Shown here one piece after another: positions 1 through 54,255 of a stretch of DNA of 54,255 nucleotides. A program made the translations under genes and the position numbers. How positions within the stretch are numbered: the first letter of the stretch is position 1; each line of letters opens with the position of its first letter. A model generated the notes under the pieces. The model saw nothing but the letters and a program-made list of their open reading frames with translations. It searched no databases and had not been told where the DNA came from. The stretch covers positions 1 through 54,255 of the forward strand of contig JBDRNU010000011.1 of the NCBI GenBank assembly GCA_043810775.1. Direction: 5' to 3'. This DNA is from an archaeon. GTDB taxonomy: Archaea > Nanobdellota > Nanobdellia > Pacearchaeales > GW2011-AR1.

Positions 1-822
1 AACATCAACAATAAAATATTCTCCTTGCTTATCAGTCTCATAATAATCTGATTTAGTTTTCAACATAATTGTATTTGCCTCAAGTGCATTTTTAACTTCT
101 TGTTTTATATCTTCAACTACCCATGTTTTTGGACTACAAGTTAATTCAACATCATTTACAGGAGCATATAGATAAAGAACATCTAAACCATAACTTTCAA
201 GAAAACTTTCTTGTTTTTCAGTATTATAAATTTTAATAGCTGTATTATAGAATTTTCCTAAACTTGTATCAATATCTTGATTATGATTGCTTATTCTTAC
301 ACTCTGCTCTTCAAAACTTGCTTCTAAATCTGCTTTTATATTAATATCAACATTATAATCTAAAATCTTTACATCTGCATTAATTTCCCCAACATCAATA
401 AAAAATCCTTGTTCTTGAAAATTTGAAAAATCACATTCTAAATTTTCTTCTAAATATGTTTCTAATTGTTTTTCCATATCATTTTTACTTGGGACTTGCT
501 CTTTAATAATATTATTTCCAGAAATATAATACCAATAAGGTACAGAAGTTCCTAAAAAATCAAGCTGATTTGAAACAGGTGCATAATCTGAACCAGGCTC
601 AAATTCAGGCAGATAAATATAACCACCATGTTCTTCAAGAAGACTTACTCCACTTATTGAATAATCTTCAATACAACCTAAAAACTGCTGTTCTACTGCT
701 TCAAATCTTGCAGGAATTCCTCCTAAATTTATTCTTCCTCTTATTGAAAAGAACACAATAACAGCAGCTATAATTATAATAGCTATAATTACAAATATAG
801 TAACTTGTCCTCTTTTCTCCAT
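1..822 (-). CDS. Membrane-anchored/secreted protein with class III-like (pilin-type) signal, runs off the left edge
   Basis: Manually translated from ATG at 822: MEKRGQVTIFVIIAIIIIAAVIVFFSIRG...CIEDYSISGVSLLEEHGGYIY...VPYWY. The KRGQ plus hydrophobic stretch is typical of archaeal class III signals. Absent from the ORF track, consistent with truncation. Confidence 0.75.
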   Translation of the reverse strand, partial: MEKRGQVTIFVIIAIIIIAAVIVFFSIRGRINLGGIPARFEAVEQQFLGCIEDYSISGVSLLEEHGGYIYLPEFEPGSDYAPVSNQLDFLGTSVPYWYYISGNNIIKEQVPSKNDMEKQLETYLEENLECDFSNFQEQGFFIDVGEINADVKILDYNVDINIKADLEASFEEQSVRISNHNQDIDTSLGKFYNTAIKIYNTEKQESFLESYGLDVLYLYAPVNDVELTCSPKTWVVEDIKQEVKNALEANTIMLKTKSDYYETDKQGEYFIVDV

Positions 823-948
823 GCAAAATTAAAGAAAATAGTATATATAAAGTTTGCCAACTTTTTTCAGTAGGTTTTAACCTGCTTTCTTTTGTTTCTT
901 TGTATTAGATTTATCTGTTGTATTTGCCAACTTTTCCAAAGTTGGAAA

Positions 949-1019
949 TGGTCCTACCAAGAATCGAACTTGGGACTCATCGACGTCAACGATGTGTTTT
1001 GCCACTAGACCACAGGACC
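949..1019 (-). tRNA. tRNA-Val(GAC)
   Basis: Minus strand GGTCCTGTGGTCTAGTGG...CATCG-TT-GAC-GT-CGATG...CCAAGTTCGATTCTTGG-TAGGACC-A forms a cloverleaf with anticodon GAC. Confidence 0.92.
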
Positions 1020-1087
1020 TGTAGCTAAACTATTACAGAGATAAAGCTTTAAATACCTTATTTTTTAAGTATGTAAGAGACAATAAG

Positions 1088-1411
1088 ATGAAAATTCCCA
1101 AAAAAATACAAAGATTTTGTCCTTTTTGTAAGAAAAAAACAGAACATAAAGTTGCTGATATTAGCAGCGCAGGTAAAAGAGGAGCAACTAAAAGAGGAAG
1201 TATACAAAGAGCAAGGAAAAGAGGATTAGGAAGAGGAAAAGGCAATTTAGGAAAATGGGGTAGTAAACCTGCAGTATCAAAACATAAAAGAAAATCAAAA
1301 ACAAGTAAAAAGACTAATTTAATGTACACATGTCAAGAATGTAAAAAATCACATTATCAGAAAAAAGGAACAAGAACCGGTAAATTACAAATAGAGGACA
1401 AACAAAAGTAA
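1088..1411 (+). CDS. rpl44e: 50S ribosomal protein L44e (eL42)
   Basis: MKIPKKIQRFCPFCKKKTEH...YTCQECKK zinc ribbon, very basic. Confidence 0.93.
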   Translation: MKIPKKIQRFCPFCKKKTEHKVADISSAGKRGATKRGSIQRARKRGLGRGKGNLGKWGSKPAVSKHKRKSKTSKKTNLMYTCQECKKSHYQKKGTRTGKLQIEDKQK

Positions 1412-1412
1412 A

Positions 1413-2051
1413 ATGGTACGAAAGAAAAAATTTTTTGAAATTGAACTTCCAATTATAAATCAAAAAATAGAATTATATGCTTATGAAGAAGAAGAATTAA
1501 TAGGAAAAACAGTGAAAATTGATTTAACAAGAAAATTAAGAGGAAAAAGTTTAGAAATAATTTTTAAGATTAATAAAAATGGAGAAAAACTAAAACCAGA
1601 GCCTCAAAGATTACATCTTCTTGGATATTTTATCAGAAGAATGATGAGAAAATCTATAAGTTATGTAGAAGATTCTTTTTCAGTACAATGTAAAAATGCT
1701 AAATTAAAAATAAAACCTTTTTTAATAACTAGAAAAAAAGTCTCAAGAGCAGTAAGAAAAGCTTTAAGAGAAAAAGTTAAAGAAGAAATAGAAAAACAAG
1801 TAAAAGATAAAAAATATCAAGATATTTTCTCTGAATTACTTGAAAACAAGTTTCAAAAAAATTTAAGTATAAAACTAAAAAAAGTTTACCCACTTTCTCT
1901 ATGTGAAATCAGAGATTTTTTCATAGAAAACAAACCTGAAGAAAGGACAAAGACTAAAACAACAAAACAAAAAGCAAAGCCTGAGGATAAACCTGAGGCA
2001 GAACCAATGGAAAAAACAGAAACTCAAAAAGAAACCAAAGAAACAAAGTAA
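1413..2051 (+). CDS. rps3ae: 30S ribosomal protein S3Ae (eS1)
   Basis: LIGKTVKIDL, YFIRRMMRKSISYVEDSF and KKVYPLSLCEIR motifs match eS1. Confidence 0.88.
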   Translation: MVRKKKFFEIELPIINQKIELYAYEEEELIGKTVKIDLTRKLRGKSLEIIFKINKNGEKLKPEPQRLHLLGYFIRRMMRKSISYVEDSFSVQCKNAKLKIKPFLITRKKVSRAVRKALREKVKEEIEKQVKDKKYQDIFSELLENKFQKNLSIKLKKVYPLSLCEIRDFFIENKPEERTKTKTTKQKAKPEDKPEAEPMEKTETQKETKETK

Positions 2052-2084
2052 GATTTAAAAGTCATCTTTTTCTCATTTATCTAT

Positions 2085-2170
2085 GCCTGTGTAGCTCAGT
2101 GGCAGAGCAATTGCCTTGTACTTAAAAACAAGCAAGCAATAGGTCGGGGGTTCAAATCCCTCCACAGGCT
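2085..2170 (+). tRNA. tRNA-Thr(TGT) with 14-nt intron at 37/38 (2121-2134)
   Basis: GCCTGTGTAGCTCAGTGG...ATTGC-CT-TGT-A[CTTAAAAACAAGCA]A-GCAAT...GGTTCAAATCC...CACAGGC-T. CTTG/CAAG central helix with 3-nt bulges fits a BHB. Confidence 0.92.
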
Positions 2171-2197
2171 TTTCTGAATTTGAACTGCAGAGGTTTC

Positions 2198-2752
2198 TTA
2201 ATCACCACCAACAACTTCTGCCTTTTTTGCATCAACTAAAATATTAGCAATTTCTTCTGGAAGATTTGCAAGTTCACCTTTTTCAAAGGGCCCGACTTTT
2301 TCTCCAGTCATATCTAAAAACTCATCAACATCTTCTTTAAAATTAACTAAAACATGTTTTGTCTCATCTTTTTCACCAGAAAAAAAAGTCTCAATTTCTT
2401 TACCACTTTCTTCCATACTCTTAACAATTGTATCAAACATGGTTTTTTCAGAATCTAACATATTTTCAAAATCTCTTTTACTAATTCCAGTCTCTCCTGC
2501 AATAAAAGCAAGATTCAAGAGTTTCTTTTTTCTCCTGGTCATTAATTCTTTAAATATAGAAATAGCATTTTCAAGTTGTTTTTTTATTTTTACAACAGCA
2601 TCAGAAAACAAATCACCACTTTTCTCAGAAGCTAGCTTTTTCTCTTTCAAATATTCAGCTACCTCTTTAATAAATTTCTTCTTAAGAGGCTGTAATTGTT
2701 CAGAATATTTCTCTTTTCTCAAAGCCTCATAAATATCATTATAAGTTATCAT
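2198..2752 (-). CDS. DNA replication GINS family protein (Gins51/Gins15-like)
   Basis: LRKEK...LQPL...RRKKKLL A domain and C-terminal GPFEKGELANLPEEIANILV B domain. Confidence 0.85.
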   Translation of the reverse strand: MITYNDIYEALRKEKYSEQLQPLKKKFIKEVAEYLKEKKLASEKSGDLFSDAVVKIKKQLENAISIFKELMTRRKKKLLNLAFIAGETGISKRDFENMLDSEKTMFDTIVKSMEESGKEIETFFSGEKDETKHVLVNFKEDVDEFLDMTGEKVGPFEKGELANLPEEIANILVDAKKAEVVGGD

Positions 2753-3354
2753 TGTTTTAGATAATCAGGAATAGGGTATTTTTTATATTCTTTTAGCAAG
2801 CTCTTACCATGAACAAGTCTTGAGAAGCACTCCGCAGTTAGTTTTGAGTCTTCTAATGCATTATGAATTCCTCTTTCATCCCTCATACCTACAAAAGAAA
2901 GAATATTCCTAAGACCCATATCACTCTTCCCCTCTTTCTCTAAAAATTTGTTATGAATTTGAAAATATTTAATATTAGCTATACTATGCAAATCAAATGC
3001 TCTATAATGAAAAGGAATTTTCAAGCCATATTTTCTTGCTTTTACACTAATAAAAGCATGGTCAAACTGGGGATTTTGGCATATAAAATTATTAGATTGT
3101 CTCTTCTCAACCCACTTCAAAAAATTAGTAATTAATTGTTTTTGGCTCTGTTTTAATTTGTCTTTTAACTCCTTCTCAGTCTTTCCTGTTACTTCAAAAA
3201 CAGTCCTTTTACCCTCACTTATAATTTGCTCGTCATCATCAATTCTTCCTTCCTCCAAGAATTCCTCCATTGTTTCCAAATCCACAGCCCCAATCTGCCA
3301 TATCCCACATTTCACAAAGTCCATACCACTAGTTTCAATATCTACCACTATCAT
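2749..3354 (-). CDS. DEDDh 3'-5' exonuclease
   Basis: VDIETSG (ExoI), QNPQFD (ExoII), HNALED (ExoIII). Confidence 0.88.
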   Translation of the reverse strand: MIVVDIETSGMDFVKCGIWQIGAVDLETMEEFLEEGRIDDDEQIISEGKRTVFEVTGKTEKELKDKLKQSQKQLITNFLKWVEKRQSNNFICQNPQFDHAFISVKARKYGLKIPFHYRAFDLHSIANIKYFQIHNKFLEKEGKSDMGLRNILSFVGMRDERGIHNALEDSKLTAECFSRLVHGKSLLKEYKKYPIPDYLKQ

Positions 3355-3401
3355 AAATTCCTAAGAACAAACTAGTTTAAAATCATTATTATACTCAAAA
3401 A

Positions 3402-4649
3402 TTACCTAGAAAAGCCTATTTTATCCAATAGCTCTCTGCCATAAATCTTTCCCAGTCTTCCTTTTCTTGCCTCTTTTTCACTAAACTTAATCTCTTGATT
3501 AGCATGCCAATCACAAACTAATATAGGTACAGGATCTCCTGAATGGCTCTTCATCTTACAAGGAGTACTATGATCTCCAGTGACTACTACTTTTGCCTTA
3601 TGCTTAATTGCCAGTTTAGAAAGATAAGAAAAAAACAGCTTATCTAACTCCTCTATCATCTTAACTTTTTCATGAGGCTTATTATCATGCCCGGGAACGT
3701 CAGTTTCTTTAAAATGAATATAAAAATAGTCATACTTTCTGCACTTTTTCTTAAGCATTTTTTTCGCAAATTTTGCTGCTTTTTCTAAACCAGCGTGCAA
3801 ATTCTTGTACACATCATAATCCTTAAACGCTGGATACTCAAAATCCAAAACATCCATACCAGCAGCTTTAGCAATCCCGATTTCCAAAGGCATATAAACA
3901 ATACCCGCCCACTTTTTCATCTGCTTTAATTTAGGAATTTCTACTCCTGCATCTCTGGTAAGCAGAATATTGGCAGGAAGCATTCCTTTTTTTCTTCTCT
4001 GTTCATTTACAGGATGCTTGTCAAGCACCTGAAAAGACTGGCTAATAAACATATTTACAATATTTGCAGTATATTCTGTATTCTCTTTCTCATCAAGAGC
4101 TTGGCAAAATCTCAGCTTATCACTTGGCTTGAATTTTCCCTTTTCACCATAAGAAGGATCAGTATTTGAAACATTATCTGAAAATCCTCCCTTCAAAATC
4201 AAAATTCCCCTATGCTGAATAGTTGGTTTAAAGAAAAATTTACATGGTAATTTCACTTGTTTATTAATTGATTTAGCTAAAATTTCAGCATCACTAGTAG
4301 TTAAAGTTCTGCCAGCTCTTCTGTCTGTAACATTGCCTTTTTCAAGATTATCTATTGTTGCAAAATTAGTTCTTAATGCAAGATCACCTCTAATTGCTCC
4401 AATCCCTGCGCCAAGAGCTTCTAGCTGCCCCCTTAACGAGATTCTTGGGTCATTTCCAAGTAGAGAGAGAGTTGCAGTGTCAGATTCAGTTGAAATATTT
4501 TCCTTAATAGGGTACATATATCCTATCTCCCCATTTTTAGCTAAGAAATCTATTGCTGGTTTCTCTGCTGCTTCTAATGGTGTTTTTCCCTTTAATTGAT
4601 CTGAAGGCAAATCTCCAATTCCTCCTAAAATTACAAGTACTCCTTTCAT
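3402..4649 (-). CDS. apgM: 2,3-BPG-independent phosphoglycerate mutase family (ApgM-like)
   Basis: GKTPLEAA, SDTATLSLLG, DRRAGR, HFKETDVPGHD, TGDHSTP and HSGDPVP motifs. The N-terminal metal Asp appears replaced by Gly. Confidence 0.85.
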   Translation of the reverse strand: MKGVLVILGGIGDLPSDQLKGKTPLEAAEKPAIDFLAKNGEIGYMYPIKENISTESDTATLSLLGNDPRISLRGQLEALGAGIGAIRGDLALRTNFATIDNLEKGNVTDRRAGRTLTTSDAEILAKSINKQVKLPCKFFFKPTIQHRGILILKGGFSDNVSNTDPSYGEKGKFKPSDKLRFCQALDEKENTEYTANIVNMFISQSFQVLDKHPVNEQRRKKGMLPANILLTRDAGVEIPKLKQMKKWAGIVYMPLEIGIAKAAGMDVLDFEYPAFKDYDVYKNLHAGLEKAAKFAKKMLKKKCRKYDYFYIHFKETDVPGHDNKPHEKVKMIEELDKLFFSYLSKLAIKHKAKVVVTGDHSTPCKMKSHSGDPVPILVCDWHANQEIKFSEKEARKGRLGKIYGRELLDKIGFSR

Positions 4650-4687
4650 CCCAATCTAAGAAATAAATAATTTATAAAGATTTATGT

Positions 4688-5371
4688 TCAAACGTCTATA
4701 GTATATTTATAGTATTTATCATAAGGAATAAACCATTTTGTTGTCTCTTCTTTAGAAGCATTTTCAATAATTTTCCTGAATAATCTTATTGAATTTCCAT
4801 GTGCAGAAATAGCCACATTAACCTTATTTTTCTTCATATATTTCTTCAAATCTCTGATAAATGATTTAACTCTTTTTTCAACGTCAGCAAAAGACTCACC
4901 ATTTGGAACAGCAAGATTATATCCTCTATGAACAGCATTATACTCTTCCTCTCCCAAAAATCTTTCCACACTTTTTCTTAATCTTGGGGATAAATTCTCA
5001 ATTGCATCACCCTCAACTCTTAAATCATATTGTTGTTTCCCAAGTTTTTCAATAAAACTTTTATGGCTTACTCCCTCTAAAATTCCATAACTTCTCTCAA
5101 CCATCCTGTCATCTTTGATTAATTTCTTGCACTCAGGATGATATTTCAAGACCTCCTTTAAAGTATCTCTCGATCTTGATAATCTTGTATAAAAAGCAGC
5201 TTGAAACTTTTTATTCTTCAGATTCCTGGCAATTATCTTTGCCTGCTTTACTCCTTTTGGACTAAGTTTTGAGTCCTTCCAGCCAGTAAATATTCCCTTC
5301 TGATTATAATAAGTCTGGCCATGCCTAAAAATATAAATTTGTAGTTTCATCTCTTTTAACCAAAAAAGCAA
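4688..5371 (-). CDS. gpmA: Histidine phosphatase family, 2,3-BPG-dependent phosphoglycerate mutase-like
   Basis: RHGQT, FTGWKD, ERSYG and AHGNSIR motifs. True start may be the second Met (MKLQIY). Confidence 0.8.
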   Translation of the reverse strand: MLFWLKEMKLQIYIFRHGQTYYNQKGIFTGWKDSKLSPKGVKQAKIIARNLKNKKFQAAFYTRLSRSRDTLKEVLKYHPECKKLIKDDRMVERSYGILEGVSHKSFIEKLGKQQYDLRVEGDAIENLSPRLRKSVERFLGEEEYNAVHRGYNLAVPNGESFADVEKRVKSFIRDLKKYMKKNKVNVAISAHGNSIRLFRKIIENASKEETTKWFIPYDKYYKYTIDV

Positions 5372-5449
5372 ATCTAATATATAAAACTTTCTCAGTGCAA
5401 AAAATTTGCATTTCTGAAGATTTATAAATGTCTTACTTCTAACTCTAAT

Positions 5450-6571
5450 ATGTTTAAAAATTTAAAAGATAAATTGAAAGGATGGTTTTCCTCAGCAGGA
5501 AAAAAAGCTGCCGAGCCAGTTGAAGAGCCTTTAGTTGAGACTATACAAAAAAAACCAGTTGAGCAAGCTAAAAAAGTCAAGGAAAAGAAGATACAAATTA
5601 AAGAAGAACCAGAAATTAAAGAGGAAAAACAAGAACCAGAAGTAGAAGTTCAAGAACTAATTGAAGAGGTGGCTGAAAAGCCAGTTGAAAAGCCAAGAGA
5701 AAAAAAAGGTATATTTAAGGGCTTATTTAAAAAAACCTATACAATTCATCAAGAATATATAGAAGAAATCTTTCCACCACTAGAAGAGCTTCTCCTAGAA
5801 AATAATGTAGCTCTTCAAGTAGTTGATAAAATAAAGCGGGAAATGGAAAAAGATTTAGTTGACCTTACAGTTGACAAAAAGAATCTTGAGCAGGAAGTGA
5901 AAAAAGTTTTTAAGAAAATAGTTTCAGATCTGTTATTAGAACCTTTTGACCTAATTGAGAAAATTAAAGAAAAAGAAGGCACATTTATAATGCTTTTTTT
6001 TGGAATAAATGGCTCAGGAAAAACAACCACCATAGCCAAGCTCGCCTCTCTATTGAAAAAAAACAATATATCCTCAGTATTTGCAGCTTCAGATACATTC
6101 AGGGCTGCTTCAATTGAACAGCTGCAAAAACATGGTGAAGTTTTAAAAATTAAAGTTATTAAACAGCACTATGAAGCTGACCCAACAGCAGTAGCTTACG
6201 ATGCAATAGAACATGCCCGTGCTCATAAAATCAAAGTAGTGCTAATTGACACAGCAGGAAGAATGCATACTAAGGACAATCTAATGAAGGAAATGCAAAA
6301 AATTTCCCGAGTAACTAAACCAGACTTGAAAATTTTCATCGGAGAGTCTATTACTGGAAATGATGCCACTAACCAAGCCAAAATGTTCAGTGATACAATA
6401 GGCATAGATGGTATAATTTTAAGTAAAGCTGACGTTGATGAAAAATCAGGAACAGTGCTATCTGTAAGCGAAGTCACTGGAAAGCCAATTCTATATCTCG
6501 GCACAGGTCAAGAGTACTCCAATTTGGAATTATTCAATAAAGAAAAAGTTCTGAAAAGCCTAGATTTATGA
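5450..6571 (+). CDS. ftsY: Signal recognition particle receptor FtsY
   Basis: Acidic N-terminal region, GINGSGKTTT, DTFRAAS, DTAGR, GTGQEY. Confidence 0.96.
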   Translation: MFKNLKDKLKGWFSSAGKKAAEPVEEPLVETIQKKPVEQAKKVKEKKIQIKEEPEIKEEKQEPEVEVQELIEEVAEKPVEKPREKKGIFKGLFKKTYTIHQEYIEEIFPPLEELLLENNVALQVVDKIKREMEKDLVDLTVDKKNLEQEVKKVFKKIVSDLLLEPFDLIEKIKEKEGTFIMLFFGINGSGKTTTIAKLASLLKKNNISSVFAASDTFRAASIEQLQKHGEVLKIKVIKQHYEADPTAVAYDAIEHARAHKIKVVLIDTAGRMHTKDNLMKEMQKISRVTKPDLKIFIGESITGNDATNQAKMFSDTIGIDGIILSKADVDEKSGTVLSVSEVTGKPILYLGTGQEYSNLELFNKEKVLKSLDL

Positions 6572-6942
6572 TGAAAGAAAAATTAATAAATTCCTTCTGG
6601 AGAGAAGGAAAATATATAGACTCATGGTCAATAATACATCTATTATCAGGTTTTGGGCTTGGAGTAATTTTATTATTGATTCTTAAGTTGCCTTTCTTAA
6701 ACACAATTCTAGTAACAATAAGCCTACTTATCCTAGCTGAAATACTAGAACCTGCGAAAGAGACAATAGAAAATAGAATCTCAGATGTTTTAATAGGATT
6801 CCTAGGATTTATCTTAGCATTCATTGCATACTTAAACCTGAATAAAGAAATTCTACTAATTACTTCTACATTTATGTTCCTAATATGGGGAACTTTAAAT
6901 ATAATTGGATGGAAAACACTAATCAAGTCTAATAAATCATGA
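6568..6942 (+). CDS. Small multi-pass membrane protein
   Basis: Overlaps the ftsY stop (ATGA); about 4 hydrophobic segments; DxWSxxH motif. Confidence 0.7.
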   Translation: MMKEKLINSFWREGKYIDSWSIIHLLSGFGLGVILLLILKLPFLNTILVTISLLILAEILEPAKETIENRISDVLIGFLGFILAFIAYLNLNKEILLITSTFMFLIWGTLNIIGWKTLIKSNKS

Positions 6943-7167
6943 TTTTTCAGAAATAAGATAGCTTCCCCAGCTTAAAATTATAACTAGCCCAATTAACAAG
7001 AAAAAAACTCCAGTAAAATTAGTTGCAGTTTCATTCATCTCTCCAGATATAGTAAAGCCAGTTAAAGCTGAAAATGAGTTAAATAGAAGAAATACTCCTG
7101 CAAAAACTATAATTACACCTAATGCTAGAAAAACAACACCTAATATTCTAAATAAACCCTCTTTCAT
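6937..7167 (-). CDS. Small two-TM membrane protein
   Basis: Two hydrophobic helices flanking an LTGFTI linker; TATA-like TTTATTAA upstream. Confidence 0.65.
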   Translation of the reverse strand: MKEGLFRILGVVFLALGVIIVFAGVFLLFNSFSALTGFTISGEMNETATNFTGVFFLLIGLVIILSWGSYLISEKS

Positions 7168-7235
7168 TAATAAAATAAGAAACCTTATTTAATAAACTTT
7201 TCTCATAGTAAAATCTAGCCTCCATTCACCATTTT

Positions 7236-8162
7236 TTATGGGAGTTTTTCTATTTCTTTTATCTCACCACTATAAGGATTTATCTCAATTTTTCTACGAG
7301 AAGCAGGAACTATAATATCTTTATATTCTGGCTCTACCCAGACATCCTTGTAATATCCCTCTTTAACTTTTACTTTAGTCTTCTTTGTAAAAGTATCTTT
7401 AGTATCATCCCAGTGTTCTTTATTAGTAAATGGTAAAAATAAAGTTCCCATTATAGTTCTAGGAATCCCATACATTATTCCATTTTCAATATCAGCTACC
7501 TCTCTTTCTTCATACTCTGGCTCTACCCATTGCTTATCATAATGCCCTTCACTAATTAATCTTCTTTCAACTCTCTTAGAAACATTCTCAACCGCAGTAT
7601 AATTAAAAGATTTTATATCTTTAAGCAATTTTTCCTCGCCAGGAAAATCATCTTTTTTAATATCAGAATATAATCTTCTTATATTTGATTGAATTTCACC
7701 AGGAGGAAATCTGGCTGGACTTTTTTTAATTTGATCAAATCTTTCCATATATTCAGATTTTTTGTTTAGTTTTGCAATTTCTGGGTCTATAGTCTCATCA
7801 TCATATCTAGTAACTAACTCACCAAGTGAACCAAACCTGCCAGACCATTCTTTAGCTAATTTTTTCTGAAGTTCTTCGCTAATTCTATCAGCTTCCTGAA
7901 TATTTCCAGCTGAAACACTCTGTTCAACCTGTTTAAATTCACCGTGATACTCTAAATATCTTTTCTGCCTCCTATCCTGAGTGTCCTTTACACCAGCAAA
8001 AGCTATTAATGAAGCTAATCCAATATAAAATAATAAATGTAAAGTTGGTGCAAAATCAAATTTACGTTTAGCTTTAATTGGGCTAACTTCCGTTTTAGGC
8101 TGTTCAGATTGTTCAATTTTTCCAAAATTTACTAACTCTTCCTCTAGATTATCCATCTTCAA
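7236..8162 (-). CDS. NLEEEL-leader, single-TM protein of the PY(S/T)GE family
   Basis: MDNLEEELVNF (likely ATG at 8156); TM LHLLFYIGLASLIAFAGV; internal repeat EG(H/Y)YxxxWVEPEY; ends INPYSGEIKEI. Confidence 0.8.
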   Translation of the reverse strand: MKMDNLEEELVNFGKIEQSEQPKTEVSPIKAKRKFDFAPTLHLLFYIGLASLIAFAGVKDTQDRRQKRYLEYHGEFKQVEQSVSAGNIQEADRISEELQKKLAKEWSGRFGSLGELVTRYDDETIDPEIAKLNKKSEYMERFDQIKKSPARFPPGEIQSNIRRLYSDIKKDDFPGEEKLLKDIKSFNYTAVENVSKRVERRLISEGHYDKQWVEPEYEEREVADIENGIMYGIPRTIMGTLFLPFTNKEHWDDTKDTFTKKTKVKVKEGYYKDVWVEPEYKDIIVPASRRKIEINPYSGEIKEIEKLP

Positions 8163-8997
8163 TCAATCCATACTTTTTCCACATAGGAACTTTTCTTGCA
8201 ATTCTCTCTGCCTCTTCCCTACTCATTTTCCCATTATTTACATCATCTTGCATAATCCCCATAATACTTTCAAAATCTTCATCGCCCCTATGCACTTTTC
8301 TCATGCTTTTTTCAGCTTTACGGGAGAAAAAACCAGGAGTATAACTTGAAGAAGTAGTTGGAAAACCACTACTCTCTGTCTGCCTCATTAAATCAAAAGC
8401 TTTAGGAAGATTTCTGGAAATTTCATCTATTTTCCTCCAATCTAAATCCTCACCTTGATCTGCTCTATCTGATAAACCTTTAATTACATGAGGTAATAAA
8501 CCAGGATCTACCACTTTTCCTAAATTTTCCTGAATTTGAGATAATAAAGGGTTCGAAGTTCTTGGAGGAATATAAGGTTCTGCAGGTTTACCATATAGCA
8601 CTTCATCTGCAAGTTTTTGATACTCAGGAGAAATGCCAGGAATTCGTGATTTTAGCTCAGGATTTATAAGTTCAATCTTCTCTCCAGAAGGTGTATGGAA
8701 CATATCTATAGGTCTAAGTTCTGGTTCAGGAAAAATATCTCTAACTTCATCTGAATCAGGAAAGCCATATCTTTTCCTGTAATCTCTAACAGCTTCGATT
8801 GCTTTTCTTAGAGCAGTATCTTTATCTGGTTTTCCAGTAACTCCATCATAATCTCTCTTTGCTTTTTTAAATTCCTCAGGAGTAGGACTTTCAGCTTCTT
8901 TGCTCAATTCAACTAGCTCTTGTTCTAGATTTTCAGGCTGTTCAGATTGTTCAATTCTTCCAAAATTTACTAATTCTTCCTCTAAATTTTCGCTCAT
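8149..8997 (-). CDS. Soluble hypothetical protein with two tandem NLE(E/Q)EL leaders
   Basis: MSENLEEELVNFGRIEQSEQP-ENLEQELVELSKEAE; no TM. Confidence 0.8.
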   Translation of the reverse strand: MSENLEEELVNFGRIEQSEQPENLEQELVELSKEAESPTPEEFKKAKRDYDGVTGKPDKDTALRKAIEAVRDYRKRYGFPDSDEVRDIFPEPELRPIDMFHTPSGEKIELINPELKSRIPGISPEYQKLADEVLYGKPAEPYIPPRTSNPLLSQIQENLGKVVDPGLLPHVIKGLSDRADQGEDLDWRKIDEISRNLPKAFDLMRQTESSGFPTTSSSYTPGFFSRKAEKSMRKVHRGDEDFESIMGIMQDDVNNGKMSREEAERIARKVPMWKKYGLIEDG

Positions 8998-9027
8998 TTT
9001 CTTATAAATCTAATTTTATATTTAATT

Positions 9028-9972
9028 TTATCTTTTTGCAAAAAAATCCTGCACGTTTTTATTACCATATAATTTAAAATCAGTAATGTTTATTCCAATT
9101 TTATCCCCATATCTATCAGAAACATCTTCAGACTCTCCTTTAAAAGGATTACATTTATGTATCCTTTTTATTCTTTTATTGAAACAATAAGTTCCAGCCC
9201 AACTTAAAGTAGCTAAAGGGGCAAAATTTAATTCAACTTCAGGACTAATATAAGTGAATCCTTTTATCTCGTCTAATAATTCTTGATAAGCTCTTTGATC
9301 AGATTCTTTATAAATACTTTTTACAAGTCCTCTAATTTCATCATAGATCTTTGCATCATCAATTAAAACAGAGTTTCGCCCCACTGAAGACATATAAAGC
9401 TGACAATTAAGCGGTTTCTTAATCTCCTCAAACCTTCTCTGATACCAAGTATTTACCTTAGTATGCTCTGGTTTTTTTTGGTCAACTTCAAATTCAAGTC
9501 TAGACTTCTCCATAAGCTCAGCTTTTCTTGCTTCATCTCTTGCCAGTACTTGATCATACCAACTGGGAGTTTCTTCTTTTGTTTCCCGAGTAATAGGATT
9601 TAAAGTTTCATACTCCTTTTTTTCAGCTGGCTTAGGTTTTTCAAACTTTTCAGGTTCAGGAGGTTTAATTTTCTCTTCTAGTTTGCTCTCTTTAACAGGC
9701 TCTAATCTTGCTATTTCAGTATCTTTAGGTTCATACTGCTCCACAATAGGGGAGCTTTCATGAAACATCCTCTTTTTTATCGCATAATCCATACCACAAA
9801 CAAAGGCAAACCCAAAAAGAGCCACCAATCCAGCAGGAATTAAAGTCTTCCAATTAGGACCTTTTTTATATTTTTTAATTTCTATTGGTTCAGATAAAGA
9901 TGTTGAAGGTTCTAAATTTTTAGCTTCCCTTGCCAGTTCAGCTAGCTCTTGCTCTAGATTATCTTTTTCCAC
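9028..9972 (-). CDS. NLEQEL-leader, single-TM protein (paralog of 21244-22191)
   Basis: GTG start; KKGPNWKTLIPAGLVALFGFAFVCGMDYA; FAPLA...NKRI...NPFKGE. Confidence 0.8.
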   Translation of the reverse strand: MEKDNLEQELAELAREAKNLEPSTSLSEPIEIKKYKKGPNWKTLIPAGLVALFGFAFVCGMDYAIKKRMFHESSPIVEQYEPKDTEIARLEPVKESKLEEKIKPPEPEKFEKPKPAEKKEYETLNPITRETKEETPSWYDQVLARDEARKAELMEKSRLEFEVDQKKPEHTKVNTWYQRRFEEIKKPLNCQLYMSSVGRNSVLIDDAKIYDEIRGLVKSIYKESDQRAYQELLDEIKGFTYISPEVELNFAPLATLSWAGTYCFNKRIKRIHKCNPFKGESEDVSDRYGDKIGINITDFKLYGNKNVQDFFAKR

Positions 9973-10630
9973 TTTCTCTAATGTTCCTCCCTATAATTTC
10001 CTCAGAAGAATAAAAAGGTCTGACTCTGATTTCATCATAATAAGTAAATCCTACATTATCTTTTGGAAAAGATAAAGGTCTATAGCTAGAGGGATTAAGA
10101 ATTATATTAGGTGAAAAAGCAACAATACTTGCAATATCATGAACTAGATTTCCTGGATTAAGATGATTCTGAGTTACTTCTTCATAACCTTGGAAGAAAT
10201 TTCTCTTAATATATTCAAAGCCTTTCAATCTCTCTAAATATTCTTTTGAATAAATATTAGAATCTCTTCTAAGCTTAGAAGTTAATTCTCTAAAAAGAAT
10301 ATTCACATTATCGGGCTTATTCTGCTTGATATAGTATATTATTTTATCATCATAACTTCCATATCTTTTCTTAAATTCTGAATAAGCCATAAGATTATCA
10401 GAAGACTCAACCAAATCCTCCACCCCCTTATTCTGAAAACCTTCAATTCCAATATCTTCCACAATTGGAAATCTAGTCCATTTAACTATTCTAGAATAGA
10501 CAAAATCTCTGGTATCATGGGTTTCATAACTTGAATAAGAATTAGTCGTGATAGTTCTAGTAGCACTTGCGCATGAATTGCTTCCTATCAATATAGTTGC
10601 AAGTAGGAAATTTAGTAATTTATTTTTCAT
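9959..10630 (-). CDS. Putative lipoprotein, PY(T/S)GE family
   Basis: MKNKLLNFLLATILIGSNSC lipobox-like signal; YYDEIRVRPF C-terminus. Confidence 0.8.
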   Translation of the reverse strand: MKNKLLNFLLATILIGSNSCASATRTITTNSYSSYETHDTRDFVYSRIVKWTRFPIVEDIGIEGFQNKGVEDLVESSDNLMAYSEFKKRYGSYDDKIIYYIKQNKPDNVNILFRELTSKLRRDSNIYSKEYLERLKGFEYIKRNFFQGYEEVTQNHLNPGNLVHDIASIVAFSPNIILNPSSYRPLSFPKDNVGFTYYDEIRVRPFYSSEEIIGRNIRESGKR

Positions 10631-11268
10631 TCTACCTTAACCTCTTTATTTATTATTATCTCAGTTCCATAATAAGGGTGAACTCTAAAATCATCGTAAA
10701 ATTTTTCCCTAGTAGGTTTTTTCCTAATGCCTGATGAAGCTGATTTATCCTCTTTTAAATAAAAATATAATTGATAAGGCAACATAACAACATCCAAAGC
10801 CATTTTCTCCAATGAATAATCATACTCTTTTTTCCAAACTGCTCCAACTTCAGCATCATAATAAACTCTTTTTACATATTCAAAATTTTTTACCCTTCCC
10901 AAATAATTTTGAGCATGCTTATTAGGATCTTTCTTCAATTCATCAACCAAAGCCATAAAAGTTTTATTCCCTCTATCTAATCTCTCATTTGAATAATGAT
11001 CTATAATCTCTTCAACACCAGCAGAATATTTTTTTCTAAACTCAATATACTCTAAATAATCATCAGTAGTTTCAATTAATATCTCCACATTACTTGAACT
11101 TAAAGAAGAGGCATTAGTAATGCTAATGTCAGTAACAGAAACTATATCAAATCCCAAGACATCGCTTTTTTCAACTTTCTTATCTCTTGGACCAGAGTAG
11201 GTAGTAGTACACGAAGTGCTCACAGCTAAAGTGAGTGCAAGTAGAAAATTTAGTAATTTACTTTTCAT
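10627..11268 (-). CDS. Putative lipoprotein, PY(T/S)GE family
   Basis: MKSKLLNFLLALTLAVSTSC; LIETTDDYL; FYDDFRVHPYYG; ends VKVE. Confidence 0.8.
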   Translation of the reverse strand: MKSKLLNFLLALTLAVSTSCTTTYSGPRDKKVEKSDVLGFDIVSVTDISITNASSLSSSNVEILIETTDDYLEYIEFRKKYSAGVEEIIDHYSNERLDRGNKTFMALVDELKKDPNKHAQNYLGRVKNFEYVKRVYYDAEVGAVWKKEYDYSLEKMALDVVMLPYQLYFYLKEDKSASSGIRKKPTREKFYDDFRVHPYYGTEIIINKEVKVE

Positions 11269-11906
11269 TCTACCTTAACCCTCTCCCTTACAACTTCCTC
11301 TTCCCCAGTATAAGGTCTGACTCTGATTTCATCATAATATTTCTCTTTAAGAACATTTTTTGAATACGAACCAGAACTAGTTTCCTTAAAAAATAAAAGA
11401 TAAAATGGTTGCCAAGGTATACCTGCAATATCCATAATAATTTCATCCCAAGTATAATTTTTATCCTGCTCCCAACCTTCTCCAATTTCAGCAGAATAAA
11501 ACACCCTTTTAGTATATTCAAATTCTTTTATTTTCTCCAGATACTGCTGAGCATATTGATTATTATCCTTTCCAAGTTTTTTAGATAATATCATGACTAA
11601 CTTATTAGCTTCGTCAAACTTATTTTTTTTGAGAAACTCTAATATATCCACAGCATCGTCAGAATACTCCTGCCTAAATTCAATATATCCTAAATAGCTA
11701 TCAGTAGTCTCAATCAAGCCTTCAACTCCTTTTTTCTTAGGAGGTTCTAAGCTTATTGAAATATCTTCTGCCGAAATAAAGTCATAAGTTAAAATATTTG
11801 TGCTTTGAACTTCCTTATTTCTAGGAGCATCATATATAGTGGTAGCGCATGAAGTAGTTCCAACCAATATAGTTGCAAGTAGGAAATTTAGTAATTTATT
11901 TTTCAT
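11265..11906 (-). CDS. Putative lipoprotein, PY(T/S)GE family
   Basis: MKNKLLNFLLATILVGTTSC; GVEGLIETTD; YYDEIRVRPYTGEEE; ends ERVKVE. Confidence 0.8.
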   Translation of the reverse strand: MKNKLLNFLLATILVGTTSCATTIYDAPRNKEVQSTNILTYDFISAEDISISLEPPKKKGVEGLIETTDSYLGYIEFRQEYSDDAVDILEFLKKNKFDEANKLVMILSKKLGKDNNQYAQQYLEKIKEFEYTKRVFYSAEIGEGWEQDKNYTWDEIIMDIAGIPWQPFYLLFFKETSSGSYSKNVLKEKYYDEIRVRPYTGEEEVVRERVKVE

Positions 11907-11909
11907 TCT
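11838..11909. repeat. 72-bp exact direct repeat (second copy 13203-13274) encoding the lipoprotein signal MKNKLLNFLLATILVGTTSCATT
   Basis: Base-by-base comparison of the two copies; degenerate copies lie at the starts of the 9959, 10627, 11903 and 15590 ORFs. Confidence 0.9.
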
Positions 11910-12559
11910 ACTTTTACTCTCTCCCTAATAATTGTTTTTTTTCCACTATAAGGATTGATTTGTACTTCATCATAATACTTATGTATAATCTCTTTTTCTT
12001 CAAGATAAGGAATGTCATTTATATCCCACTCACCAAATAGAATACCCCAAGCAAAAGCATAAGTCATTAATAAATGTGAAGGAGTATCTAACAAACTAAA
12101 ATCATCAGTAAATCCAGTCTTCCTTCCAATTTTCATATCATAATAAACTTTCTTCTTATATTCAAAATTCTTTATCCTTTCTAAGTAATCATGTGCATAA
12201 ATATTATCATCACACTCAAGTTTATCAGCCAATCCTCTAACTAAAATATGTGCTTCAATAAAATCATTATTTTCTAAACTCTCCTGAATTCTAATAGGAT
12301 ATCCATAATACTCTTGTCTAAATTCAAGATAATCTAAATAATCCTCTGTAGTCTCAATCAAACCCTCAACTCCTTCCTGATTAGGAGACATCAAACTTAT
12401 AGAGATATCTTCTGAAGAAGTAAAATTATGATCAGTCATTTGAAGATCAAAAGTTCCCTCACGTTTAGGAATCTGATAAATAGTAGCACACGAAGTAGTT
12501 CCTACTAACAAGCATGCAAGTAAAAATGTGAATAATTTAGTTTTCATTTTATTTTTCAA
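11903..12559 (-). CDS. Putative lipoprotein, PY(T/S)GE family
   Basis: LFTFLLACLLVGTTSC; GVEGLIETTEDYL; YYDEVQINPYSG; ends ERVKVE. Confidence 0.8.
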   Translation of the reverse strand: MKNKMKTKLFTFLLACLLVGTTSCATIYQIPKREGTFDLQMTDHNFTSSEDISISLMSPNQEGVEGLIETTEDYLDYLEFRQEYYGYPIRIQESLENNDFIEAHILVRGLADKLECDDNIYAHDYLERIKNFEYKKKVYYDMKIGRKTGFTDDFSLLDTPSHLLMTYAFAWGILFGEWDINDIPYLEEKEIIHKYYDEVQINPYSGKKTIIRERVKVE

Positions 12560-13271
12560 ATCTCTCTTGCTCCCTTAAAAAAGATTGTAAATCATAATCA
12601 TCAAATTTAAAACCATCACGAGGAATCTTATTTTCAAAAACATCAAGACTCATACCAATAAATTGAGGATATGACTCTGAAATATCAGTTGTCTCTCCAG
12701 TATAAGGATTGTACCTGTAAAATCCTACAACTGTAGAATTATCCGGATATGCTTCTGAATCAAGCAAGCTTTTAACCATCTTCCCCCCAAAAGTATATCC
12801 AAGATTTAATCTGACATTATAATACTCAAATTCCCTTATTTCATTAATTAAAGGAAGAAAGCACTCCAAACACTTTTCCTCAGAGATGGTTGCTAACAAA
12901 GAATAAACATATCTAGTAATTTGGTTATCGTCAATGTAAGTTATTTGCTTTTCCTCAATATCATTATAATCATAATCGTCATTTAATCTATTCTGAATCC
13001 TATTAAACTCTCCCCTAAAAACCCTCATCCTTCCAGAACTCTCAAAAATCTCATCTAATTTCTCAATACTATGATCAAGCTCACTTATTAATTCATCTAC
13101 TCTCTCTTTTTTTGGAGGCCTTACTCTTGTCTTTTTTTGTGCAGGTTCTTCAAGTGGAAGTGAACTTATTTTTGAGACTTCCTCATTTCCATTAGTAGGA
13201 TAAGTGGTAGCGCATGAAGTAGTTCCAACCAATATAGTTGCAAGTAGGAAATTTAGTAATTTATTTTTCAT
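12549..13271 (-). CDS. Putative lipoprotein with body related to 9028/21244 paralogs
   Basis: Signal identical to that of 11265; IREFEYY...YNPYTGETTDISESY aligns with IKGFTYI...CNPFKGESEDVSDRY of 9028. Confidence 0.8.
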   Translation of the reverse strand: MKNKLLNFLLATILVGTTSCATTYPTNGNEEVSKISSLPLEEPAQKKTRVRPPKKERVDELISELDHSIEKLDEIFESSGRMRVFRGEFNRIQNRLNDDYDYNDIEEKQITYIDDNQITRYVYSLLATISEEKCLECFLPLINEIREFEYYNVRLNLGYTFGGKMVKSLLDSEAYPDNSTVVGFYRYNPYTGETTDISESYPQFIGMSLDVFENKIPRDGFKFDDYDLQSFLREQERFEK

Positions 13272-14071
13272 TCTTCTTCCCTCAAAACTTTTTCAATTCG
13301 AGATATCCCATCAGCATCTTGTTTTTTCCTTATTTCTTCCATTTTTTCATCTTCCTTAATCACTCCACCTGATTTCTTAAACTGGTATCTCTTTATAGCA
13401 GATGAGTAAATTCCATAATCCCAAGAGTTAATACGTGGAGATTTTAATTTCCTTGATAATTTGACTGCTTTTTCACAATGCTCAATTGCATCATCAAAAT
13501 TCCCCCTAAGAGCATCAATCTTTGAAAGTGTAAAATAAAGGGCAGGACAATCATCATTATAACATACAGCTCTTTCAGGGTTCTTACCTTTGCTTGCATA
13601 CGACTCAATAGCTTTACAATTTCCAGTAGATTCACATTCATCATGAAATTCTAAAGATTTTCTAATCATTTTCTCAGCTCTATCTAAATACCTATAATCG
13701 TAAAAAAGTTCAGCTAAATTACTATAAACAGGTAAGCAGTCTGGGTCTAGTTCTAAAGCTTTCTTATATTCTCTTAAAGCCTCATCTGGCCTTTTGCTTA
13801 CCAAACTAAATCCTTTATTATTATGTTGAATTGCTTCATCAACTATTTTATGTTTTCTTCTTTCCTCTTTAATCCTTCCTTCAATTCTATTAATGTACTC
13901 ATCTATTTCTCTTATTAGTCTGTCTATATCTTGATTTGATTGTACCAAGTAAATTCTGGTTTGATCCTGCTCTAAATTCCTTTCCAAGACCCTCTCTAAC
14001 TCTCCCGCCTCCACCCTCCCACCAGCTAATAAAACTCCTGCAAATACTAAGGGAATTAATTTATTTTTCAT
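13268..14071 (-). CDS. Secreted TPR protein
   Basis: Signal MKNKLIPLVFAGVLLAGGRVEA; TPR motifs EALREYKKALELDPDCLPVYSNLA and DDAIEHCEKAVKL. Confidence 0.8.
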   Translation of the reverse strand: MKNKLIPLVFAGVLLAGGRVEAGELERVLERNLEQDQTRIYLVQSNQDIDRLIREIDEYINRIEGRIKEERRKHKIVDEAIQHNNKGFSLVSKRPDEALREYKKALELDPDCLPVYSNLAELFYDYRYLDRAEKMIRKSLEFHDECESTGNCKAIESYASKGKNPERAVCYNDDCPALYFTLSKIDALRGNFDDAIEHCEKAVKLSRKLKSPRINSWDYGIYSSAIKRYQFKKSGGVIKEDEKMEEIRKKQDADGISRIEKVLREEE

Positions 14072-14077
14072 TCTACT
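14024..14077. repeat. 54-bp exact direct repeat (second copy 15546-15599) encoding VE-stop/MKNKLIPLVFAGVLLA
   Basis: agctaataaaactcctgcaaatactaagggaattaatttatttttcattctact at both positions; spans a gene junction. Confidence 0.9.
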
Positions 14078-14745
14078 TTTACTCTCTCCTTTAATATTTC
14101 TTCTTCTCCCGTATAAGGTCTGACTCTGATTTCATCATAATAATAAACAACAATAGGTGACATTTCAAAACCTTTCTTTCTGAGTTTTTCTATCATAGGT
14201 TCAATAAATTCTTCGTTACCAGAATAATAATTAAAAGTAGATTTCTCATAATAAGAAGACTCAGAAGTTACTCTACTCTTCTCCCATATTTCACCTACAT
14301 CAGCAGAATAATAATCTCTCCTCACATATTCAAAATTCTTAATTGTCTCAAAATATTGTTGAGCATAAGGATTTTCATCTTTTTGAAGTATCCTCCCCAA
14401 ATCTCTCACTTGCCTATCTAGTGTAGATAAGTTATTTCGTCTTTCAGAGCAATTTTTAATAATATTAGTAATCCTCACAGCATCATCAGAATACTTCTTT
14501 CTAAATTCAATATATTCTAAGTAATTATCAGTAGTCTCAATTAATCCTTCAACTCCTGTTTGTTTTGGAGGTTCTAAGCTTATAGAAATATCTCCAGCTG
14601 ATACAATTTCACTATGCTGAATTATAACCTCTGCCTTTAACTGAATATTTCTTGGAGTAGGGGTAACTCTCTCACAGGAAGCACTCCCAGTCAAAACAGC
14701 TGCAAATAACAAAGCTGTTAGACTTTTTCCCATTGTAAACTTCAT
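14068..14745 (-). CDS. Putative lipoprotein, PY(T/S)GE family, with a different signal peptide
   Basis: LLFAAVLTGSASC; body close to 15590; YYDEIRVRPYTGEEEILKERVKVE. Confidence 0.8.
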   Translation of the reverse strand: MKFTMGKSLTALLFAAVLTGSASCERVTPTPRNIQLKAEVIIQHSEIVSAGDISISLEPPKQTGVEGLIETTDNYLEYIEFRKKYSDDAVRITNIIKNCSERRNNLSTLDRQVRDLGRILQKDENPYAQQYFETIKNFEYVRRDYYSADVGEIWEKSRVTSESSYYEKSTFNYYSGNEEFIEPMIEKLRKKGFEMSPIVVYYYDEIRVRPYTGEEEILKERVKVE

Positions 14746-15593
14746 CTCAAACCCCTCCCTAAATATCTATCACTAAATAAAGTATCTTTATACCCTACAC
14801 ACAAATCTCTATATCCTCTCAGCTCCTTTTGCAAATCTTCTAAATCCCTGACACTCTGATTAGGATATCTTAATTCCTCCCCAATAACAGCTATCCTATC
14901 ATTATATTGCTGATATCTACTTTCAGCTAGTTGTTTTAATTTAGAATAAACTTCTTCCCTGGTATCAATCACAGATGAGCATAAAGCCTTGTTATAAGAA
15001 TAAGGCTCCTGAGTAATTAACACAGACATCTTCTGCAATAACTGATCATAACTTATCAATCTATCAATATTTTCTTCCTTAATATCTTTCTCATATGATA
15101 CTGCTATTTTCTTAAAATCATCTACTAACTCCTGAATCTTCTTTAACTCTGGAACTATTACTTGAGATTTATAGCTTGAAACAGAATCTCTTAAATTACT
15201 AATTCCCTGATACCCTTGAACTCTACTAACAACTTGCGAATCATAATCAGGGCTAAAGCTATTTAATCTTGAGCTTAATTCTTCATGCAAGCGGCTAGAT
15301 TCATAATAATCTTTTTTTTCTACAGCTCTCTTTACCATAAAAAACTGCTGACTTAACTCTCGAACAGTGCTCTCTTCTTTCTTTATACCCTCCTCTTCAA
15401 CTTTAACTATTTTTTTTGATAACTCGCCAATGTATTCATCAACTGTTATTATTAAAGTATTAATTTCCGAACTAGCTTCTATCTGATTATTACTAAGGGG
15501 AATGCCTTGAAGCGCTTTTTCCAACTCCCCTGCCTCCACCCTGCTAGCTAATAAAACTCCTGCAAATACTAAGGGAATTAATTTATTTTTCAT
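14742..15593 (-). CDS. Secreted helical/coiled-coil protein (related to C-terminal part of 16318)
   Basis: Signal MKNKLIPLVFAGVLLASRVEA; ends LFSDRYLGRGLR, versus LFSERYL in 16318. Confidence 0.78.
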   Translation of the reverse strand: MKNKLIPLVFAGVLLASRVEAGELEKALQGIPLSNNQIEASSEINTLIITVDEYIGELSKKIVKVEEEGIKKEESTVRELSQQFFMVKRAVEKKDYYESSRLHEELSSRLNSFSPDYDSQVVSRVQGYQGISNLRDSVSSYKSQVIVPELKKIQELVDDFKKIAVSYEKDIKEENIDRLISYDQLLQKMSVLITQEPYSYNKALCSSVIDTREEVYSKLKQLAESRYQQYNDRIAVIGEELRYPNQSVRDLEDLQKELRGYRDLCVGYKDTLFSDRYLGRGLR

Positions 15594-16321
15594 TCTACTC
15601 TAACTCTCTCCTTTAGAACTTCTTCATCTCCAGTAAAAGGTCTGACTCTGAATTCATTATAATACTTTTTTTGAACAGTGCTTCTAGTAGTTGGACGAGG
15701 GTCATAATTTTCACTAGATCCACCTTTCTTTACATGATCCCATTGTTCAGAGAACGCTTTTCTTTCCTCAGGTAAGATCAAAAGAGGAATCTCTACAGCA
15801 GTGTAAATTCCCATAAAAGTAGCAGCATGAACAAAAGCCAGAGGATTAAACCTTTTATTAAGATTACCCCTCTCTCCAATTTCAGCAGAATAATAATCTC
15901 TCCTAATATATTCAAAATCTTTAATCTTTTCAAAATACTGCTGTGCATATTGGTTTTCATCATTCTCAAGTCTTTTTCCTAAATCTCTTACTAATTTATC
16001 AACTGAAACTAAGGAATCTAATCCTTTAGAGCAATTTTCAATAACAGTCATTATATCCTTTGCATCTTTGGAATACTCTTTCCTAAATTCAATATATTCT
16101 AGATAATTGTCAGTAGTTTCAATTAAGCCTTCTACTCCTTGATTTTTTGGAGCTTCTAAACTGATAGAAATATCTTCAGCAGATATAACTTCACTATGTT
16201 GAAAAATATTTTCATCATACTGCCTGACATTTCTAGGGCTAGAATAAGTAGTAGCGCAGGAAGTGGCTCCAACTAGAGTAAGTGCAAGCAGGAAATTTAG
16301 TAGTTTATTTTGATTCATCAT
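15590..16321 (-). CDS. Putative lipoprotein, PY(T/S)GE family
   Basis: NKLLNFLLALTLVGATSC; long hydrophobic insert; YYNEFRVRPFTGDEE. Confidence 0.8.
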   Translation of the reverse strand: MMNQNKLLNFLLALTLVGATSCATTYSSPRNVRQYDENIFQHSEVISAEDISISLEAPKNQGVEGLIETTDNYLEYIEFRKEYSKDAKDIMTVIENCSKGLDSLVSVDKLVRDLGKRLENDENQYAQQYFEKIKDFEYIRRDYYSAEIGERGNLNKRFNPLAFVHAATFMGIYTAVEIPLLILPEERKAFSEQWDHVKKGGSSENYDPRPTTRSTVQKKYYNEFRVRPFTGDEEVLKERVRVE

Positions 16322-17481
16322 AAATACCTCTCACTGAATAGGGGAACAGGATTCCTAGTATATTTTTCCATTTCAGATTTCACACTTGCTAATTCATTTC
16401 TTAATGATTTTAATTCATCTGCACTTAAATCATTCCTGCTGATTCTCTTTCCTAAATCACTAATTTTTGTTTCATACTCTCTCTGCTTAACTCTAGCGAA
16501 TGTTCTTAAAACCAATACTACAGCTACATACTGCTTTTGAAATTTAGGTTTTAGTTCAGGATAATCACTAACTAAAGAACTTTGAAGCACAGAAGACAGT
16601 TCATTATCAACTCTGATTAAATTTGCAATATCTCTTCCAATAATATACTTATCATAATTTTGAGAAGCTTGCTGCAACTCAGCACTAATTTCAGATATTC
16701 TTGCTGTATGAGTTCCTAACTGGGTTTTTCTATATTCCTGAATTACATCACTAAAAGAATTTAAGCTACTAATTCCATTTTCTCTTAATTTCCTATTAAG
16801 CTCCGAATTCTCAGTTAAAAATGCTTTATTATCATAAACCAAAGAATTACTAGTTAATTGAGATAATAAAGATTCAATTGCAGCATCTGCTTCAGCATAA
16901 TACTTCCTATTAGCTGACTGTTTAGCTGAATCAAATTTATCCAAAAGTTTTGCAACTAGATCTTGCTCAGCTTTAATGCCTTTGAGATGGGCTTGTTCAA
17001 TCTCCCTAACCCTAGATTCCTTATCTCCAAACTGGACTCTTTCGCAAAAAGCCATTAATTCATCTAAATTATTTTTCCTCTCCTTATAATCTTTTTTTAA
17101 AGATATCTTGGACAATTCTGTAGAAACTTTTGAGCTTATAGTAGTATCAATTTTTTCATCTAGCTTGCCATAATCAGGAAGCAGCCCTAATTCAATTGCT
17201 TTTTTATCTTCACTTGCATCATCAATTAATCTTTCAATCTCTTCATCAGCTAAGTCTAGTTTACCTTCTTCTAAAAGGAATGAGGCAGTGTCATATCGAG
17301 TTTTATAATCTCTAATTTTCCTTTCATCTAAAGAGCTTCTAACTTGCGGAAGAGATAGTATTCCTACGCTTAATATTCCTACAGCAGCTAAACCTGTAAT
17401 TAGCTTAGCTAAAGGAAATTTTGGCTTTTTCTCTTCAATGCCCATCAATTCAACCAAATCTTTTTCTAAACTATCTTTCAT
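16318..17481 (-). CDS. Leader (DSLEKDLVEL), single-TM coiled-coil protein
   Basis: Leader variant, TM LITGLAAVGILSVGILSL, helical body. Confidence 0.8.
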   Translation of the reverse strand: MKDSLEKDLVELMGIEEKKPKFPLAKLITGLAAVGILSVGILSLPQVRSSLDERKIRDYKTRYDTASFLLEEGKLDLADEEIERLIDDASEDKKAIELGLLPDYGKLDEKIDTTISSKVSTELSKISLKKDYKERKNNLDELMAFCERVQFGDKESRVREIEQAHLKGIKAEQDLVAKLLDKFDSAKQSANRKYYAEADAAIESLLSQLTSNSLVYDNKAFLTENSELNRKLRENGISSLNSFSDVIQEYRKTQLGTHTARISEISAELQQASQNYDKYIIGRDIANLIRVDNELSSVLQSSLVSDYPELKPKFQKQYVAVVLVLRTFARVKQREYETKISDLGKRISRNDLSADELKSLRNELASVKSEMEKYTRNPVPLFSERYL

Positions 17482-17950
17482 TTTGCCCCCTTATTTTATT
17501 ATAAAATTTAACTGTGGCTTGAGCATTATAAACTACATTCGCACTATAACAAGAAAAACTAAAATTAGAAAATTGAGCTTGAAAATCAACAGAATCACTA
17601 ATCTTTAAAGCTGAATGATTTCTCTCTCTCGCTTCTTCTAAAGCCTTCTTCTCAAGTTTTTCTTTTAATTTTGCTAAGTGTTCTGCTTCAGCTTTAATAT
17701 AAAACTTTTGAGTCCCAAATGCTCTATCTATAATGTTTCCATGTATATAGTGAAACATTTGACCAGCTGGAGGGGTTCGAGCAGGTACTAAATCAACTTT
17801 ATTACGAATTGAAGTGACACTAATTCCTTTAGTAAGAACATTCTCATAGTCTTCTGGAACTTGATCTCTCCCAAAAAACATAATCGGTTGACTCACTTCA
17901 TCCTCTACTTCTCCAAGTTTCGTTAACTCTTCTTCAAGATTTTCTCCCAT
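17471..17950 (-). CDS. NLEEEL-leader small alpha/beta protein (family with 19034, 20005)
   Basis: PIMFF...KALEEARERNHSAL...YNAQATVKFY shared with paralogs; SD-like GGAG upstream. Confidence 0.78.
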   Translation of the reverse strand: MGENLEEELTKLGEVEDEVSQPIMFFGRDQVPEDYENVLTKGISVTSIRNKVDLVPARTPPAGQMFHYIHGNIIDRAFGTQKFYIKAEAEHLAKLKEKLEKKALEEARERNHSALKISDSVDFQAQFSNFSFSCYSANVVYNAQATVKFYNKIRGQNER

Positions 17951-18023
17951 TTGAATCTCCTATCACCTCTTTCGCCTCTCTCTCCAATTGACTCAATTCT
18001 TTTTCTAAGTTTTTATTTTCCAT
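17934..18023 (-). CDS. 29-aa leader-only mini-ORF MENKNLEKELSQLEREAKEVIGDSNGRKS
   Basis: Manually translated; fills the gap between 18013 and 17950, overlaps both neighbours and carries the family leader. Confidence 0.65.
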   Translation of the reverse strand: MENKNLEKELSQLEREAKEVIGDSNGRKS

Positions 18024-19050
18024 TATCCACCCCCACCTGACCAGAAGACTCAAAATTCAGGGGCCTGCGCATTAAAGAATCTGAATCTCCCATATTTCTC
18101 GCACCCTGCCTCAAGCTTAAGTCAGTAGTCATTCTCCAATCCATTAAATCTCTAACAGGTGCATAATTTGCATCTAGCTCTAAAATTTTCTCAACTTGAG
18201 TAGTAGCATTATAGCGATCCCCTTTATCAAGCAAAACTCTTGCAAGGTTAAAATGATACTCAACATTATCTCTATCCAATCCTAGCGCAGTTTTATAAGC
18301 CTTAATAGAAGCTTCAAGATCACCTTTCTCCCTATAAACATGCCCTAAATTACTATAAGAAGGAGCATGATCAGGAGCAAATTCCACACATTTTCCATAA
18401 GCTGTAATTGCTTCATCAAACTTACCTTTTTCAAAAAAAGCATTTCCTAAATTATTATAAACAGGTGCATAATTTGCATCTAGCTCTAATGCTTTTTCAT
18501 ATTCTTTTACTGCTTCATCAAACCTCCCTCTTTGATACAAAACAATTCCTAAATTATTATGGGGAGGTGCTAGATCTGGTCTAAGTTCAATTGTTTTTCT
18601 AAGTATACTTTCAGCTTCACTAAGTTGACCATTGTTTTGTAAAGCATTTCCTAAATTATTGCAAATCACAAAATTATGGGGGTCATATTCTAAAGCTTTT
18701 TTATAATCTTTGATTGCCTTATCTAATTTACCCTCTTTAACAAGATCTTCAGCTATATGGAAATAATGATCTCTTCTTGCAACATCTATTTTATGCTCAT
18801 TATTTACTTCTTCTGTTTGCTCAAGAATCGCTCCCCCCCTATTAGGATTATCATTTCTAGCTTTATTCCAGGCAGGTACAGTAACAGCTGCTATCATTCC
18901 ACAAACTCCCAATACTGCTGCTAACTCAACAGCTCTAAATCCCTGATGTTTTTTATGTTTCTTTTTAGGCTTCCTTTTAATATACTTTTTAAAGCCTCCT
19001 ACTTCACCCAGTTCAGCCAGCTCTTGTTCTAAATTATCTGTCATTTTCAC
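18013..19050 (-). CDS. NLEQEL-leader TPR protein with prepilin-like hydrophobic segment
   Basis: Likely ATG at 19044; QGFRAVELAAVLGVCGMIAAVTVPAWNKAR; about 6 TPRs; 30-bp internal repeat at 18154-18183 and 18460-18489. Confidence 0.85.
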   Translation of the reverse strand: MKMTDNLEQELAELGEVGGFKKYIKRKPKKKHKKHQGFRAVELAAVLGVCGMIAAVTVPAWNKARNDNPNRGGAILEQTEEVNNEHKIDVARRDHYFHIAEDLVKEGKLDKAIKDYKKALEYDPHNFVICNNLGNALQNNGQLSEAESILRKTIELRPDLAPPHNNLGIVLYQRGRFDEAVKEYEKALELDANYAPVYNNLGNAFFEKGKFDEAITAYGKCVEFAPDHAPSYSNLGHVYREKGDLEASIKAYKTALGLDRDNVEYHFNLARVLLDKGDRYNATTQVEKILELDANYAPVRDLMDWRMTTDLSLRQGARNMGDSDSLMRRPLNFESSGQVGVDNGK

Positions 19051-19603
19051 TATCCTTTAAATCATAAAAATAAGCAGTAACTGAAGCATTATATTTAATA
19101 TCTGCTCTAAAAGGCCCTGCAAGAGGTTCTTTAAAATTAAAAATTGAACCAGAAATCCTGATTTTTTCTTCTTCTATTAATACTGCATCATGTTCCCTAT
19201 CTATAGCTTCCTGTTCAGCTTTTTCCCTTAATAAACTTATTAAATCCATTATATGCTTATTTTCTTCAGGATCATATTGGGGATAAACCTCCCCCATAAA
19301 CACACGATTATAAGAAAAATTATAATCTCCAGAAGGAATTTCAGTAAGACCTGCTTTTTGATATTCGGCAGAAACTGAAATTCCTGCAGTCCCAACCATC
19401 CTATAAATTTCAGTAGGAATACCATCCTCACTTAAAAATACAGTTGGCTGAGAAGGTTTTTTCAATTTTCTTTTTTTTAAATCATCTACCTGAGCTCGAA
19501 TAGCTTCAATTCTATTTATTAATTCTTGTCTGGCTTCTTTATCTGAATTTTCAGCTTCTCTTGCAAGTTCAGCCAGTTGTTCTTCTAAATTATCCATCTT
19601 CAT
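19034..19603 (-). CDS. NLEEQL-leader small alpha/beta protein
   Basis: PTVFL...EKAEQEAIDREHDAVL...YNASVTAYFYD. Confidence 0.78.
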   Translation of the reverse strand: MKMDNLEEQLAELAREAENSDKEARQELINRIEAIRAQVDDLKKRKLKKPSQPTVFLSEDGIPTEIYRMVGTAGISVSAEYQKAGLTEIPSGDYNFSYNRVFMGEVYPQYDPEENKHIMDLISLLREKAEQEAIDREHDAVLIEEEKIRISGSIFNFKEPLAGPFRADIKYNASVTAYFYDLKDSENDR

Positions 19604-20018
19604 TTTTTTCTTTCAATTTTTTTATACGTTGATCTGGAGATATATTTAACCTTTTATCCTCAGGATTTGTCCAATAAATATCTCCATGAGTATCTGAATA
19701 TTCTTGATAAAAAGGGCATGATCCATAAGGGAAAAATCTCCTTTTCTTAAAAAGACCTTTCGAATCCTGCTTAAGAGCACATCCTTTATGATAAATAATA
19801 AGACCTACATCTTTAGAATAATCTTCTCTTCTTGTATCTGTTTTTTCAACAAAAAATTTGCAATTAACCTCTCTCTCAAAAATCTCAATTCTTCCATTTC
19901 CTGTTTTTCCCTCAAGAACAGAACAGTGCATTTCTATGGGATAACTTCTAGTTTCTTCAGGCTGTTCAACTTCCCTGCTTAATTCAGCCAGCTCTTGTTC
20001 TAAATTATCCATCTTCAC
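19590..20018 (-). CDS. NLEQEL-leader small Cys-containing protein
   Basis: MDNLEQELAEL; four Cys (HC, NCKF, GCAL, CPFY), possibly metal-binding. Confidence 0.75.
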   Translation of the reverse strand: MKMDNLEQELAELSREVEQPEETRSYPIEMHCSVLEGKTGNGRIEIFEREVNCKFFVEKTDTRREDYSKDVGLIIYHKGCALKQDSKGLFKKRRFFPYGSCPFYQEYSDTHGDIYWTNPEDKRLNISPDQRIKKLKEKNEDG

Positions 20019-20580
20019 TACCTACCTGATCATAAAAATAAATAGGAATTTTGCAAGAATATTTAAGAGTTCCTCTTGGATGCCCAAGATCCAGAGTACC
20101 TCTGCTAAAATCAGAAATTGAAATTCTTGTATTAGAAAAAATTTCAGTTTCATTATAAAACACAGCGTCATGTCCTCTATTCCTAGCTTCATCTCTCGCC
20201 ACCCTATAAACTTCTTCTTCTAAATCAATAAAATGTTTTTCCTGAAAATCATCATAATAAAAAGGCTTATTATGAATTTCATTACTCTGTGTTAATAAAA
20301 TCGAATTTTCATTTAATTTAGAAACTTCATCACTATTATAAGTTAAAGAAATATTAATATTTACACATTCTATACTAGCTCTTAATTCATACTTTCCTGC
20401 TTTTTCATAGTTATCTAAAACTTCTTCTTCATTTCTAAATACTAAAGGCTCTCTTGGCTTTCTAGAAATATCACTCACTATTCCCAATACTTTCTGTATT
20501 AACTCTCTAGCTGTTGCATCTTCTAACTGTCCAGCTTCCCTGCTTAATTCAGCTAATTGTTCTTCAAGATTTTCGCTCAT
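20005..20580 (-). CDS. NLEEQL-leader small alpha/beta protein
   Basis: PLVFR...VARDEARNRGHDAVF...YSCKIPIYFYD. Confidence 0.78.
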   Translation of the reverse strand: MSENLEEQLAELSREAGQLEDATARELIQKVLGIVSDISRKPREPLVFRNEEEVLDNYEKAGKYELRASIECVNINISLTYNSDEVSKLNENSILLTQSNEIHNKPFYYDDFQEKHFIDLEEEVYRVARDEARNRGHDAVFYNETEIFSNTRISISDFSRGTLDLGHPRGTLKYSCKIPIYFYDQVGSEDG

Positions 20581-21254
20581 TTTGGTAAAAATATCCTCCC
20601 TCCCCTCTGCTTTTCAGGCCATCCAATTCCTTTTATTCCTTCCTTAAAAGCTCCAACAAAAGTTTGTTCCCTATCAGGATCCATATATTTTGGCTTGAAT
20701 CTTTTATGCTTGGGCAATACTATTTCAGGCACATCAACTCTTCTTCCAATAGGATCAAACCTTAATTTTGTTTCCTCATCCCGAAAAGGAAATCCCAATA
20801 CTAAAACTCCTTGTTCATTTGTCCTTAAAAACCGAAAACCTACTCCCCACTCATTAAGTGTAAATAGATTTGACGCAGATCTATTATCTCTATAAGTCGT
20901 CACTAAAACCTGCCATTCAGAACCAGCGTCATGAGAATTTGCTTTTATTAACAAATCTTGATAATCCTTATTATCTTCATAACTTTTCCAGATTTCGAAA
21001 GCATCAGAAAACATTTTTTCTGCCTGTCCCCTATTCCCTTGATTAGAGTTTATTACACCTAGATTATAATGGGCTTCTGCAAATTCAGGTTCAAGTTGAA
21101 TTGCTTTTTCATATTCTAAACTAGCCATATTAAGAGCTGCTGATCTCTGATATTCATAAGCCTGTCTAAAATGCTCTAACGCTTGGGGATTTCCACTAGT
21201 AATATTTTCTATTCTTGCCAACTTTGCAAGCTCAGCTTCTAAATTATTCTTCAT
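20577..21254 (-). CDS. NLEAEL-leader TPR protein
   Basis: YEKAIQLEPEFAEAHYNLGVI TPR followed by an unknown C-terminal domain. Confidence 0.8.
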   Translation of the reverse strand: MKNNLEAELAKLARIENITSGNPQALEHFRQAYEYQRSAALNMASLEYEKAIQLEPEFAEAHYNLGVINSNQGNRGQAEKMFSDAFEIWKSYEDNKDYQDLLIKANSHDAGSEWQVLVTTYRDNRSASNLFTLNEWGVGFRFLRTNEQGVLVLGFPFRDEETKLRFDPIGRRVDVPEIVLPKHKRFKPKYMDPDREQTFVGAFKEGIKGIGWPEKQRGGRIFLPK

Positions 21255-22191
21255 TTTTATCCTCTCTTAAAATATCTTGTAATCTTTTAGAACTTGGAAA
21301 AGAATTAATATCTTTTCCAAAAACACTATCAAATCTTCGCTTCTTTTCGCTTTTAGCTGTGAAATATTTAGATCCAAAATGAGTGGTTTTCCCAGAATAT
21401 ATATTATGTTCTGTAACACTATTGTCTGAGTGTCTGGAATAAATGACCTTACCAGAATAGGGGTTTACTTCAATAACCTGGATTATTCTTTTGTTATATT
21501 TTTTCTTTCCTGAAAATAAACTAGCTAAAGGAGCGAAACTAACCTTAAAGTAGACATCAACGTAATTAAATTCTTTAACTTCTTCTAGTAATTCTTGAAA
21601 ATACTCCTGATTTGACTCTTTAGATATATCTTCCGCCATTGCTCTAATTTCAAGTTGAATTCTTTTTTTATCAACCAAATTTGTTGCGTTGATAGGAAAG
21701 AGTTTATCTTCTAACATTATCTCAGGATTAGTTTCTTCCTTAATCTCATCTAATCTGCTCCAATATTGTTTAAGTCTCTCTCGCAAATCGTTTTCCCCAT
21801 ATCTCCCCACTGCTAATTCTCTTTCTTTTTCCCTTGAAGCAGGAGACTTTAAATCTACCTCTTTTTTGTTTGAAATAGCTAGTTGAGACTCTTCATTTTT
21901 CTCAGGCTCATATTGCTCAGGTTTACCCCGACTTAATATAATATTTTTAGATTGGTTTAATAAGTTTTTATTTTGCTCTGCAAAGTGATTTATCTCATGA
22001 GATTTAATTTTTTTCGCTGCATAATCCATCCCGCACACAAATGAAAATCCAGCAAGTGCTACCAATCCTGCTGGAATCAATGTCTTCAAATTAGGACCTT
22101 TATTTTTTTTAATTCCTGTTTGCTCAATTGAGTGTATTATTGGTTCTACTCTTCCAAATTCTTTAAGCTCTTCCTCCAAATTATCTTTCAT
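21244..22191 (-). CDS. NLEEEL-leader, single-TM protein (paralog of 9028)
   Basis: KGPNLKTLIPAGLVALAGFSFVCGMDYA; FAPLA...NKRI...VNPYSGK. Confidence 0.8.
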   Translation of the reverse strand: MKDNLEEELKEFGRVEPIIHSIEQTGIKKNKGPNLKTLIPAGLVALAGFSFVCGMDYAAKKIKSHEINHFAEQNKNLLNQSKNIILSRGKPEQYEPEKNEESQLAISNKKEVDLKSPASREKERELAVGRYGENDLRERLKQYWSRLDEIKEETNPEIMLEDKLFPINATNLVDKKRIQLEIRAMAEDISKESNQEYFQELLEEVKEFNYVDVYFKVSFAPLASLFSGKKKYNKRIIQVIEVNPYSGKVIYSRHSDNSVTEHNIYSGKTTHFGSKYFTAKSEKKRRFDSVFGKDINSFPSSKRLQDILREDKNEE

Positions 22192-22853
22192 TCTAAAACC
22201 TCCTTTTCAAATCTCCCCCCACCATTCCTATAAAGTCTAATGTCCACATCCCAAGCTCCTTGATTATCAACAAGTCCTCCAGAACGAACATCTTCATTCA
22301 TCCCCAAATAAAGCCTACCATTAAGAGGTACATCAAACCTTTTCAAAGGGCCAATATCAAAAGTAAAAGAACCGGGAGTGTAAGGAATATCAATCATTCC
22401 AACTAAACCATAAGCATTATGTCCTGGCGCTAAAAAATTTATATCTTTAGTAATCCTTTCTCCTTCTGGACCTATTGTATAATGAGCCAATCCAATTTTT
22501 TTAAACCTAACCTTTCCTCTTGCATCAAAATCAATTAAGTCCCCTTTTATTACATCGATTCCAGTATCAGTCCAGTCATCTCTCTTTGAATCAATCTTCA
22601 AAGCATGAGTTAAATGTAATCTTGGGCCATTAATTTGATTATTCTTATCAGAATATTCTATTATTTTGGGTGAATTTTTATTAAGTTCATAAAAAATCTC
22701 ATTAACTAAAGAACTTACAGGATCAACCAAAATTGCTCCAAAAACACTTAAAGTTAATACAATACTTGGCCAAAAAAGGCAACCTCTTTCCTTTCTTGGC
22801 TTTTCTTGATGACTTAATTCAGCTAATTCCTGTTCTAAATTTTCATTTTTCAT
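22188..22853 (-). CDS. NLEQEL-leader, single-TM protein with PA-IL/LecA-like lectin domain
   Basis: WTDTGIDVIKGD...ARG...GLVGMI...GRLYLGMNED...DNQGAWDVDI pattern. Confidence 0.72.
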   Translation of the reverse strand: MKNENLEQELAELSHQEKPRKERGCLFWPSIVLTLSVFGAILVDPVSSLVNEIFYELNKNSPKIIEYSDKNNQINGPRLHLTHALKIDSKRDDWTDTGIDVIKGDLIDFDARGKVRFKKIGLAHYTIGPEGERITKDINFLAPGHNAYGLVGMIDIPYTPGSFTFDIGPLKRFDVPLNGRLYLGMNEDVRSGGLVDNQGAWDVDIRLYRNGGGRFEKEVLE

Positions 22854-24283
22854 TTTTTCTTCCTTAATTCATTGCCCTTTCCCTCGCTAAGATAATGCTT
22901 TCTAAAAGTTCCGTCCCTTACCTGTGCCATAGAACATCTTGAATCATCCTGACTTAATAGCACTCCTTTAGAATTCTGCCTCATATGTAATATCTTCCAC
23001 ACATCATAGTTTTCTCTTTCCATTTCTGGAGCCTTTCCTTTCCTTCCATCCCGCTTATATTTTTCAAAATCCTTTCTCCTCTGAGTCATCTTAGCTTTTT
23101 CATCCCTGCCTTTAACTAACCAAGATGTAATAGCCTGCTCATCTCTCTTAAATTCCCCATCATAAACCTGACAAGCCTGCCCATATTTAGGGTCATTAGT
23201 AAATCCATAAGTCACAGCATGATCCTGAAACTTATCAAAAGAAGCATACTGCTCCTCAACAACCTCATCAACAGTCAAGCCTATTTTATCTCTAGGCTTC
23301 CCAAGAGACCCCATAAACTCATTATAATATACTTGAAAATCTCTTACAGCAACATCTTGCCTCTTGCCATTTGAAATAATCAATCCAGAACCTAAAGAAG
23401 AAAGCGCTTTAAGAAATTCTCCAGCATTTTCATACCTATTCTTCCAATTAACATCAGTAGCCCTGCAAATTACCTCTACTAGATCTCCTTCTAAACCAAT
23501 CTCCTTGCATCGATTCCTGATAAAATCTCTATTAAATTTATCTTTTTCTCTTTTTGAATGTATAAATGGATTAGTCTTCATAAAAAGAAAATAAGTTAGC
23601 AATCCCAAAGAATAAACATCAGATTGCCTTTTAAAAAAAGGTTTGCTTTTTGAAGTATGAAATCCCTCAGGAGCCCTATAGCTAGCAGTACCTTGAGCAG
23701 AAGAAGAAAAACCATCCTCACTAGTGCTTCCTAAATCAGAAACTTTTACAGTTCCGTCACCACAAATAAGAACATTAACTGGAGTCAAATCCCTATGAAC
23801 CAAATATCTAGACTCTTCAGCAACTTTTTCATTCCCCCTTTTTTGCTGATGAATATGATTTACACCTGCACAAATAGGCTGCATAATTTCAAGTGCTTCA
23901 CTTAAATCTTTAATATCTCTTCCAACAATATACTTATGCAAATTACCCCTAGCCATTTCCATTATAATAACAGGGAATCCATCTACTTCCTCATATGCCT
24001 CATAAATAGTGATAAGATTAGGATGCCTATGATTCACTAAAAAATCCTTTTCTTTCCTAATCCTATCAATAAGATCAGAATCACCAGCATACTTCCCGAT
24101 TTTTAAAGCAACCTCCCTGCCTAATTTTTCATCTCTTGCCCTAAAAACCCAAGCATTGCCTCCCTCAGCAATTGCATCCTCCCCTATAAGATTATATCTT
24201 CTCCCCCCATTATGTTTTATATTTTCTAAAACTCTATTTACTTTATCTAAAAAACCAAAATCAACTTCAACCATTTTTCTCAC
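22850..24283 (-). CDS. Hanks-type Ser/Thr protein kinase
   Basis: EGGNAWVF, VALK, HPNLI, HRDLTPVN, SDLG, GTASYRAPE, SDVYSLG; no TM. Confidence 0.93.
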   Translation of the reverse strand: MRKMVEVDFGFLDKVNRVLENIKHNGGRRYNLIGEDAIAEGGNAWVFRARDEKLGREVALKIGKYAGDSDLIDRIRKEKDFLVNHRHPNLITIYEAYEEVDGFPVIIMEMARGNLHKYIVGRDIKDLSEALEIMQPICAGVNHIHQQKRGNEKVAEESRYLVHRDLTPVNVLICGDGTVKVSDLGSTSEDGFSSSAQGTASYRAPEGFHTSKSKPFFKRQSDVYSLGLLTYFLFMKTNPFIHSKREKDKFNRDFIRNRCKEIGLEGDLVEVICRATDVNWKNRYENAGEFLKALSSLGSGLIISNGKRQDVAVRDFQVYYNEFMGSLGKPRDKIGLTVDEVVEEQYASFDKFQDHAVTYGFTNDPKYGQACQVYDGEFKRDEQAITSWLVKGRDEKAKMTQRRKDFEKYKRDGRKGKAPEMERENYDVWKILHMRQNSKGVLLSQDDSRCSMAQVRDGTFRKHYLSEGKGNELRKKK

Positions 24284-25076
24284 CTTTATATTTAATTAAA
24301 ACAACAGTTACATCATCTTTAGGTTGTAATTCAGCTTTTGCTTCATTAGTATGAATGCCTCTCTTTTTAGCAAGATAATTGATTAATCTCACTGGATTCT
24401 GGCAAGCCTTTATCAACCCTCTAGCAGCACTATCAAAAGGAGTCTCCTTTAGTACCTTCTTTATTTCTAAATCAAAAAGCATCTTAGTTAATCCATCTGT
24501 AGTCATTAGAACAGTATCACCTTGTCTAAGTCTGCTTGAATATAATTGTGGATTAAAGTCACTAGTATCTCCAATATATCTCTCTATACTTCCAAAACCA
24601 AATCTATCATTTAGTTTTACTTCACCTTCATCTAAACTATAATCAAGTGAAGTATGATCTTCAGTAAGTTTTCTAAACATAATCTTTCTCAACTGATATA
24701 CTCTACCATCTCCAATATGCCCCCCATATAATATTCCATTTCTAAAATAACACACATCTAAAGTAGTGCCAGCCCTCTTATTTTCTCTCTTCAAATCTCC
24801 CATACTATCAGATAAAGCGCATAAAGCCCTATTAGTATACCCTATTGCACTCTCAATTCTCTCCAAAATCTTGTTGTCAGGTGCATTACTCAGCTTCCCT
24901 ATCAAATCTTCATGACAGATTTCAGCTGCATATCTGCTGGCTTTTCCAGGAGAAGGATGTCCTCCCATTCCATCAGCTACAATAAAAATACTATTTTTAG
25001 TATCAACTATTTTTTTATCTTCATAAGGTCTTTTGCCAAAACTCCTAAATCCCTGTCTTGCAATTATTTTTAACAT
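24267..25076 (-). CDS. PP2C/PPM Ser/Thr phosphatase
   Basis: ED, VADGMGG, GTT, HIGDGRVY, LTEDH, TDGL, DDVT. Confidence 0.93.
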   Translation of the reverse strand: MLKIIARQGFRSFGKRPYEDKKIVDTKNSIFIVADGMGGHPSPGKASRYAAEICHEDLIGKLSNAPDNKILERIESAIGYTNRALCALSDSMGDLKRENKRAGTTLDVCYFRNGILYGGHIGDGRVYQLRKIMFRKLTEDHTSLDYSLDEGEVKLNDRFGFGSIERYIGDTSDFNPQLYSSRLRQGDTVLMTTDGLTKMLFDLEIKKVLKETPFDSAARGLIKACQNPVRLINYLAKKRGIHTNEAKAELQPKDDVTVVLIKYKGEKNG

Positions 25077-27259
25077 TTTTCAATATAACTATAAAGCAAG
25101 TTAGCACCAGTAGGACTGTACCTAAAAGCTTCCCTTTGAGGATTTTTCCAATCAACTACGCTAATCTGCTTATTATTTTTATCAGTAATAAATAATAAAT
25201 CATCGACAAATCTCAATTTATAAACATCAGGCTCACAACCTAGATTTAAATCATCTCCTCTTAAAACTGTCTCTCCTTTTGTTCCAAAAATTCCATCTAA
25301 ACCTTTATAAATTCTTATTTTAATTCCATCTTCAGGGTCAACACTTGCTAAAACTACACGCTCATTTTCATCACTAGCTAAATCATAAACCCCTCCAGAA
25401 CTTGAAAAAGACTTGCATCCCAAACCACTACTTAAATCAACTAAAACAGCTTTTTCCTTTAAAGAAGAACTTCCACTAATAACACTAATTCCCTGATTAA
25501 AATTCCTTAATTCAAGAATAGGAATTTCTGTTTCTAAAGTTCTTTTTGGTTTTCTAACTGAATTTTCATTCCACTCATATAATTGATTCCCACTGGCACC
25601 ATAAATCTTCAAACCATCAGTTAAATTAACAGCAATAACACTCTGAACTTTATCTAAACCATAATAACTAACTTCTTCTCCATTTTCCATAAACCTTCTA
25701 ATTGCACTGTCTCCACTTGAAAAAGAAACGTAAAAATCTTCCTCATGTGGAAAAATTGAAGAGGGCCTCTCACTTCTAAGGTCAATATGGCTCTTTAGAT
25801 TTCCATTTCTTAAATCCCATACAACTGCTCCGTATCCACTTTCTTTAGTGCCTTTTATTCTCGTCTCATAAATTGCATATAGTCTCTCTCCATCAACACA
25901 AAAATCAAGAAATCCTGAATTTTTTCCAATATCTAACTCAAAGAATCTTTTTGCCTGATTTGACTTAAAATCATATTCTACAAATCTCTTTACAGCACCT
26001 CCAGCAGTTCTATCATATGCATATAATTTCACTTCTAAATCACTTGGAATTTCTACTTTTCCTTTTTCAAGTCTTTCTTCTGTAAAGACTCCTCCTATAC
26101 CTCCATAAGCTTCCTCAATTCTAGGCCCCCTAAAATCAGGAGGCTCAAATCTCTCTTCCTTATTTTTAGTATTATCTAGCTTCTCACTAGCTAAACCTGC
26201 ATCATTTAAATGTCCTCTAAGCTCTTTAGCTCTTTCAGCCTCCATCTCTTTATCTTTTTCAGCCATTCTTCCCATTAAATGAACATTAGGTCTCGCAGTC
26301 CTTTCGTCTAAATAAGTTGGAACTTCCAGATAAAGGCCATTTCTAAAACAAGATGCATTCACCAAGTCGCTAAAAACAAAGCCATAAACAAAATCTCTTA
26401 CAGCATTTCCAGTGTCTCTGTCAGTTGGCTTTTCATTAAGCTCAAACTTCTGAATCAATTTTACAACACTCTCATAAGCATACCTTTCTACAAATTTTGC
26501 CATAAGATTCTGCAAGCCAGGATCAACCTCTCCTCTCTCTCCAACTTTTTCTCCAACCCACCCACTCCCTTTATTAACTTTTAATCCATTTATAACAGGC
26601 CACGGATTATGATGATAACCAATACAAAAAGCTTGAGTTTTCCAGGATCTCTGCTCGTCCCCACTTTTACCTAAAAACTCATTGTATAAAGCCAAATCTA
26701 ATCTATTCTTATCAACCTGGCTGCATCCTGAAATCTGAAAAGGGTTTAAATCACTCTCATCTGCTAGCTTATAAGCTAACATTTCAGGAAGGCTTGTAAC
26801 AACATGAACATGCCCCTTATATCCTTGCAAAACAGGAATTATCTGGTCTATAATTGGAAGATTATCTTTTCCAGCTTGAATTCTATCTAAATGATGTGGA
26901 GACATATGAGCAGTTAAAATAAAAAGATCAATATCATCTAAAAAATCTTCAATTTTTTTATGCTTAACAGAAATAGGTCTAATTTCAGGAGCAGAAGGCC
27001 CCCAATCCCTTGACTCTAATTCATGTTCAGCTGCTTTCCTAGAAGCCACAGCCTCATCATACTCTCTGCCGCTAATGTAAATTCTTTCAATCTTCCCACG
27101 AAACTTCTCATGCGAAGAAAAAATACTTGATATAGACCTATCTGCAATATCTCCAGGCCCATAAAACATAATATTGCATTTTTCTATATGCTCATATACT
27201 GCAGAATCTAAAAAATCTAAACCAGCTCTTAATTTTCCTGCATCTATTTTTATCTTCAT
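25070..27259 (-). CDS. Degenerate LDH/MDH-like domain fused to beta-rich (propeller-like) domain
   Basis: DLFILTA...DR...N..I, VHVVTSLPE, ISGCSQVDKNRL and IGYH echo LDH/MDH motifs; the C-terminal half is repeated short beta strands. Confidence 0.6.
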   Translation of the reverse strand: MKIKIDAGKLRAGLDFLDSAVYEHIEKCNIMFYGPGDIADRSISSIFSSHEKFRGKIERIYISGREYDEAVASRKAAEHELESRDWGPSAPEIRPISVKHKKIEDFLDDIDLFILTAHMSPHHLDRIQAGKDNLPIIDQIIPVLQGYKGHVHVVTSLPEMLAYKLADESDLNPFQISGCSQVDKNRLDLALYNEFLGKSGDEQRSWKTQAFCIGYHHNPWPVINGLKVNKGSGWVGEKVGERGEVDPGLQNLMAKFVERYAYESVVKLIQKFELNEKPTDRDTGNAVRDFVYGFVFSDLVNASCFRNGLYLEVPTYLDERTARPNVHLMGRMAEKDKEMEAERAKELRGHLNDAGLASEKLDNTKNKEERFEPPDFRGPRIEEAYGGIGGVFTEERLEKGKVEIPSDLEVKLYAYDRTAGGAVKRFVEYDFKSNQAKRFFELDIGKNSGFLDFCVDGERLYAIYETRIKGTKESGYGAVVWDLRNGNLKSHIDLRSERPSSIFPHEEDFYVSFSSGDSAIRRFMENGEEVSYYGLDKVQSVIAVNLTDGLKIYGASGNQLYEWNENSVRKPKRTLETEIPILELRNFNQGISVISGSSSLKEKAVLVDLSSGLGCKSFSSSGGVYDLASDENERVVLASVDPEDGIKIRIYKGLDGIFGTKGETVLRGDDLNLGCEPDVYKLRFVDDLLFITDKNNKQISVVDWKNPQREAFRYSPTGANLLYSYIEKC

Positions 27260-27333
27260 ATTGCTTTATTTTTTTTAATTTAAGATAGTATACACTATCT
27301 TACCTCTACAGCTCTGAAGAGATAAAAGGTCTT

Positions 27334-27353
27334 GTTGTAGCTTGCAAGACTAC
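27334..27353. promoter_or_regulatory. Putative operator GTTGTAGCTTGCAAGACTAC in the divergent promoter region, next to TATA-like TTATATA
   Basis: 14/20 identity to the site at 34944 and 37915; imperfect palindrome. Confidence 0.55.
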
Positions 27354-27421
27354 AAAATTATATATAAGATTACCCCCAGTCTTCATATAGTTACTTTAGT
27401 ATAGTAACATTTATATAACTT

Positions 27422-28177
27422 ATGATTCTTGGAAAGCTAATATATATTTTTAAAATGGACGAAGATATCTTAACAGAACTAGGTTTAAGTCAGAACGAAG
27501 CAAAAGTATATGTTTCACTTCTAAAACTGGGCGTAACCACTACGACTTATGTTGCTAAAGAATCTAAACTACATAGGTCTAATGTATATGATTCTATGAA
27601 AAAACTAGTTGAAAAAGGTCTTGCTTCATACATTAAAAAAGAAAAAGTAACCTTATATGAAGCTTGCAACCCTAAATTTTTCCTTAATATACTTAAAGAA
27701 AGAGAGGAAAAATTCAGGGAAATTATGCCTCAATTAGAGCTTAGGAAAAACCTAGCTCCAGGAAGCCAAGCTCACGTGTTTGAAGGAGTTCCAGCATTTA
27801 TGAAAGTGCTTTATGGTCTTCTTGATTACAAAGAACCTATACTCATATATGGTTTACCTCAAGTTGCTCCAGAAGTAGTGAAGTATGAGATACCTCATTT
27901 TCACAGAGAAAGAATAAAGAAGAAAATTCAAATGGACCATATTTATAACTCTCAAGCAAAAGAAAGAAGAGAGTATCTGAATAAAATGTCATATACAACT
28001 GCAAAATATCTTCCACCTTCATTTGATTCTCAAGCATCAACAACAGTATGCGGCGACCAAGTTATCTTAAACTTCTGGACAACTAAACCTCTTTTGACAA
28101 TACAGATTAAAAACCAGGCAATTGCAGAAACCTACAAAAAATACTTCGCCCTGCTTTTTAAAGCTGCAAAATACTAA
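27422..28177 (+). CDS. TrmB-family transcriptional regulator
   Basis: LGLSQNEAKVYVSLL...LHRSNVYDSMKKLVEKGLA wHTH plus effector-type C-terminal domain; likely start 27455 (MDEDIL). Confidence 0.9.
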   Translation: MILGKLIYIFKMDEDILTELGLSQNEAKVYVSLLKLGVTTTTYVAKESKLHRSNVYDSMKKLVEKGLASYIKKEKVTLYEACNPKFFLNILKEREEKFREIMPQLELRKNLAPGSQAHVFEGVPAFMKVLYGLLDYKEPILIYGLPQVAPEVVKYEIPHFHRERIKKKIQMDHIYNSQAKERREYLNKMSYTTAKYLPPSFDSQASTTVCGDQVILNFWTTKPLLTIQIKNQAIAETYKKYFALLFKAAKY

Positions 28178-30579
28178 GCGGCTATTTCTTTGCAGCTAGT
28201 AATATAGTCACTAAGAGTAGCCATCATATCAGATACCACCTTCCCACAGCCATTATTTCCACCTATACCTCTTGCAATATGTTCCTGCTTTCTTGTATCA
28301 TCTAAAACCATTTTTAATCTCTCCATATACTCAATATCCTCTCTTTTTCCAGAAGGTCTTGTTTCTGATAGCTCTCTTGTAAATCTTTTAAACCTCTGAA
28401 AATAATCGGCTTCAAAATCCCCCACTAAAATATTGCTAAACCCAAAATAATGAGTATTTGAAGGAATTCCCAGATTTTCTACTCTTGCTCCTAAAGACAA
28501 CTCAAATCTCGAATCATCAACAATAATTTTAATAGGTTTTTCAGCTCTCTTTCTATTCCTAAGATAATCAGCACTAATGCCCAATTCATTCTCACTCCAA
28601 GAATGCTCATCATTAAAACTAAACCATATCTCCTGATAATCTCTCCTAGTTCTAGCTGGCTCTCTTTCCTGAATTTTCTTTTCAGTTGGCTTAAAACACC
28701 AGTCAGTTATAATCCAATTATCATCTCCCTCCCTTAAATACAACCCCCAACTATGCCCCTCCCCCTCAGCCTTTCCGCACGCATTTTTAATCCTATAAGC
28801 AGGTACTCCTGCTACCCTAGCCAGTGATACTACTAAATTAGTTCCATCTTCACAATCACCAGCTTTCGTCTGCACAGTCTCACTTGGAAACAACCACTCT
28901 TCCGGATAATCACTAAGCTGAATATCAGAAGTATAAACTACATTTTCCTTTACATATTTTTCGCACCTATAAACAGTATCATCATGGCTCTCTCCTCTTA
29001 AATTATTTTCTTCCACTATTGCCTCTAAAATATTATTCCTTGATTGAATAAAATCCCTTACATCCCACACCCTCCCATCCCTGGCTTCATAAACTATCTT
29101 ATCATTAACAGAATATTTATTATTCCAGCTTTCAGCTTTTTGCTCTTCTGTCTGAACTTCTAAATACCTATTTAATTCTTTTTGCGCACCGCCCAATTCT
29201 TGGGATAATTTAGATAATCTCAGATTATCTCTGCTATTACTACTTTTTAAACCCTCAAGTTCAACCTCTAATTCACCAGCTTTTTTACTATGTCTCTCAA
29301 TTTCTTTCTGGGCTTCAATAGTTTTCTGCTTGTACTTCTTAGCTTCATCTAATTGTCTTCTTAAACTACTTGCTTCTTGTTTAGCCTTGCTTAAATTATT
29401 TTCATAATCTACTCTTGCTGTCCTAACATTAAATAAACTTCTCGCTTTCTCAAGCCTTTCTCCAACATCCTGAATTCCGCTAAATTGCTCATATAACTTA
29501 AAAGCAAACTCAGCTTTAGAATCATCTTCAAGTACTTGGGCAAAAACCTTATCGATCTGCTCTAAAAATTCATCTCTAACTAAATTGACATACTCTCTTA
29601 ATCCTTCTTTATCAATATCTCCCCTTAACTTGCTGATTTTTTCATCTGGAATCTCTCCTAACTCAATATAAATTCCTCCAAGCCTGTCAATCCTATCTAA
29701 GCTTGCTCCAAAACTTGCATATTCAGTTCTTAATTTATCTGTCTCTTTTCTTAATCTAGAAGTTAAATTCCTGGTAGCTTCAAACTGCTTAAAATTTTTT
29801 ACTAAGCTCTCAGAATCTTTTTTTATTTCCTCAAGTCTCACAATTCCCTCTACATAATCTGCCTCCTTGCATTTCTTTCCTAAAGTATCTCCAGAAAAAA
29901 TTCCTCTCCGAGTTTCTTTGCCTACTTGATTAGAAAATTCAGCTAGCTCTTCTCTAGAATTCTTTGTATAATAATCTCCTATTAAAACCTCAATTTCTGC
30001 ATCTAGCTTCTCAATCTTTTTTTTCTTTTCTCTGTAATCTTCAAAAGTTGTTCTTGAAGACTTGCTTTTTTTTTCGTCTAAATCTCTCTGAACAAAAATC
30101 TTCTCCAAAGTCTCAAACTGAACCAAATACTTGTCAAGCTGTTCTCTTGCTTTTTCAACCTGAGTTAAAGAGCTCTTCTTATCTCTTATTATCTTATATC
30201 CTTCCTTAAACTCAATTTCCGTTTCACTAAGCTTTCCTTCTACAGCCTCATCTAACTTATCTCCGACAAAAACTACTTTAGCAGCAAGATGATAATAAGG
30301 GGGGTAGCTAAGATTCATTTCTACTAAATCTAGAGTAATTTCTTCAATAGGATTAAGAATATTATGGCTTTCTAATAACTCTCCTAAATCTAATTTTCTT
30401 TCTTCAGAAAGTCTCTCTTGAACTTTCTGAACTCTTTCATTTCCATTATATAAAAAAGGCAAAATACTATCTAAGGGAGGAAGCAAATCACTAATATCAA
30501 CCCTAGGCCCCAAATCTACCTCTTCTTCTAGCATTTCTTCAAATCTTTTTAATAAATCTTTATCGCGTATCATTTTCAA
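28174..30579 (-). CDS. Long coiled-coil protein with transglutaminase-like (Cys-His-Asp) domain
   Basis: Heptad-rich N-terminal region; WLFPSETV, GDCEDG, GHSW and ITDW triad motifs. Confidence 0.82.
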   Translation of the reverse strand: MKMIRDKDLLKRFEEMLEEEVDLGPRVDISDLLPPLDSILPFLYNGNERVQKVQERLSEERKLDLGELLESHNILNPIEEITLDLVEMNLSYPPYYHLAAKVVFVGDKLDEAVEGKLSETEIEFKEGYKIIRDKKSSLTQVEKAREQLDKYLVQFETLEKIFVQRDLDEKKSKSSRTTFEDYREKKKKIEKLDAEIEVLIGDYYTKNSREELAEFSNQVGKETRRGIFSGDTLGKKCKEADYVEGIVRLEEIKKDSESLVKNFKQFEATRNLTSRLRKETDKLRTEYASFGASLDRIDRLGGIYIELGEIPDEKISKLRGDIDKEGLREYVNLVRDEFLEQIDKVFAQVLEDDSKAEFAFKLYEQFSGIQDVGERLEKARSLFNVRTARVDYENNLSKAKQEASSLRRQLDEAKKYKQKTIEAQKEIERHSKKAGELEVELEGLKSSNSRDNLRLSKLSQELGGAQKELNRYLEVQTEEQKAESWNNKYSVNDKIVYEARDGRVWDVRDFIQSRNNILEAIVEENNLRGESHDDTVYRCEKYVKENVVYTSDIQLSDYPEEWLFPSETVQTKAGDCEDGTNLVVSLARVAGVPAYRIKNACGKAEGEGHSWGLYLREGDDNWIITDWCFKPTEKKIQEREPARTRRDYQEIWFSFNDEHSWSENELGISADYLRNRKRAEKPIKIIVDDSRFELSLGARVENLGIPSNTHYFGFSNILVGDFEADYFQRFKRFTRELSETRPSGKREDIEYMERLKMVLDDTRKQEHIARGIGGNNGCGKVVSDMMATLSDYITSCKEIAA

Positions 30580-32006
30580 TAGGTTGTAGGAGCAGGCAAA
30601 AGCCTGCTCTTATCTGCAGCGAGATCTGCTATCTCAATTACTTCCCCAGTTTTATAATCCGGAGTATAAATACAGCTTCCCTCTATCTGCGAATAAATCC
30701 ACTCATCAACTATTCTAGGATACTCTCTTAACAAAGTTTCTTGATTTCCATTTCTTATTCCTACTTCTCCTAACCTTATGTCATAAATTCCCTGCCTAAA
30801 ACAATCTGCCCAATTAGGTTCCTCCTGGTTGAATTCAACATCTCCATTAAAAGACCTTAAAGTTCTCAAGAAGTGAGGATGATACATTTGAAATCCATTA
30901 AAAACATCTTCTAAATTAAGAACAACATAGCTTTTATCATCAACTTCTAGCTTTCTCCTATCAGGAGAAAAAAACTTTCCAATTGCCTCAAATAAATTTA
31001 AATAATGATCAAGATAAGCCTGAGTCTTATTAACTCTTGGAAAAGTTGTCTCTAAATAACCTAAAAAAGGATTAATAACATGAATATTTTCTGCGCGCCT
31101 TATATGCTCAATTCTTTCAGAAAGACTAGCTTCTAAAGACGCCCTATCATCTCCAACACCAACAATCATTCTTCTTGAAACCTTATCTCTAATAATTGCA
31201 TCAATGTGCTCTCTTGAATTATCAGTCTCTAAAATAAGAAATCTCCTCTGCAACTCCCTATCATACTTAAAATCATTTTCAGTAGCAATTGTAGTTGCAA
31301 ATACCTTTCCTTCAGCCTCAATTCTATAAGTATCAACTCCAGTCCTATCACTATTTGTAACTTTTCTAGTAGGATCTTTACCCTCTCCCAAACTTTTTAA
31401 AAATTCAATCATTCCTGACACCTTATTTTTTTTATCAGCAACTGCTTTTTGCAATTCAGGAACATAAAGTATCTTACTTCCATTAATTTCATCTGCCTGC
31501 CTCCAAATTGCCTGCTCAGAACTTAATCCAATTTCATAAACTCCATCAAACAATCCTAAAACAGTTTTCATAAGATAGCTTTTTCCACTTCCAGAATCCC
31601 CTTCTAAAATTACATGAATTCCATTAGCTAAAGATAAAGTGGCTAAAATTCCATTTGCTTCCTCGCCCACTACCTGATTATTTTGCAAATACTGGGTAAT
31701 AGAATGTAAATTTAGCTCTCTCCCAATTACAGGCCTTTCTATAATCTCAATTCTGCTTGATTCCCCATTTCCAGGCTCGCTCAAGAAGTCGCCTTTTTTT
31801 TCTACCTGAACTACTGACTCAATTACTTCAACTCTTGGCTGTTCAGCCACTGCTACAGGAGTCTCATAAATCACTTTAAGCTGTTCAACTTTTTCTTCAA
31901 TACCTCTATTTTTTCCTAGAAAAATTCCAAAAAAATCTCTAAATATTTCCTTGGCTTCATTAGTTTCAAGATCTTCCTCACTCAATGGCTTGCTTAAATC
32001 TATCAT
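30576..32006 (-). CDS. AAA+ P-loop ATPase (MoxR/MCM-like clade)
   Basis: GDSGSGKS Walker A, atypical Walker B ILYVPE, DRELQRRF Arg finger. Confidence 0.78.
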   Translation of the reverse strand: MIDLSKPLSEEDLETNEAKEIFRDFFGIFLGKNRGIEEKVEQLKVIYETPVAVAEQPRVEVIESVVQVEKKGDFLSEPGNGESSRIEIIERPVIGRELNLHSITQYLQNNQVVGEEANGILATLSLANGIHVILEGDSGSGKSYLMKTVLGLFDGVYEIGLSSEQAIWRQADEINGSKILYVPELQKAVADKKNKVSGMIEFLKSLGEGKDPTRKVTNSDRTGVDTYRIEAEGKVFATTIATENDFKYDRELQRRFLILETDNSREHIDAIIRDKVSRRMIVGVGDDRASLEASLSERIEHIRRAENIHVINPFLGYLETTFPRVNKTQAYLDHYLNLFEAIGKFFSPDRRKLEVDDKSYVVLNLEDVFNGFQMYHPHFLRTLRSFNGDVEFNQEEPNWADCFRQGIYDIRLGEVGIRNGNQETLLREYPRIVDEWIYSQIEGSCIYTPDYKTGEVIEIADLAADKSRLLPAPTTY

Positions 32007-33595
32007 CTTCTATACTCCTGAGAGTCTTTGTGGGCTCTCTCTTTATGCTCAACAAAATTATTTACTCTTCCCTGCAAATTGCTATAATCAATTCTCTTAA
32101 AAAGAGAGGGAATATGCTGAATCTGCCTCTGATAATCTCCTCTTAATTCATGAACCTCTCCTAACTTATCCCAGCTAAATGAATCTCCAATAGCCCTTTC
32201 ACAAATTTTTGTAACATCTCTTCCAGATAAAACATATTTCATAGAAAGATTCCCCAACTGCTTTAAATCTCCATCAGAAACAGAAACATAACCTTCTCTG
32301 ACTCCTTTTTCAAGTTTATACTTCCATAAACTAAAATATTGCTCTTCTGTTGTTGGACCTTGCCAATTAATAATATTAAACCTGCTCTGATGAGTAGCTC
32401 TTAAATTACCAACATCATTTATATTTCCAATTAACAAATAGTTTCCTTTATTAGGGTACTCTCCATCTAAAAACTTATTAAACTCTTGAACAACATCCTG
32501 ATTAGAATTCTGCCCATTAGCTGACTTCCTATCTTCAAGCATACCATCAATTTCATCCTGATATACTAAGAAAATTCTTCTCTCAGAGGAAATCTGATGA
32601 AACTGACTTTTTAACTTCTGAATTCTCCCATCAACATAAGAAGAGTCAATATCAAATTTAGTTACTAAAAGGTTTCCTCCCAATCTATCATTTAGCTGCT
32701 CAGCAAAATCAATTGAATGATATGAAACAGCACCTTTTCCCTGCCCATGAAGTCCTTGCAATAAAATTGCATTTTGAAATATTCTTGCATCTCTCATAGG
32801 ATTTCTATCAATATTTGAATCATACAGGAAAAGGCATCTAACCATTCTTTCTAAATAAGTAATTGTCTCCTGATCTCCCACAATCCTATCTTTAGCTAAT
32901 CTTTTGTCATCAGGAATTTTCAAATATTTCAAAGGAGTATTAAACTGCTGCTTTTCTCTAACTTGAATATTACTTGAAGAATTTCCATTGCTCGCTGCAA
33001 TTACAGCATGCAGGCCATCAACATCATACGGTCCAATTGTCCACTGAATCTGGCTTATCTTTTCAAGCTCTCCTTTTTGCAAAGCCCCGCTCAATTCTAC
33101 ATTAACCTGATTGCTATATTCAGAAAAATAATCAACAATTGATTGAAAAGGAGACCCCTTAGAACCAATCACATGCTCAACCATCCCCTCCAAAGCCATC
33201 TTTACAGTTGAAAACTCTGTCTTGCCTCTTTCAACTAGTTGTTTATCTAACTTTTTCTTTCCCTGAACAAGAGAATTAGTTCCTCCCTGTCCAACTGTTC
33301 TTTCTGCATCCTGAGAAGCAACTCTTGAAGCAATATAAGCAGAATATAATATAAGTAAATCATCTCTGCTTCTAATAGTATTTAATCCAGAATCTTTTCT
33401 AAACTCTTCCTCAACTAAATGCAAGCTTCCTCCGAATAGCATACTTGTATCCCTAACTATATCCGGAAGGGAATCAACTCCAGTTCCAGCTGCCCTGCTT
33501 TTCTCACTAAGAGAACTTAAAAGATTCCTATACTTGATTCTAGCAGATCTTATATGATGCTCAAATATTTCATCATCTACAACTTTCTTTATCAT
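32003..33595 (-). CDS. AAA ATPase (classic-clade-like) with helical N-domain
   Basis: ILLQGLHGQGKG, VYQDEIDG, EFNKFLDG, SRF, LSGRDVTKICERA. Confidence 0.8.
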   Translation of the reverse strand: MIKKVVDDEIFEHHIRSARIKYRNLLSSLSEKSRAAGTGVDSLPDIVRDTSMLFGGSLHLVEEEFRKDSGLNTIRSRDDLLILYSAYIASRVASQDAERTVGQGGTNSLVQGKKKLDKQLVERGKTEFSTVKMALEGMVEHVIGSKGSPFQSIVDYFSEYSNQVNVELSGALQKGELEKISQIQWTIGPYDVDGLHAVIAASNGNSSSNIQVREKQQFNTPLKYLKIPDDKRLAKDRIVGDQETITYLERMVRCLFLYDSNIDRNPMRDARIFQNAILLQGLHGQGKGAVSYHSIDFAEQLNDRLGGNLLVTKFDIDSSYVDGRIQKLKSQFHQISSERRIFLVYQDEIDGMLEDRKSANGQNSNQDVVQEFNKFLDGEYPNKGNYLLIGNINDVGNLRATHQSRFNIINWQGPTTEEQYFSLWKYKLEKGVREGYVSVSDGDLKQLGNLSMKYVLSGRDVTKICERAIGDSFSWDKLGEVHELRGDYQRQIQHIPSLFKRIDYSNLQGRVNNFVEHKERAHKDSQEYRR

Positions 33596-33630
33596 GTGAT
33601 TTTTTTATTTTAAAAAAAAAGAAAAAAAAT

Positions 33631-34878
33631 TTAAGTGTAAACTTGTTTTCTTAAACGAGCTTTCAAGGATTCAACTCTCTCATCTCTCTCAGTCTTCATG
33701 CTATCAACCATGCCTTGAAGTTCCCTATTACTAGCGGCATAAGGAGCATCTCCTAAATCAGCTTCTTGCTTAGCCAAATTTCTATAGGCTCTCTTAGCAA
33801 ATCCACTAAAAATAATCCCTACACCTTCAGCTTGACCAATATATTCATGAGCTTGCTCTACAGTCATTACATGGTCTGTAACAACAACCATATCTTGCTT
33901 ACTCTGTCGATAGTTCTCAATCCTATTTATTGCTGCATTTAATCTAGCTAAAGATCTTCTGCTCTTAGCCACAGCTACTTCCCTTACAGAAACTCTGTCT
34001 TGTATAGAATCAATCTCATACTCACTTACATCTAACCTGTTCGCAATGTCATCCCTTACATAAGCAAATTTCTCTCTGTCTGCTTTATACTTCATTAAAA
34101 GTGCATTCTGCTGAGCTCTCTGTTGCATCAAGGCTTTATCTTGTGGACTTACTGCCAGCTTTTCATTAATACCTTTAATATTAGTTGTAGCTTGTTCAAC
34201 TATTCCATCAAGCTTTGTCATAGCTCCGTATAAAAAGTCATCAAAATCAGCAAGCCAAATTGCTCCTTCTTCTACCTCTCTAAGCCCATCTCTTAAGCCC
34301 TTGCCATTTCTTGAACCAGTAGCCCTCTCATTAATATAACCTACAAGAGCCTGATACTTTGAATCTTGTTTCATATAATCTGGTATATCTTTAAGAACTT
34401 CTGCATAAAGCTCACCATTACTAGCCTTGCGTGTCCCTCCCCTCAATTCACTAAGAAAAGTATCTAACTGGCTTTCAAGTTTATCTTTCTGCTTTGTTAT
34501 TTTTTTCAAAAAACGTCCAGCTTCCCAATTATATAGATTCACTCCAAAATGCTTGGAAAAGTCATAAACAGATGTCTTTCTAGCTATTTTAGAAGCATAA
34601 GCTTCTTGTTCTTCCTTCCCCATACTTTCAAGTTTTGGAGGACTAAACAAGAATAAAGCCATCCTATCTGCAATAGCTAGCTGTTCTAATAAATCAGGCG
34701 CTTCGCTCTGCTGGCCATTATTTTTATTAGGGAAATACTTGGCATAATATTCCTTGAGCTTACCTTCAGCTTCTATCTCATCAACAGTTACCCCTAAACT
34801 TCCAATCCCAATATCTTCCTGTCCTGGTTGCTCGTTAAGATTCTGCGATCTAACGCTTTCACCATCAAATGGTTCCAT
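33631..34878 (-). CDS. Helical coiled-coil protein
   Basis: Long ORF with strong SD GGAGGAGGT; heptad-rich; first gene of the 34878-28174 cluster. Confidence 0.8.
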   Translation of the reverse strand: MEPFDGESVRSQNLNEQPGQEDIGIGSLGVTVDEIEAEGKLKEYYAKYFPNKNNGQQSEAPDLLEQLAIADRMALFLFSPPKLESMGKEEQEAYASKIARKTSVYDFSKHFGVNLYNWEAGRFLKKITKQKDKLESQLDTFLSELRGGTRKASNGELYAEVLKDIPDYMKQDSKYQALVGYINERATGSRNGKGLRDGLREVEEGAIWLADFDDFLYGAMTKLDGIVEQATTNIKGINEKLAVSPQDKALMQQRAQQNALLMKYKADREKFAYVRDDIANRLDVSEYEIDSIQDRVSVREVAVAKSRRSLARLNAAINRIENYRQSKQDMVVVTDHVMTVEQAHEYIGQAEGVGIIFSGFAKRAYRNLAKQEADLGDAPYAASNRELQGMVDSMKTERDERVESLKARLRKQVYT

Positions 34879-34927
34879 TTTTTACCTCCTCCAATTTAAT
34901 TATTATCATGAAAATGCTAAGAATATT

Positions 34928-34964
34928 TTCTATATAAGAAAGAGTTGTAGTATCAAGGACAACA
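34928..34964 (-). promoter_or_regulatory. 37-bp promoter/operator module, copy 1
   Basis: ttctatataagaaagagttgtagtatcaaggacaaca; on the minus strand a palindrome GTTGT-N10-ACAAC followed by CTTATATA, upstream of ATG 34878. Confidence 0.8.
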
Positions 34965-34997
34965 TCTCCTATTATACCTAAAAAAGAATAAGATATT

Positions 34998-35180
34998 ATG
35001 GCAATTGAAGAGATTATTGAAAAAACTAGTGTAATTAAAGTTAATTCTGAAAGCTCAGATTATCAGCCATATACTAATACAACTTTTAAAAAATCACTTA
35101 AGAGTTATATAAAAAACTGCTTTGAATTATTTAATGAAAAGGGAATTCTAAAGTATATTTCTGTTCCTTCTTTTTCATGA
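34998..35180 (+). CDS. Small hypothetical protein
   Basis: 60-aa ATG ORF divergent from the operator module and filling intergenic space; no motif. Confidence 0.4.
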   Translation: MAIEEIIEKTSVIKVNSESSDYQPYTNTTFKKSLKSYIKNCFELFNEKGILKYISVPSFS

Positions 35181-35423
35181 ATACCAATTATTTTCCTCTT
35201 CTAATCGGATTTCAATAGGTTTTACTTGACTTTTAAATAATTTATATAGCTTTATCCTCCTTCCCAACTTAGCTTCTTCTTCCTCACTTAATGGGGAAGG
35301 ATTGAATTGATAAGGCCAAGGTATAATTAAATCTCTAGAAGTTGTTTTTCTAGATTTTCCATCCTCCAAATATTTTTCACAAAAATCTCTAAGTTTTTCT
35401 TCAGCTTCAATTTCATCTATCAT
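35175..35423 (-). CDS. Small protein similar to the N-terminus of 33631-34878
   Basis: MIDEIEAEEKLRDFCEKYL versus VDEIEAEGKLKEYYAKYF; ATG 35423 preferred over the 35510 start. Confidence 0.6.
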   Translation of the reverse strand: MIDEIEAEEKLRDFCEKYLEDGKSRKTTSRDLIIPWPYQFNPSPLSEEEEAKLGRRIKLYKLFKSQVKPIEIRLEEENNWYS

Positions 35424-43974: not shown

Positions 43975-44772
43975 ATGAAGTCAATATTTAACAAAAAAAG
44001 AATCTTAGCACTATTTTCACTAGCTATAGCTTTTATTCCCATATACTTAATAATTTCAGTGCCTGCAATTACAGCTATTCAGGACAATTATATTCAGGGA
44101 GCTCATAGAGGCTCTTCTGTCGATTACATAGAAAACACACTTGAAGCATTTGAAGCAGCCCTCACTAATAATAAATACCAGTATATAGAATTTGATGTTA
44201 CTATAACTTCTGACGGAAAGCTAGTAGTTATTCATCAGAATAACCTACTTAGAATCCCAAAAAAATTTATGATTATATCTGAACATACATATGAAGAAAT
44301 TGAAGAAGCCTTTGATTTTGAAGTTCCAGAATACAGCCAAGTAATGAACCTTGTTGCAGGAAAAAAGCCGCTTAATATTGAAATAAAAAATCACGGAAGC
44401 ATAGAAGAAGGAATTGAAATTGCAGACTTGATAATTCATGATTGCATTGAAAGAGGAATTCTCAATCAAGTATTAATAAGCTCTCCTTGTGAAGAAGTAC
44501 TCGAATATATAGAAGCAGAACATCCAGAAATAAACACAGGTAGAGTATACTGGATAACTTTTGACTCAATTATCCCATATGAAAGTAGCGTGGAAAAATT
44601 CTGCCAGTCTACAGTAGCAGATTATTTTATAATTCACGGTTATAATATTTATAATTACAACTTAATTAAAAAGTGCATGCCTAAAGACAAAGGCCTAATA
44701 ATCTGGTATTTTACAGACGAAGCTTATATTATTACAAACGATTGCAAAGGTGAATTTTGGGGATGTTCATAG
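43975..44772 (+). CDS. Glycerophosphodiester phosphodiesterase family, N-anchored
   Basis: AHRG, ENTLEAF, IEFDV, DGKLVVIH, NIEIK; N-terminal TM. Confidence 0.87.
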   Translation: MKSIFNKKRILALFSLAIAFIPIYLIISVPAITAIQDNYIQGAHRGSSVDYIENTLEAFEAALTNNKYQYIEFDVTITSDGKLVVIHQNNLLRIPKKFMIISEHTYEEIEEAFDFEVPEYSQVMNLVAGKKPLNIEIKNHGSIEEGIEIADLIIHDCIERGILNQVLISSPCEEVLEYIEAEHPEINTGRVYWITFDSIIPYESSVEKFCQSTVADYFIIHGYNIYNYNLIKKCMPKDKGLIIWYFTDEAYIITNDCKGEFWGCS

Positions 44773-45250
44773 CAAATTATTTAAACTTCAACTGCTCCTG
44801 ATAATTATGAGCAGTTTATCAGACTATATAGATTCTCAAATAAAAGCTAAACAAGAGCACAATAAAAAAATAGAGCTGGCAAGAAGAATAAGAAGCAATA
44901 TAGAAATAACAAAAACTCTTTCTGAAAAAGATATGAAAAGAAGAAACCTCCTTGATGAGGGAGGTCCTTTGGCTTTTCTAAATAATTATGATCACTGCCT
45001 TGAAAATGAAAGAATAGACCCATTATACTGTGCATTAAGTAGAGTGTGGGATATTACAGATAATGATAAATCATACATAGGACACAATCCATATATAACT
45101 GCAAGAATACACGATTTAAGAGAGAGAATACAAAACAGAACAATTACTCAGCAGGAATATGAAAGCCTGGTTGGGAAAAATCCTGAACAACTAGCTGAGA
45201 AGTTCCGCAATGAATCAGCATTTGAGAGTGAAAAAGTATTAGTGCACTAA
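44750..45250 (+). CDS. Hypothetical protein
   Basis: 166-aa ORF; real start probably at MSSLSDY; no motif. Confidence 0.55.
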   Translation: MNFGDVHSKLFKLQLLLIIMSSLSDYIDSQIKAKQEHNKKIELARRIRSNIEITKTLSEKDMKRRNLLDEGGPLAFLNNYDHCLENERIDPLYCALSRVWDITDNDKSYIGHNPYITARIHDLRERIQNRTITQQEYESLVGKNPEQLAEKFRNESAFESEKVLVH

Positions 45251-46470
45251 AATAAACTTTTTTGAACTTCTTTATCTAAAATCTGCCCATACTCGCCGTC
45301 ATAACCTGGCTTTATCTTTAAATTTGCAATCCTGTTATCAATTATTAATTTTGCAAGCTTTTCATTAAATCCATCTTTTATCAGTTCTTGCTTATCTACC
45401 TCAAGCAAAACTTTAAATTCATTTCCATATTTCTCAATTAAATTATTATAAACTGTCCAGGTCTTATTGCTGGCAATGCCTGACTTAATAGAAAAAGAAA
45501 TTAATTCATGAAGAGGAATTAACTTATAAAAAGGTTTGGCATTTTTAGGCATAAATCCTACTGGATTTTCAGCTAGTTCCCTCACCCTATAATCCACCCC
45601 AATAGTAAGCTTCTGCTTACATTTTGGACAAATACCTCCTAACTTACTAGTCTCTTCTGGAGAACAAGAAAAATCACAATTTCTATGCCCATCCCAATGA
45701 TACCTCCCATAAGCAGGTTCAGTTTCAATAGTAGCAAGAAAACTCCCTTGTCTAATTTGACTCAATATCCCCCTATAACTTAACTCTTTCCCTTCCTCTA
45801 ATTTAAAAATAGTGCTCTCCCTTCCAATCCTCCAGGGCCAAAAGCTATGCATGTCAGAAAAACTTATAATACTCTTTCCTTCCAAAAATTTAAATCTCCA
45901 TAACATTTCAGGGTCAGCTGACATTCCAGATTCAACTGCATGAATTTTATCAGTCTTTTCTTTGAAGCACTCCTTTAAACTATCAAACCCGCTCTTGCTT
46001 CCAAAAATTCCAAACCAAGGAGTCATGCAATGAGCAGGTATAATCTCAATATCCTCAGATATACTACTCATAGCCTCTACAAGCTCTATGCTAGAAAAAC
46101 CAAAAATAGGCCTCCCATCATAATCCAACCTTCCTTTAGTTCCTAAGAATTCAGTTATCTGAGAAACTACCTCTCTACTAGGGGCTAAAATAACATGATG
46201 TATTCTTCTCCCCCTGCCATCCTGCGAATACATTAATGAAATTTCAGTCTGCCATATAAGAGGGAATCCAGATTTAGTATAAACTATCCCATTTCTTTCA
46301 TCTAAGCTGTCCAGCTCTTTTCTCCATAATTGATGCTGGAAATCTCCTGTTCCTAATAATCCTAAACCCTTAATTTTAGCATACTTCTCTAAATTATCAA
46401 GGCTAATCTGCTTGCTGCAAGCTCTTGCGTATTTAGAGTGTATATGAAGATCAGCTATCACCCTATCCAT
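45247..46470 (-). CDS. PHP-domain endonuclease Q-like protein
   Basis: DLHIHSKYARA, GTGDF, PAHCMTPWF, SDMHS, GRE, GRYHWDGHRNC, CPKC, GVDYRV, PGYDGEYG. Confidence 0.88.
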   Translation of the reverse strand: MDRVIADLHIHSKYARACSKQISLDNLEKYAKIKGLGLLGTGDFQHQLWRKELDSLDERNGIVYTKSGFPLIWQTEISLMYSQDGRGRRIHHVILAPSREVVSQITEFLGTKGRLDYDGRPIFGFSSIELVEAMSSISEDIEIIPAHCMTPWFGIFGSKSGFDSLKECFKEKTDKIHAVESGMSADPEMLWRFKFLEGKSIISFSDMHSFWPWRIGRESTIFKLEEGKELSYRGILSQIRQGSFLATIETEPAYGRYHWDGHRNCDFSCSPEETSKLGGICPKCKQKLTIGVDYRVRELAENPVGFMPKNAKPFYKLIPLHELISFSIKSGIASNKTWTVYNNLIEKYGNEFKVLLEVDKQELIKDGFNEKLAKLIIDNRIANLKIKPGYDGEYGQILDKEVQKSLF

Positions 46471-46540
46471 AAAAAAAACAAGAAAAAGCTTGTATTTAAG
46501 TTTTGTTAATATTTTTAAACTTTAAAAAACACTGAATCTA

Positions 46541-47632
46541 ATGGAAAAAAAGGTGACTATACTAATTCTCATCTTAGCAGTTGTAATTGTAACTATACTA
46601 ATTATTTTAAGCATAACCTCTCCCCAGTTCTCACCTTCAAACTCAAATCTCGAAGAATGTAAAACTCTAGAATATAATGGGGAAAATAAAATAAATATAG
46701 TATTTTTTTCTGACAAGCAAACAGCACAAAAATATTCAGATTACTTTCTTGAAATAAGCCCATTCAATCAAAATAAAAATAGCTTTAATTTTTTTTATAT
46801 TGATTCTTATATTCCAAAATGTGAGCTCTATAAGGGAATTGCAATACTATGCTACTCTAACGAACTAATCAAAAAAGCATCATCCTGTCCAAATGATTAT
46901 ATTGTAGTAATTCGTGATGAAGAGCAAAAAATAAGAAGCTCAGCTTATATGAATGTCATGAGTCTCAATTCTCGCTATCCACTTGCAGTATTTCCTCATG
47001 AATTCGGGCACGCATTCCTAACTCTTGCAGAAGAGTATGTTCCTGCTTCTCTTCCTGATAATCCTAAAAACTGCTTTCAAAACTGTGAGGAATTTACAAT
47101 AAAGGAGGGGTGCTATCAAGGTTGTTCAGAAAGTAATTATTTTAGATCCATAGATAATGGAATTATGCGTACACTAAACTCAGAGTCATTTGGAAATTTT
47201 AATGAACAGCTATTTGAATCTAAAATTAACTCACTATCTAAAATAACTGCTGCTGCAGTGCAAGAATTTATCGATTGCACTAACCAAAAATACTTTCTGA
47301 TAAAAGGACAGATTATCAGCAATGAGATAACTATTCTAGAAAAAACAATTGAAACTGGATGTGTAGGTGGGAATGGGGCAGGAAGCTTTAATTTTACTAT
47401 TATAAAAACAACTGGTGAAGAAATTCAAGGAAGTGATTTTAATCCTGGAGAGGTCTTCACTGACAGCTATTTCGAGCAAGAATTAAGTGGAGAGATTATA
47501 CCTTACGAAATTTTTATACTAAAAGTCCAAATAATAGAAAATCCAAAATCACTGGAAATTTACAAAGCAGGTGAAAAAATTAGTGAAATAAATTTAGAGG
47601 AAATCGGCTCTTACCCTTGTAAAAATGAATGA
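46541..47632 (+). CDS. Membrane-anchored zincin-like protein
   Basis: N-terminal TM; HEFGHAFLTLAEEY, resembling M64-type metallopeptidases; Cys cluster. Confidence 0.7.
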   Translation: MEKKVTILILILAVVIVTILIILSITSPQFSPSNSNLEECKTLEYNGENKINIVFFSDKQTAQKYSDYFLEISPFNQNKNSFNFFYIDSYIPKCELYKGIAILCYSNELIKKASSCPNDYIVVIRDEEQKIRSSAYMNVMSLNSRYPLAVFPHEFGHAFLTLAEEYVPASLPDNPKNCFQNCEEFTIKEGCYQGCSESNYFRSIDNGIMRTLNSESFGNFNEQLFESKINSLSKITAAAVQEFIDCTNQKYFLIKGQIISNEITILEKTIETGCVGGNGAGSFNFTIIKTTGEEIQGSDFNPGEVFTDSYFEQELSGEIIPYEIFILKVQIIENPKSLEIYKAGEKISEINLEEIGSYPCKNE

Positions 47633-48065
47633 TAAAGCATCATCTACAGTTGTAGTAAATATACTTCTAATCCTAATAGTAACTAGCATGATATTCTTAG
47701 TAGGCACAATAATAAGTAAAATATCAAAAAACCAAATCCTATTATCACCTGAAGATTCTTGCCTTGATTTCCAGCTTTCTAGTGAAGTTACAATAAAAAA
47801 TTTGTGTATAAATGAATCTTCTAATAAGCTTATAGTGACTCTTGAGAGAAAAGCTACAAATCAAAATATTAAATCGCTGGATTTTATTATCAGCTCCGGT
47901 ACAGAAAGCTTAAAATGGTCTTGCAAATCTTCTTGTAATTCTTGTAAGGTACTTGACTTTGGAACAAAAAATTATTATCTGAACTTAGAAGGAATAAATG
48001 CCAACTCTTTGTCACTAGCAATTAACAACTGCCCAACTGAGACTAAAGAAATAAAAAGCTGCTAA
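47625..48065 (+). CDS. Pilin-like small secreted protein
   Basis: MNDKASSTVVVNILLILIV resembles a class III signal; paired Cys. Confidence 0.55.
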   Translation: MNDKASSTVVVNILLILIVTSMIFLVGTIISKISKNQILLSPEDSCLDFQLSSEVTIKNLCINESSNKLIVTLERKATNQNIKSLDFIISSGTESLKWSCKSSCNSCKVLDFGTKNYYLNLEGINANSLSLAINNCPTETKEIKSC

Positions 48066-51000
48066 GCAAAACCTAAAAATAATTTTTTTCTCCTAACCTG
48101 CCTAATTCCTATTACTACTATTACTAGTGCTAAAACTCCTATAGCTGCCCATAAAACTATAGTCCAATTTAGTTCTAAATTCAATCCAGAAATATCTGGT
48201 TCTCCTCCAACTACCTCTCCAGTAATATCTCCTTGTTCTGGAAGAATTTCAGGAGTAAAATCAGGCACCTTATCAGTAGCTGGCACTCCTCCACCACCTC
48301 CACCAGCACCACTACCGCCTCCGCCTCCACTATCATCATCTCCGCCACTTGGGGCTGGATTTCCATCCTCATCCCAGGTAGAGAACTCACAATATGGAAT
48401 TTCCCATATGCAATTTGAAGCATCTAGCAAAGTAGCTTCAACAGTCCTGTCCTGGCAATTATCTCCATTATCATCACACTGGTACAAATGATCACAAGTT
48501 CCTGAAGAAGGTATCTTAACTATGCATCTCTCAGGATGCAATGTATTAATTATTTTATCTCTTGATTTTGATGAAAGCCCTACCTCTCCAGTGCTTTCTG
48601 AAATCACATCTCCTGTTCCTGAAATATTTCTTGCCTTATCATTTAATATAGTCTTAGTTAAAGTTACATTAATAAACTCAATATAGCTATTGCCATCGCT
48701 CTTAGCCAGCTTAACATTAGCACCTCTAGCATCAGTATAATTTGTCTTCATTCCAGCTTGAGGCCCGCATACCTGCCCCTGCACATGGTCATAAGTTCCA
48801 TTCTGATTAAGATCATAACTAACAACCCACGAACTTGGAACTTTCAGTGTTGTGACAAAATCACAATAAGGACACTTAGTTACAGATGAAGTAATAAAAC
48901 TTGAACACTTGCTTACTCCACACTTGCCACCAGAATCACAAACCCTTAATTTATAATAATAAGTAGTATCATTATCTAAGGCATATCCTAAAGAATTACT
49001 TCCTTCATAAACCCTAGCATGATGCCACAGCTTATACTCTCTCACAGTGTTATTTTTCAAAATACCTACATCATATACTGTTGCATTTAAAGATAAACAG
49101 TCTGAATCATTTTTATAAAACAATAAAGTGCCGTTTGTAAGTTTATTAGTATCATACATTATCAAAGCGCTGTCAGGATATTCCTCAATCTTAACTCCAG
49201 TTACAGTTGGACTGCTTGTATCAACATAACCAGCGGCATTTACCCCAGTACTTGAGCATATAGTAGCATACTCACAATCCCAATCAGCACAATCAGTATT
49301 TCCATCACTATCATCATCAATACTATTCCAACAATCTTCATACTGCGCAAAACCAAACCTTAAAACATCTTCAAATTTAGCAGTATCAGTTCCATAATTT
49401 GACATTCCTTGTAAATCAAAATCAATGCTTCCAGGAGTTATCCATCCAGGACCAGCCACATCAGAAGGATTAGTTGCATTATGGCTTGCATCTGAAATAG
49501 TTACAAATACTCTCAAGTCAGCAGTAGAATCATATAATGTGGGGAACTTAACTAAATCTGCCTTATCAACCGCAATCATAGGCCCTCCAATCTCACTGCA
49601 CATCTTCTGCTTCCATGCACTAATCTTAATATCAGTAGCTTTCCAATTTGAATTCTCGCATTTATACGCATTAAATGTCTCTACTGTCTTGCTTGTATTT
49701 GAATTCCACTCTGCAGCATATCTAAATCTAAACTCAAATCCGCTAATAGTGCTGTTAAAATCGCATCCTTCAGCTGAATCTCCATCTGCATCTAAATAAA
49801 CCATAAACTTAACTGTCTCATTTCCAGTTCCTATCTTATCAACTGAATCATATCCCCCTCCACCCATTGCCCCCATAACATGAGAAGTTATTTTCTCTTT
49901 ATTGCAAATAGAAGCATTAGTAAAATCTTTAACACCTGCTCCAATACCCCAAGCATCCTGCATGTCCTTCATTCCAAATCCACATAAATCAGCATGTGCA
50001 CTGCCAGTCTCACTGCCATCACAAACATCCATTCCCAAAGGAACAGAGCCTCCTTTTTCCATATTATCAAACATATCCATCATTCCAGCTGAATTACACC
50101 ATCCTGTAATCCATCTGCACGCAGAATTATTAGTAGCAGTATTATTAACTCCTAAGCATCCTGCTTGAGTGCTTGCAGAAAAACAAGCTGGCTCGCAATT
50201 TCCCCAGCTAGTAGAATTACAATAAGGATTAGCATTGCAATCATCTTCCCAATTAGCATTATTTCCCCAACTTTGTAAGCTCTCATTATTCCAGCACTGA
50301 TCTAATAAATTCATGCACCATCCAGCACTATATCCCCACTCATCAGTATCCCAGAAACATCCTGAATTTATGCACTCAGTATCATTATAATGCTGCCAGC
50401 AGTTTTGATTCCAATCTACCTGGCACTCTGGGCTTGGAGAAGCAGACCATCCACAACTAATATTAATTAAACTCTTATTAGTGCATACTGCCTGATTACC
50501 ATCATATTTATAACATTCACCACCCATTCCACCCATACCACCCCCTCCAGCAACTGCACCTGAATTAAAACCTCCCTCTTTAGGATCACACCATCCGCTT
50601 GATTTCCATCTGCATCCCTCAGTAGCTAAACAAGCTTCAGAATCATGCCAGTTAGTTGTATTAGAACAAGCATCAAAATAATCTTCTTCACACCACCCAT
50701 TTTCCTCTTTCCAATAACACCCATTAGCACTGTCACATAAATCTGCACTCTGGCTGTTAGTTGAATTAAAACATAACGGCTGGCAATTTCCTGTACCCCC
50801 ATAACTGCAAATTTTATTTCCATCATTATCCCTAACATTCAAACAATTTGCTTCCTGGTTATAATAATTCCAGCACTGATCCATCTGCTCCCTACACCAA
50901 CCACCCCAACTATCAGAAGACCAGTTGCAACCTGCACTAATGCACGAATCTCCATCATAATAATTCCAGCATTGCGTAAAATTCATTTCACAGTGAGGCT

Positions 51001-53782
51001 GGCTCCACTCATCAGTATGCCAACGACATCCATCAACGCCACTGCACAAATCTGATGACTGCTGATATTGCCAACAATCCTGATGTTGGAAAGAATTATA
51101 CTCGCACCATCCTCCCCACTCACCTAAACACCACTCTGTATTAGCTCCTTCACCATTACACCAAGTATCATTCTTCCATACACAATCACTTACACCAGTA
51201 CATCCAGTCCTATTCAAACCCATACACGCATCACCCATACTCCAATTAACCTCACACCAAGGCTCGCCGGTCCCATTAGTCCATTTACAATTAGTATTTG
51301 AATTGCAAGTTGCCTCTCCTGAATCATATCTCCAGCACTGACTTCCTTTAAAGTCACACCAAGCTCCCCACTTATCCGCAACCCACTCACAACCTGCAGA
51401 TGTACAGCTAGAATTATCACTCCACCCAAAACAATCTCCTTCAACTAAACCACAAAATGAATCAGTATAACAAGCAGGATCACCACAATCTATCAATCCA
51501 TCACCATCATTATCAGTGCCATCCCAACATATCTCAACATCCTCCCCTATATTAGGTACACAAGTTAAACTACCATCTTGCCACATACAGCTTCCTGAAA
51601 CATTTGAAACAGAAGTTCTTCCTAAATTCTGGCAATTAGTCTGGCTATTGCATCTATCACAAGCATCCTCACAAGTTTTCTCCCCCTTATTTACACAATA
51701 ACCTCCCTCATTAGTAGAATTATCAATAACCCATTTACACCCACCACCCCCAGAATTTGCATTACTCTGCCTGCAATAGTAAGCTGGTTTTTGTTCAGTA
51801 CTATTACTAGTAGAATCTCCCATATAAGTACAAGCCCCACAATCAGAATTACAGTCAGTTGCAACTCCTTTTCTAAACTGGTCCTTTGCCTTACAGTATC
51901 CAATTCCATTTGGAGCATTTGTATTAGCTGTAAACTCGCAGTATCCTAAATATGATGAACTGCAAGCAATCTCAGCGTTGCTAGAATTAACCTGCTGTCC
52001 TGGACCTATACTATAAATTGTGGGAATTCCTGCACCAGTATACTGCTCACAAGCAAAACAAGCTTTATCACAGCTTGTCTCTTCATCAAATTTATACTCA
52101 CATCTTCCAGTAGTAACAGAAATATTCCCTTCACAATAACTCTCAACTACCCATTTTCCTCCAGCTGCCTTGCAATTCATCTGATTATCAATCTTAGCAA
52201 AGTTCTGTGTTCCATTTCCAAATACATCAGTTGTTTTAAACTGGCATCTTTCTGTAGCATTATTCCACTGGCACGGAAGATAATAAGGATCTCCTGCTAT
52301 CTGCTCACATAAAGCTCTATCTGTAAAAGCATTATAATCTTCACAAAATGTCGCTCCTGCAGGAAGATTATTTTGGAAACTATCCCAACAGCTTCCCCCC
52401 ATTTTTTCAGCACAAGTACCATTTTGCCATACACAACAACTAGAAAGTACACCCATATTATTACATAATCTAGAATCTGCAACTAAACTGCAATTAATTC
52501 CATTTGAAGTTATATCAGAATAAAAATCATGTGTCTGATTAGCCATACAAGCATTATTAGTTGAATTTTCACAGCCAGTAATTAAACCACAATTTGACAA
52601 ATTAGCATCAAAAACCCAGCATCCAGGATTCCATCCACTAAACATTCCTGCATTATCATAATCTCCAGTTCCCCATTCAGGATTCTTGCAATATCCTCCT
52701 AAAGAAGGATTGCTCCAATCAGAATATTCCCACCAACAATAATATGAATCCATGCACTCTCTTTCGGTAGTATAATTAGAACAAGTAGTTGTTGAAAAAT
52801 CCATAAAGCAACATCCTCCACCACCTCCACAATTCTCATCCCAAAAACAATTCAATCCGTAAAGAGTTGCGTTTCCTTCACATGCTCCCTGAGTTCCACC
52901 ATTCCAACTATCCCAACTCCAACAATTTACCTCTTCACAATATCCTGAAGAAGAATAAGAACTCCAGACACACTCATTTTCAGCCTCGCAAGTATTCTGG
53001 TCATAATTACTCCAACAATCTTTAGTCATGCACCAAGTTCCATCCCAAGTACAGCTCTTATTATAAGTATTATTTACGCACGTAGCTGCAGTAGTCCTGT
53101 CCCAGTTCCAACACTGAATCTCTTCACAACCATAACCAGTCCATCTACATCCAAAAGTTGCAGCATTACATGCTGTCTGATTATTATACTTGTTATTCCA
53201 GCACCTATCTTCTTCACACCATCCTGCATTATTCCAAGTACAATTTCTTCCTTCCCAATCCTTTCCAGCCCTGCAAGTACTATCATTATTATAATTCCAG
53301 CATCCCTGATCATAACAACTCCCCCAACTACATCCAGTTACATTTAAACAAGAAGAAGTAGTAGTCTTATTCCAACATGCAAGATCTTGATCCCAAGAAG
53401 CAGTCTGCCGGCAATAATCATCCCACTGACAATTCAAACCTTTAGAATTATTTACACAGGTATTTGCATTAGTTCCTTCAAAAATCCAGCAACTAGCCCT
53501 ATTGCAAGAAGACATTGCAGAAGAGTCACGCCAAGTGCAGTTTTTTCCAGGAATATTTGCTACCTGGCAATCATCCATATTATTATAATTCCAACATCCC
53601 TTAGTCTCACACCAAGCTCCCCAAGAATCAGCTCTCCAATTACAAGACTCATCAGTATCTCCAGTACAACCAGCTTCAGTAGACTGCTCCCAGCAGTAAG
53701 CCGCTACACTAACAGATAATAAAATGCCTAAAATTAAAAATAATCCAGCTAAAAGATATAATTTACTTTTCATTCTCACCAA
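48062..53782 (-). CDS. 1906-aa Cys/Trp-rich cell-surface protein
   Basis: Signal peptide; many C-x-W...(W)GGWC repeats; two ExCxxxxD(N/D)DxDGxxDCxDxxC motifs; Fn3-like domain; Gly linker; C-terminal TM plus RRKK. Confidence 0.85.
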   Translation of the reverse strand: MVRMKSKLYLLAGLFLILGILLSVSVAAYCWEQSTEAGCTGDTDESCNWRADSWGAWCETKGCWNYNNMDDCQVANIPGKNCTWRDSSAMSSCNRASCWIFEGTNANTCVNNSKGLNCQWDDYCRQTASWDQDLACWNKTTTSSCLNVTGCSWGSCYDQGCWNYNNDSTCRAGKDWEGRNCTWNNAGWCEEDRCWNNKYNNQTACNAATFGCRWTGYGCEEIQCWNWDRTTAATCVNNTYNKSCTWDGTWCMTKDCWSNYDQNTCEAENECVWSSYSSSGYCEEVNCWSWDSWNGGTQGACEGNATLYGLNCFWDENCGGGGGCCFMDFSTTTCSNYTTERECMDSYYCWWEYSDWSNPSLGGYCKNPEWGTGDYDNAGMFSGWNPGCWVFDANLSNCGLITGCENSTNNACMANQTHDFYSDITSNGINCSLVADSRLCNNMGVLSSCCVWQNGTCAEKMGGSCWDSFQNNLPAGATFCEDYNAFTDRALCEQIAGDPYYLPCQWNNATERCQFKTTDVFGNGTQNFAKIDNQMNCKAAGGKWVVESYCEGNISVTTGRCEYKFDEETSCDKACFACEQYTGAGIPTIYSIGPGQQVNSSNAEIACSSSYLGYCEFTANTNAPNGIGYCKAKDQFRKGVATDCNSDCGACTYMGDSTSNSTEQKPAYYCRQSNANSGGGGCKWVIDNSTNEGGYCVNKGEKTCEDACDRCNSQTNCQNLGRTSVSNVSGSCMWQDGSLTCVPNIGEDVEICWDGTDNDGDGLIDCGDPACYTDSFCGLVEGDCFGWSDNSSCTSAGCEWVADKWGAWCDFKGSQCWRYDSGEATCNSNTNCKWTNGTGEPWCEVNWSMGDACMGLNRTGCTGVSDCVWKNDTWCNGEGANTEWCLGEWGGWCEYNSFQHQDCWQYQQSSDLCSGVDGCRWHTDEWSQPHCEMNFTQCWNYYDGDSCISAGCNWSSDSWGGWCREQMDQCWNYYNQEANCLNVRDNDGNKICSYGGTGNCQPLCFNSTNSQSADLCDSANGCYWKEENGWCEEDYFDACSNTTNWHDSEACLATEGCRWKSSGWCDPKEGGFNSGAVAGGGGMGGMGGECYKYDGNQAVCTNKSLINISCGWSASPSPECQVDWNQNCWQHYNDTECINSGCFWDTDEWGYSAGWCMNLLDQCWNNESLQSWGNNANWEDDCNANPYCNSTSWGNCEPACFSASTQAGCLGVNNTATNNSACRWITGWCNSAGMMDMFDNMEKGGSVPLGMDVCDGSETGSAHADLCGFGMKDMQDAWGIGAGVKDFTNASICNKEKITSHVMGAMGGGGYDSVDKIGTGNETVKFMVYLDADGDSAEGCDFNSTISGFEFRFRYAAEWNSNTSKTVETFNAYKCENSNWKATDIKISAWKQKMCSEIGGPMIAVDKADLVKFPTLYDSTADLRVFVTISDASHNATNPSDVAGPGWITPGSIDFDLQGMSNYGTDTAKFEDVLRFGFAQYEDCWNSIDDDSDGNTDCADWDCEYATICSSTGVNAAGYVDTSSPTVTGVKIEEYPDSALIMYDTNKLTNGTLLFYKNDSDCLSLNATVYDVGILKNNTVREYKLWHHARVYEGSNSLGYALDNDTTYYYKLRVCDSGGKCGVSKCSSFITSSVTKCPYCDFVTTLKVPSSWVVSYDLNQNGTYDHVQGQVCGPQAGMKTNYTDARGANVKLAKSDGNSYIEFINVTLTKTILNDKARNISGTGDVISESTGEVGLSSKSRDKIINTLHPERCIVKIPSSGTCDHLYQCDDNGDNCQDRTVEATLLDASNCIWEIPYCEFSTWDEDGNPAPSGGDDDSGGGGGSGAGGGGGGVPATDKVPDFTPEILPEQGDITGEVVGGEPDISGLNLELNWTIVLWAAIGVLALVIVVIGIRQVRRKKLFLGFA

Positions 53783-53869
53783 TTTTTAATATATATACAT
53801 TATTTACTCATTTATAAAGTTTTCGAAAACTGAGCATAAATTTAAAAATAAGAAAAATTTCTAATCTTC

Positions 53870-54255
53870 ATGAAAATTGAAAAAACTCTTGTGCTAATGA
53901 AGCCTGATGCTGTCCAGCGATGTATAGTAGGAAGAATTCTTGCTAGATTCGAAGATGCTGGCTTGAAAATAATTGCAATGAAAATGGCTTGGGTTGATAA
54001 AAGCTTCGCAGAAAAGCACTACCGCGATATAAAAGAGCGCTATGATAAAAGAATTCTTGATAATTTAACTGCCTATCTTCGTGAAGGTCCTGTAATTGCC
54101 CTAGTTCTCGAAGGAATTGAAGCAATTAAAATTGTCAGAAAGCTCGTAGGAGAAACTCCCTACCCAGATGAATGCTCTCCAGGCACTATTCGCGGAGATT
54201 TTGCTCACATTTCAAAAGTCTATGCTAATAAGCATGAAAAAAAAGTAGGCAATCT
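53870..54255 (+). CDS. ndk: Nucleoside diphosphate kinase (partial, runs off the right edge)
   Basis: Manually translated MKIEKTLVLMKPDAVQRCIVGRILARFEDAGLK...PGTIRGDF. Confidence 0.93.
   Translation, partial: MKIEKTLVLMKPDAVQRCIVGRILARFEDAGLKIIAMKMAWVDKSFAEKHYRDIKERYDKRILDNLTAYLREGPVIALVLEGIEAIKIVRKLVGETPYPDECSPGTIRGDFAHISKVYANKHEKKVGN

What the first reader, a model, noticed from the sequence alone, without database searches (positions are those of the whole stretch)
7236..22853. Shared N-terminal NLE(E/Q)ELxEL helix on 13 otherwise diverse ORFs
Seen at the starts of 7236, 8149 (twice), 9028, 16318, 17471, 17934, 18013, 19034, 19590, 20005, 20577, 21244 and 22188. It precedes TPR, lectin, coiled-coil and alpha/beta bodies, in six TM-anchored and six soluble proteins plus the mini-ORF. 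Leu at i, i+4 and i+7 on an acidic helix gives a docking-type amphipathic face, unlike Sec or Tat signals. Inference: a sorting tag read by a common partner. It loosely recalls ESCRT-III MIM1 and PspA C-terminal LxxxLxxL helices.
Basis: partly seen in the sequence, partly recalled or inferred. Interest (0 to 1): 0.88.

Follow-up and report, generated by a model that had tools for sequence, protein, structure and literature searches.

The report
Shared N-terminal helix tag in archaeal island
A small archaeal genome puts the same 20-residue acidic helix at the start of about fifteen otherwise unrelated membrane and soluble proteins encoded next to a kinase, a phosphatase and ATPases, which looks like a docking tag for a system nobody has described, though its partner is not yet known.

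Summary
The genome has 16 copies of M-x(1-4)-[N/S]-L-E-x-E-L-x-x-[L/F]: 14 in the window on 13 ORFs, and 2 on contig C7. They sit almost only at N-termini (14 of 23 regex hits; P=2e-13) and cluster in 15.6 kb.

Conservation acts on the protein. Synonymous sites in the core are saturated (pS 0.81, pN 0.20) and the upstream DNA is not conserved.

A leader profile finds nothing credible in 40 related genomes. Among 1.84 billion representative proteins it finds only the window's own proteins.

On the membrane proteins the tag faces the cytoplasm, so it is not a Sec, Tat or pilin-type signal.

The tagged genes form the variable tail of a ~31 kb accessory island. Its core runs Mrr-like, helical protein, classic-clade AAA ATPase, P-loop NTPase, transglutaminase-like protein, TrmB, LDH-like plus beta-propeller protein, PP2C, Hanks kinase. 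The P-loop gene recurs in 24 of 400 sampled genomes, all of the same class.

In homologous islands the genes right after the kinase carry similar N-terminal helices (rank test P about 2e-4; per island 0.003), though none scores significantly alone.

Best reading: a cytoplasmic docking tag read by an island component. The partner is unproven, and the ESCRT-III MIM and PspA analogy is not supported.

The parts
22803..22853 (-). Tag on 22188-22853 (tag, TM span, LecA/PA-IL-like body as a lead). First gene after the kinase, with an ATGA overlap.
22144..22191 (-). Tag on 21244-22191 (tag, TM span, family A body)
21207..21254 (-). Tag on 20577-21254 (tag plus soluble TPR protein)
20533..20580 (-). 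Tag on 20005-20580 (soluble family B)
19968..20018 (-). Tag on 19590-20018 (soluble, 142 aa)
19553..19603 (-). Tag on 19034-19603 (soluble family B)
18997..19050 (-). Tag on 18013-19050 (tag, K/R-rich linker, TM span, TPR body)
17934..18053 (-). Mini-ORF that encodes little more than a tag. It overlaps the end of 18013-19050 and the start of 17471-17950.
17903..17950 (-). Tag on 17471-17950 (soluble family B)
17434..17481 (-). Tag (SLEKDL variant) on 16318-17481 (tag, TM span, long helical body)
9922..9972 (-). Tag on 9028-9972 (tag, TM span, family A body)
8893..8997 (-). Two tandem tags on 8149-8997 (soluble, Pro-rich)
8112..8162 (-). Tag on 7236-8162 (tag, TM span, body). Its DNA is 92% identical over 61 nt to the first tag of 8149-8997.
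9959..16321 (-). Untagged array inside the tagged stretch. It holds seven lipobox lipoprotein paralogues (9959, 10627, 11265, 11903, 12549, 14068, 15590) and two Sec-signal proteins (13268 with TPR, 14742). Their bodies are homologous to tagged-TM bodies.
22850..24283 (-). Hanks-type Ser/Thr kinase with no TM span
24267..25076 (-). PP2C phosphatase
25070..27259 (-). 'P729': LDH/MDH-like Rossmann domain plus a C-terminal WD40-like beta-propeller
27422..28177 (+). TrmB-family regulator
28174..30579 (-). Coiled-coil protein with a C-terminal transglutaminase-like core. The Cys/His/Asp triad is present by my reading of the sequence.
30576..32006 (-). P-loop NTPase, the best-conserved island marker
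32003..33595 (-). Classic-clade AAA ATPase with a private helical N-domain. Walker A reads GxxGxGKG.
33631..34878 (-). Long helical protein always encoded just before the AAA gene
35175..37872 (-). Head of the island: a 111-aa partial copy of the helical protein's N-terminus, a small TM protein, an Mrr-like protein and two TM proteins

Best explanation
The element is a modular N-terminal peptide of about 20 residues. An Asn or Ser (a likely helix cap, by inference) is followed by an acidic amphipathic helix with Leu at i, i+4 and i+7, usually ended by a Pro 14-19 residues on. It is kept by selection on the protein.

The tag lies in the cytoplasm, both on single-pass N-in membrane proteins whose diverse bodies face outward and on soluble proteins. 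All of these are encoded as the fast-changing tail of a ~31 kb accessory island found in a minority of Woesearchaeota-type (DPANN) archaea.

I infer that it works as a docking tag. It would tether a swappable set of surface-exposed and cytosolic proteins to one cytoplasmic island component. The most likely target is the P729 (LDH-like plus beta-propeller) / PP2C / kinase module, whose genes always lie immediately upstream. The AAA ATPase is the next candidate.

Shown: the motif, its position, protein-level constraint, cytoplasmic side, restriction to this genome, and co-occurrence with the island. Inferred: that it binds anything, and what it binds.
For: 1. Real and N-terminal. There are 16 copies, and 14 of 23 regex hits fall at N-termini that hold 4.8% of positions.

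2. Protein-level constraint. Pooled over 16 leaders, the 9-codon core has pS 0.81 and pN 0.20. The invariant Leu positions use 4-5 different codons, roughly as the genome does. The upstream DNA is not conserved.

3. The bodies are unrelated. BLAST links tagged proteins only within small families (9028/21244; 17471/19034/20005) or through the tag alone.

4. Cytoplasmic side. The body of 9028 matches a lipobox paralogue (12549, E 5e-6), and the TPR body of 18013 matches a Sec-signal paralogue (13268, E 9e-11). The segment before the TM span of 18013 holds 9 K/R, and in 22188 the count is 4 before against 0 after.

5. Tied to the island. No credible leader-profile hit was found in 40 relatives (best E 0.005). 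In those same 40, the AAA query found no full-length match, only AAA-domain matches in 3 of them.

6. The island recurs. Core genes in the same order through PP2C occur in G361, G829, G881, G344, G806, G378 and G862. A kinase follows in the six whose contig goes on; G344's contig ends after PP2C.

7. The tag pattern recurs. The two ORFs after the kinase in 7 islands (14 ORFs chosen by position only) score higher with a matrix built from this genome's tags than the other 361 ORFs (Mann-Whitney P 1.9e-4 and 3.5e-4). Seven of the 14 are in the top 20, and 4 of 7 islands have one in the top 20 (P 0.003).

8. Within other islands, similarity between post-kinase proteins is limited to the N-terminal tag, or tag plus TM span: G829 residues 1-93, G881 14 aa, G361 13 aa.

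9. Two mini-islands with only the helical, AAA and P-loop genes (G874, G330) have no kinase and no evident tagged gene in the stretch fetched.
Against: - No binding partner was shown by any search.
- The leader HMM finds no significant match in the other islands (best 7 bits). Homology of their N-terminal helices to this tag therefore rests on a rank test. Individual scores are only 3-12 bits, and paralogue pairs (G862, G829) are not independent.
- Three of the 7 islands (G806, G378, G324) do not rank high.
- None of the 16 profile hits in this genome lies in a core gene, so a homotypic, EAD-style coupling to the core is not supported.
- The tag in this form occurs in one genome only. A conserved reader is therefore hard to argue from co-variation.
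- Part of the conservation of the first residues has another cause. In 7 of 13 tagged genes the upstream gene's stop codon lies across the D/N-N/S codons.
Confidence: 0.45

Rival explanations
1. Recognition tag for the island's classic-clade AAA ATPase. The free N-terminal helix is grasped by the ATPase's helical N-domain, or by the helical protein encoded beside it, and the tagged protein is unfolded, extracted from the membrane or remodelled. Pup with Mpa, or substrates with Msp1 or Cdc48, work this way (recalled).
For: The AAA profile matches substrate-threading AAA ATPases: VAT/p97 at E 5e-22, Vps4 at 2e-17. Foldseek finds p97, Rix7, Msp1, Rpt and spastin. The protein has a confident private helical N-domain of about 190 residues. 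The tag sits at a free terminus followed by a flexible Pro, Ser and Glu-rich linker.
Against: Mini-islands with the AAA gene but no kinase show no tagged genes, so the tag tracks the kinase module rather than the AAA gene. Walker A lacks the usual Thr/Ser after Lys (GKG), which makes the ATPase atypical. No binding test was possible.
Confidence: 0.15
2. Self-association module. The tags pair or bundle with one another, as short coiled coils do, so that the tagged membrane and soluble proteins assemble into one complex without a separate reader.
For: The Leu spacing is heptad-like. One protein has two tandem tags and one ORF is tag-only; either could bridge or cap such bundles. EADs are proposed to couple by homotypic contacts (passages read in PMC7159879).
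Against: By my count, the 13-residue core holds 4 to 6 acidic residues against 0 to 2 basic ones, so like-with-like pairing should be repulsive unless a basic partner or cations intervene (inference). Two heptads are short for a stable coiled coil.
Confidence: 0.12
3. Cleavable leader for a non-classical export or processing route. It would be analogous to double-glycine leaders cut by a papain-like peptidase, with the island's transglutaminase-like protein as the processing enzyme.
For: The island encodes a transglutaminase-fold (papain-like) protein with Cys, His and Asp present. It has a faint LapG-like hit: E 0.0018 and 17.5 bits, against a cut-off of 320. Six tagged proteins lack any other signal. 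The tag's ELxxL core loosely recalls the LSxxELxxIxGG leader (consensus recalled).
Against: Only 1 of 16 tags has a Gly-Gly after the helix. No C39 or ABC exporter was seen in the island. The register differs from the double-glycine consensus. Half of the tagged proteins are membrane-anchored with the tag on the cytoplasmic side. The transglutaminase core is missing from the G361 homologue, which aligns only to the N-terminal part.
Confidence: 0.08
4. No common function. The tag is the inherited head of a founder gene, spread by tandem duplication and recombination onto new bodies, and kept because the gene starts overlap the preceding genes' ends (translational coupling).
For: In 7 of 13 tagged genes the upstream stop codon (TAA or TAG) spans the D/N-N/S codons, and the overlaps are 11-17 nt. 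The genes are tandem. The 7236 and 8149 tags are 92% identical over 61 nt, a recent duplication. The lipoprotein signal-peptide DNA shows the same kind of local homogenisation, up to 99% over 76 nt.
Against: The overlap explains only the first 2-4 codons. The invariant L-E-x-E-L-x-x-L lies downstream of it and has saturated synonymous sites with pN/pS 0.24. Two tagged genes sit on another contig among housekeeping genes. Tag-like heads recur after the kinase in other islands.
Confidence: 0.12

Closest known systems
Effector-associated domains (EADs) of NTP-dependent conflict systems (Kaur, Burroughs, Iyer, Aravind 2020, PMC7159879; passages read)
   Same: Both are small, non-enzymatic, mostly helical modules at the termini of many different proteins encoded next to a conserved core. 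Copies are closest to lineage-specific paralogues. Extra copies occur elsewhere in the genome only where the core is present. EADs are proposed to act as coupling adaptors.
   Different: EADs are defined by one copy fused to a core component, and no such copy was found here. This tag is a single helix of about 20 residues, not a folded domain. The core here (AAA, P-loop, transglutaminase-like, LDH-like plus propeller, PP2C, kinase) is not one of the cores mentioned in the passages I read. Many of the cargo proteins are surface proteins rather than enzymes.
ESCRT-III MIM1 helix binding the MIT domain of Vps4
   Same: Both are short amphipathic Leu-rich helices at a protein terminus. A classic-clade AAA ATPase is encoded nearby, and Vps4/CdvC are among its PDB matches.
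   Different: MIM1 is C-terminal on Snf7-fold proteins, whereas this tag is N-terminal on unrelated bodies. No MIT domain was recognised. p97/VAT match the ATPase better than Vps4 does.
Double-glycine leader peptides of peptidase-containing ABC exporters (recalled)
   Same: Both are N-terminal acidic helical leaders of about 15-20 residues with an ELxxL-type core on otherwise unrelated cargo.
   Different: There is no conserved Gly-Gly (1 of 16), no C39 peptidase or ABC exporter, and half of the carriers are membrane proteins.
Receptor plus docked soluble kinase arrangements, such as AKAP helices docking protein kinase A or Box1 motifs docking JAKs (recalled, functional analogy only)
   Same: Many proteins with different outward or functional parts share one short cytoplasmic helix or motif that could bring them to a single kinase hub. 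Here the kinase has no membrane span, and the tagged genes follow it directly.
   Different: There is no sequence or fold relation, and no binding evidence here.

Membership tests
ESCRT-III MIM1 / Vps4-MIT system | The motif lies at the C-terminus of an ESCRT-III (Snf7-fold) protein | tested here: not met
   All 16 copies are N-terminal or near-N-terminal. No Snf7 or PspA family hit appears on any tagged protein.
ESCRT-III MIM1 / Vps4-MIT system | The partner AAA ATPase carries an N-terminal MIT three-helix bundle | tested here: inconclusive
   Pfam finds only the AAA domain. The model shows a helical N-domain of about 190 residues. The listed Foldseek matches are AAA ATPases (p97, Rix7, Msp1, Rpt, spastin) at TM by query of at most 0.40, and none is a MIT-domain entry. 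The N-domain was not searched alone.
Sec / Tat / lipobox signal peptides | Basic n-region, hydrophobic h-region (plus twin-Arg or lipobox Cys) at the extreme N-terminus | tested here: not met
   The tag is acidic and has no hydrophobic run. Hydrophobic spans, where present, start 24-43 residues in (106 in the C7 protein). Untagged neighbours do carry lipobox or Sec signals, by my reading.
Class III (prepilin / archaellin-type) signal | Short basic leader ending in [KR]-[GA], directly followed by the hydrophobic helix | tested here: not met
   Only 18013 (…QG/FRAVE…) and 22188 (…RG/CLFW…) look like this, by my reading. The other four TM proteins do not, and the leaders are 24-43 residues long and acidic.
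Double-glycine leader / PCAT substrates | Gly-Gly (or Gly-Ala/Ser) cleavage site after the helix, and a C39-peptidase ABC exporter nearby | tested here: not met
   Gly-Gly follows the helix in 1 of 16 tags. No C39 or ABC exporter is found in the island.
Effector-associated domains (EADs) | [quoted passage not shown] | tested here: not met
   All 16 leader-profile hits in the genome fall on cargo-type genes, none on a core gene.
Effector-associated domains (EADs) | Further copies sit on diverse adjacent proteins, are closest to lineage-specific paralogues, and occur elsewhere in the genome only with the core | tested here: met
   Thirteen adjacent ORFs plus 2 on C7 carry the tag. There is no credible hit in 40 relatives, which have no full-length match to the AAA query. 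Only the window's own proteins are found among 1.84e9 representatives.
Known Pfam / NCBIfam / PHROG / PADLOC family for the tag itself | A significant profile match covering the first ~20 residues | tested here: not met
   All 12 tagged window proteins of 140 aa or more were scanned against Pfam, and no family covers the tag. Only some were scanned against the other libraries: 2 against NCBIfam, 3 against PHROGs and none against PADLOC. The one overlap is a PHROG of unknown function on 19034, residues 1-45, at E 0.0056.

The most novel reading that the evidence does not exclude
A previously unrecognised wiring system of Woesearchaeota-type DPANN archaea. One soluble hub (kinase, PP2C, LDH-like plus WD40-like propeller protein, perhaps with the AAA and P-loop ATPases) is connected to a rapidly diversifying repertoire of surface proteins (TPR, lectin-like, lipoprotein-family bodies) and cytosolic proteins. 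The connection is a lineage-specific 20-residue N-terminal 'address' helix. In effect this is a split, many-receptors-to-one-kinase array, possibly used for sensing or holding the host cell. Each island-bearing lineage evolves its own dialect of the tag.
Probability: 0.2. Interest if true: 0.85.

Novelty: new variant of a known kind. Interest (0 to 1): 0.66.

Why it matters
DPANN archaea have tiny genomes and, as far as is known, live attached to other cells. How they sense and hold a host is largely unknown. Here about 3% of a 1 Mb genome is one island, in which a conserved set of ATPases, a kinase and a phosphatase is followed by an expanding set of surface and cytosolic proteins that share one private N-terminal helix.

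If the helix is a docking tag, it gives a direct experimental handle on an undescribed archaeal signalling or assembly machine: the peptide is bait for its reader. It would also be an example of short, fast-evolving address peptides in archaea, comparable in logic to adaptor domains of bacterial conflict systems.

If it is only a duplication relic, the island itself is still a new conserved gene cluster worth naming. Its P-loop marker gene was found in 24 of 400 sampled genomes.

Tried and rejected
- Co-fold. The tag alignment A1 was folded with P729 alignment A2. Verdict 'no answer', ipSAE 0.00 in both runs, and the tag's own fold was uncertain. This is neither for nor against binding.
- Tag elsewhere by DNA pattern. 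The genome-contig scan gave 51 stretches. All are unrelated internal or other motifs: what I read as GreA of Ruminococcus-type bacteria, ClpB, XseB and PspA C-termini (those names are my reading of the flanking residues).
- Word-index homology search with family B protein 19034-19603 found only itself (near-length candidates only).
- Leader HMM A1 on the N-termini of 375 ORFs from 13 related loci gave no significant hit.
- PADLOC, NCBIfam and PHROGs gave nothing specific on core or cargo proteins. The kinase matches generic kinase models. There were faint hits to mad8 and LmuB, and PHROG 12057 (unknown function) on the P-loop protein at E 7e-9.
- PDB sequence searches with single proteins gave nothing useful. 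The P-loop profile reached only Walker-A-level hits.
- Atlas search with the helical protein 33631-34878 returned only generic long-helix neighbours, from a model of mean pLDDT 0.54.
- Expression: no RNA holder was listed. Laying three DNA runs gave only short, mostly identical contigs at depth 2-4, with no usable strain variation.
- Flanking direct repeats that could mark an insertion site: none evident among the 20 largest families shown.
- Literature. Searches 'DPANN / N-terminal / shared motif / surface proteins / host interaction' (listing only) and 'effector-associated domain / conflict systems / NTPase / adaptor' found no description of this tag or island. These two searches do not prove it is unpublished. 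Supplementary files of PMC7159879 were not seen and might list related architectures.

Full report
**What the window is.** The window is the whole of contig C11 of a 995 kb, 26-contig, 33% GC genome. I infer a DPANN-type archaeon from four things. There is a TrmB regulator. A tRNA-Thr is 86 nt long, which suggests an intron. I read a thermosome and an L10e-like gene on C7. The closest full-length homologues of one island protein are labelled 'Candidatus Woesearchaeota archaeon' by their sources.

**The observation.**
- A six-frame scan of the genome with [NS]LE..L..[LF] gave 45 hits. Fourteen are the window's tags and two more sit at the N-termini of ORFs on C7 (386 aa and 269 aa).
- In a crude set of 1069 ORFs, 14 of 23 hits start within the first 13 residues, which hold 4.8% of positions. 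The binomial P is 1.8e-13.
- Twelve of the 14 genes lie within 15.6 kb (P=2e-20).
- A profile of 14 leaders (A1) finds 16 copies in this genome at E from 1.5e-11 to 3e-5. One is a C7 copy that was not used to build it.

**Protein or DNA.** The DNA upstream of the start codons is not conserved, and the invariant Leu and Glu positions use several codons.
- Pooled Nei-Gojobori counts over the 16 leaders give pS 0.81 and pN 0.20 for the nine-codon core.
- Leu codon use at the invariant positions is close to the genome's.
- As DNA repeats the tags are 60-81% identical over 53 nt. The exception is the 7236/8149 pair, at 92% over 61 nt.

One DNA-level effect is real. In 7 of 13 tagged genes the stop codon of the upstream gene (TAA, or TAG where Asn is replaced by Ser) lies across the D/N-N/S codons, with overlaps of 11-17 nt. 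That adds a dual-coding and translational-coupling constraint on the first few residues only.

**Anatomy.** After one to four residues comes Asn (Ser once), a likely helix cap, then L-E-x-E-L-x-x-[L/F]-[G/S/A]-[R/E]-x-[E/A]. A Pro usually follows 14-19 residues after the Asn. By my count the 13-residue core holds 4 to 6 acidic residues against 0 to 2 basic ones.

Six window proteins have one hydrophobic span 24-43 residues in, and six have none. One C7 protein has a span at 106-124 and the other has none.

The bodies are unrelated except within small families (9028/21244; 17471/19034/20005).
- TPR repeats are confirmed in 18013 and 20577.
- The body of 22188 has a LecA/PA-IL-like neighbour by Atlas structure (TM 0.52). 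This is a lead only.

**Which side of the membrane.** The body of tagged 9028 is homologous to that of the lipobox lipoprotein 12549 (E 5e-6). The TPR body of tagged 18013 is homologous to the Sec-signal protein 13268 (E 9e-11).
- If those bodies are outside the cell, the tag is inside.
- Charge counts agree for 18013 (9 K/R before the span), 22188 (4 before, 0 after) and the C7 protein (4 before, 1 after). They are neutral for the others.
- The soluble tagged proteins have no signal of any kind.

The tag is thus read, if at all, in the cytoplasm. It is not a membrane-targeting signal.

**Is it found elsewhere?**
- A strict degenerate pattern hits this genome 10 times and 2 of 40 relatives once each, neither looking like a tag.
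- The leader profile's best score in 40 relatives is E 0.005.
- Against 1.84 billion representative proteins it gives 10 hits at E of 0.001 or better, all of them the window's own proteins.

In this exact form the tag is private to this genome.

**The setting.** All genes from 37872 down to 7236 lie on the minus strand except TrmB. In order they are:
- two TM proteins
- an Mrr-like protein
- a small TM protein
- a 111-aa partial copy of the next protein's N-terminus (E 6e-5)
- a 415-aa helical protein
- an AAA ATPase
- a P-loop NTPase
- an 801-aa coiled-coil protein with a transglutaminase-like core
- TrmB, on the plus strand
- a 729-aa protein (P729)
- PP2C
- a Hanks kinase without a TM span
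- the tagged genes, interleaved with seven lipoprotein paralogues and two Sec-signal proteins

Three core proteins were characterised further.
- The AAA profile matches classic-clade unfoldases: VAT/p97 at 5e-22, Vps4 at 2e-17, and also CdvC and spastin.
- Its model (pLDDT 84.6) has a private helical N-domain. By Foldseek it resembles p97, Rix7, Msp1, Rpt and spastin. Its Walker A reads GKG rather than GKT/S.
- The P729 model (pLDDT 62, so weaker) has an LDH-like Rossmann half (1a5z, E 1.6e-8) and a WD40-like propeller (Tako8, Fbw7, beta-TrCP, E about 1e-10).

**Distribution of the island.**
- The AAA query found only AAA-domain matches in 3 of 40 relatives, none in the window's own family (0 of 24).
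- In 400 genomes of the class it found two full-length matches, G361 and G324.
- The P-loop query found 1 of 400 genomes of the order, with 0 of 355 in the own family.
- It found 24 of 400 genomes sampled across the phylum, all labelled 'same class'.

The island is therefore a patchy accessory element. These are samples, and many of the genomes are incomplete.

**Other islands.** I fetched 13 loci.
- G361, G829, G881, G344, G806, G378 and G862 show the same gene order through PP2C.
- The ORF after PP2C is a kinase by BLAST in G361 and G829. In the other four whose contig goes on it is a kinase by Pfam, with two hits above and two below the gathering score, all at E of 1e-5 or better. G344's contig ends after PP2C.
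- TrmB is confirmed in three islands.
- The genes after the kinase start with helices that look like dialects of the tag, often followed by a basic stretch and a TM span.
- Similarity between such neighbours is confined to the N-terminus in G829 (residues 1-93), G881 (14 aa) and G361 (13 aa).

To avoid judging by eye, I fixed the test group by position only: the two ORFs after the kinase in seven islands, 14 ORFs in all. I scored all 375 ORFs with a matrix built from this genome's tags alone.
- The group scores higher (P 1.9e-4 for 9 columns, 3.5e-4 for 13 columns), and 7 of the 14 are in the top 20.
- Four of 7 islands have a member in the top 20 (P 0.003).

Against this, the leader HMM finds nothing significant there. 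Three islands do not rank high. Some pairs are paralogues. I therefore treat cross-island kinship of the tags as likely but not proven.

Two mini-islands with only the helical, AAA and P-loop genes have no kinase and no evident tagged gene.

**Reading.** The tag co-occurs with the island. It follows the kinase module directly, with an ATGA overlap in this genome. It faces the cytoplasm, sits on both membrane and soluble proteins, and has diversified by lineage.

The simplest mechanism is a docking peptide that brings a changeable set of proteins to a common island component. I rank the candidate readers as follows:
- first, the P729 / PP2C / kinase module, on phyletic grounds
- second, the AAA ATPase, on mechanistic precedent
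- third, self-association, a cleavable leader, and a functionless duplication relic

No call shows binding.

**Comparison with known systems.** The closest concept is the effector-associated domain of bacterial conflict systems (passages read in PMC7159879).
- The tag shares the architecture pattern and the lineage-specific kinship.
- It fails the defining feature of a copy on a core protein.
- It is a single helix rather than a domain.

It is not a Sec, Tat, lipobox, prepilin or double-glycine signal, and it is not an ESCRT-III MIM. I found no description of the tag or the island in two literature searches.

**Verdict.** This is a real, statistically solid, protein-level N-terminal module in an undescribed archaeal island. 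The mechanism is inferred. I rate it as a new variant of a known kind, the terminal adaptor or docking tag, with interest 0.66.

Noticed in passing
window 33631-34878, 35175-35510, 30576-32006 (minus strand): A second shared N-terminal motif of the form 'DEIEAExKLxxFxxKY(F/L)'. The 111-aa ORF is a partial copy of the helical protein's N-terminus (29% over 78 aa, E 6e-5). The P-loop proteins of most islands start with a related 'K-S/T-x-x-G-K-x(5)-Y-F-G' stretch (my reading).
   Followed up: partly
window, gene junctions at 8149, 9959, 17471, 19034, 19590, 20005, 21244: The upstream gene's stop codon lies inside the D/N-N/S codons of the next gene's tag (GATAAT, or GATAGT where Asn is Ser). This gives overlaps of 11-17 nt and upstream C-termini that end in EDG, from the shared letters.
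   Followed up: partly
window 17934-18053 (minus strand): A mini-ORF encodes only a tag plus about 12 residues. It overlaps both neighbouring genes. It may be a frameshifted second tag, as in the in-frame double tag of 8149-8997, or a tag-only peptide.
   Followed up: no
window 9959-16321 (minus strand): Seven tandem lipoprotein paralogues share a C-terminal 'YYDE-I-R-V-R-P-Y-T-G-E-E' motif. Their signal-peptide DNA is homogenised, up to 99% over 76 nt between 11838-11913 and 13203-13278. One homologue sits in the G361 island.
   Followed up: partly
window 32003-33595 and alignment A4: The island AAA family has Walker A GxxGxGKG, with Gly where Thr or Ser normally follows the Lys, in a family whose Walker B Asp-Glu is invariant.
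   Followed up: no
window 22850-24283; genome C3:12497-13791: The island kinase has a paralogue on contig C3 that is split into two ORFs, with the C-terminal-domain ORF placed before the kinase-domain ORF. By my reading, the island kinase's catalytic loop reads HRDLTPVN, with Thr in place of the usual Lys.
   Followed up: no
window 2085-2170 (+): The tRNA-Thr(TGT) is 86 nt long, which suggests an intron.
   Followed up: no
window 48062-53782 (minus strand): A 1906-aa ORF lies outside the island. It was not examined.
   Followed up: no
L201:2822-4384 (G344), L207:6552-8117 (G862), L211:17127-18548 (G330): In some islands the AAA protein's own N-terminus reads like a tag ('NLEDR-V/L-L', 'NELEERL'). 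The G330 case ranks 7th of 375 with the tag matrix. This could be the 'core copy' that an EAD-like system would need. It is not seen in this genome.
   Followed up: partly
L017 (G028:C13) 8395-10071: A 558-aa ORF sits where P729 sits in the fuller islands, beside a kinase and near the AAA gene. It begins with a tag-like 'KNQDLEGRLREAARN' just before a Rossmann-type glycine motif (my reading). BLAST with P729 did not match it at E of 0.01 or better.
   Followed up: no

Follow-up and report, generated by a model that had tools for sequence, protein, structure and literature searches.

The window analysed here, a 54,255-nt stretch of one contig, comes from a small groundwater archaeon, a Pacearchaeota-like member of the DPANN represented by a 995-kb metagenome-assembled draft genome (G000; 26 contigs, 80% complete). 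A lineage-specific island lies between FtsY and SRP54 (Table 1), and blastn synteny of the same-genus genome G001 with the window ends at position 7201 and resumes at 37941. The spacing of the two flanking genes in relatives is 0.1–1.5 kb (five of five checked), and FtsY was found upstream of SRP54 in 50 of the 62 named loci whose upstream flank reached 2.5 kb or more, with a median gap of 535 nt. All island genes but one lie on the minus strand, the exception being a TrmB-family regulator with 47% identity to that of G029 and 43% to that of G291. The latter, another genome of the same class, carries a syntenic cluster with one gene of each cargo kind. Since cargo is single-copy there, the array in G000 is an expansion, the amplified cargo end of the 30.7-kb island.

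Table 1. Features of the island and its flanks, by position in the window
Feature	Position	Strand	Remarks
FtsY	5450-6571	+	Island flank
Lineage-specific island, 30.7 kb	7202-37940	-	Between FtsY and SRP54
Cargo array	7236-22853	-	21 co-directional genes and one tag-only ORF (ORF list, gene junctions)
g7236	7236-8162	-	M-like; C-terminal domain relatives in G286, 36% identity
g8149	8149-8997	-	Two tags in tandem, in frame
g9028	9028-9972	-	M family; acidic tag, membrane helix, Pro/Glu/Lys linker, body
g9959	9959-10630	-	L family, lipoprotein-like
g10627	10627-11268	-	L family
g11265	11265-11906	-	L family
g11903	11903-12559	-	L family
g12549	12549-13271	-	Chimera; L-type leader, M-type body
g13268	13268-14071	-	Sec-type leader, TPR body (Pfam)
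g14068	14068-14745	-	L family
g14742	14742-15593	-	Sec-type leader, helical 'C' body
g15590	15590-16321	-	L family
g16318	16318-17481	-	Tag-like N-terminus, membrane helix, 'C' body
g17471	17471-17950	-	N family; tag, no membrane helix
Tag-only ORF	17934-18023	-	29 codons; overlaps end of g18013 and, out of frame, start of g17471
g18013	18013-19050	-	Tag, basic stretch, membrane helix, TPR repeats
g19034	19034-19603	-	N family
g19590	19590-20018	-	Tag on small body; no relative of body found
g20005	20005-20580	-	N family
g20577	20577-21254	-	Tag on TPR body, no membrane helix
g21244	21244-22191	-	M family
g22188	22188-22853	-	Tag, membrane helix; no relative of body found
72-nt exact repeat, copy A	11838-11909	-	3 nt upstream and first 23 codons of g11265
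72-nt exact repeat, copy B	13203-13274	-	3 nt upstream and first 23 codons of g12549
45-nt exact match to first 45 nt of 72-mer	10589-10633	-	Start of g9959
54-nt exact repeat, copy A	14024-14077	-	6 nt upstream and 16 codons of g13268
54-nt exact repeat, copy B	15546-15599	-	6 nt upstream and 16 codons of g14742
Extended junction repeat, copy A	13995-14142	-	3' end of g14068, 5' end of g13268
Extended junction repeat, copy B	15520-15664	-	3' end of g15590, 5' end of g14742
Ser/Thr protein kinase	22850-24283	-	First gene upstream of array; Pfam PF00069, E = 4e-32; G291 counterpart
PP2C-type phosphatase	24267-25076	-	Pfam PF13672; G291 counterpart, E = 8e-22
TrmB-family regulator	27422-28177	+	Only plus-strand island gene; Pfam PF01978
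Three large core genes	28174-33595	-	801-aa transglutaminase-like domain, 476-aa P-loop (PHROG match), 530-aa AAA (Pfam); G291 counterparts of the 801-aa and 476-aa proteins
SRP54	37982-39352	+	Island flank

The genes of the array keep the names given by the first-pass annotation, which are their low (stop) coordinates, all being on the minus strand. Most junctions overlap by 4–17 nt, and terminator-like sites (the pattern being bacterial-type) number 0 in the array vs 7.0 ± 3.0 in shuffles; the cluster, long and co-directional, is probably transcribed as one operon. The body families are the lipoprotein-like L (six copies), M (three copies and the chimera g12549), N (three), the helical 'C' (two) and TPR (three). 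These stand behind N-terminal modules of four kinds, namely a lipoprotein-type leader, a Sec-type leader, an acidic tag with a membrane helix and an acidic tag alone, the Sec and lipoprotein assignments being readings of the N-termini by eye, and three of the five families carry at least two kinds. The description of the g14742 body as a coiled coil is also a reading by eye.

The longest exact direct repeat between positions 7000 and 24000 measures 72 nt, against 14–17 nt in 30 dinucleotide-preserving shuffles. Its two copies, the only ones in the assembly, open g11265 and g12549, are identical at 72/72 positions and drop to background identity at once on either side, in accordance with the earlier claim of an identical 72-bp lipoprotein signal on different bodies. 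The identical 54-bp Sec signal claimed for g13268 and g14742 was likewise recovered (54/54), and it is enclosed by an extended junction repeat of 148 nt with 88% identity between copies. The roughly 90 N-terminal residues of g13268 are common with g14742 (42% identity) and are followed by TPR repeats related to g18013. The first 18–21 nt are the same in every leader of the lipoprotein and Sec types. A chimeric contig path through the repeats would make these identities an assembly artefact, and the fragmented, metagenome-assembled state of the draft, together with three public runs (organism depth of about 3) in which none of the contigs listed crosses a repeat copy, speaks for such a path. 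A mis-join, however, may alter gene order but cannot make two left and two right flanks of one 72-mer, so that the presence of one leader on two bodies would stay true. The tracts are also expected to be shorter than ordinary read lengths, and short contigs from the public runs are 100% identical at other junctions (e.g., 12449–12626, 9918–10223, 14549–14779, 10611–10761 and 16298–16558); one of the runs may come from the source sample. An artefact is highly improbable.

The identity of the leaders extends to their synonymous codons. Against expectations taken from the codon usage of the whole genome (a stronger bias at gene 5' ends is possible), the leaders of g11265 and g12549 were identical at 22 of 22 testable codons (9.5 expected, P = 2e-9), those of g13268 and g14742 at 15 of 15 (6.3 expected), that of g9959 and either g11265 or g12549 at 16 of 17 testable codons (7.4 expected, P = 5e-6) and those of g10627 and g11903 at 11 of 12 (P = 2e-4). 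The adjoining bodies are near synonymous saturation (e.g., 23/40 codons vs 21.0 expected). Background leader pairs lie about 1.3 times above expected codon identity, and this weakens the P values without removing them. Exact tracts, matching of all synonymous codons and saturated bodies are together best read as recent short-tract gene conversion or ectopic recombination, and the codon tests thus agree with the first-pass annotation, which had drawn the same implication from third-position identity beside diverged bodies.

The acidic tag had also been counted among the swapped leaders, but no significant synonymous identity was found among the tags (best of 78 pairs, P = 0.0045), and the equivalent tags of G286 have clearly diverged in DNA, synonymous sites included. 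The tag is conserved as a peptide and not as DNA, so that its likeness among genes reflects protein-level conservation rather than recent swapping. Nucleotide-level selection, acting on translational coupling, on start-region mRNA structure or on an RNA-level targeting signal, was considered as another way of keeping leaders identical. It would fit the start of the tracts at the stop/start overlap, the first 18–21 nt common to both leader types and the codon sharing of leader pairs, generally slightly above expectation. Nevertheless, it is quite improbable: the remaining lipoprotein-leader pairs (17 of 21) gave P values of at least 0.006, 14 of them above 0.05 (e.g., 9/15 codons vs 6.3 expected), despite the same function and the same junction kind, g14068 has a quite different leader, and synonymous sites have not been held in the G286 tags.

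The converse arrangement, in which related bodies carry different leaders, was confirmed as first described. The bodies of g14742 (Sec) and g16318 (leader and transmembrane helix) share 24% identity over 228 aa (E = 4e-9) and the C-terminal motif LFS[DE]RYL. Without its lipoprotein leader, g12549 matched the profile of g9028, g21244 and g7236, of which the first two have a leader and transmembrane helix, with an hhalign probability of 85% (E = 6e-6, 130 columns), vs 1.4% for the L-lipoprotein profile, and it matched g9028 by BLASTP with an E value of 2e-9. The genes g14068 and g15590 have sister bodies (support 97/97; 54% amino-acid identity), with leaders alike at 7 of 23 residues and 49% of bases, and no donor of the g14068 leader was found elsewhere in the genome.

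Alternatively, g12549 might have arisen when an illegitimate deletion joined a recently copied g11265 start to an M-type body, for example in an L–M fusion that lost its L body. Fusion lipoproteins of the L-then-M kind (P0010 and P0011) occur in other metagenomes; in P0010 it is the C-terminal half that resembles the M profile (hhalign 96%, E = 1.5e-9), and at 31% identity over 151 aa (E = 1e-18) it is nearer to g12549 than the M genes of G000 are (24%). The identity in g12549 also stops exactly at the leader/body boundary and, as the g11265/g12549 pair has no homology outside the 72 nt, duplication plus deletion or illegitimate fusion would explain this pair equally well. However, no L-body remnant or duplicated upstream flank is visible beside the tract, the genes here run M-like before L, opposite to the order in the fusion, and like tracts occur in g13268/g14742 and g9959/g11265, two pairs of intact homologues; on balance this origin was judged unlikely, although to be taken seriously. 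The g13268/g14742 tract sits inside an older homologous context, with upstream L gene ends 85–88% identical and the first 93 downstream residues 42% identical, the setting to be expected if paralogues convert one another.

In a tree with five outside relatives the six L bodies group as a single clade (91/94), and the L genes are spaced by 638–644 nt; clade and spacing point to tandem amplification. Leader duplication has left footprints in the in-frame double tag of g8149, whose first tag (8931–8991) is 92% identical in DNA to that of g7236 (8093–8153), in the tag-only ORF (17934–18023) and in the short duplicated 5' end of g11903 (MKNK codons behind TTG, then a second ATG). Because the body tree is weakly resolved (five of eight inner branches open) and an AU test on the body data did not reject the g9959 + g11265 grouping (p = 0.158), the comparison of leader and body trees is only partly informative, and formal incongruence is shown for g14068/g15590 only.

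The locus is read here, with moderate confidence, as an in-place tandem array whose leaders have been overwritten by short-tract gene conversion between neighbours. The array grew in place through tandem duplication, and leader segments would occasionally overwrite one another by short-tract, non-reciprocal homologous recombination between neighbouring genes. The leaders would stay alike because they are still needed as working signal peptides, whereas the bodies diverge freely, so that synonymous sites are saturated in the bodies and untouched in converted tracts. The tracts (72, 54 and 45 nt), all beginning 3–6 nt before the ATG, stop where leader homology stops. Older events, possibly illegitimate recombination, domain fusion or loss, or indels, put one body type behind different modules. 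The predicted outcome is a set of exported surface proteins with alternative anchoring, by lipid, by an N-terminal membrane helix or not at all, the last being released.

Programmed variation, in which the junction repeats are recombination sites that reorder, delete or duplicate cassettes and thereby vary the cell surface, would account for the strongest DNA conservation in the array lying at the gene junctions (gene end and next leader), and recombination between direct repeats would be expected to yield in-frame, translationally coupled products. The array is unique to G000 among the genomes searched, since searches with L, M and N each matched 0 of 40 relatives; as no close relative holds it, its gene order has no comparison partner. 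The contig was indeed found to be integrase-free, as first described, with no tyrosine recombinase (the two PF00589 matches of the genome lie on other contigs), and no reverse transcriptase scored above the family cut-off. The idea of a shuffling array that reorders its genes found no support, since the locus has no recombinase, integrase or reverse transcriptase and its co-directional genes make inversion switches impossible. Moreover, recent exchange is confined to three or four pairs, most junctions having diverged as much as the bodies, and no repeat joint is among the joints listed for the three public runs, whose coverage is far below a test. Programmed variation is accordingly improbable, and gene conversion within a tandem array remains the preferred reading.

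Leader swapping between unrelated bodies is known from bacterial surface-lipoprotein families, and the new element is an archaeal example. In the Erp proteins (OspE/OspF/Elp) of the Borrelia burgdorferi cp32 prophages, as here, one leader stands on many unrelated mature parts, a pattern put down to natural recombination that recurred with no dedicated switch; the Erp lipoproteins are exposed at the surface and encoded on a variable genetic element, a likeness that extends to the putatively surface-exported products of the array. Unlike the Erp genes, which occupy separate loci on multiple prophage plasmids and share one leader, the array forms one co-directional cluster in a chromosomal island of an archaeal host, lacks a conserved promoter for each gene and exchanges three or four kinds of N-terminal module, and no phage genes were recognised in the island (one weak PHROG match among ten island proteins scanned). 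The Mycoplasma vpma, vsp and vsa loci, also in very small genomes, are clusters of surface lipoprotein genes whose 5' regions are highly conserved while their bodies diverge, with recombination at gene starts at sites between −72 and the start codon (PMC2268961). These loci require an adjacent Xer1/Mbr/HvsR recombinase and inverted genes around a single promoter, whereas the contig of the array has no recombinase and the array genes are co-directional. Concerted evolution of tandem paralogues resembles the array in its identity tracts between diverged flanks, in synonymous homogenisation inside the tract only and in having donor and recipient as neighbours in cis. Unlike the general case, the array homogenises the targeting leader only, and once across body families; where the leader stands on different families, as in g12549, the address was moved and the gene was not homogenised. 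Among archaeal lipoproteins of the AliA/AliB pathway (Haloferax volcanii), AliA has been reported in DPANN with some gaps (PMC12462473). The putative lipoboxes of the array differ from those of that pathway at position −3, which is Thr, Ser or Ala and never Leu, Val or Ile in all seven leaders, and share with them an invariant signal cysteine, present in 32 of the 32 aligned family members.

The array runs from 22853 down to 7236 as 21 successive minus-strand ORFs, mostly overlapping by 4-17 nt. The identical leaders on different bodies reported by the first-pass annotation were confirmed without a mismatch for two gene pairs (the 72-nt and 54-nt repeats of the table), both stretches being present in two copies each in the entire assembly, and the start of g9959 was found to repeat exactly the first 45 nt of the 72-mer. 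The longest exact repeat in 30 dinucleotide-preserving shuffles of 7000-24000 measured 14-17 nt. The 72-, 54- and 45-nt tracts end abruptly with their flanks at background, a mark of gene conversion; for g11265/g12549, identity is down to background directly after codon 23 and upstream as well. The leader peptides of these two genes are alike in 23/23 residues, on an L body in one case versus an M body in the other, which is the Erp-type arrangement.

Features of the array and body families of its proteins (each gene is named by its low, stop coordinate)
Feature	Position	Strand	Description
72-nt repeat	11838-11909 = 13203-13274	minus	72/72 nt identical; 3 nt before the ATG and first 23 codons of g11265 and g12549
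54-nt repeat	14024-14077 = 15546-15599	minus	54/54 nt identical; 6 nt before the ATG and first 16 codons of g13268 and g14742
Tag-only ORF, 29 codons	17934-18023		Between g18013 and g17471
L family			Six lipoprotein-like genes: g9959, g10627, g11265, g11903, g14068, g15590
M family			g9028, g21244 and, more distantly, g7236; acidic N-terminal tag, membrane helix, Pro/Glu/Lys-rich linker, body
N family			g17471, g19034, g20005; tag alone, no membrane helix
TPR family			g13268, g18013, g20577
Helical C body			g14742, g16318; 24% identity over 228 aa, E 4e-9, common C-terminal motif

The number of same codons among identical amino acids was compared with that predicted by codon usage across this genome. 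With P values that are somewhat optimistic, because background leader pairs run about 1.3-fold above expectation, same codons were found at 22/22 positions for the g11265/g12549 leader (expected 9.5, P 2e-9), 15/15 for g13268/g14742 (expected 6.3, P ~1e-6), 16/17 for g9959 against either g11265 or g12549 (expected 7.4, P 5e-6) and 11/12 for g10627/g11903 (expected 4.9, P 2e-4). The bodies of g11265/g12549 (23/40, expected 21.0) and g13268/g14742 (33/60, expected 28.8) were at expectation, so that synonymous sites are identical within the tracts and saturated in the bodies, again as gene conversion predicts. The remaining 17 of the 21 lipoprotein-leader pairs gave P >= 0.006, 14 of them above 0.05. 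Since leader pairs of the same function at comparable junctions mostly lack excess codon identity, selection on the peptide or the start region alone is insufficient as an explanation, and the identity of the tracts requires recent copying of DNA.

Body families were delimited by all-against-all BLASTP, Pfam and profile comparisons, in which g8149, g19590 and g22188 had no body relative. Once its leader was removed, g12549 matched the M profile (hhalign 85%, E 6e-6, 130 columns) versus a probability of 1.4% against the L profile, and it therefore combines an L-type leader with an M-type body. The leader of g13268 and the roughly 90 residues that follow it are in common with g14742 (42% identity), and the remainder consists of TPR repeats that have a relative in g18013 (34% identity, E 5e-13). 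Thus, M bodies are found behind a tag-plus-helix or a lipoprotein leader, C bodies behind a Sec leader or a tag-plus-helix, and TPR bodies behind a Sec leader, a tag-plus-helix or a tag alone; all three cases of related bodies with different leaders named in the first-pass annotation hold, and the codon test and g12549 support its claim that gene starts have recombined recently. A union of L and M in one superfamily was considered and rejected, the hhalign probability with leaders removed being only 27% over 32 columns; an earlier value of 96% had been inflated by the L-type leader of g12549. The L, M, N and other non-TPR cargo proteins had no match in Pfam, NCBIfam or PHROGs, a PDB sequence search with the cargo bodies was without match, and the ESM Atlas provided weak leads only, with a poor model for L. 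Among these, the modelled structure of the N-family protein g19034 (19034-19603) resembles a YbjQ-like fold with TM values of 0.48/0.56, below the bar for naming, and may serve as a lead only.

In a tree of L bodies built from the six genes of this genome and five outside relatives, the former constitute one clade (91/94), which indicates expansion in place. The sole strongly supported pair, g14068 and g15590 (97/97), carries the leaders that are least alike (7/23 residues, 49% of bases), and a donor for the odd g14068 leader was found nowhere in the whole genome. Different genealogies of leaders and bodies are suggested by g14068/g15590 and by g12549, whose body is not of the L family, but the pairing of g9959 and g11265 on the body data was not rejected by the AU test (p 0.158). 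The rest of the L tree is poorly resolved, and the formal incongruence between leaders and bodies is therefore limited. The case for exchange is carried mainly by the codon test and g12549.

The ordinary reading, tandem duplication followed by leader conversion, is the best supported. The array would have been built by tandem duplication, and occasional short-tract gene conversion between neighbouring genes would overwrite leader segments; the leaders would be the only parts similar enough to pair, and the tracts stop where leader homology stops. As expected for conversion, the g13268/g14742 tract is embedded on either side in older homology. Homology is absent around the g11265/g12549 tract, and a recent fusion, for instance an L-M fusion gene from which the L body was lost, is equally plausible there. 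Very short homology is usable for conversion in archaea, as known from work on Sulfolobus. Two proteins from other metagenomes, P0010 and P0011, are fusion lipoproteins that join an L body to a downstream M body within a single chain, which suggests a functional link between the two families.

Nothing points to the dedicated "shuffling array" that had been proposed: there is no recombinase or reverse transcriptase at the locus, all genes have one orientation, and 3-4 recent tracts were counted among 21 junctions. The best PF00078 score, sought as a sign of a diversity-generating retroelement, was 15.2 bits versus a cut-off of 29.6, on another contig. In the Mycoplasma vpma, vsp and vsa systems, recombination at conserved gene starts is described as depending on an adjacent tyrosine recombinase and inversions (PMC2268961). 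Unlike these, the contig under study, C11, has no tyrosine recombinase (the sole PF00589 hits lie on contigs C6 and C26 of a genome that is 80% complete), and 21/21 array genes are on the minus strand, rather than facing opposite ways about a single expression site with inverted repeats. Most similar is the Borrelia Erp family, in which one leader sequence is reported on many unrelated external parts as a result of frequent natural recombination (PMC10016077). Erp genes reside on prophage/plasmid replicons. The array lies in a 30.7-kb island that is absent from the same-genus genome G001, with one weak PHROG match among 10 proteins scanned and no integrase. Leader exchange parallels Erp and other surface-protein families and is not new in principle; the setting is more unusual, with the island, the conserved cluster upstream and an N-terminal tag specific to the genome. 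In the open-access literature searched, no prior description of leader exchange in archaea was found.

The seven lipoprotein-type leaders, read by eye, have a positively charged n-region, a hydrophobic h-region, Cys at +1 and small residues at -1/-2, and the lipobox Cys is invariant in 32/32 aligned family members. At position -3, 7/7 leaders have Thr, Ser or Ala and none has Leu, Val or Ile; Leu stands there in many outside relatives. Archaeal lipoproteins have recently been described together with an AliA/AliB pathway, and AliA is reported in DPANN (PMC12462473); compared with them, the leaders here keep the invariant Cys but lack the usual hydrophobic residue at -3. The proteins are predicted to be exported and lipidated, and the genes to be transcribed as an operon. 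With bacterial patterns, no terminator-like hairpin was found on either strand of 6800-24500, versus 7.0 +/- 3.0 in shuffles, which is consistent with one long transcription unit; the promoter scan was uninformative (68 sites versus 68.7 expected).

The acidic tag, with the core N-L-E-x-E-L, was detected by profile in 15 copies in the genome, 13 in the array and two on contig C7; 40 relatives yielded nothing credible, the top score being 18 bits within a frame of 960 aa. The lowest P for codon sharing in the 78 tag pairs, 0.0045, did not withstand correction for 78 tests, with 362 same codons overall versus 287.5 expected; the tags are thus conserved as a peptide and were not recently copied, except in g7236/g8149. 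The latter gene starts with two tandem tags, the first of which matches the tag of the adjacent g7236 at 92% DNA identity across 61 nt, and the leader start of g11903 is doubled; together with the tag-only ORF, these are traces of leader duplication. Cleavage of a double-glycine leader by the transglutaminase-like protein was discarded as a candidate, only g18013 and one C7 protein having Gly-Gly after the tag. The two tag-bearing proteins on C7 (41840-42649 and 47150-48310, locus L034) lie in housekeeping surroundings, with genes for ribosomal proteins and a PEP-utilising enzyme nearby; for the 386-aa tag protein, 40 relatives held no match.

The island was delimited by synteny with G001, which stops at 7201 and restarts at 37941. 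The SRP54-FtsY distance is 0.1-1.5 kb in 5/5 relatives examined and 31.4 kb here, and in 50 of the 62 named loci whose flank is long enough, FtsY lies directly upstream of SRP54, at a median gap of 535 nt. The minus-strand insert (7202-37940) has the same G+C as the genome, and its ends showed no flanking repeat longer than 10 nt, no integrase and no tRNA. Directly upstream of SRP54, the same place as the island, two of the nearest named relatives encode a PF00589 tyrosine recombinase (L069 2171-3016, E 4e-44; L072 1147-1974, E 4e-46), which may be just the housekeeping XerA. Upstream of the array lie genes for a Ser/Thr kinase, a PP2C phosphatase, a 729-aa protein, a TrmB-family regulator, a transglutaminase-like-domain protein, a P-loop protein and an AAA protein.

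The distribution of the system was found to be patchy. No credible match was obtained in 40 relatives for L, M or N, nor for the 729-aa protein or the C7 tag protein, the marginal ones being in G033 (E 0.005) and in G029 and G035 (about E 1e-4 over 50-85 residues). A word-indexed search of 5.8 billion proteins returned the window's own L and M proteins only. An L profile from six proteins gave 61 matches at E <= 1e-3 among 1.84 billion representative proteins: 7 were the window's own, 1 was a spurious repeat protein and 53 were outside members, most starting with a lipobox-type leader and a few with an N-terminal helix and a membrane helix. With a broader profile, A6, matches were obtained in 1 genome out of 200 others sampled within the order and in 8 of 400 sampled within the phylum, the latter all in the same class but other orders, with 1-2 copies each. 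In G291, one of these eight and from another order of the class, the same gene order was found (L160, G291:C3 8557-19893; window counterpart 22850-33595): P-loop protein, transglutaminase-like protein, TrmB regulator (43% identity), large protein, PP2C, kinase, and then a cargo of one tag-plus-helix gene, one Sec-leader gene, one L lipoprotein and one tag gene. Of these correspondences, six are backed by BLASTP, and those of the large protein and three cargo genes are by position only. In G286 (L158, G286:C9 11244-16568), four adjacent genes have a common N-terminal motif and two more have a second motif; the bodies of the four are N-like, M-like (36% identity to g7236) and TPR, the fourth without match. 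Given the single-copy G291 cluster and the G286 genes, a conserved cluster of patchy distribution has therefore been amplified in this array.

The tags of G286 differ from those described here and their DNA has diverged (2-8 of 10-12 testable codons same, longest exact run <= 17 nt); within each genome, tag similarity appears to be kept at the protein level. The tag resemblance in G029, G286, G291 and G474 was judged by eye. In G029, of the same order (L062, G029:C3 677-2448), a TrmB-family regulator 47% identical to that of the island adjoins a gene for one 336-aa protein, which combines an acidic helix at the N-terminus with a membrane helix, a linker and an L/M-like body and whose tag-like start was not significant against the tag profile (E 0.065). 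These two genes represent a minimal version of the module.

A broader and rather unlikely proposal is that the N-terminal modules are addresses read by the upstream machinery, the acidic helix being a lineage-specific sorting or docking signal in a mobile surface-remodelling island whose cargo is diversified at the junctions. If so, the machinery would be the Ser/Thr kinase, the PP2C phosphatase, two ATPases, the transglutaminase-like protein and the TrmB regulator; the tag would co-evolve with its reader in each genome, G286 and G291 having their own versions on the same body families; and cargo bodies would be re-addressed between lipid anchor, membrane helix and release via translationally coupled junctions. 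A genome-specific tag on unrelated proteins beside a kinase/phosphatase/ATPase cluster makes this sorting or docking hypothesis testable. Apart from this proposal, the locus illustrates the growth and re-targeting of a surface repertoire by ordinary recombination alone, and it yields an archaeal lipoprotein-like family with outside relatives, including fusions linking two body families.

The draft genome has 995 kb in 26 contigs, with 33% G+C and 80% completeness, C11 being the entire window. Archaeal markers in the window include SRP54, a RIO/Bud32-type kinase, a DHH-CID (GAN-type) nuclease and a split GMP synthase. The closest named SRP54 genes (80 loci kept) belong to Candidatus Pacearchaeota, Woesearchaeota or Nanoarchaeota, with 58-69% identity, which places the organism among the DPANN archaea. 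Members of this group live attached to other cells, and most of their surface proteins are of unknown family. Small shares of this genome's DNA (10-13% of sampled words) were detected in three groundwater metagenome runs from two studies, at a depth of about 3 and as short contigs only; the joints listed in these contigs, with sides of 20-22 letters, 88% likeness and none at the repeats, are uninformative for or against rearrangement. Elsewhere in the window, the tRNA-Thr(TGT) gene at 2085-2170 measures 86 nt, which suggests an intron, and a minus-strand ORF of 1906 aa (48062-53782) lies in the sole part of the contig with raised G+C (0.38-0.41 versus about 0.33).

Follow-up and report, generated by a model that had tools for sequence, protein, structure and literature searches.

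Tandem families of variable surface lipoproteins are known from wall-less or host-associated bacteria, among them the Vlp/Vsa proteins of Mycoplasma and the lipoprotein paralogs of Borrelia, in which near-identical signal-peptide coding segments precede divergent mature parts and copies undergo gene conversion. A large part of archaeal diversity falls within the DPANN archaea. These organisms rely on contact with other cells, yet to our knowledge a role has been assigned to only a handful of their envelope proteins. Here we describe a tandem lipoprotein gene array of this kind in a 54,255-nt stretch of archaeal DNA (the window). Unlike the Mycoplasma and Borrelia families, the array belongs to an archaeon, shows no phase-variation repeats or invertible promoters in the window, and has its genes coupled in one string, where they are probably co-expressed. 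A sequence-only reading had proposed six paralogs with common flanking blocks, and six such open reading frames (type A) are indeed present, all on the minus strand and with 27–49% pairwise identity (BLASTP):

9959..10630, minus strand: type A paralog, 223 aa, more diverged than any other copy; FEY-to-YYDE segment 10043-10210
10627..11268, minus strand: type A paralog, 213 aa; FEY-to-YYDE segment 10702-10875
11265..11906, minus strand: type A paralog P0001, 213 aa, modelled; FEY-to-YYDE segment 11340-11513
11903..12547, minus strand: type A paralog, 214 aa from a probable ATG at 12547 (the ORF lister starts at TTG 12559, ORF 11903-12559); FEY-to-YYDE segment 11978-12157
14068..14733, minus strand: type A paralog P0003 with a polar insert, 221 aa, probable ATG at 14733 (listed ORF 14068-14745); FEY-to-YYDE segment 14143-14325
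15590..16318, minus strand: type A paralog P0002, 242 aa (listed ORF 15590-16321); FEY-to-YYDE segment 15665-15907

The array is a lineage-specific tandem expansion: the six copies form a single clade (SH-aLRT 99, quick tree), and a genome search returned seven matches to the type A family, the six full-length copies and the N-terminus of 12549-13271, with no further full-length copy elsewhere in the genome. All six have a signal peptide with an invariant Cys and the conserved blocks FEY and YYDEIRVRPYTG. Their inserts, 33–55 aa long, are divergent, length variation among the paralogs is confined to them, and the genes are translationally coupled. The flanking motifs named in the sequence-only reading agree with the paralog consensus (...IKNFEYxKRVYYSAEIGE... 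and ...KYYDEIRVRPYTGxEEIIxERVKVE), from which copies 9959, 10627 and 11903 depart.

The paralogs are predicted cell-surface lipoproteins of an uncharacterised family. Window copies begin MKNKLLNFLLATILVG..., with a basic n-region, a hydrophobic h-region and a Kyte–Doolittle (KD) peak over residues 1–25, as in a signal peptide. Among 39 aligned members the signal peptide is followed by an invariant Cys in 39/39, preceded at position -1 by S, G or A; invariant or near-invariant positions are C20, Y81, L107, F129, Y131 and P198. The Sec/Tat lipoproteins of Haloferax volcanii (AliA/AliB pathway) likewise have a signal peptide that ends in a lipobox made up of a small residue and Cys, but the type A family has no sequence relation to any characterised archaeal lipoprotein and carries a second hydrophobic element inside a β-hairpin. 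Most relatives have a canonical lipobox (LSGC, VAGC, LTGC), whereas window copies have T, S or A rather than L, V or I at position -3 (TTSC, SNSC, STSC, SASC, ATSC). The published lipobox consensus is [L/V/I] at -3, [A/S/T/V/I] at -2, [G/A/S] at -1 and C at +1, and predicted lipobox proteins and the lipidation enzyme AliA are reported for DPANN archaea, with gaps (PMC12462473). AliA corresponds to arCOG02177. A regular-expression lipobox scan of the genome matched 20/1380 ORFs, six of them from the type A family and few of the others convincing.

Relatives of the family are sparse. A full HMM scan found 54 outside the window, one of them from a named Woesearchaeota, and only 8/400 other genomes of the phylum have matches, with one or two apiece; as far as searched, the family appears restricted to Woesearchaeota/Pacearchaeota-type DPANN archaea. 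A match to a known enzyme family, which the earlier reading had named as counting against it, did not appear: no family exceeded the cut-off in Pfam (six paralogs) or NCBIfam (three window paralogs and two relatives), and a 39-sequence profile matched no PDB sequence at E up to 1. The type A family is probably an undescribed surface lipoprotein family of DPANN archaea, defined at the family level by a signal peptide and invariant Cys, a confident fold prediction and a hydrophobic hairpin insert that is ancestral.

The insert is divergent in sequence and persistent in character. Amino-acid identity between paralog pairs is 0.05–0.27 in the insert versus 0.45–0.73 in the flanks, in line with the description of it as unalignable, yet the description is too strong, since a Pro stands at the hydrophobic core in all six copies (inside or adjoining the most hydrophobic stretch in 6/6 window copies and 34/37 relatives with a delimitable insert). 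The division into five hydrophobic inserts and one polar insert holds to the extent that 14068 is lowest (best 15-residue KD mean 0.33); the other five form a gradient (1.87, 1.37, 1.34, 1.17 and 1.03) rather than a class, with P0002 having the longest and most hydrophobic insert (1.87). Membrane insertion cannot be required of every copy, because five inserts lie at 1.03–1.87 against 2.14–2.38 for the true transmembrane (TM) helices of neighbouring proteins, which exceed all window inserts, and one insert is polar. In length or in hydrophobicity, most window inserts fall short of what a membrane-spanning helix requires, and they are amphipathic and aromatic rather than TM-like. On the Wimley–White interfacial scale, the five non-polar copies score -1.2 to -5.8 kcal/mol in their best 19-mers, versus +0.8 to +4.8 kcal/mol for the remainder of each mature protein. 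Across the 37 relatives, no other mature segment is as hydrophobic as the insert in 33, and its KD 15-mer reaches at least 1.5 in 30 and at least 2.0 in 11. Because 30/37 have a Pro-containing, near-transmembrane hydrophobic segment, such an insert is an ancestral feature of the family. This argues against calling it hypervariable, as do other paralog segments that are about as divergent. Both flanks persist in the absence of a hydrophobic segment in some relatives, in polar copy 14068 and in the type B proteins. Related modules also occur in the window:

7236..8162, minus strand: TM-anchored type A-like relative; N-terminal NLEEEL motif, TM helix, linker, type A-like module (IKSFNY ... GIMYGIPRTIMGTLFLPF ... 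INPYSGE)
9028..9972, minus strand: TM-anchored type B relative; NLEQELAEL motif, TM helix, K/E/P-rich linker, type B module (IKGFTY...FAPLATL...CNPFKGE)
12549..13271, minus strand: type B lipoprotein, 240 aa; signal peptide and lipobox as in type A copies, IREFEY...YRYNPYTGE module, short polar loop, C-terminal extension
21244..22191, minus strand: TM-anchored type B relative, paralog of 9028-9972 (35% identity over 316 aa)

The family has modules of two types, A and B, and is anchored in one of two ways, by a lipobox or by a TM helix with a cytoplasmic N-terminal motif; the TM-anchored relatives bear their module on a linker of 100 aa or more. Type A and type B modules lie on adjacent genes in the window and are fused in one chain in metagenomic P0008 (401 aa) and P0009 (409 aa). 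These fusions, the co-encoding and translational coupling of type A, type B and TM-anchored versions, and the amphipathic, aromatic character of the window inserts would suit a tip that serves as a protein–protein interface, buried in a hetero-oligomeric envelope complex in which type A modules pair with type B modules, with one another or with the TM proteins of the cluster. We judge this improbable: KD values of at least 2.0 in 11/37 relatives are better suited to lipid than to a soluble interface, and genomes with one or two matches would lack paralogous partners.

Exact nucleotide patches indicate gene conversion in conserved segments of the array. Two such patches are:

10015..10043, minus strand: exact repeat of 29 nt encoding YYDEIRVRP (strand β3)
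11837..11908, minus strand: 72-nt stretch with start codon, signal peptide and lipobox, identical to 13202-13273 of the type B gene

A 28-bp repeat had been noticed from the letters; it is there, 28–29 bp long, with further copies at 11312-11340 and 14115-14143 (97–100% identical), 15637-15665 (90%) and 11950-11978 (72%). It contains ATC and GTC, both of them rare codons (8% usage each), and its identity is more than codon bias because two random synonymous encodings of YYDEIRVRP would be identical with P about 0.003. The 72-nt stretch joins type A copy 11265 to an otherwise about 24% identical type B gene, and 47 nt of it recur in copy 9959; in all, exact stretches of 72, 47, 32 and 29 nt occur in genes otherwise 24–45% identical. 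On this reading the copies are homogenised patch-wise in their signal-peptide and β3 coding segments. One possibility is that the patches, which flank one side of the insert and recur at the 5′ end, betray programmed hypervariation, with the insert diversified by a retroelement or silent-cassette exchange and the 28-bp repeat as the recombination site. We regard this as extremely unlikely. The best reverse transcriptase score in the 80%-complete genome is 15.2 bits, against a Pfam cut-off of 29.6 (RVT_1), and insert DNA recurs nowhere else in that genome except as short, mostly imperfect matches no longer than 39 nt. The other side of the insert has no conserved exact repeat (repeat family D7, 62–73%). 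No two paralogs have an insert in common, and where low-depth public contigs cover the inserts (three groundwater runs, two studies), they show 0 differences from the window. The earlier suggestion that inserts are exchangeable by recombination is not supported by these results. Neither hallmark of a diversity-generating retroelement target, an RVT_1 match over the cut-off or a template copy of insert DNA, turned up in the 80%-complete genome.

Structure prediction yields a confident fold without a known counterpart. AlphaFold2 modelled hydrophobic paralog P0001 and polar paralog P0003 on the same scaffold (pLDDT 84.0 and 84.4), a four-stranded antiparallel meander on a helical hairpin in which the flanks pair as a long β-hairpin with the insert as its tip. 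The flanking strands are predicted at pLDDT 86–97 in both paralogs, as the hairpin first proposed from sequence would have it, and the insert at only 54–77. The P0001 model has a signal helix (3–14), Cys20, a strand (29–41), helices 61–93, 97–113 and 117–128, a strand (131–147), insert helices 153–161 and 163–172, and strands 181–197 and 202–211; in P0003 the polar insert is a loop (153–173) and an amphipathic helix (174–186). VIA-align superposed the meander (model residues 28–213) on WD40 blades (Z 6.6, rmsd 2.0 over 50 residues) and cystatins (3ima_D and 4lzi_A; Z 6.0, rmsd 2.1–2.2 over 55–56 residues), middling Z values in a range that the tool flags as common; neither Foldseek nor VIA-align gave a significant fold match. 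The cystatin-like fold is a five-stranded antiparallel sheet wrapped round one helix; in cystatins themselves, one end of the fold carries both the N-terminal trunk and the first hairpin loop. The strand-helix-strand-strand-strand antiparallel meander of the type A model, wrapped on a helix, bears a structural resemblance to the cystatin/monellin-like roll and single WD40 blades, and no more than that. In place of the cystatin helix it has one of 33 residues followed by a returning pair of helices, its strands are 13–17 residues long, and the first hairpin holds a 33–55 aa hydrophobic insertion; there is no sequence similarity. Since the strands superpose on sequential antiparallel meanders, we infer that β1 runs antiparallel to β2 and that its N-terminus, 9 residues past Cys20, lies at the insert pole, a geometry taken from strand order alone and resting on these middling-Z matches. 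By the same model topology, F129, Y131 and P198 fall at the opposite pole.

Caveolin, reticulon-homology domains and stomatin/SPFH proteins are monotopic or re-entrant hydrophobic hairpin anchors with no known homology to the insert. As in these anchors, the hydrophobic stretch of the insert has a Pro/Gly kink at its centre and is not long enough for two passes through the bilayer, and both its ends would lie on the same membrane face; here, though, the stretch is grafted on the β-hairpin tip of an extracytoplasmic lipoprotein that would also have an N-terminal lipid anchor. The explanation we favour, tentatively, is that the type A proteins are rod-shaped surface lipoproteins whose insert serves as an additional, re-entrant anchor in the membrane of the cell itself, and that their genes were multiplied by tandem expansion and homogenised in patches by conversion. 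Past the Sec-type signal peptide and lipobox Cys, the mature protein would fold into an elongated rod, a four-stranded antiparallel β-meander against a long helical hairpin, with the β2–β3 tip interrupted by a Pro-kinked hydrophobic helix-turn-helix. Because the meander would set the N-terminal lipid anchor at the insert's pole, the insert most likely dips into the cytoplasmic membrane; relatives whose insert has 40–50 hydrophobic residues could form a complete helical hairpin there. A membrane-inserting tip, as first suggested, is plausible given its hydrophobicity, with the cell's own membrane as its probable destination, and the idea of an outward-presented tip sits poorly with this topology. 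A re-entrant anchor is one of the outcomes that the sequence-only reading had listed as refuting it. The insert may drift fast in sequence and length because it need only stay hydrophobic and Pro-kinked. Double anchoring would hold the rod upright with its conserved pole outward, where the FxY junction, the PYxG turn and a conserved 42–60 loop could bind type B modules, TM proteins and other cluster partners. If true, this would be a simple, testable example of an archaeal lipoprotein rigidly oriented on a membrane. The candidate partners and associated genes include:

13268..14071, minus strand: secreted TPR protein, Sec signal, no Cys; interleaved with the lipoprotein genes
14742..15593, minus strand: secreted protein with no family match, signal peptide paralogous to that of 13268-14071
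22850-24283, minus strand: Hanks-type Ser/Thr kinase, in the same gene string as the lipoproteins
24267-25076, minus strand: PP2C phosphatase, in the same gene string as the lipoproteins

Alternatively, the hairpin stalk could present its hydrophobic tip outward, to enter a host membrane or bind a receptor, with the six tips as a repertoire. The genome (about 1 Mb) is that of a DPANN-type archaeon, a group whose cultivated members are described as living attached to hosts; the tips differ strongly among the six copies, and TM-anchored relatives hold the module on a long flexible linker, which at 100 aa or more does not force the insert toward the membrane and counts against the double-anchor reading. 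The top Foldseek rows are staphylococcal β-barrel pore-forming toxins, non-significant and far short of a fold match (E 0.36–1.3, probability at most 0.35, TM ~0.15, 82–93 aligned columns), and none is among the VIA-align top 50. Alpha-hemolysin and the leukocidins do share a long β-hairpin that could bear a membrane-active tip; type A proteins have no cap or rim domain, and their insert is helical rather than an amphipathic β stem. With the tethered N-terminus apparently at the tip pole, family-wide conserved residues at the other, and an insert that is ancestral in a family with one or two matches in other genomes, so that a repertoire is not its normal state, we consider an outward tip unlikely. 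If true, it would make the family a candidate for the machinery, long sought, by which DPANN symbionts make contact or acquire lipids. A bolder version, decidedly doubtful in our estimation, makes the rods episymbiont contact devices whose Pro-kinked aromatic or hydrophobic tips wedge into the host membrane or extract its lipids along the sheet–helix groove, with the six differing tips, the polar one included, tuning the cell to various host envelopes and the kinase/PP2C pair and NLE(E/Q)EL-helix proteins forming the rest of an undescribed DPANN envelope apparatus.

The kinase and phosphatase also favour a reading in which the hydrophobic segment crosses the membrane once as a helix and leaves the conserved YYDEIRVRPYTGEEE tail in the cytoplasm, for example as a substrate of the neighbouring Ser/Thr kinase. 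The tail has conserved Tyr and Thr residues, and Lys and Arg follow the hydrophobic stretch in several copies. This arrangement is nonetheless very unlikely, given that both flanks are predicted to pair as one hairpin in two paralogs, that they persist where the hydrophobic segment is missing, and that most window inserts could not span a membrane. By gene order, the lipoprotein genes sit in a conserved kinase/PP2C/TrmB cluster. The kinase and PP2C genes are syntenic with a lipoprotein gene in G398, where the cluster comprises a lipoprotein, a secreted protein, a TM protein, the kinase, PP2C, TrmB and a transglutaminase-like protein, and there too the secreted protein lies upstream of the lipoprotein.

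The lipoprotein feature described in the sequence-only reading is real. Its flanking motifs are the consensus of six paralogs (type A, named here by start coordinate), which are ORFs of 213–243 aa with 27–49% pairwise identity (BLASTP), and the 28–29-nt repeat that it described is present where it was placed.

Type A lipoprotein paralogs in the window
9959-10630, minus strand, type A ORF
10627-11268, minus strand, type A ORF
11265-11906, minus strand, type A ORF, copy modelled by AlphaFold2
11903-12559, minus strand, type A ORF
14068-14745, minus strand, type A ORF with a polar insert, also modelled by AlphaFold2
15590-16321, minus strand, type A ORF

Consecutive type A genes overlap by 4 nt, with stop and start as ATGA (10627-10630, 11265-11268, and 11903-11906), and the codons of the conserved C-terminal RERVKVE contain a purine-rich GGGAGAG-like stretch directly upstream of the next start; we therefore consider the genes translationally coupled. 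Because these codons hold that stretch, the apparent protein conservation of RERVKVE may partly reflect a nucleotide-level constraint from downstream translation initiation.

The segments flanking the insert are predicted with high confidence to pair as a long β-hairpin; the structural guess made from sequence was a good one. AlphaFold2 models built with a 39-row alignment for copy 11265 (mean pLDDT 84.0, pTM 0.68) and the polar copy 14068 (84.4 and 0.71) have a common scaffold of signal helix, β1 (29–41), helices 61–128, β2, insert, β3, and β4. The helical part comprises a 33-residue helix followed by two helices that run back along it; β2 (131–147) starts at the FEY motif, β3 (181–197) is the YYDEIRVRP segment, and a PYTG turn joins β3 to β4 (202–211). 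The flank strands are paired in both models at pLDDT 86–97. Between them, the insert of copy 11265 forms two short helices (153–161 and 163–172) with a Pro break at pLDDT 58–77, and that of copy 14068 is a low-confidence loop followed by one amphipathic helix. A homo-oligomer prediction with four mature chains of copy 11265 and the same alignment gave 0.00 twice, without controls, and speaks neither for nor against oligomers.

This is an undescribed family, and no clear counterpart of its fold emerged. Foldseek returned no PDB match at E up to 0.001, its best rows being staphylococcal pore-forming toxins (E 0.36–1.3, TM ~0.15). The best VIA-align Z (7.0) is confined to the helical part, while rows over residues 28–213 are four-stranded antiparallel meanders, including WD40 blades (Z 6.6, rmsd 2.0 over 50 residues) and cystatins (Z 6.0); from these we take the strand order β1-β2-β3-β4, all antiparallel, and nothing more. 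ESM Atlas gave no usable match by features and structure rows of TM 0.30–0.39 only, the query being a poor Atlas model. The family has no Pfam, NCBIfam, or PDB-sequence match, and we found no paper describing it among titles and abstracts on DPANN archaea, lipoproteins, and hydrophobic hairpins.

The lipoprotein family is sparsely distributed. Word-indexed searching of 5.8 billion proteins matched only the window's own seven and suggested an orphan family. That view was corrected when 1.84 billion cluster representatives were scanned exhaustively with the HMM: 61 proteins reached E ≤ 0.001 (36 at 1e-10 or better; 7/61 are the window's own). One relative carries the NCBI name "Candidatus Woesearchaeota archaeon." Counting this genome, carriers number 2/301 sampled genomes of the order and 9/401 of the phylum; the eight others, all of the same class, have 1.1–1.8 Mb genomes with one or two matches apiece. 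A quick ML tree of 42 rows places all six window copies in a single clade (SH-aLRT 99), marking them as a lineage-specific tandem expansion. Across a 39-sequence alignment only the lipobox Cys, Y81, and P198 are invariant, with L107, F129, and Y131 near-invariant. A locus search with protein P0010 in metagenome contigs found no related locus, and Pfam scans of genes adjoining homologs in other genomes were uninformative. A Polyangiaceae locus, from comparing protein P0040 with genome contigs, proved spurious (32% identity, signal peptide only).

A hydrophobic insert is ancestral to the family. Among 37 relatives with a delimitable insert, it is the mature protein's most hydrophobic segment in 33, its 15-residue Kyte-Doolittle mean is at least 1.5 in 30 and at least 2.0 in 11, and Pro lies within or beside the hydrophobic core in 34. 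Some inserts, for example those of relatives P0033 and P0027, have 40–50 hydrophobic residues, a length that would allow a complete helical hairpin. The window inserts are milder (1.87, 1.37, 1.34, 1.17, 1.03, and 0.33) and rich in Trp, Phe, and Tyr; in 5/6 the best 19-mer is favorable, at −1.2 to −5.8 kcal/mol on an interfacial scale. Among the six copies, pairwise identity is 0.05–0.27 in the insert versus 0.45–0.73 in the flanks, a divergence that had led to the description "hypervariable." That description is not supported: alignment columns 31–40 and 111–135 are nearly as divergent, and because the hydrophobic Pro pattern is ancestral the insert is better read as weakly constrained, having to remain hydrophobic and Pro-kinked. 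That the hydrophobic segment is a TM helix crossing the membrane once, with the tail in the cytoplasm, is very improbable; TM helices of neighboring proteins score 2.14–2.38, higher than any window insert.

The orientation of the insert bears on what it might do. Since β2 runs toward the insert and β1 is antiparallel to β2, β1 would start at the insert pole, and Cys20 sits nine residues ahead of β1. This strand order would bring the hydrophobic insert to the same pole as the membrane-tethered N-terminus, a geometry that would be the same for a lipid tether and for an uncleaved signal peptide. By the same topology the family-conserved F129, Y131, and P198, together with loop 42–60 (strongly conserved in the six copies), would lie at the opposite pole. 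We tentatively favor an extracytoplasmic lipoprotein rod that is attached to the membrane twice at the same pole, by a putative N-terminal lipid and by the insert as a re-entrant hydrophobic helix-turn-helix, and that would present its conserved distal pole to partners encoded in the same cluster. The lipid rests on a lipobox whose −3 residue is non-canonical in the window copies, and lipobox candidates outside the family are few in the genome; according to PMC12462473, DPANN archaea have predicted lipoproteins and AliA, with gaps. The sequence-only reading had instead proposed a stalk presenting a membrane-inserting or receptor-binding tip. Such a tip, directed outward to a host membrane or receptor, seems unlikely, since the meander topology would place the tethered N-terminus at the insert pole; the plainer second-anchor reading fits better.

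Recombination has left probable traces in the conserved segments of these genes. Copies 9959, 11265, and 14068 are identical across 28–32 nt at the YYDEIRVRP repeat, which employs ATC and GTC, each 8% within its codon family; two random encodings would coincide with P ~0.003. Copies 9959 and 11265 share 47 identical nt at the 5′ end, and copy 11265 shares 72 nt, spanning start codon, signal peptide, and lipobox, with gene 12549-13271, the two being otherwise ~24% identical. We read these stretches as gene-conversion patches in conserved segments. Codon identity at identical residues is 0.44–0.87, synonymous sites outside the patches look near saturation, and the far side of the insert from the repeat has 62–73% identity between copies. 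Exchange of the insert itself, as had been proposed, finds no indication: no insert is common to any two of the six copies, and in the genome (~1 Mb, 80% complete, the window being its contig C11) insert DNA has no second copy and no reverse transcriptase scores above cut-off. Three groundwater DNA runs from two studies hold 11–12% of sampled words as short low-depth contigs, which show 0 differences to the window over covered inserts and are too thin for rare variants; no public RNA run holding the window sequence was found. Programmed diversification of the insert is hardly credible.

Type A proteins have a related companion, type B, in which a short polar loop replaces the hydrophobic insert.

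Related modules and interleaved secreted proteins
7236-8162, minus strand, type A-like module whose insert is hydrophobic and contains Pro, behind an N-terminal TM helix and long linker
9028-9972, minus strand, type B module behind an N-terminal TM helix and long linker
12549-13271, minus strand, type B lipoprotein with the same signal peptide as type A copies
13268-14071, secreted protein interleaved with lipoprotein genes
14742-15593, secreted protein interleaved with lipoprotein genes
21244-22191, minus strand, type B module behind an N-terminal TM helix and long linker

In gene 12549-13271 the module reads IREFEY...YRYNPYTGE, its loop is short and polar, and the protein is extended at the C-terminus; type B matches the type A profile over helices and FEY motif (hhalign probability 94%, E 1e-7). 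Another genome, G041, encodes a similar TM-anchored protein. Unlike the window, where A and B are neighboring genes, the metagenomic proteins P0008 (401 aa) and P0009 (409 aa) join a type A module, carrying the hydrophobic insert, to a type B module with a short loop and C-terminal LQxFF extension in one lipoprotein chain. These natural fusions, of Rosetta-stone type, hint that A and B work together. A tip buried as the protein-protein interface of an A/B/TM hetero-complex would draw on the same fusions; we regard it as unlikely and retain the second-anchor reading. The two secreted proteins have a near-identical Sec signal (MKNKLIPLVFAGVLLA...RVEAGELE), and one contains TPR repeats.

The lipoprotein genes belong to a minus-strand string (~7.2 to 37.9 kb) that also encodes NLE-helix proteins, TPR proteins, a Hanks-type kinase, a PP2C phosphatase, a transglutaminase-like protein, and two P-loop/AAA proteins.

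Cluster and NLE-helix loci
Window 22850-34878, kinase, PP2C, 729/772-aa protein without family, TrmB, transglutaminase-like coiled-coil protein
Window 27422-28177, plus strand, TrmB regulator within the string stretch
Genome G398, contig C3 (locus L029), 12598-19782, counterpart cluster
Contig C7 of the window's genome, 41840-42649, NLE-helix protein
Contig C7 of the window's genome, 47150-48310, NLE-helix protein

G398 likewise clusters lipoprotein, secreted, TM, kinase, PP2C, 772-aa, TrmB, and transglutaminase-like proteins; the two P-loop/AAA proteins are additions in the window. Two distant genomes therefore tie the kinase/PP2C/TrmB cluster to this lipoprotein family, and the interest of the family comes mainly from this conserved linkage and the DPANN envelope context. 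Twelve string proteins (7236-22853, minus strand) and the two on C7 start with a (D/E)NLE(E/Q)EL..L helix, which has the look of a common tag for cytoplasmic docking or sorting in a system not yet described. The N-terminal consensus is M..(D/E)NLE(E/Q)EL(A/V)EL, followed by a TM helix in some proteins, others being soluble; relatives in G041 and a further genome, G393, begin with similar E.LE..L or KI.ELE.EI helices. Both secreted proteins carry an ELE..L segment past the predicted cleavage site, like the cytoplasmic NLE motif.

FtsY and SRP54 genes (5450-6571 and 37982-39352) lie near both ends of this ~30-kb string of membrane and secreted proteins, which may be coincidence. G+C along the window is 28–41%, highest (0.37–0.41) around a 1906-aa ORF (48062-53782, minus strand). 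The organism is an archaeon and encodes an eIF2-alpha homolog at 42990-43712. A tRNA-Thr (TGT) at 2085-2170 is, at 86 nt, longer than a standard tRNA and may contain an archaeal intron.
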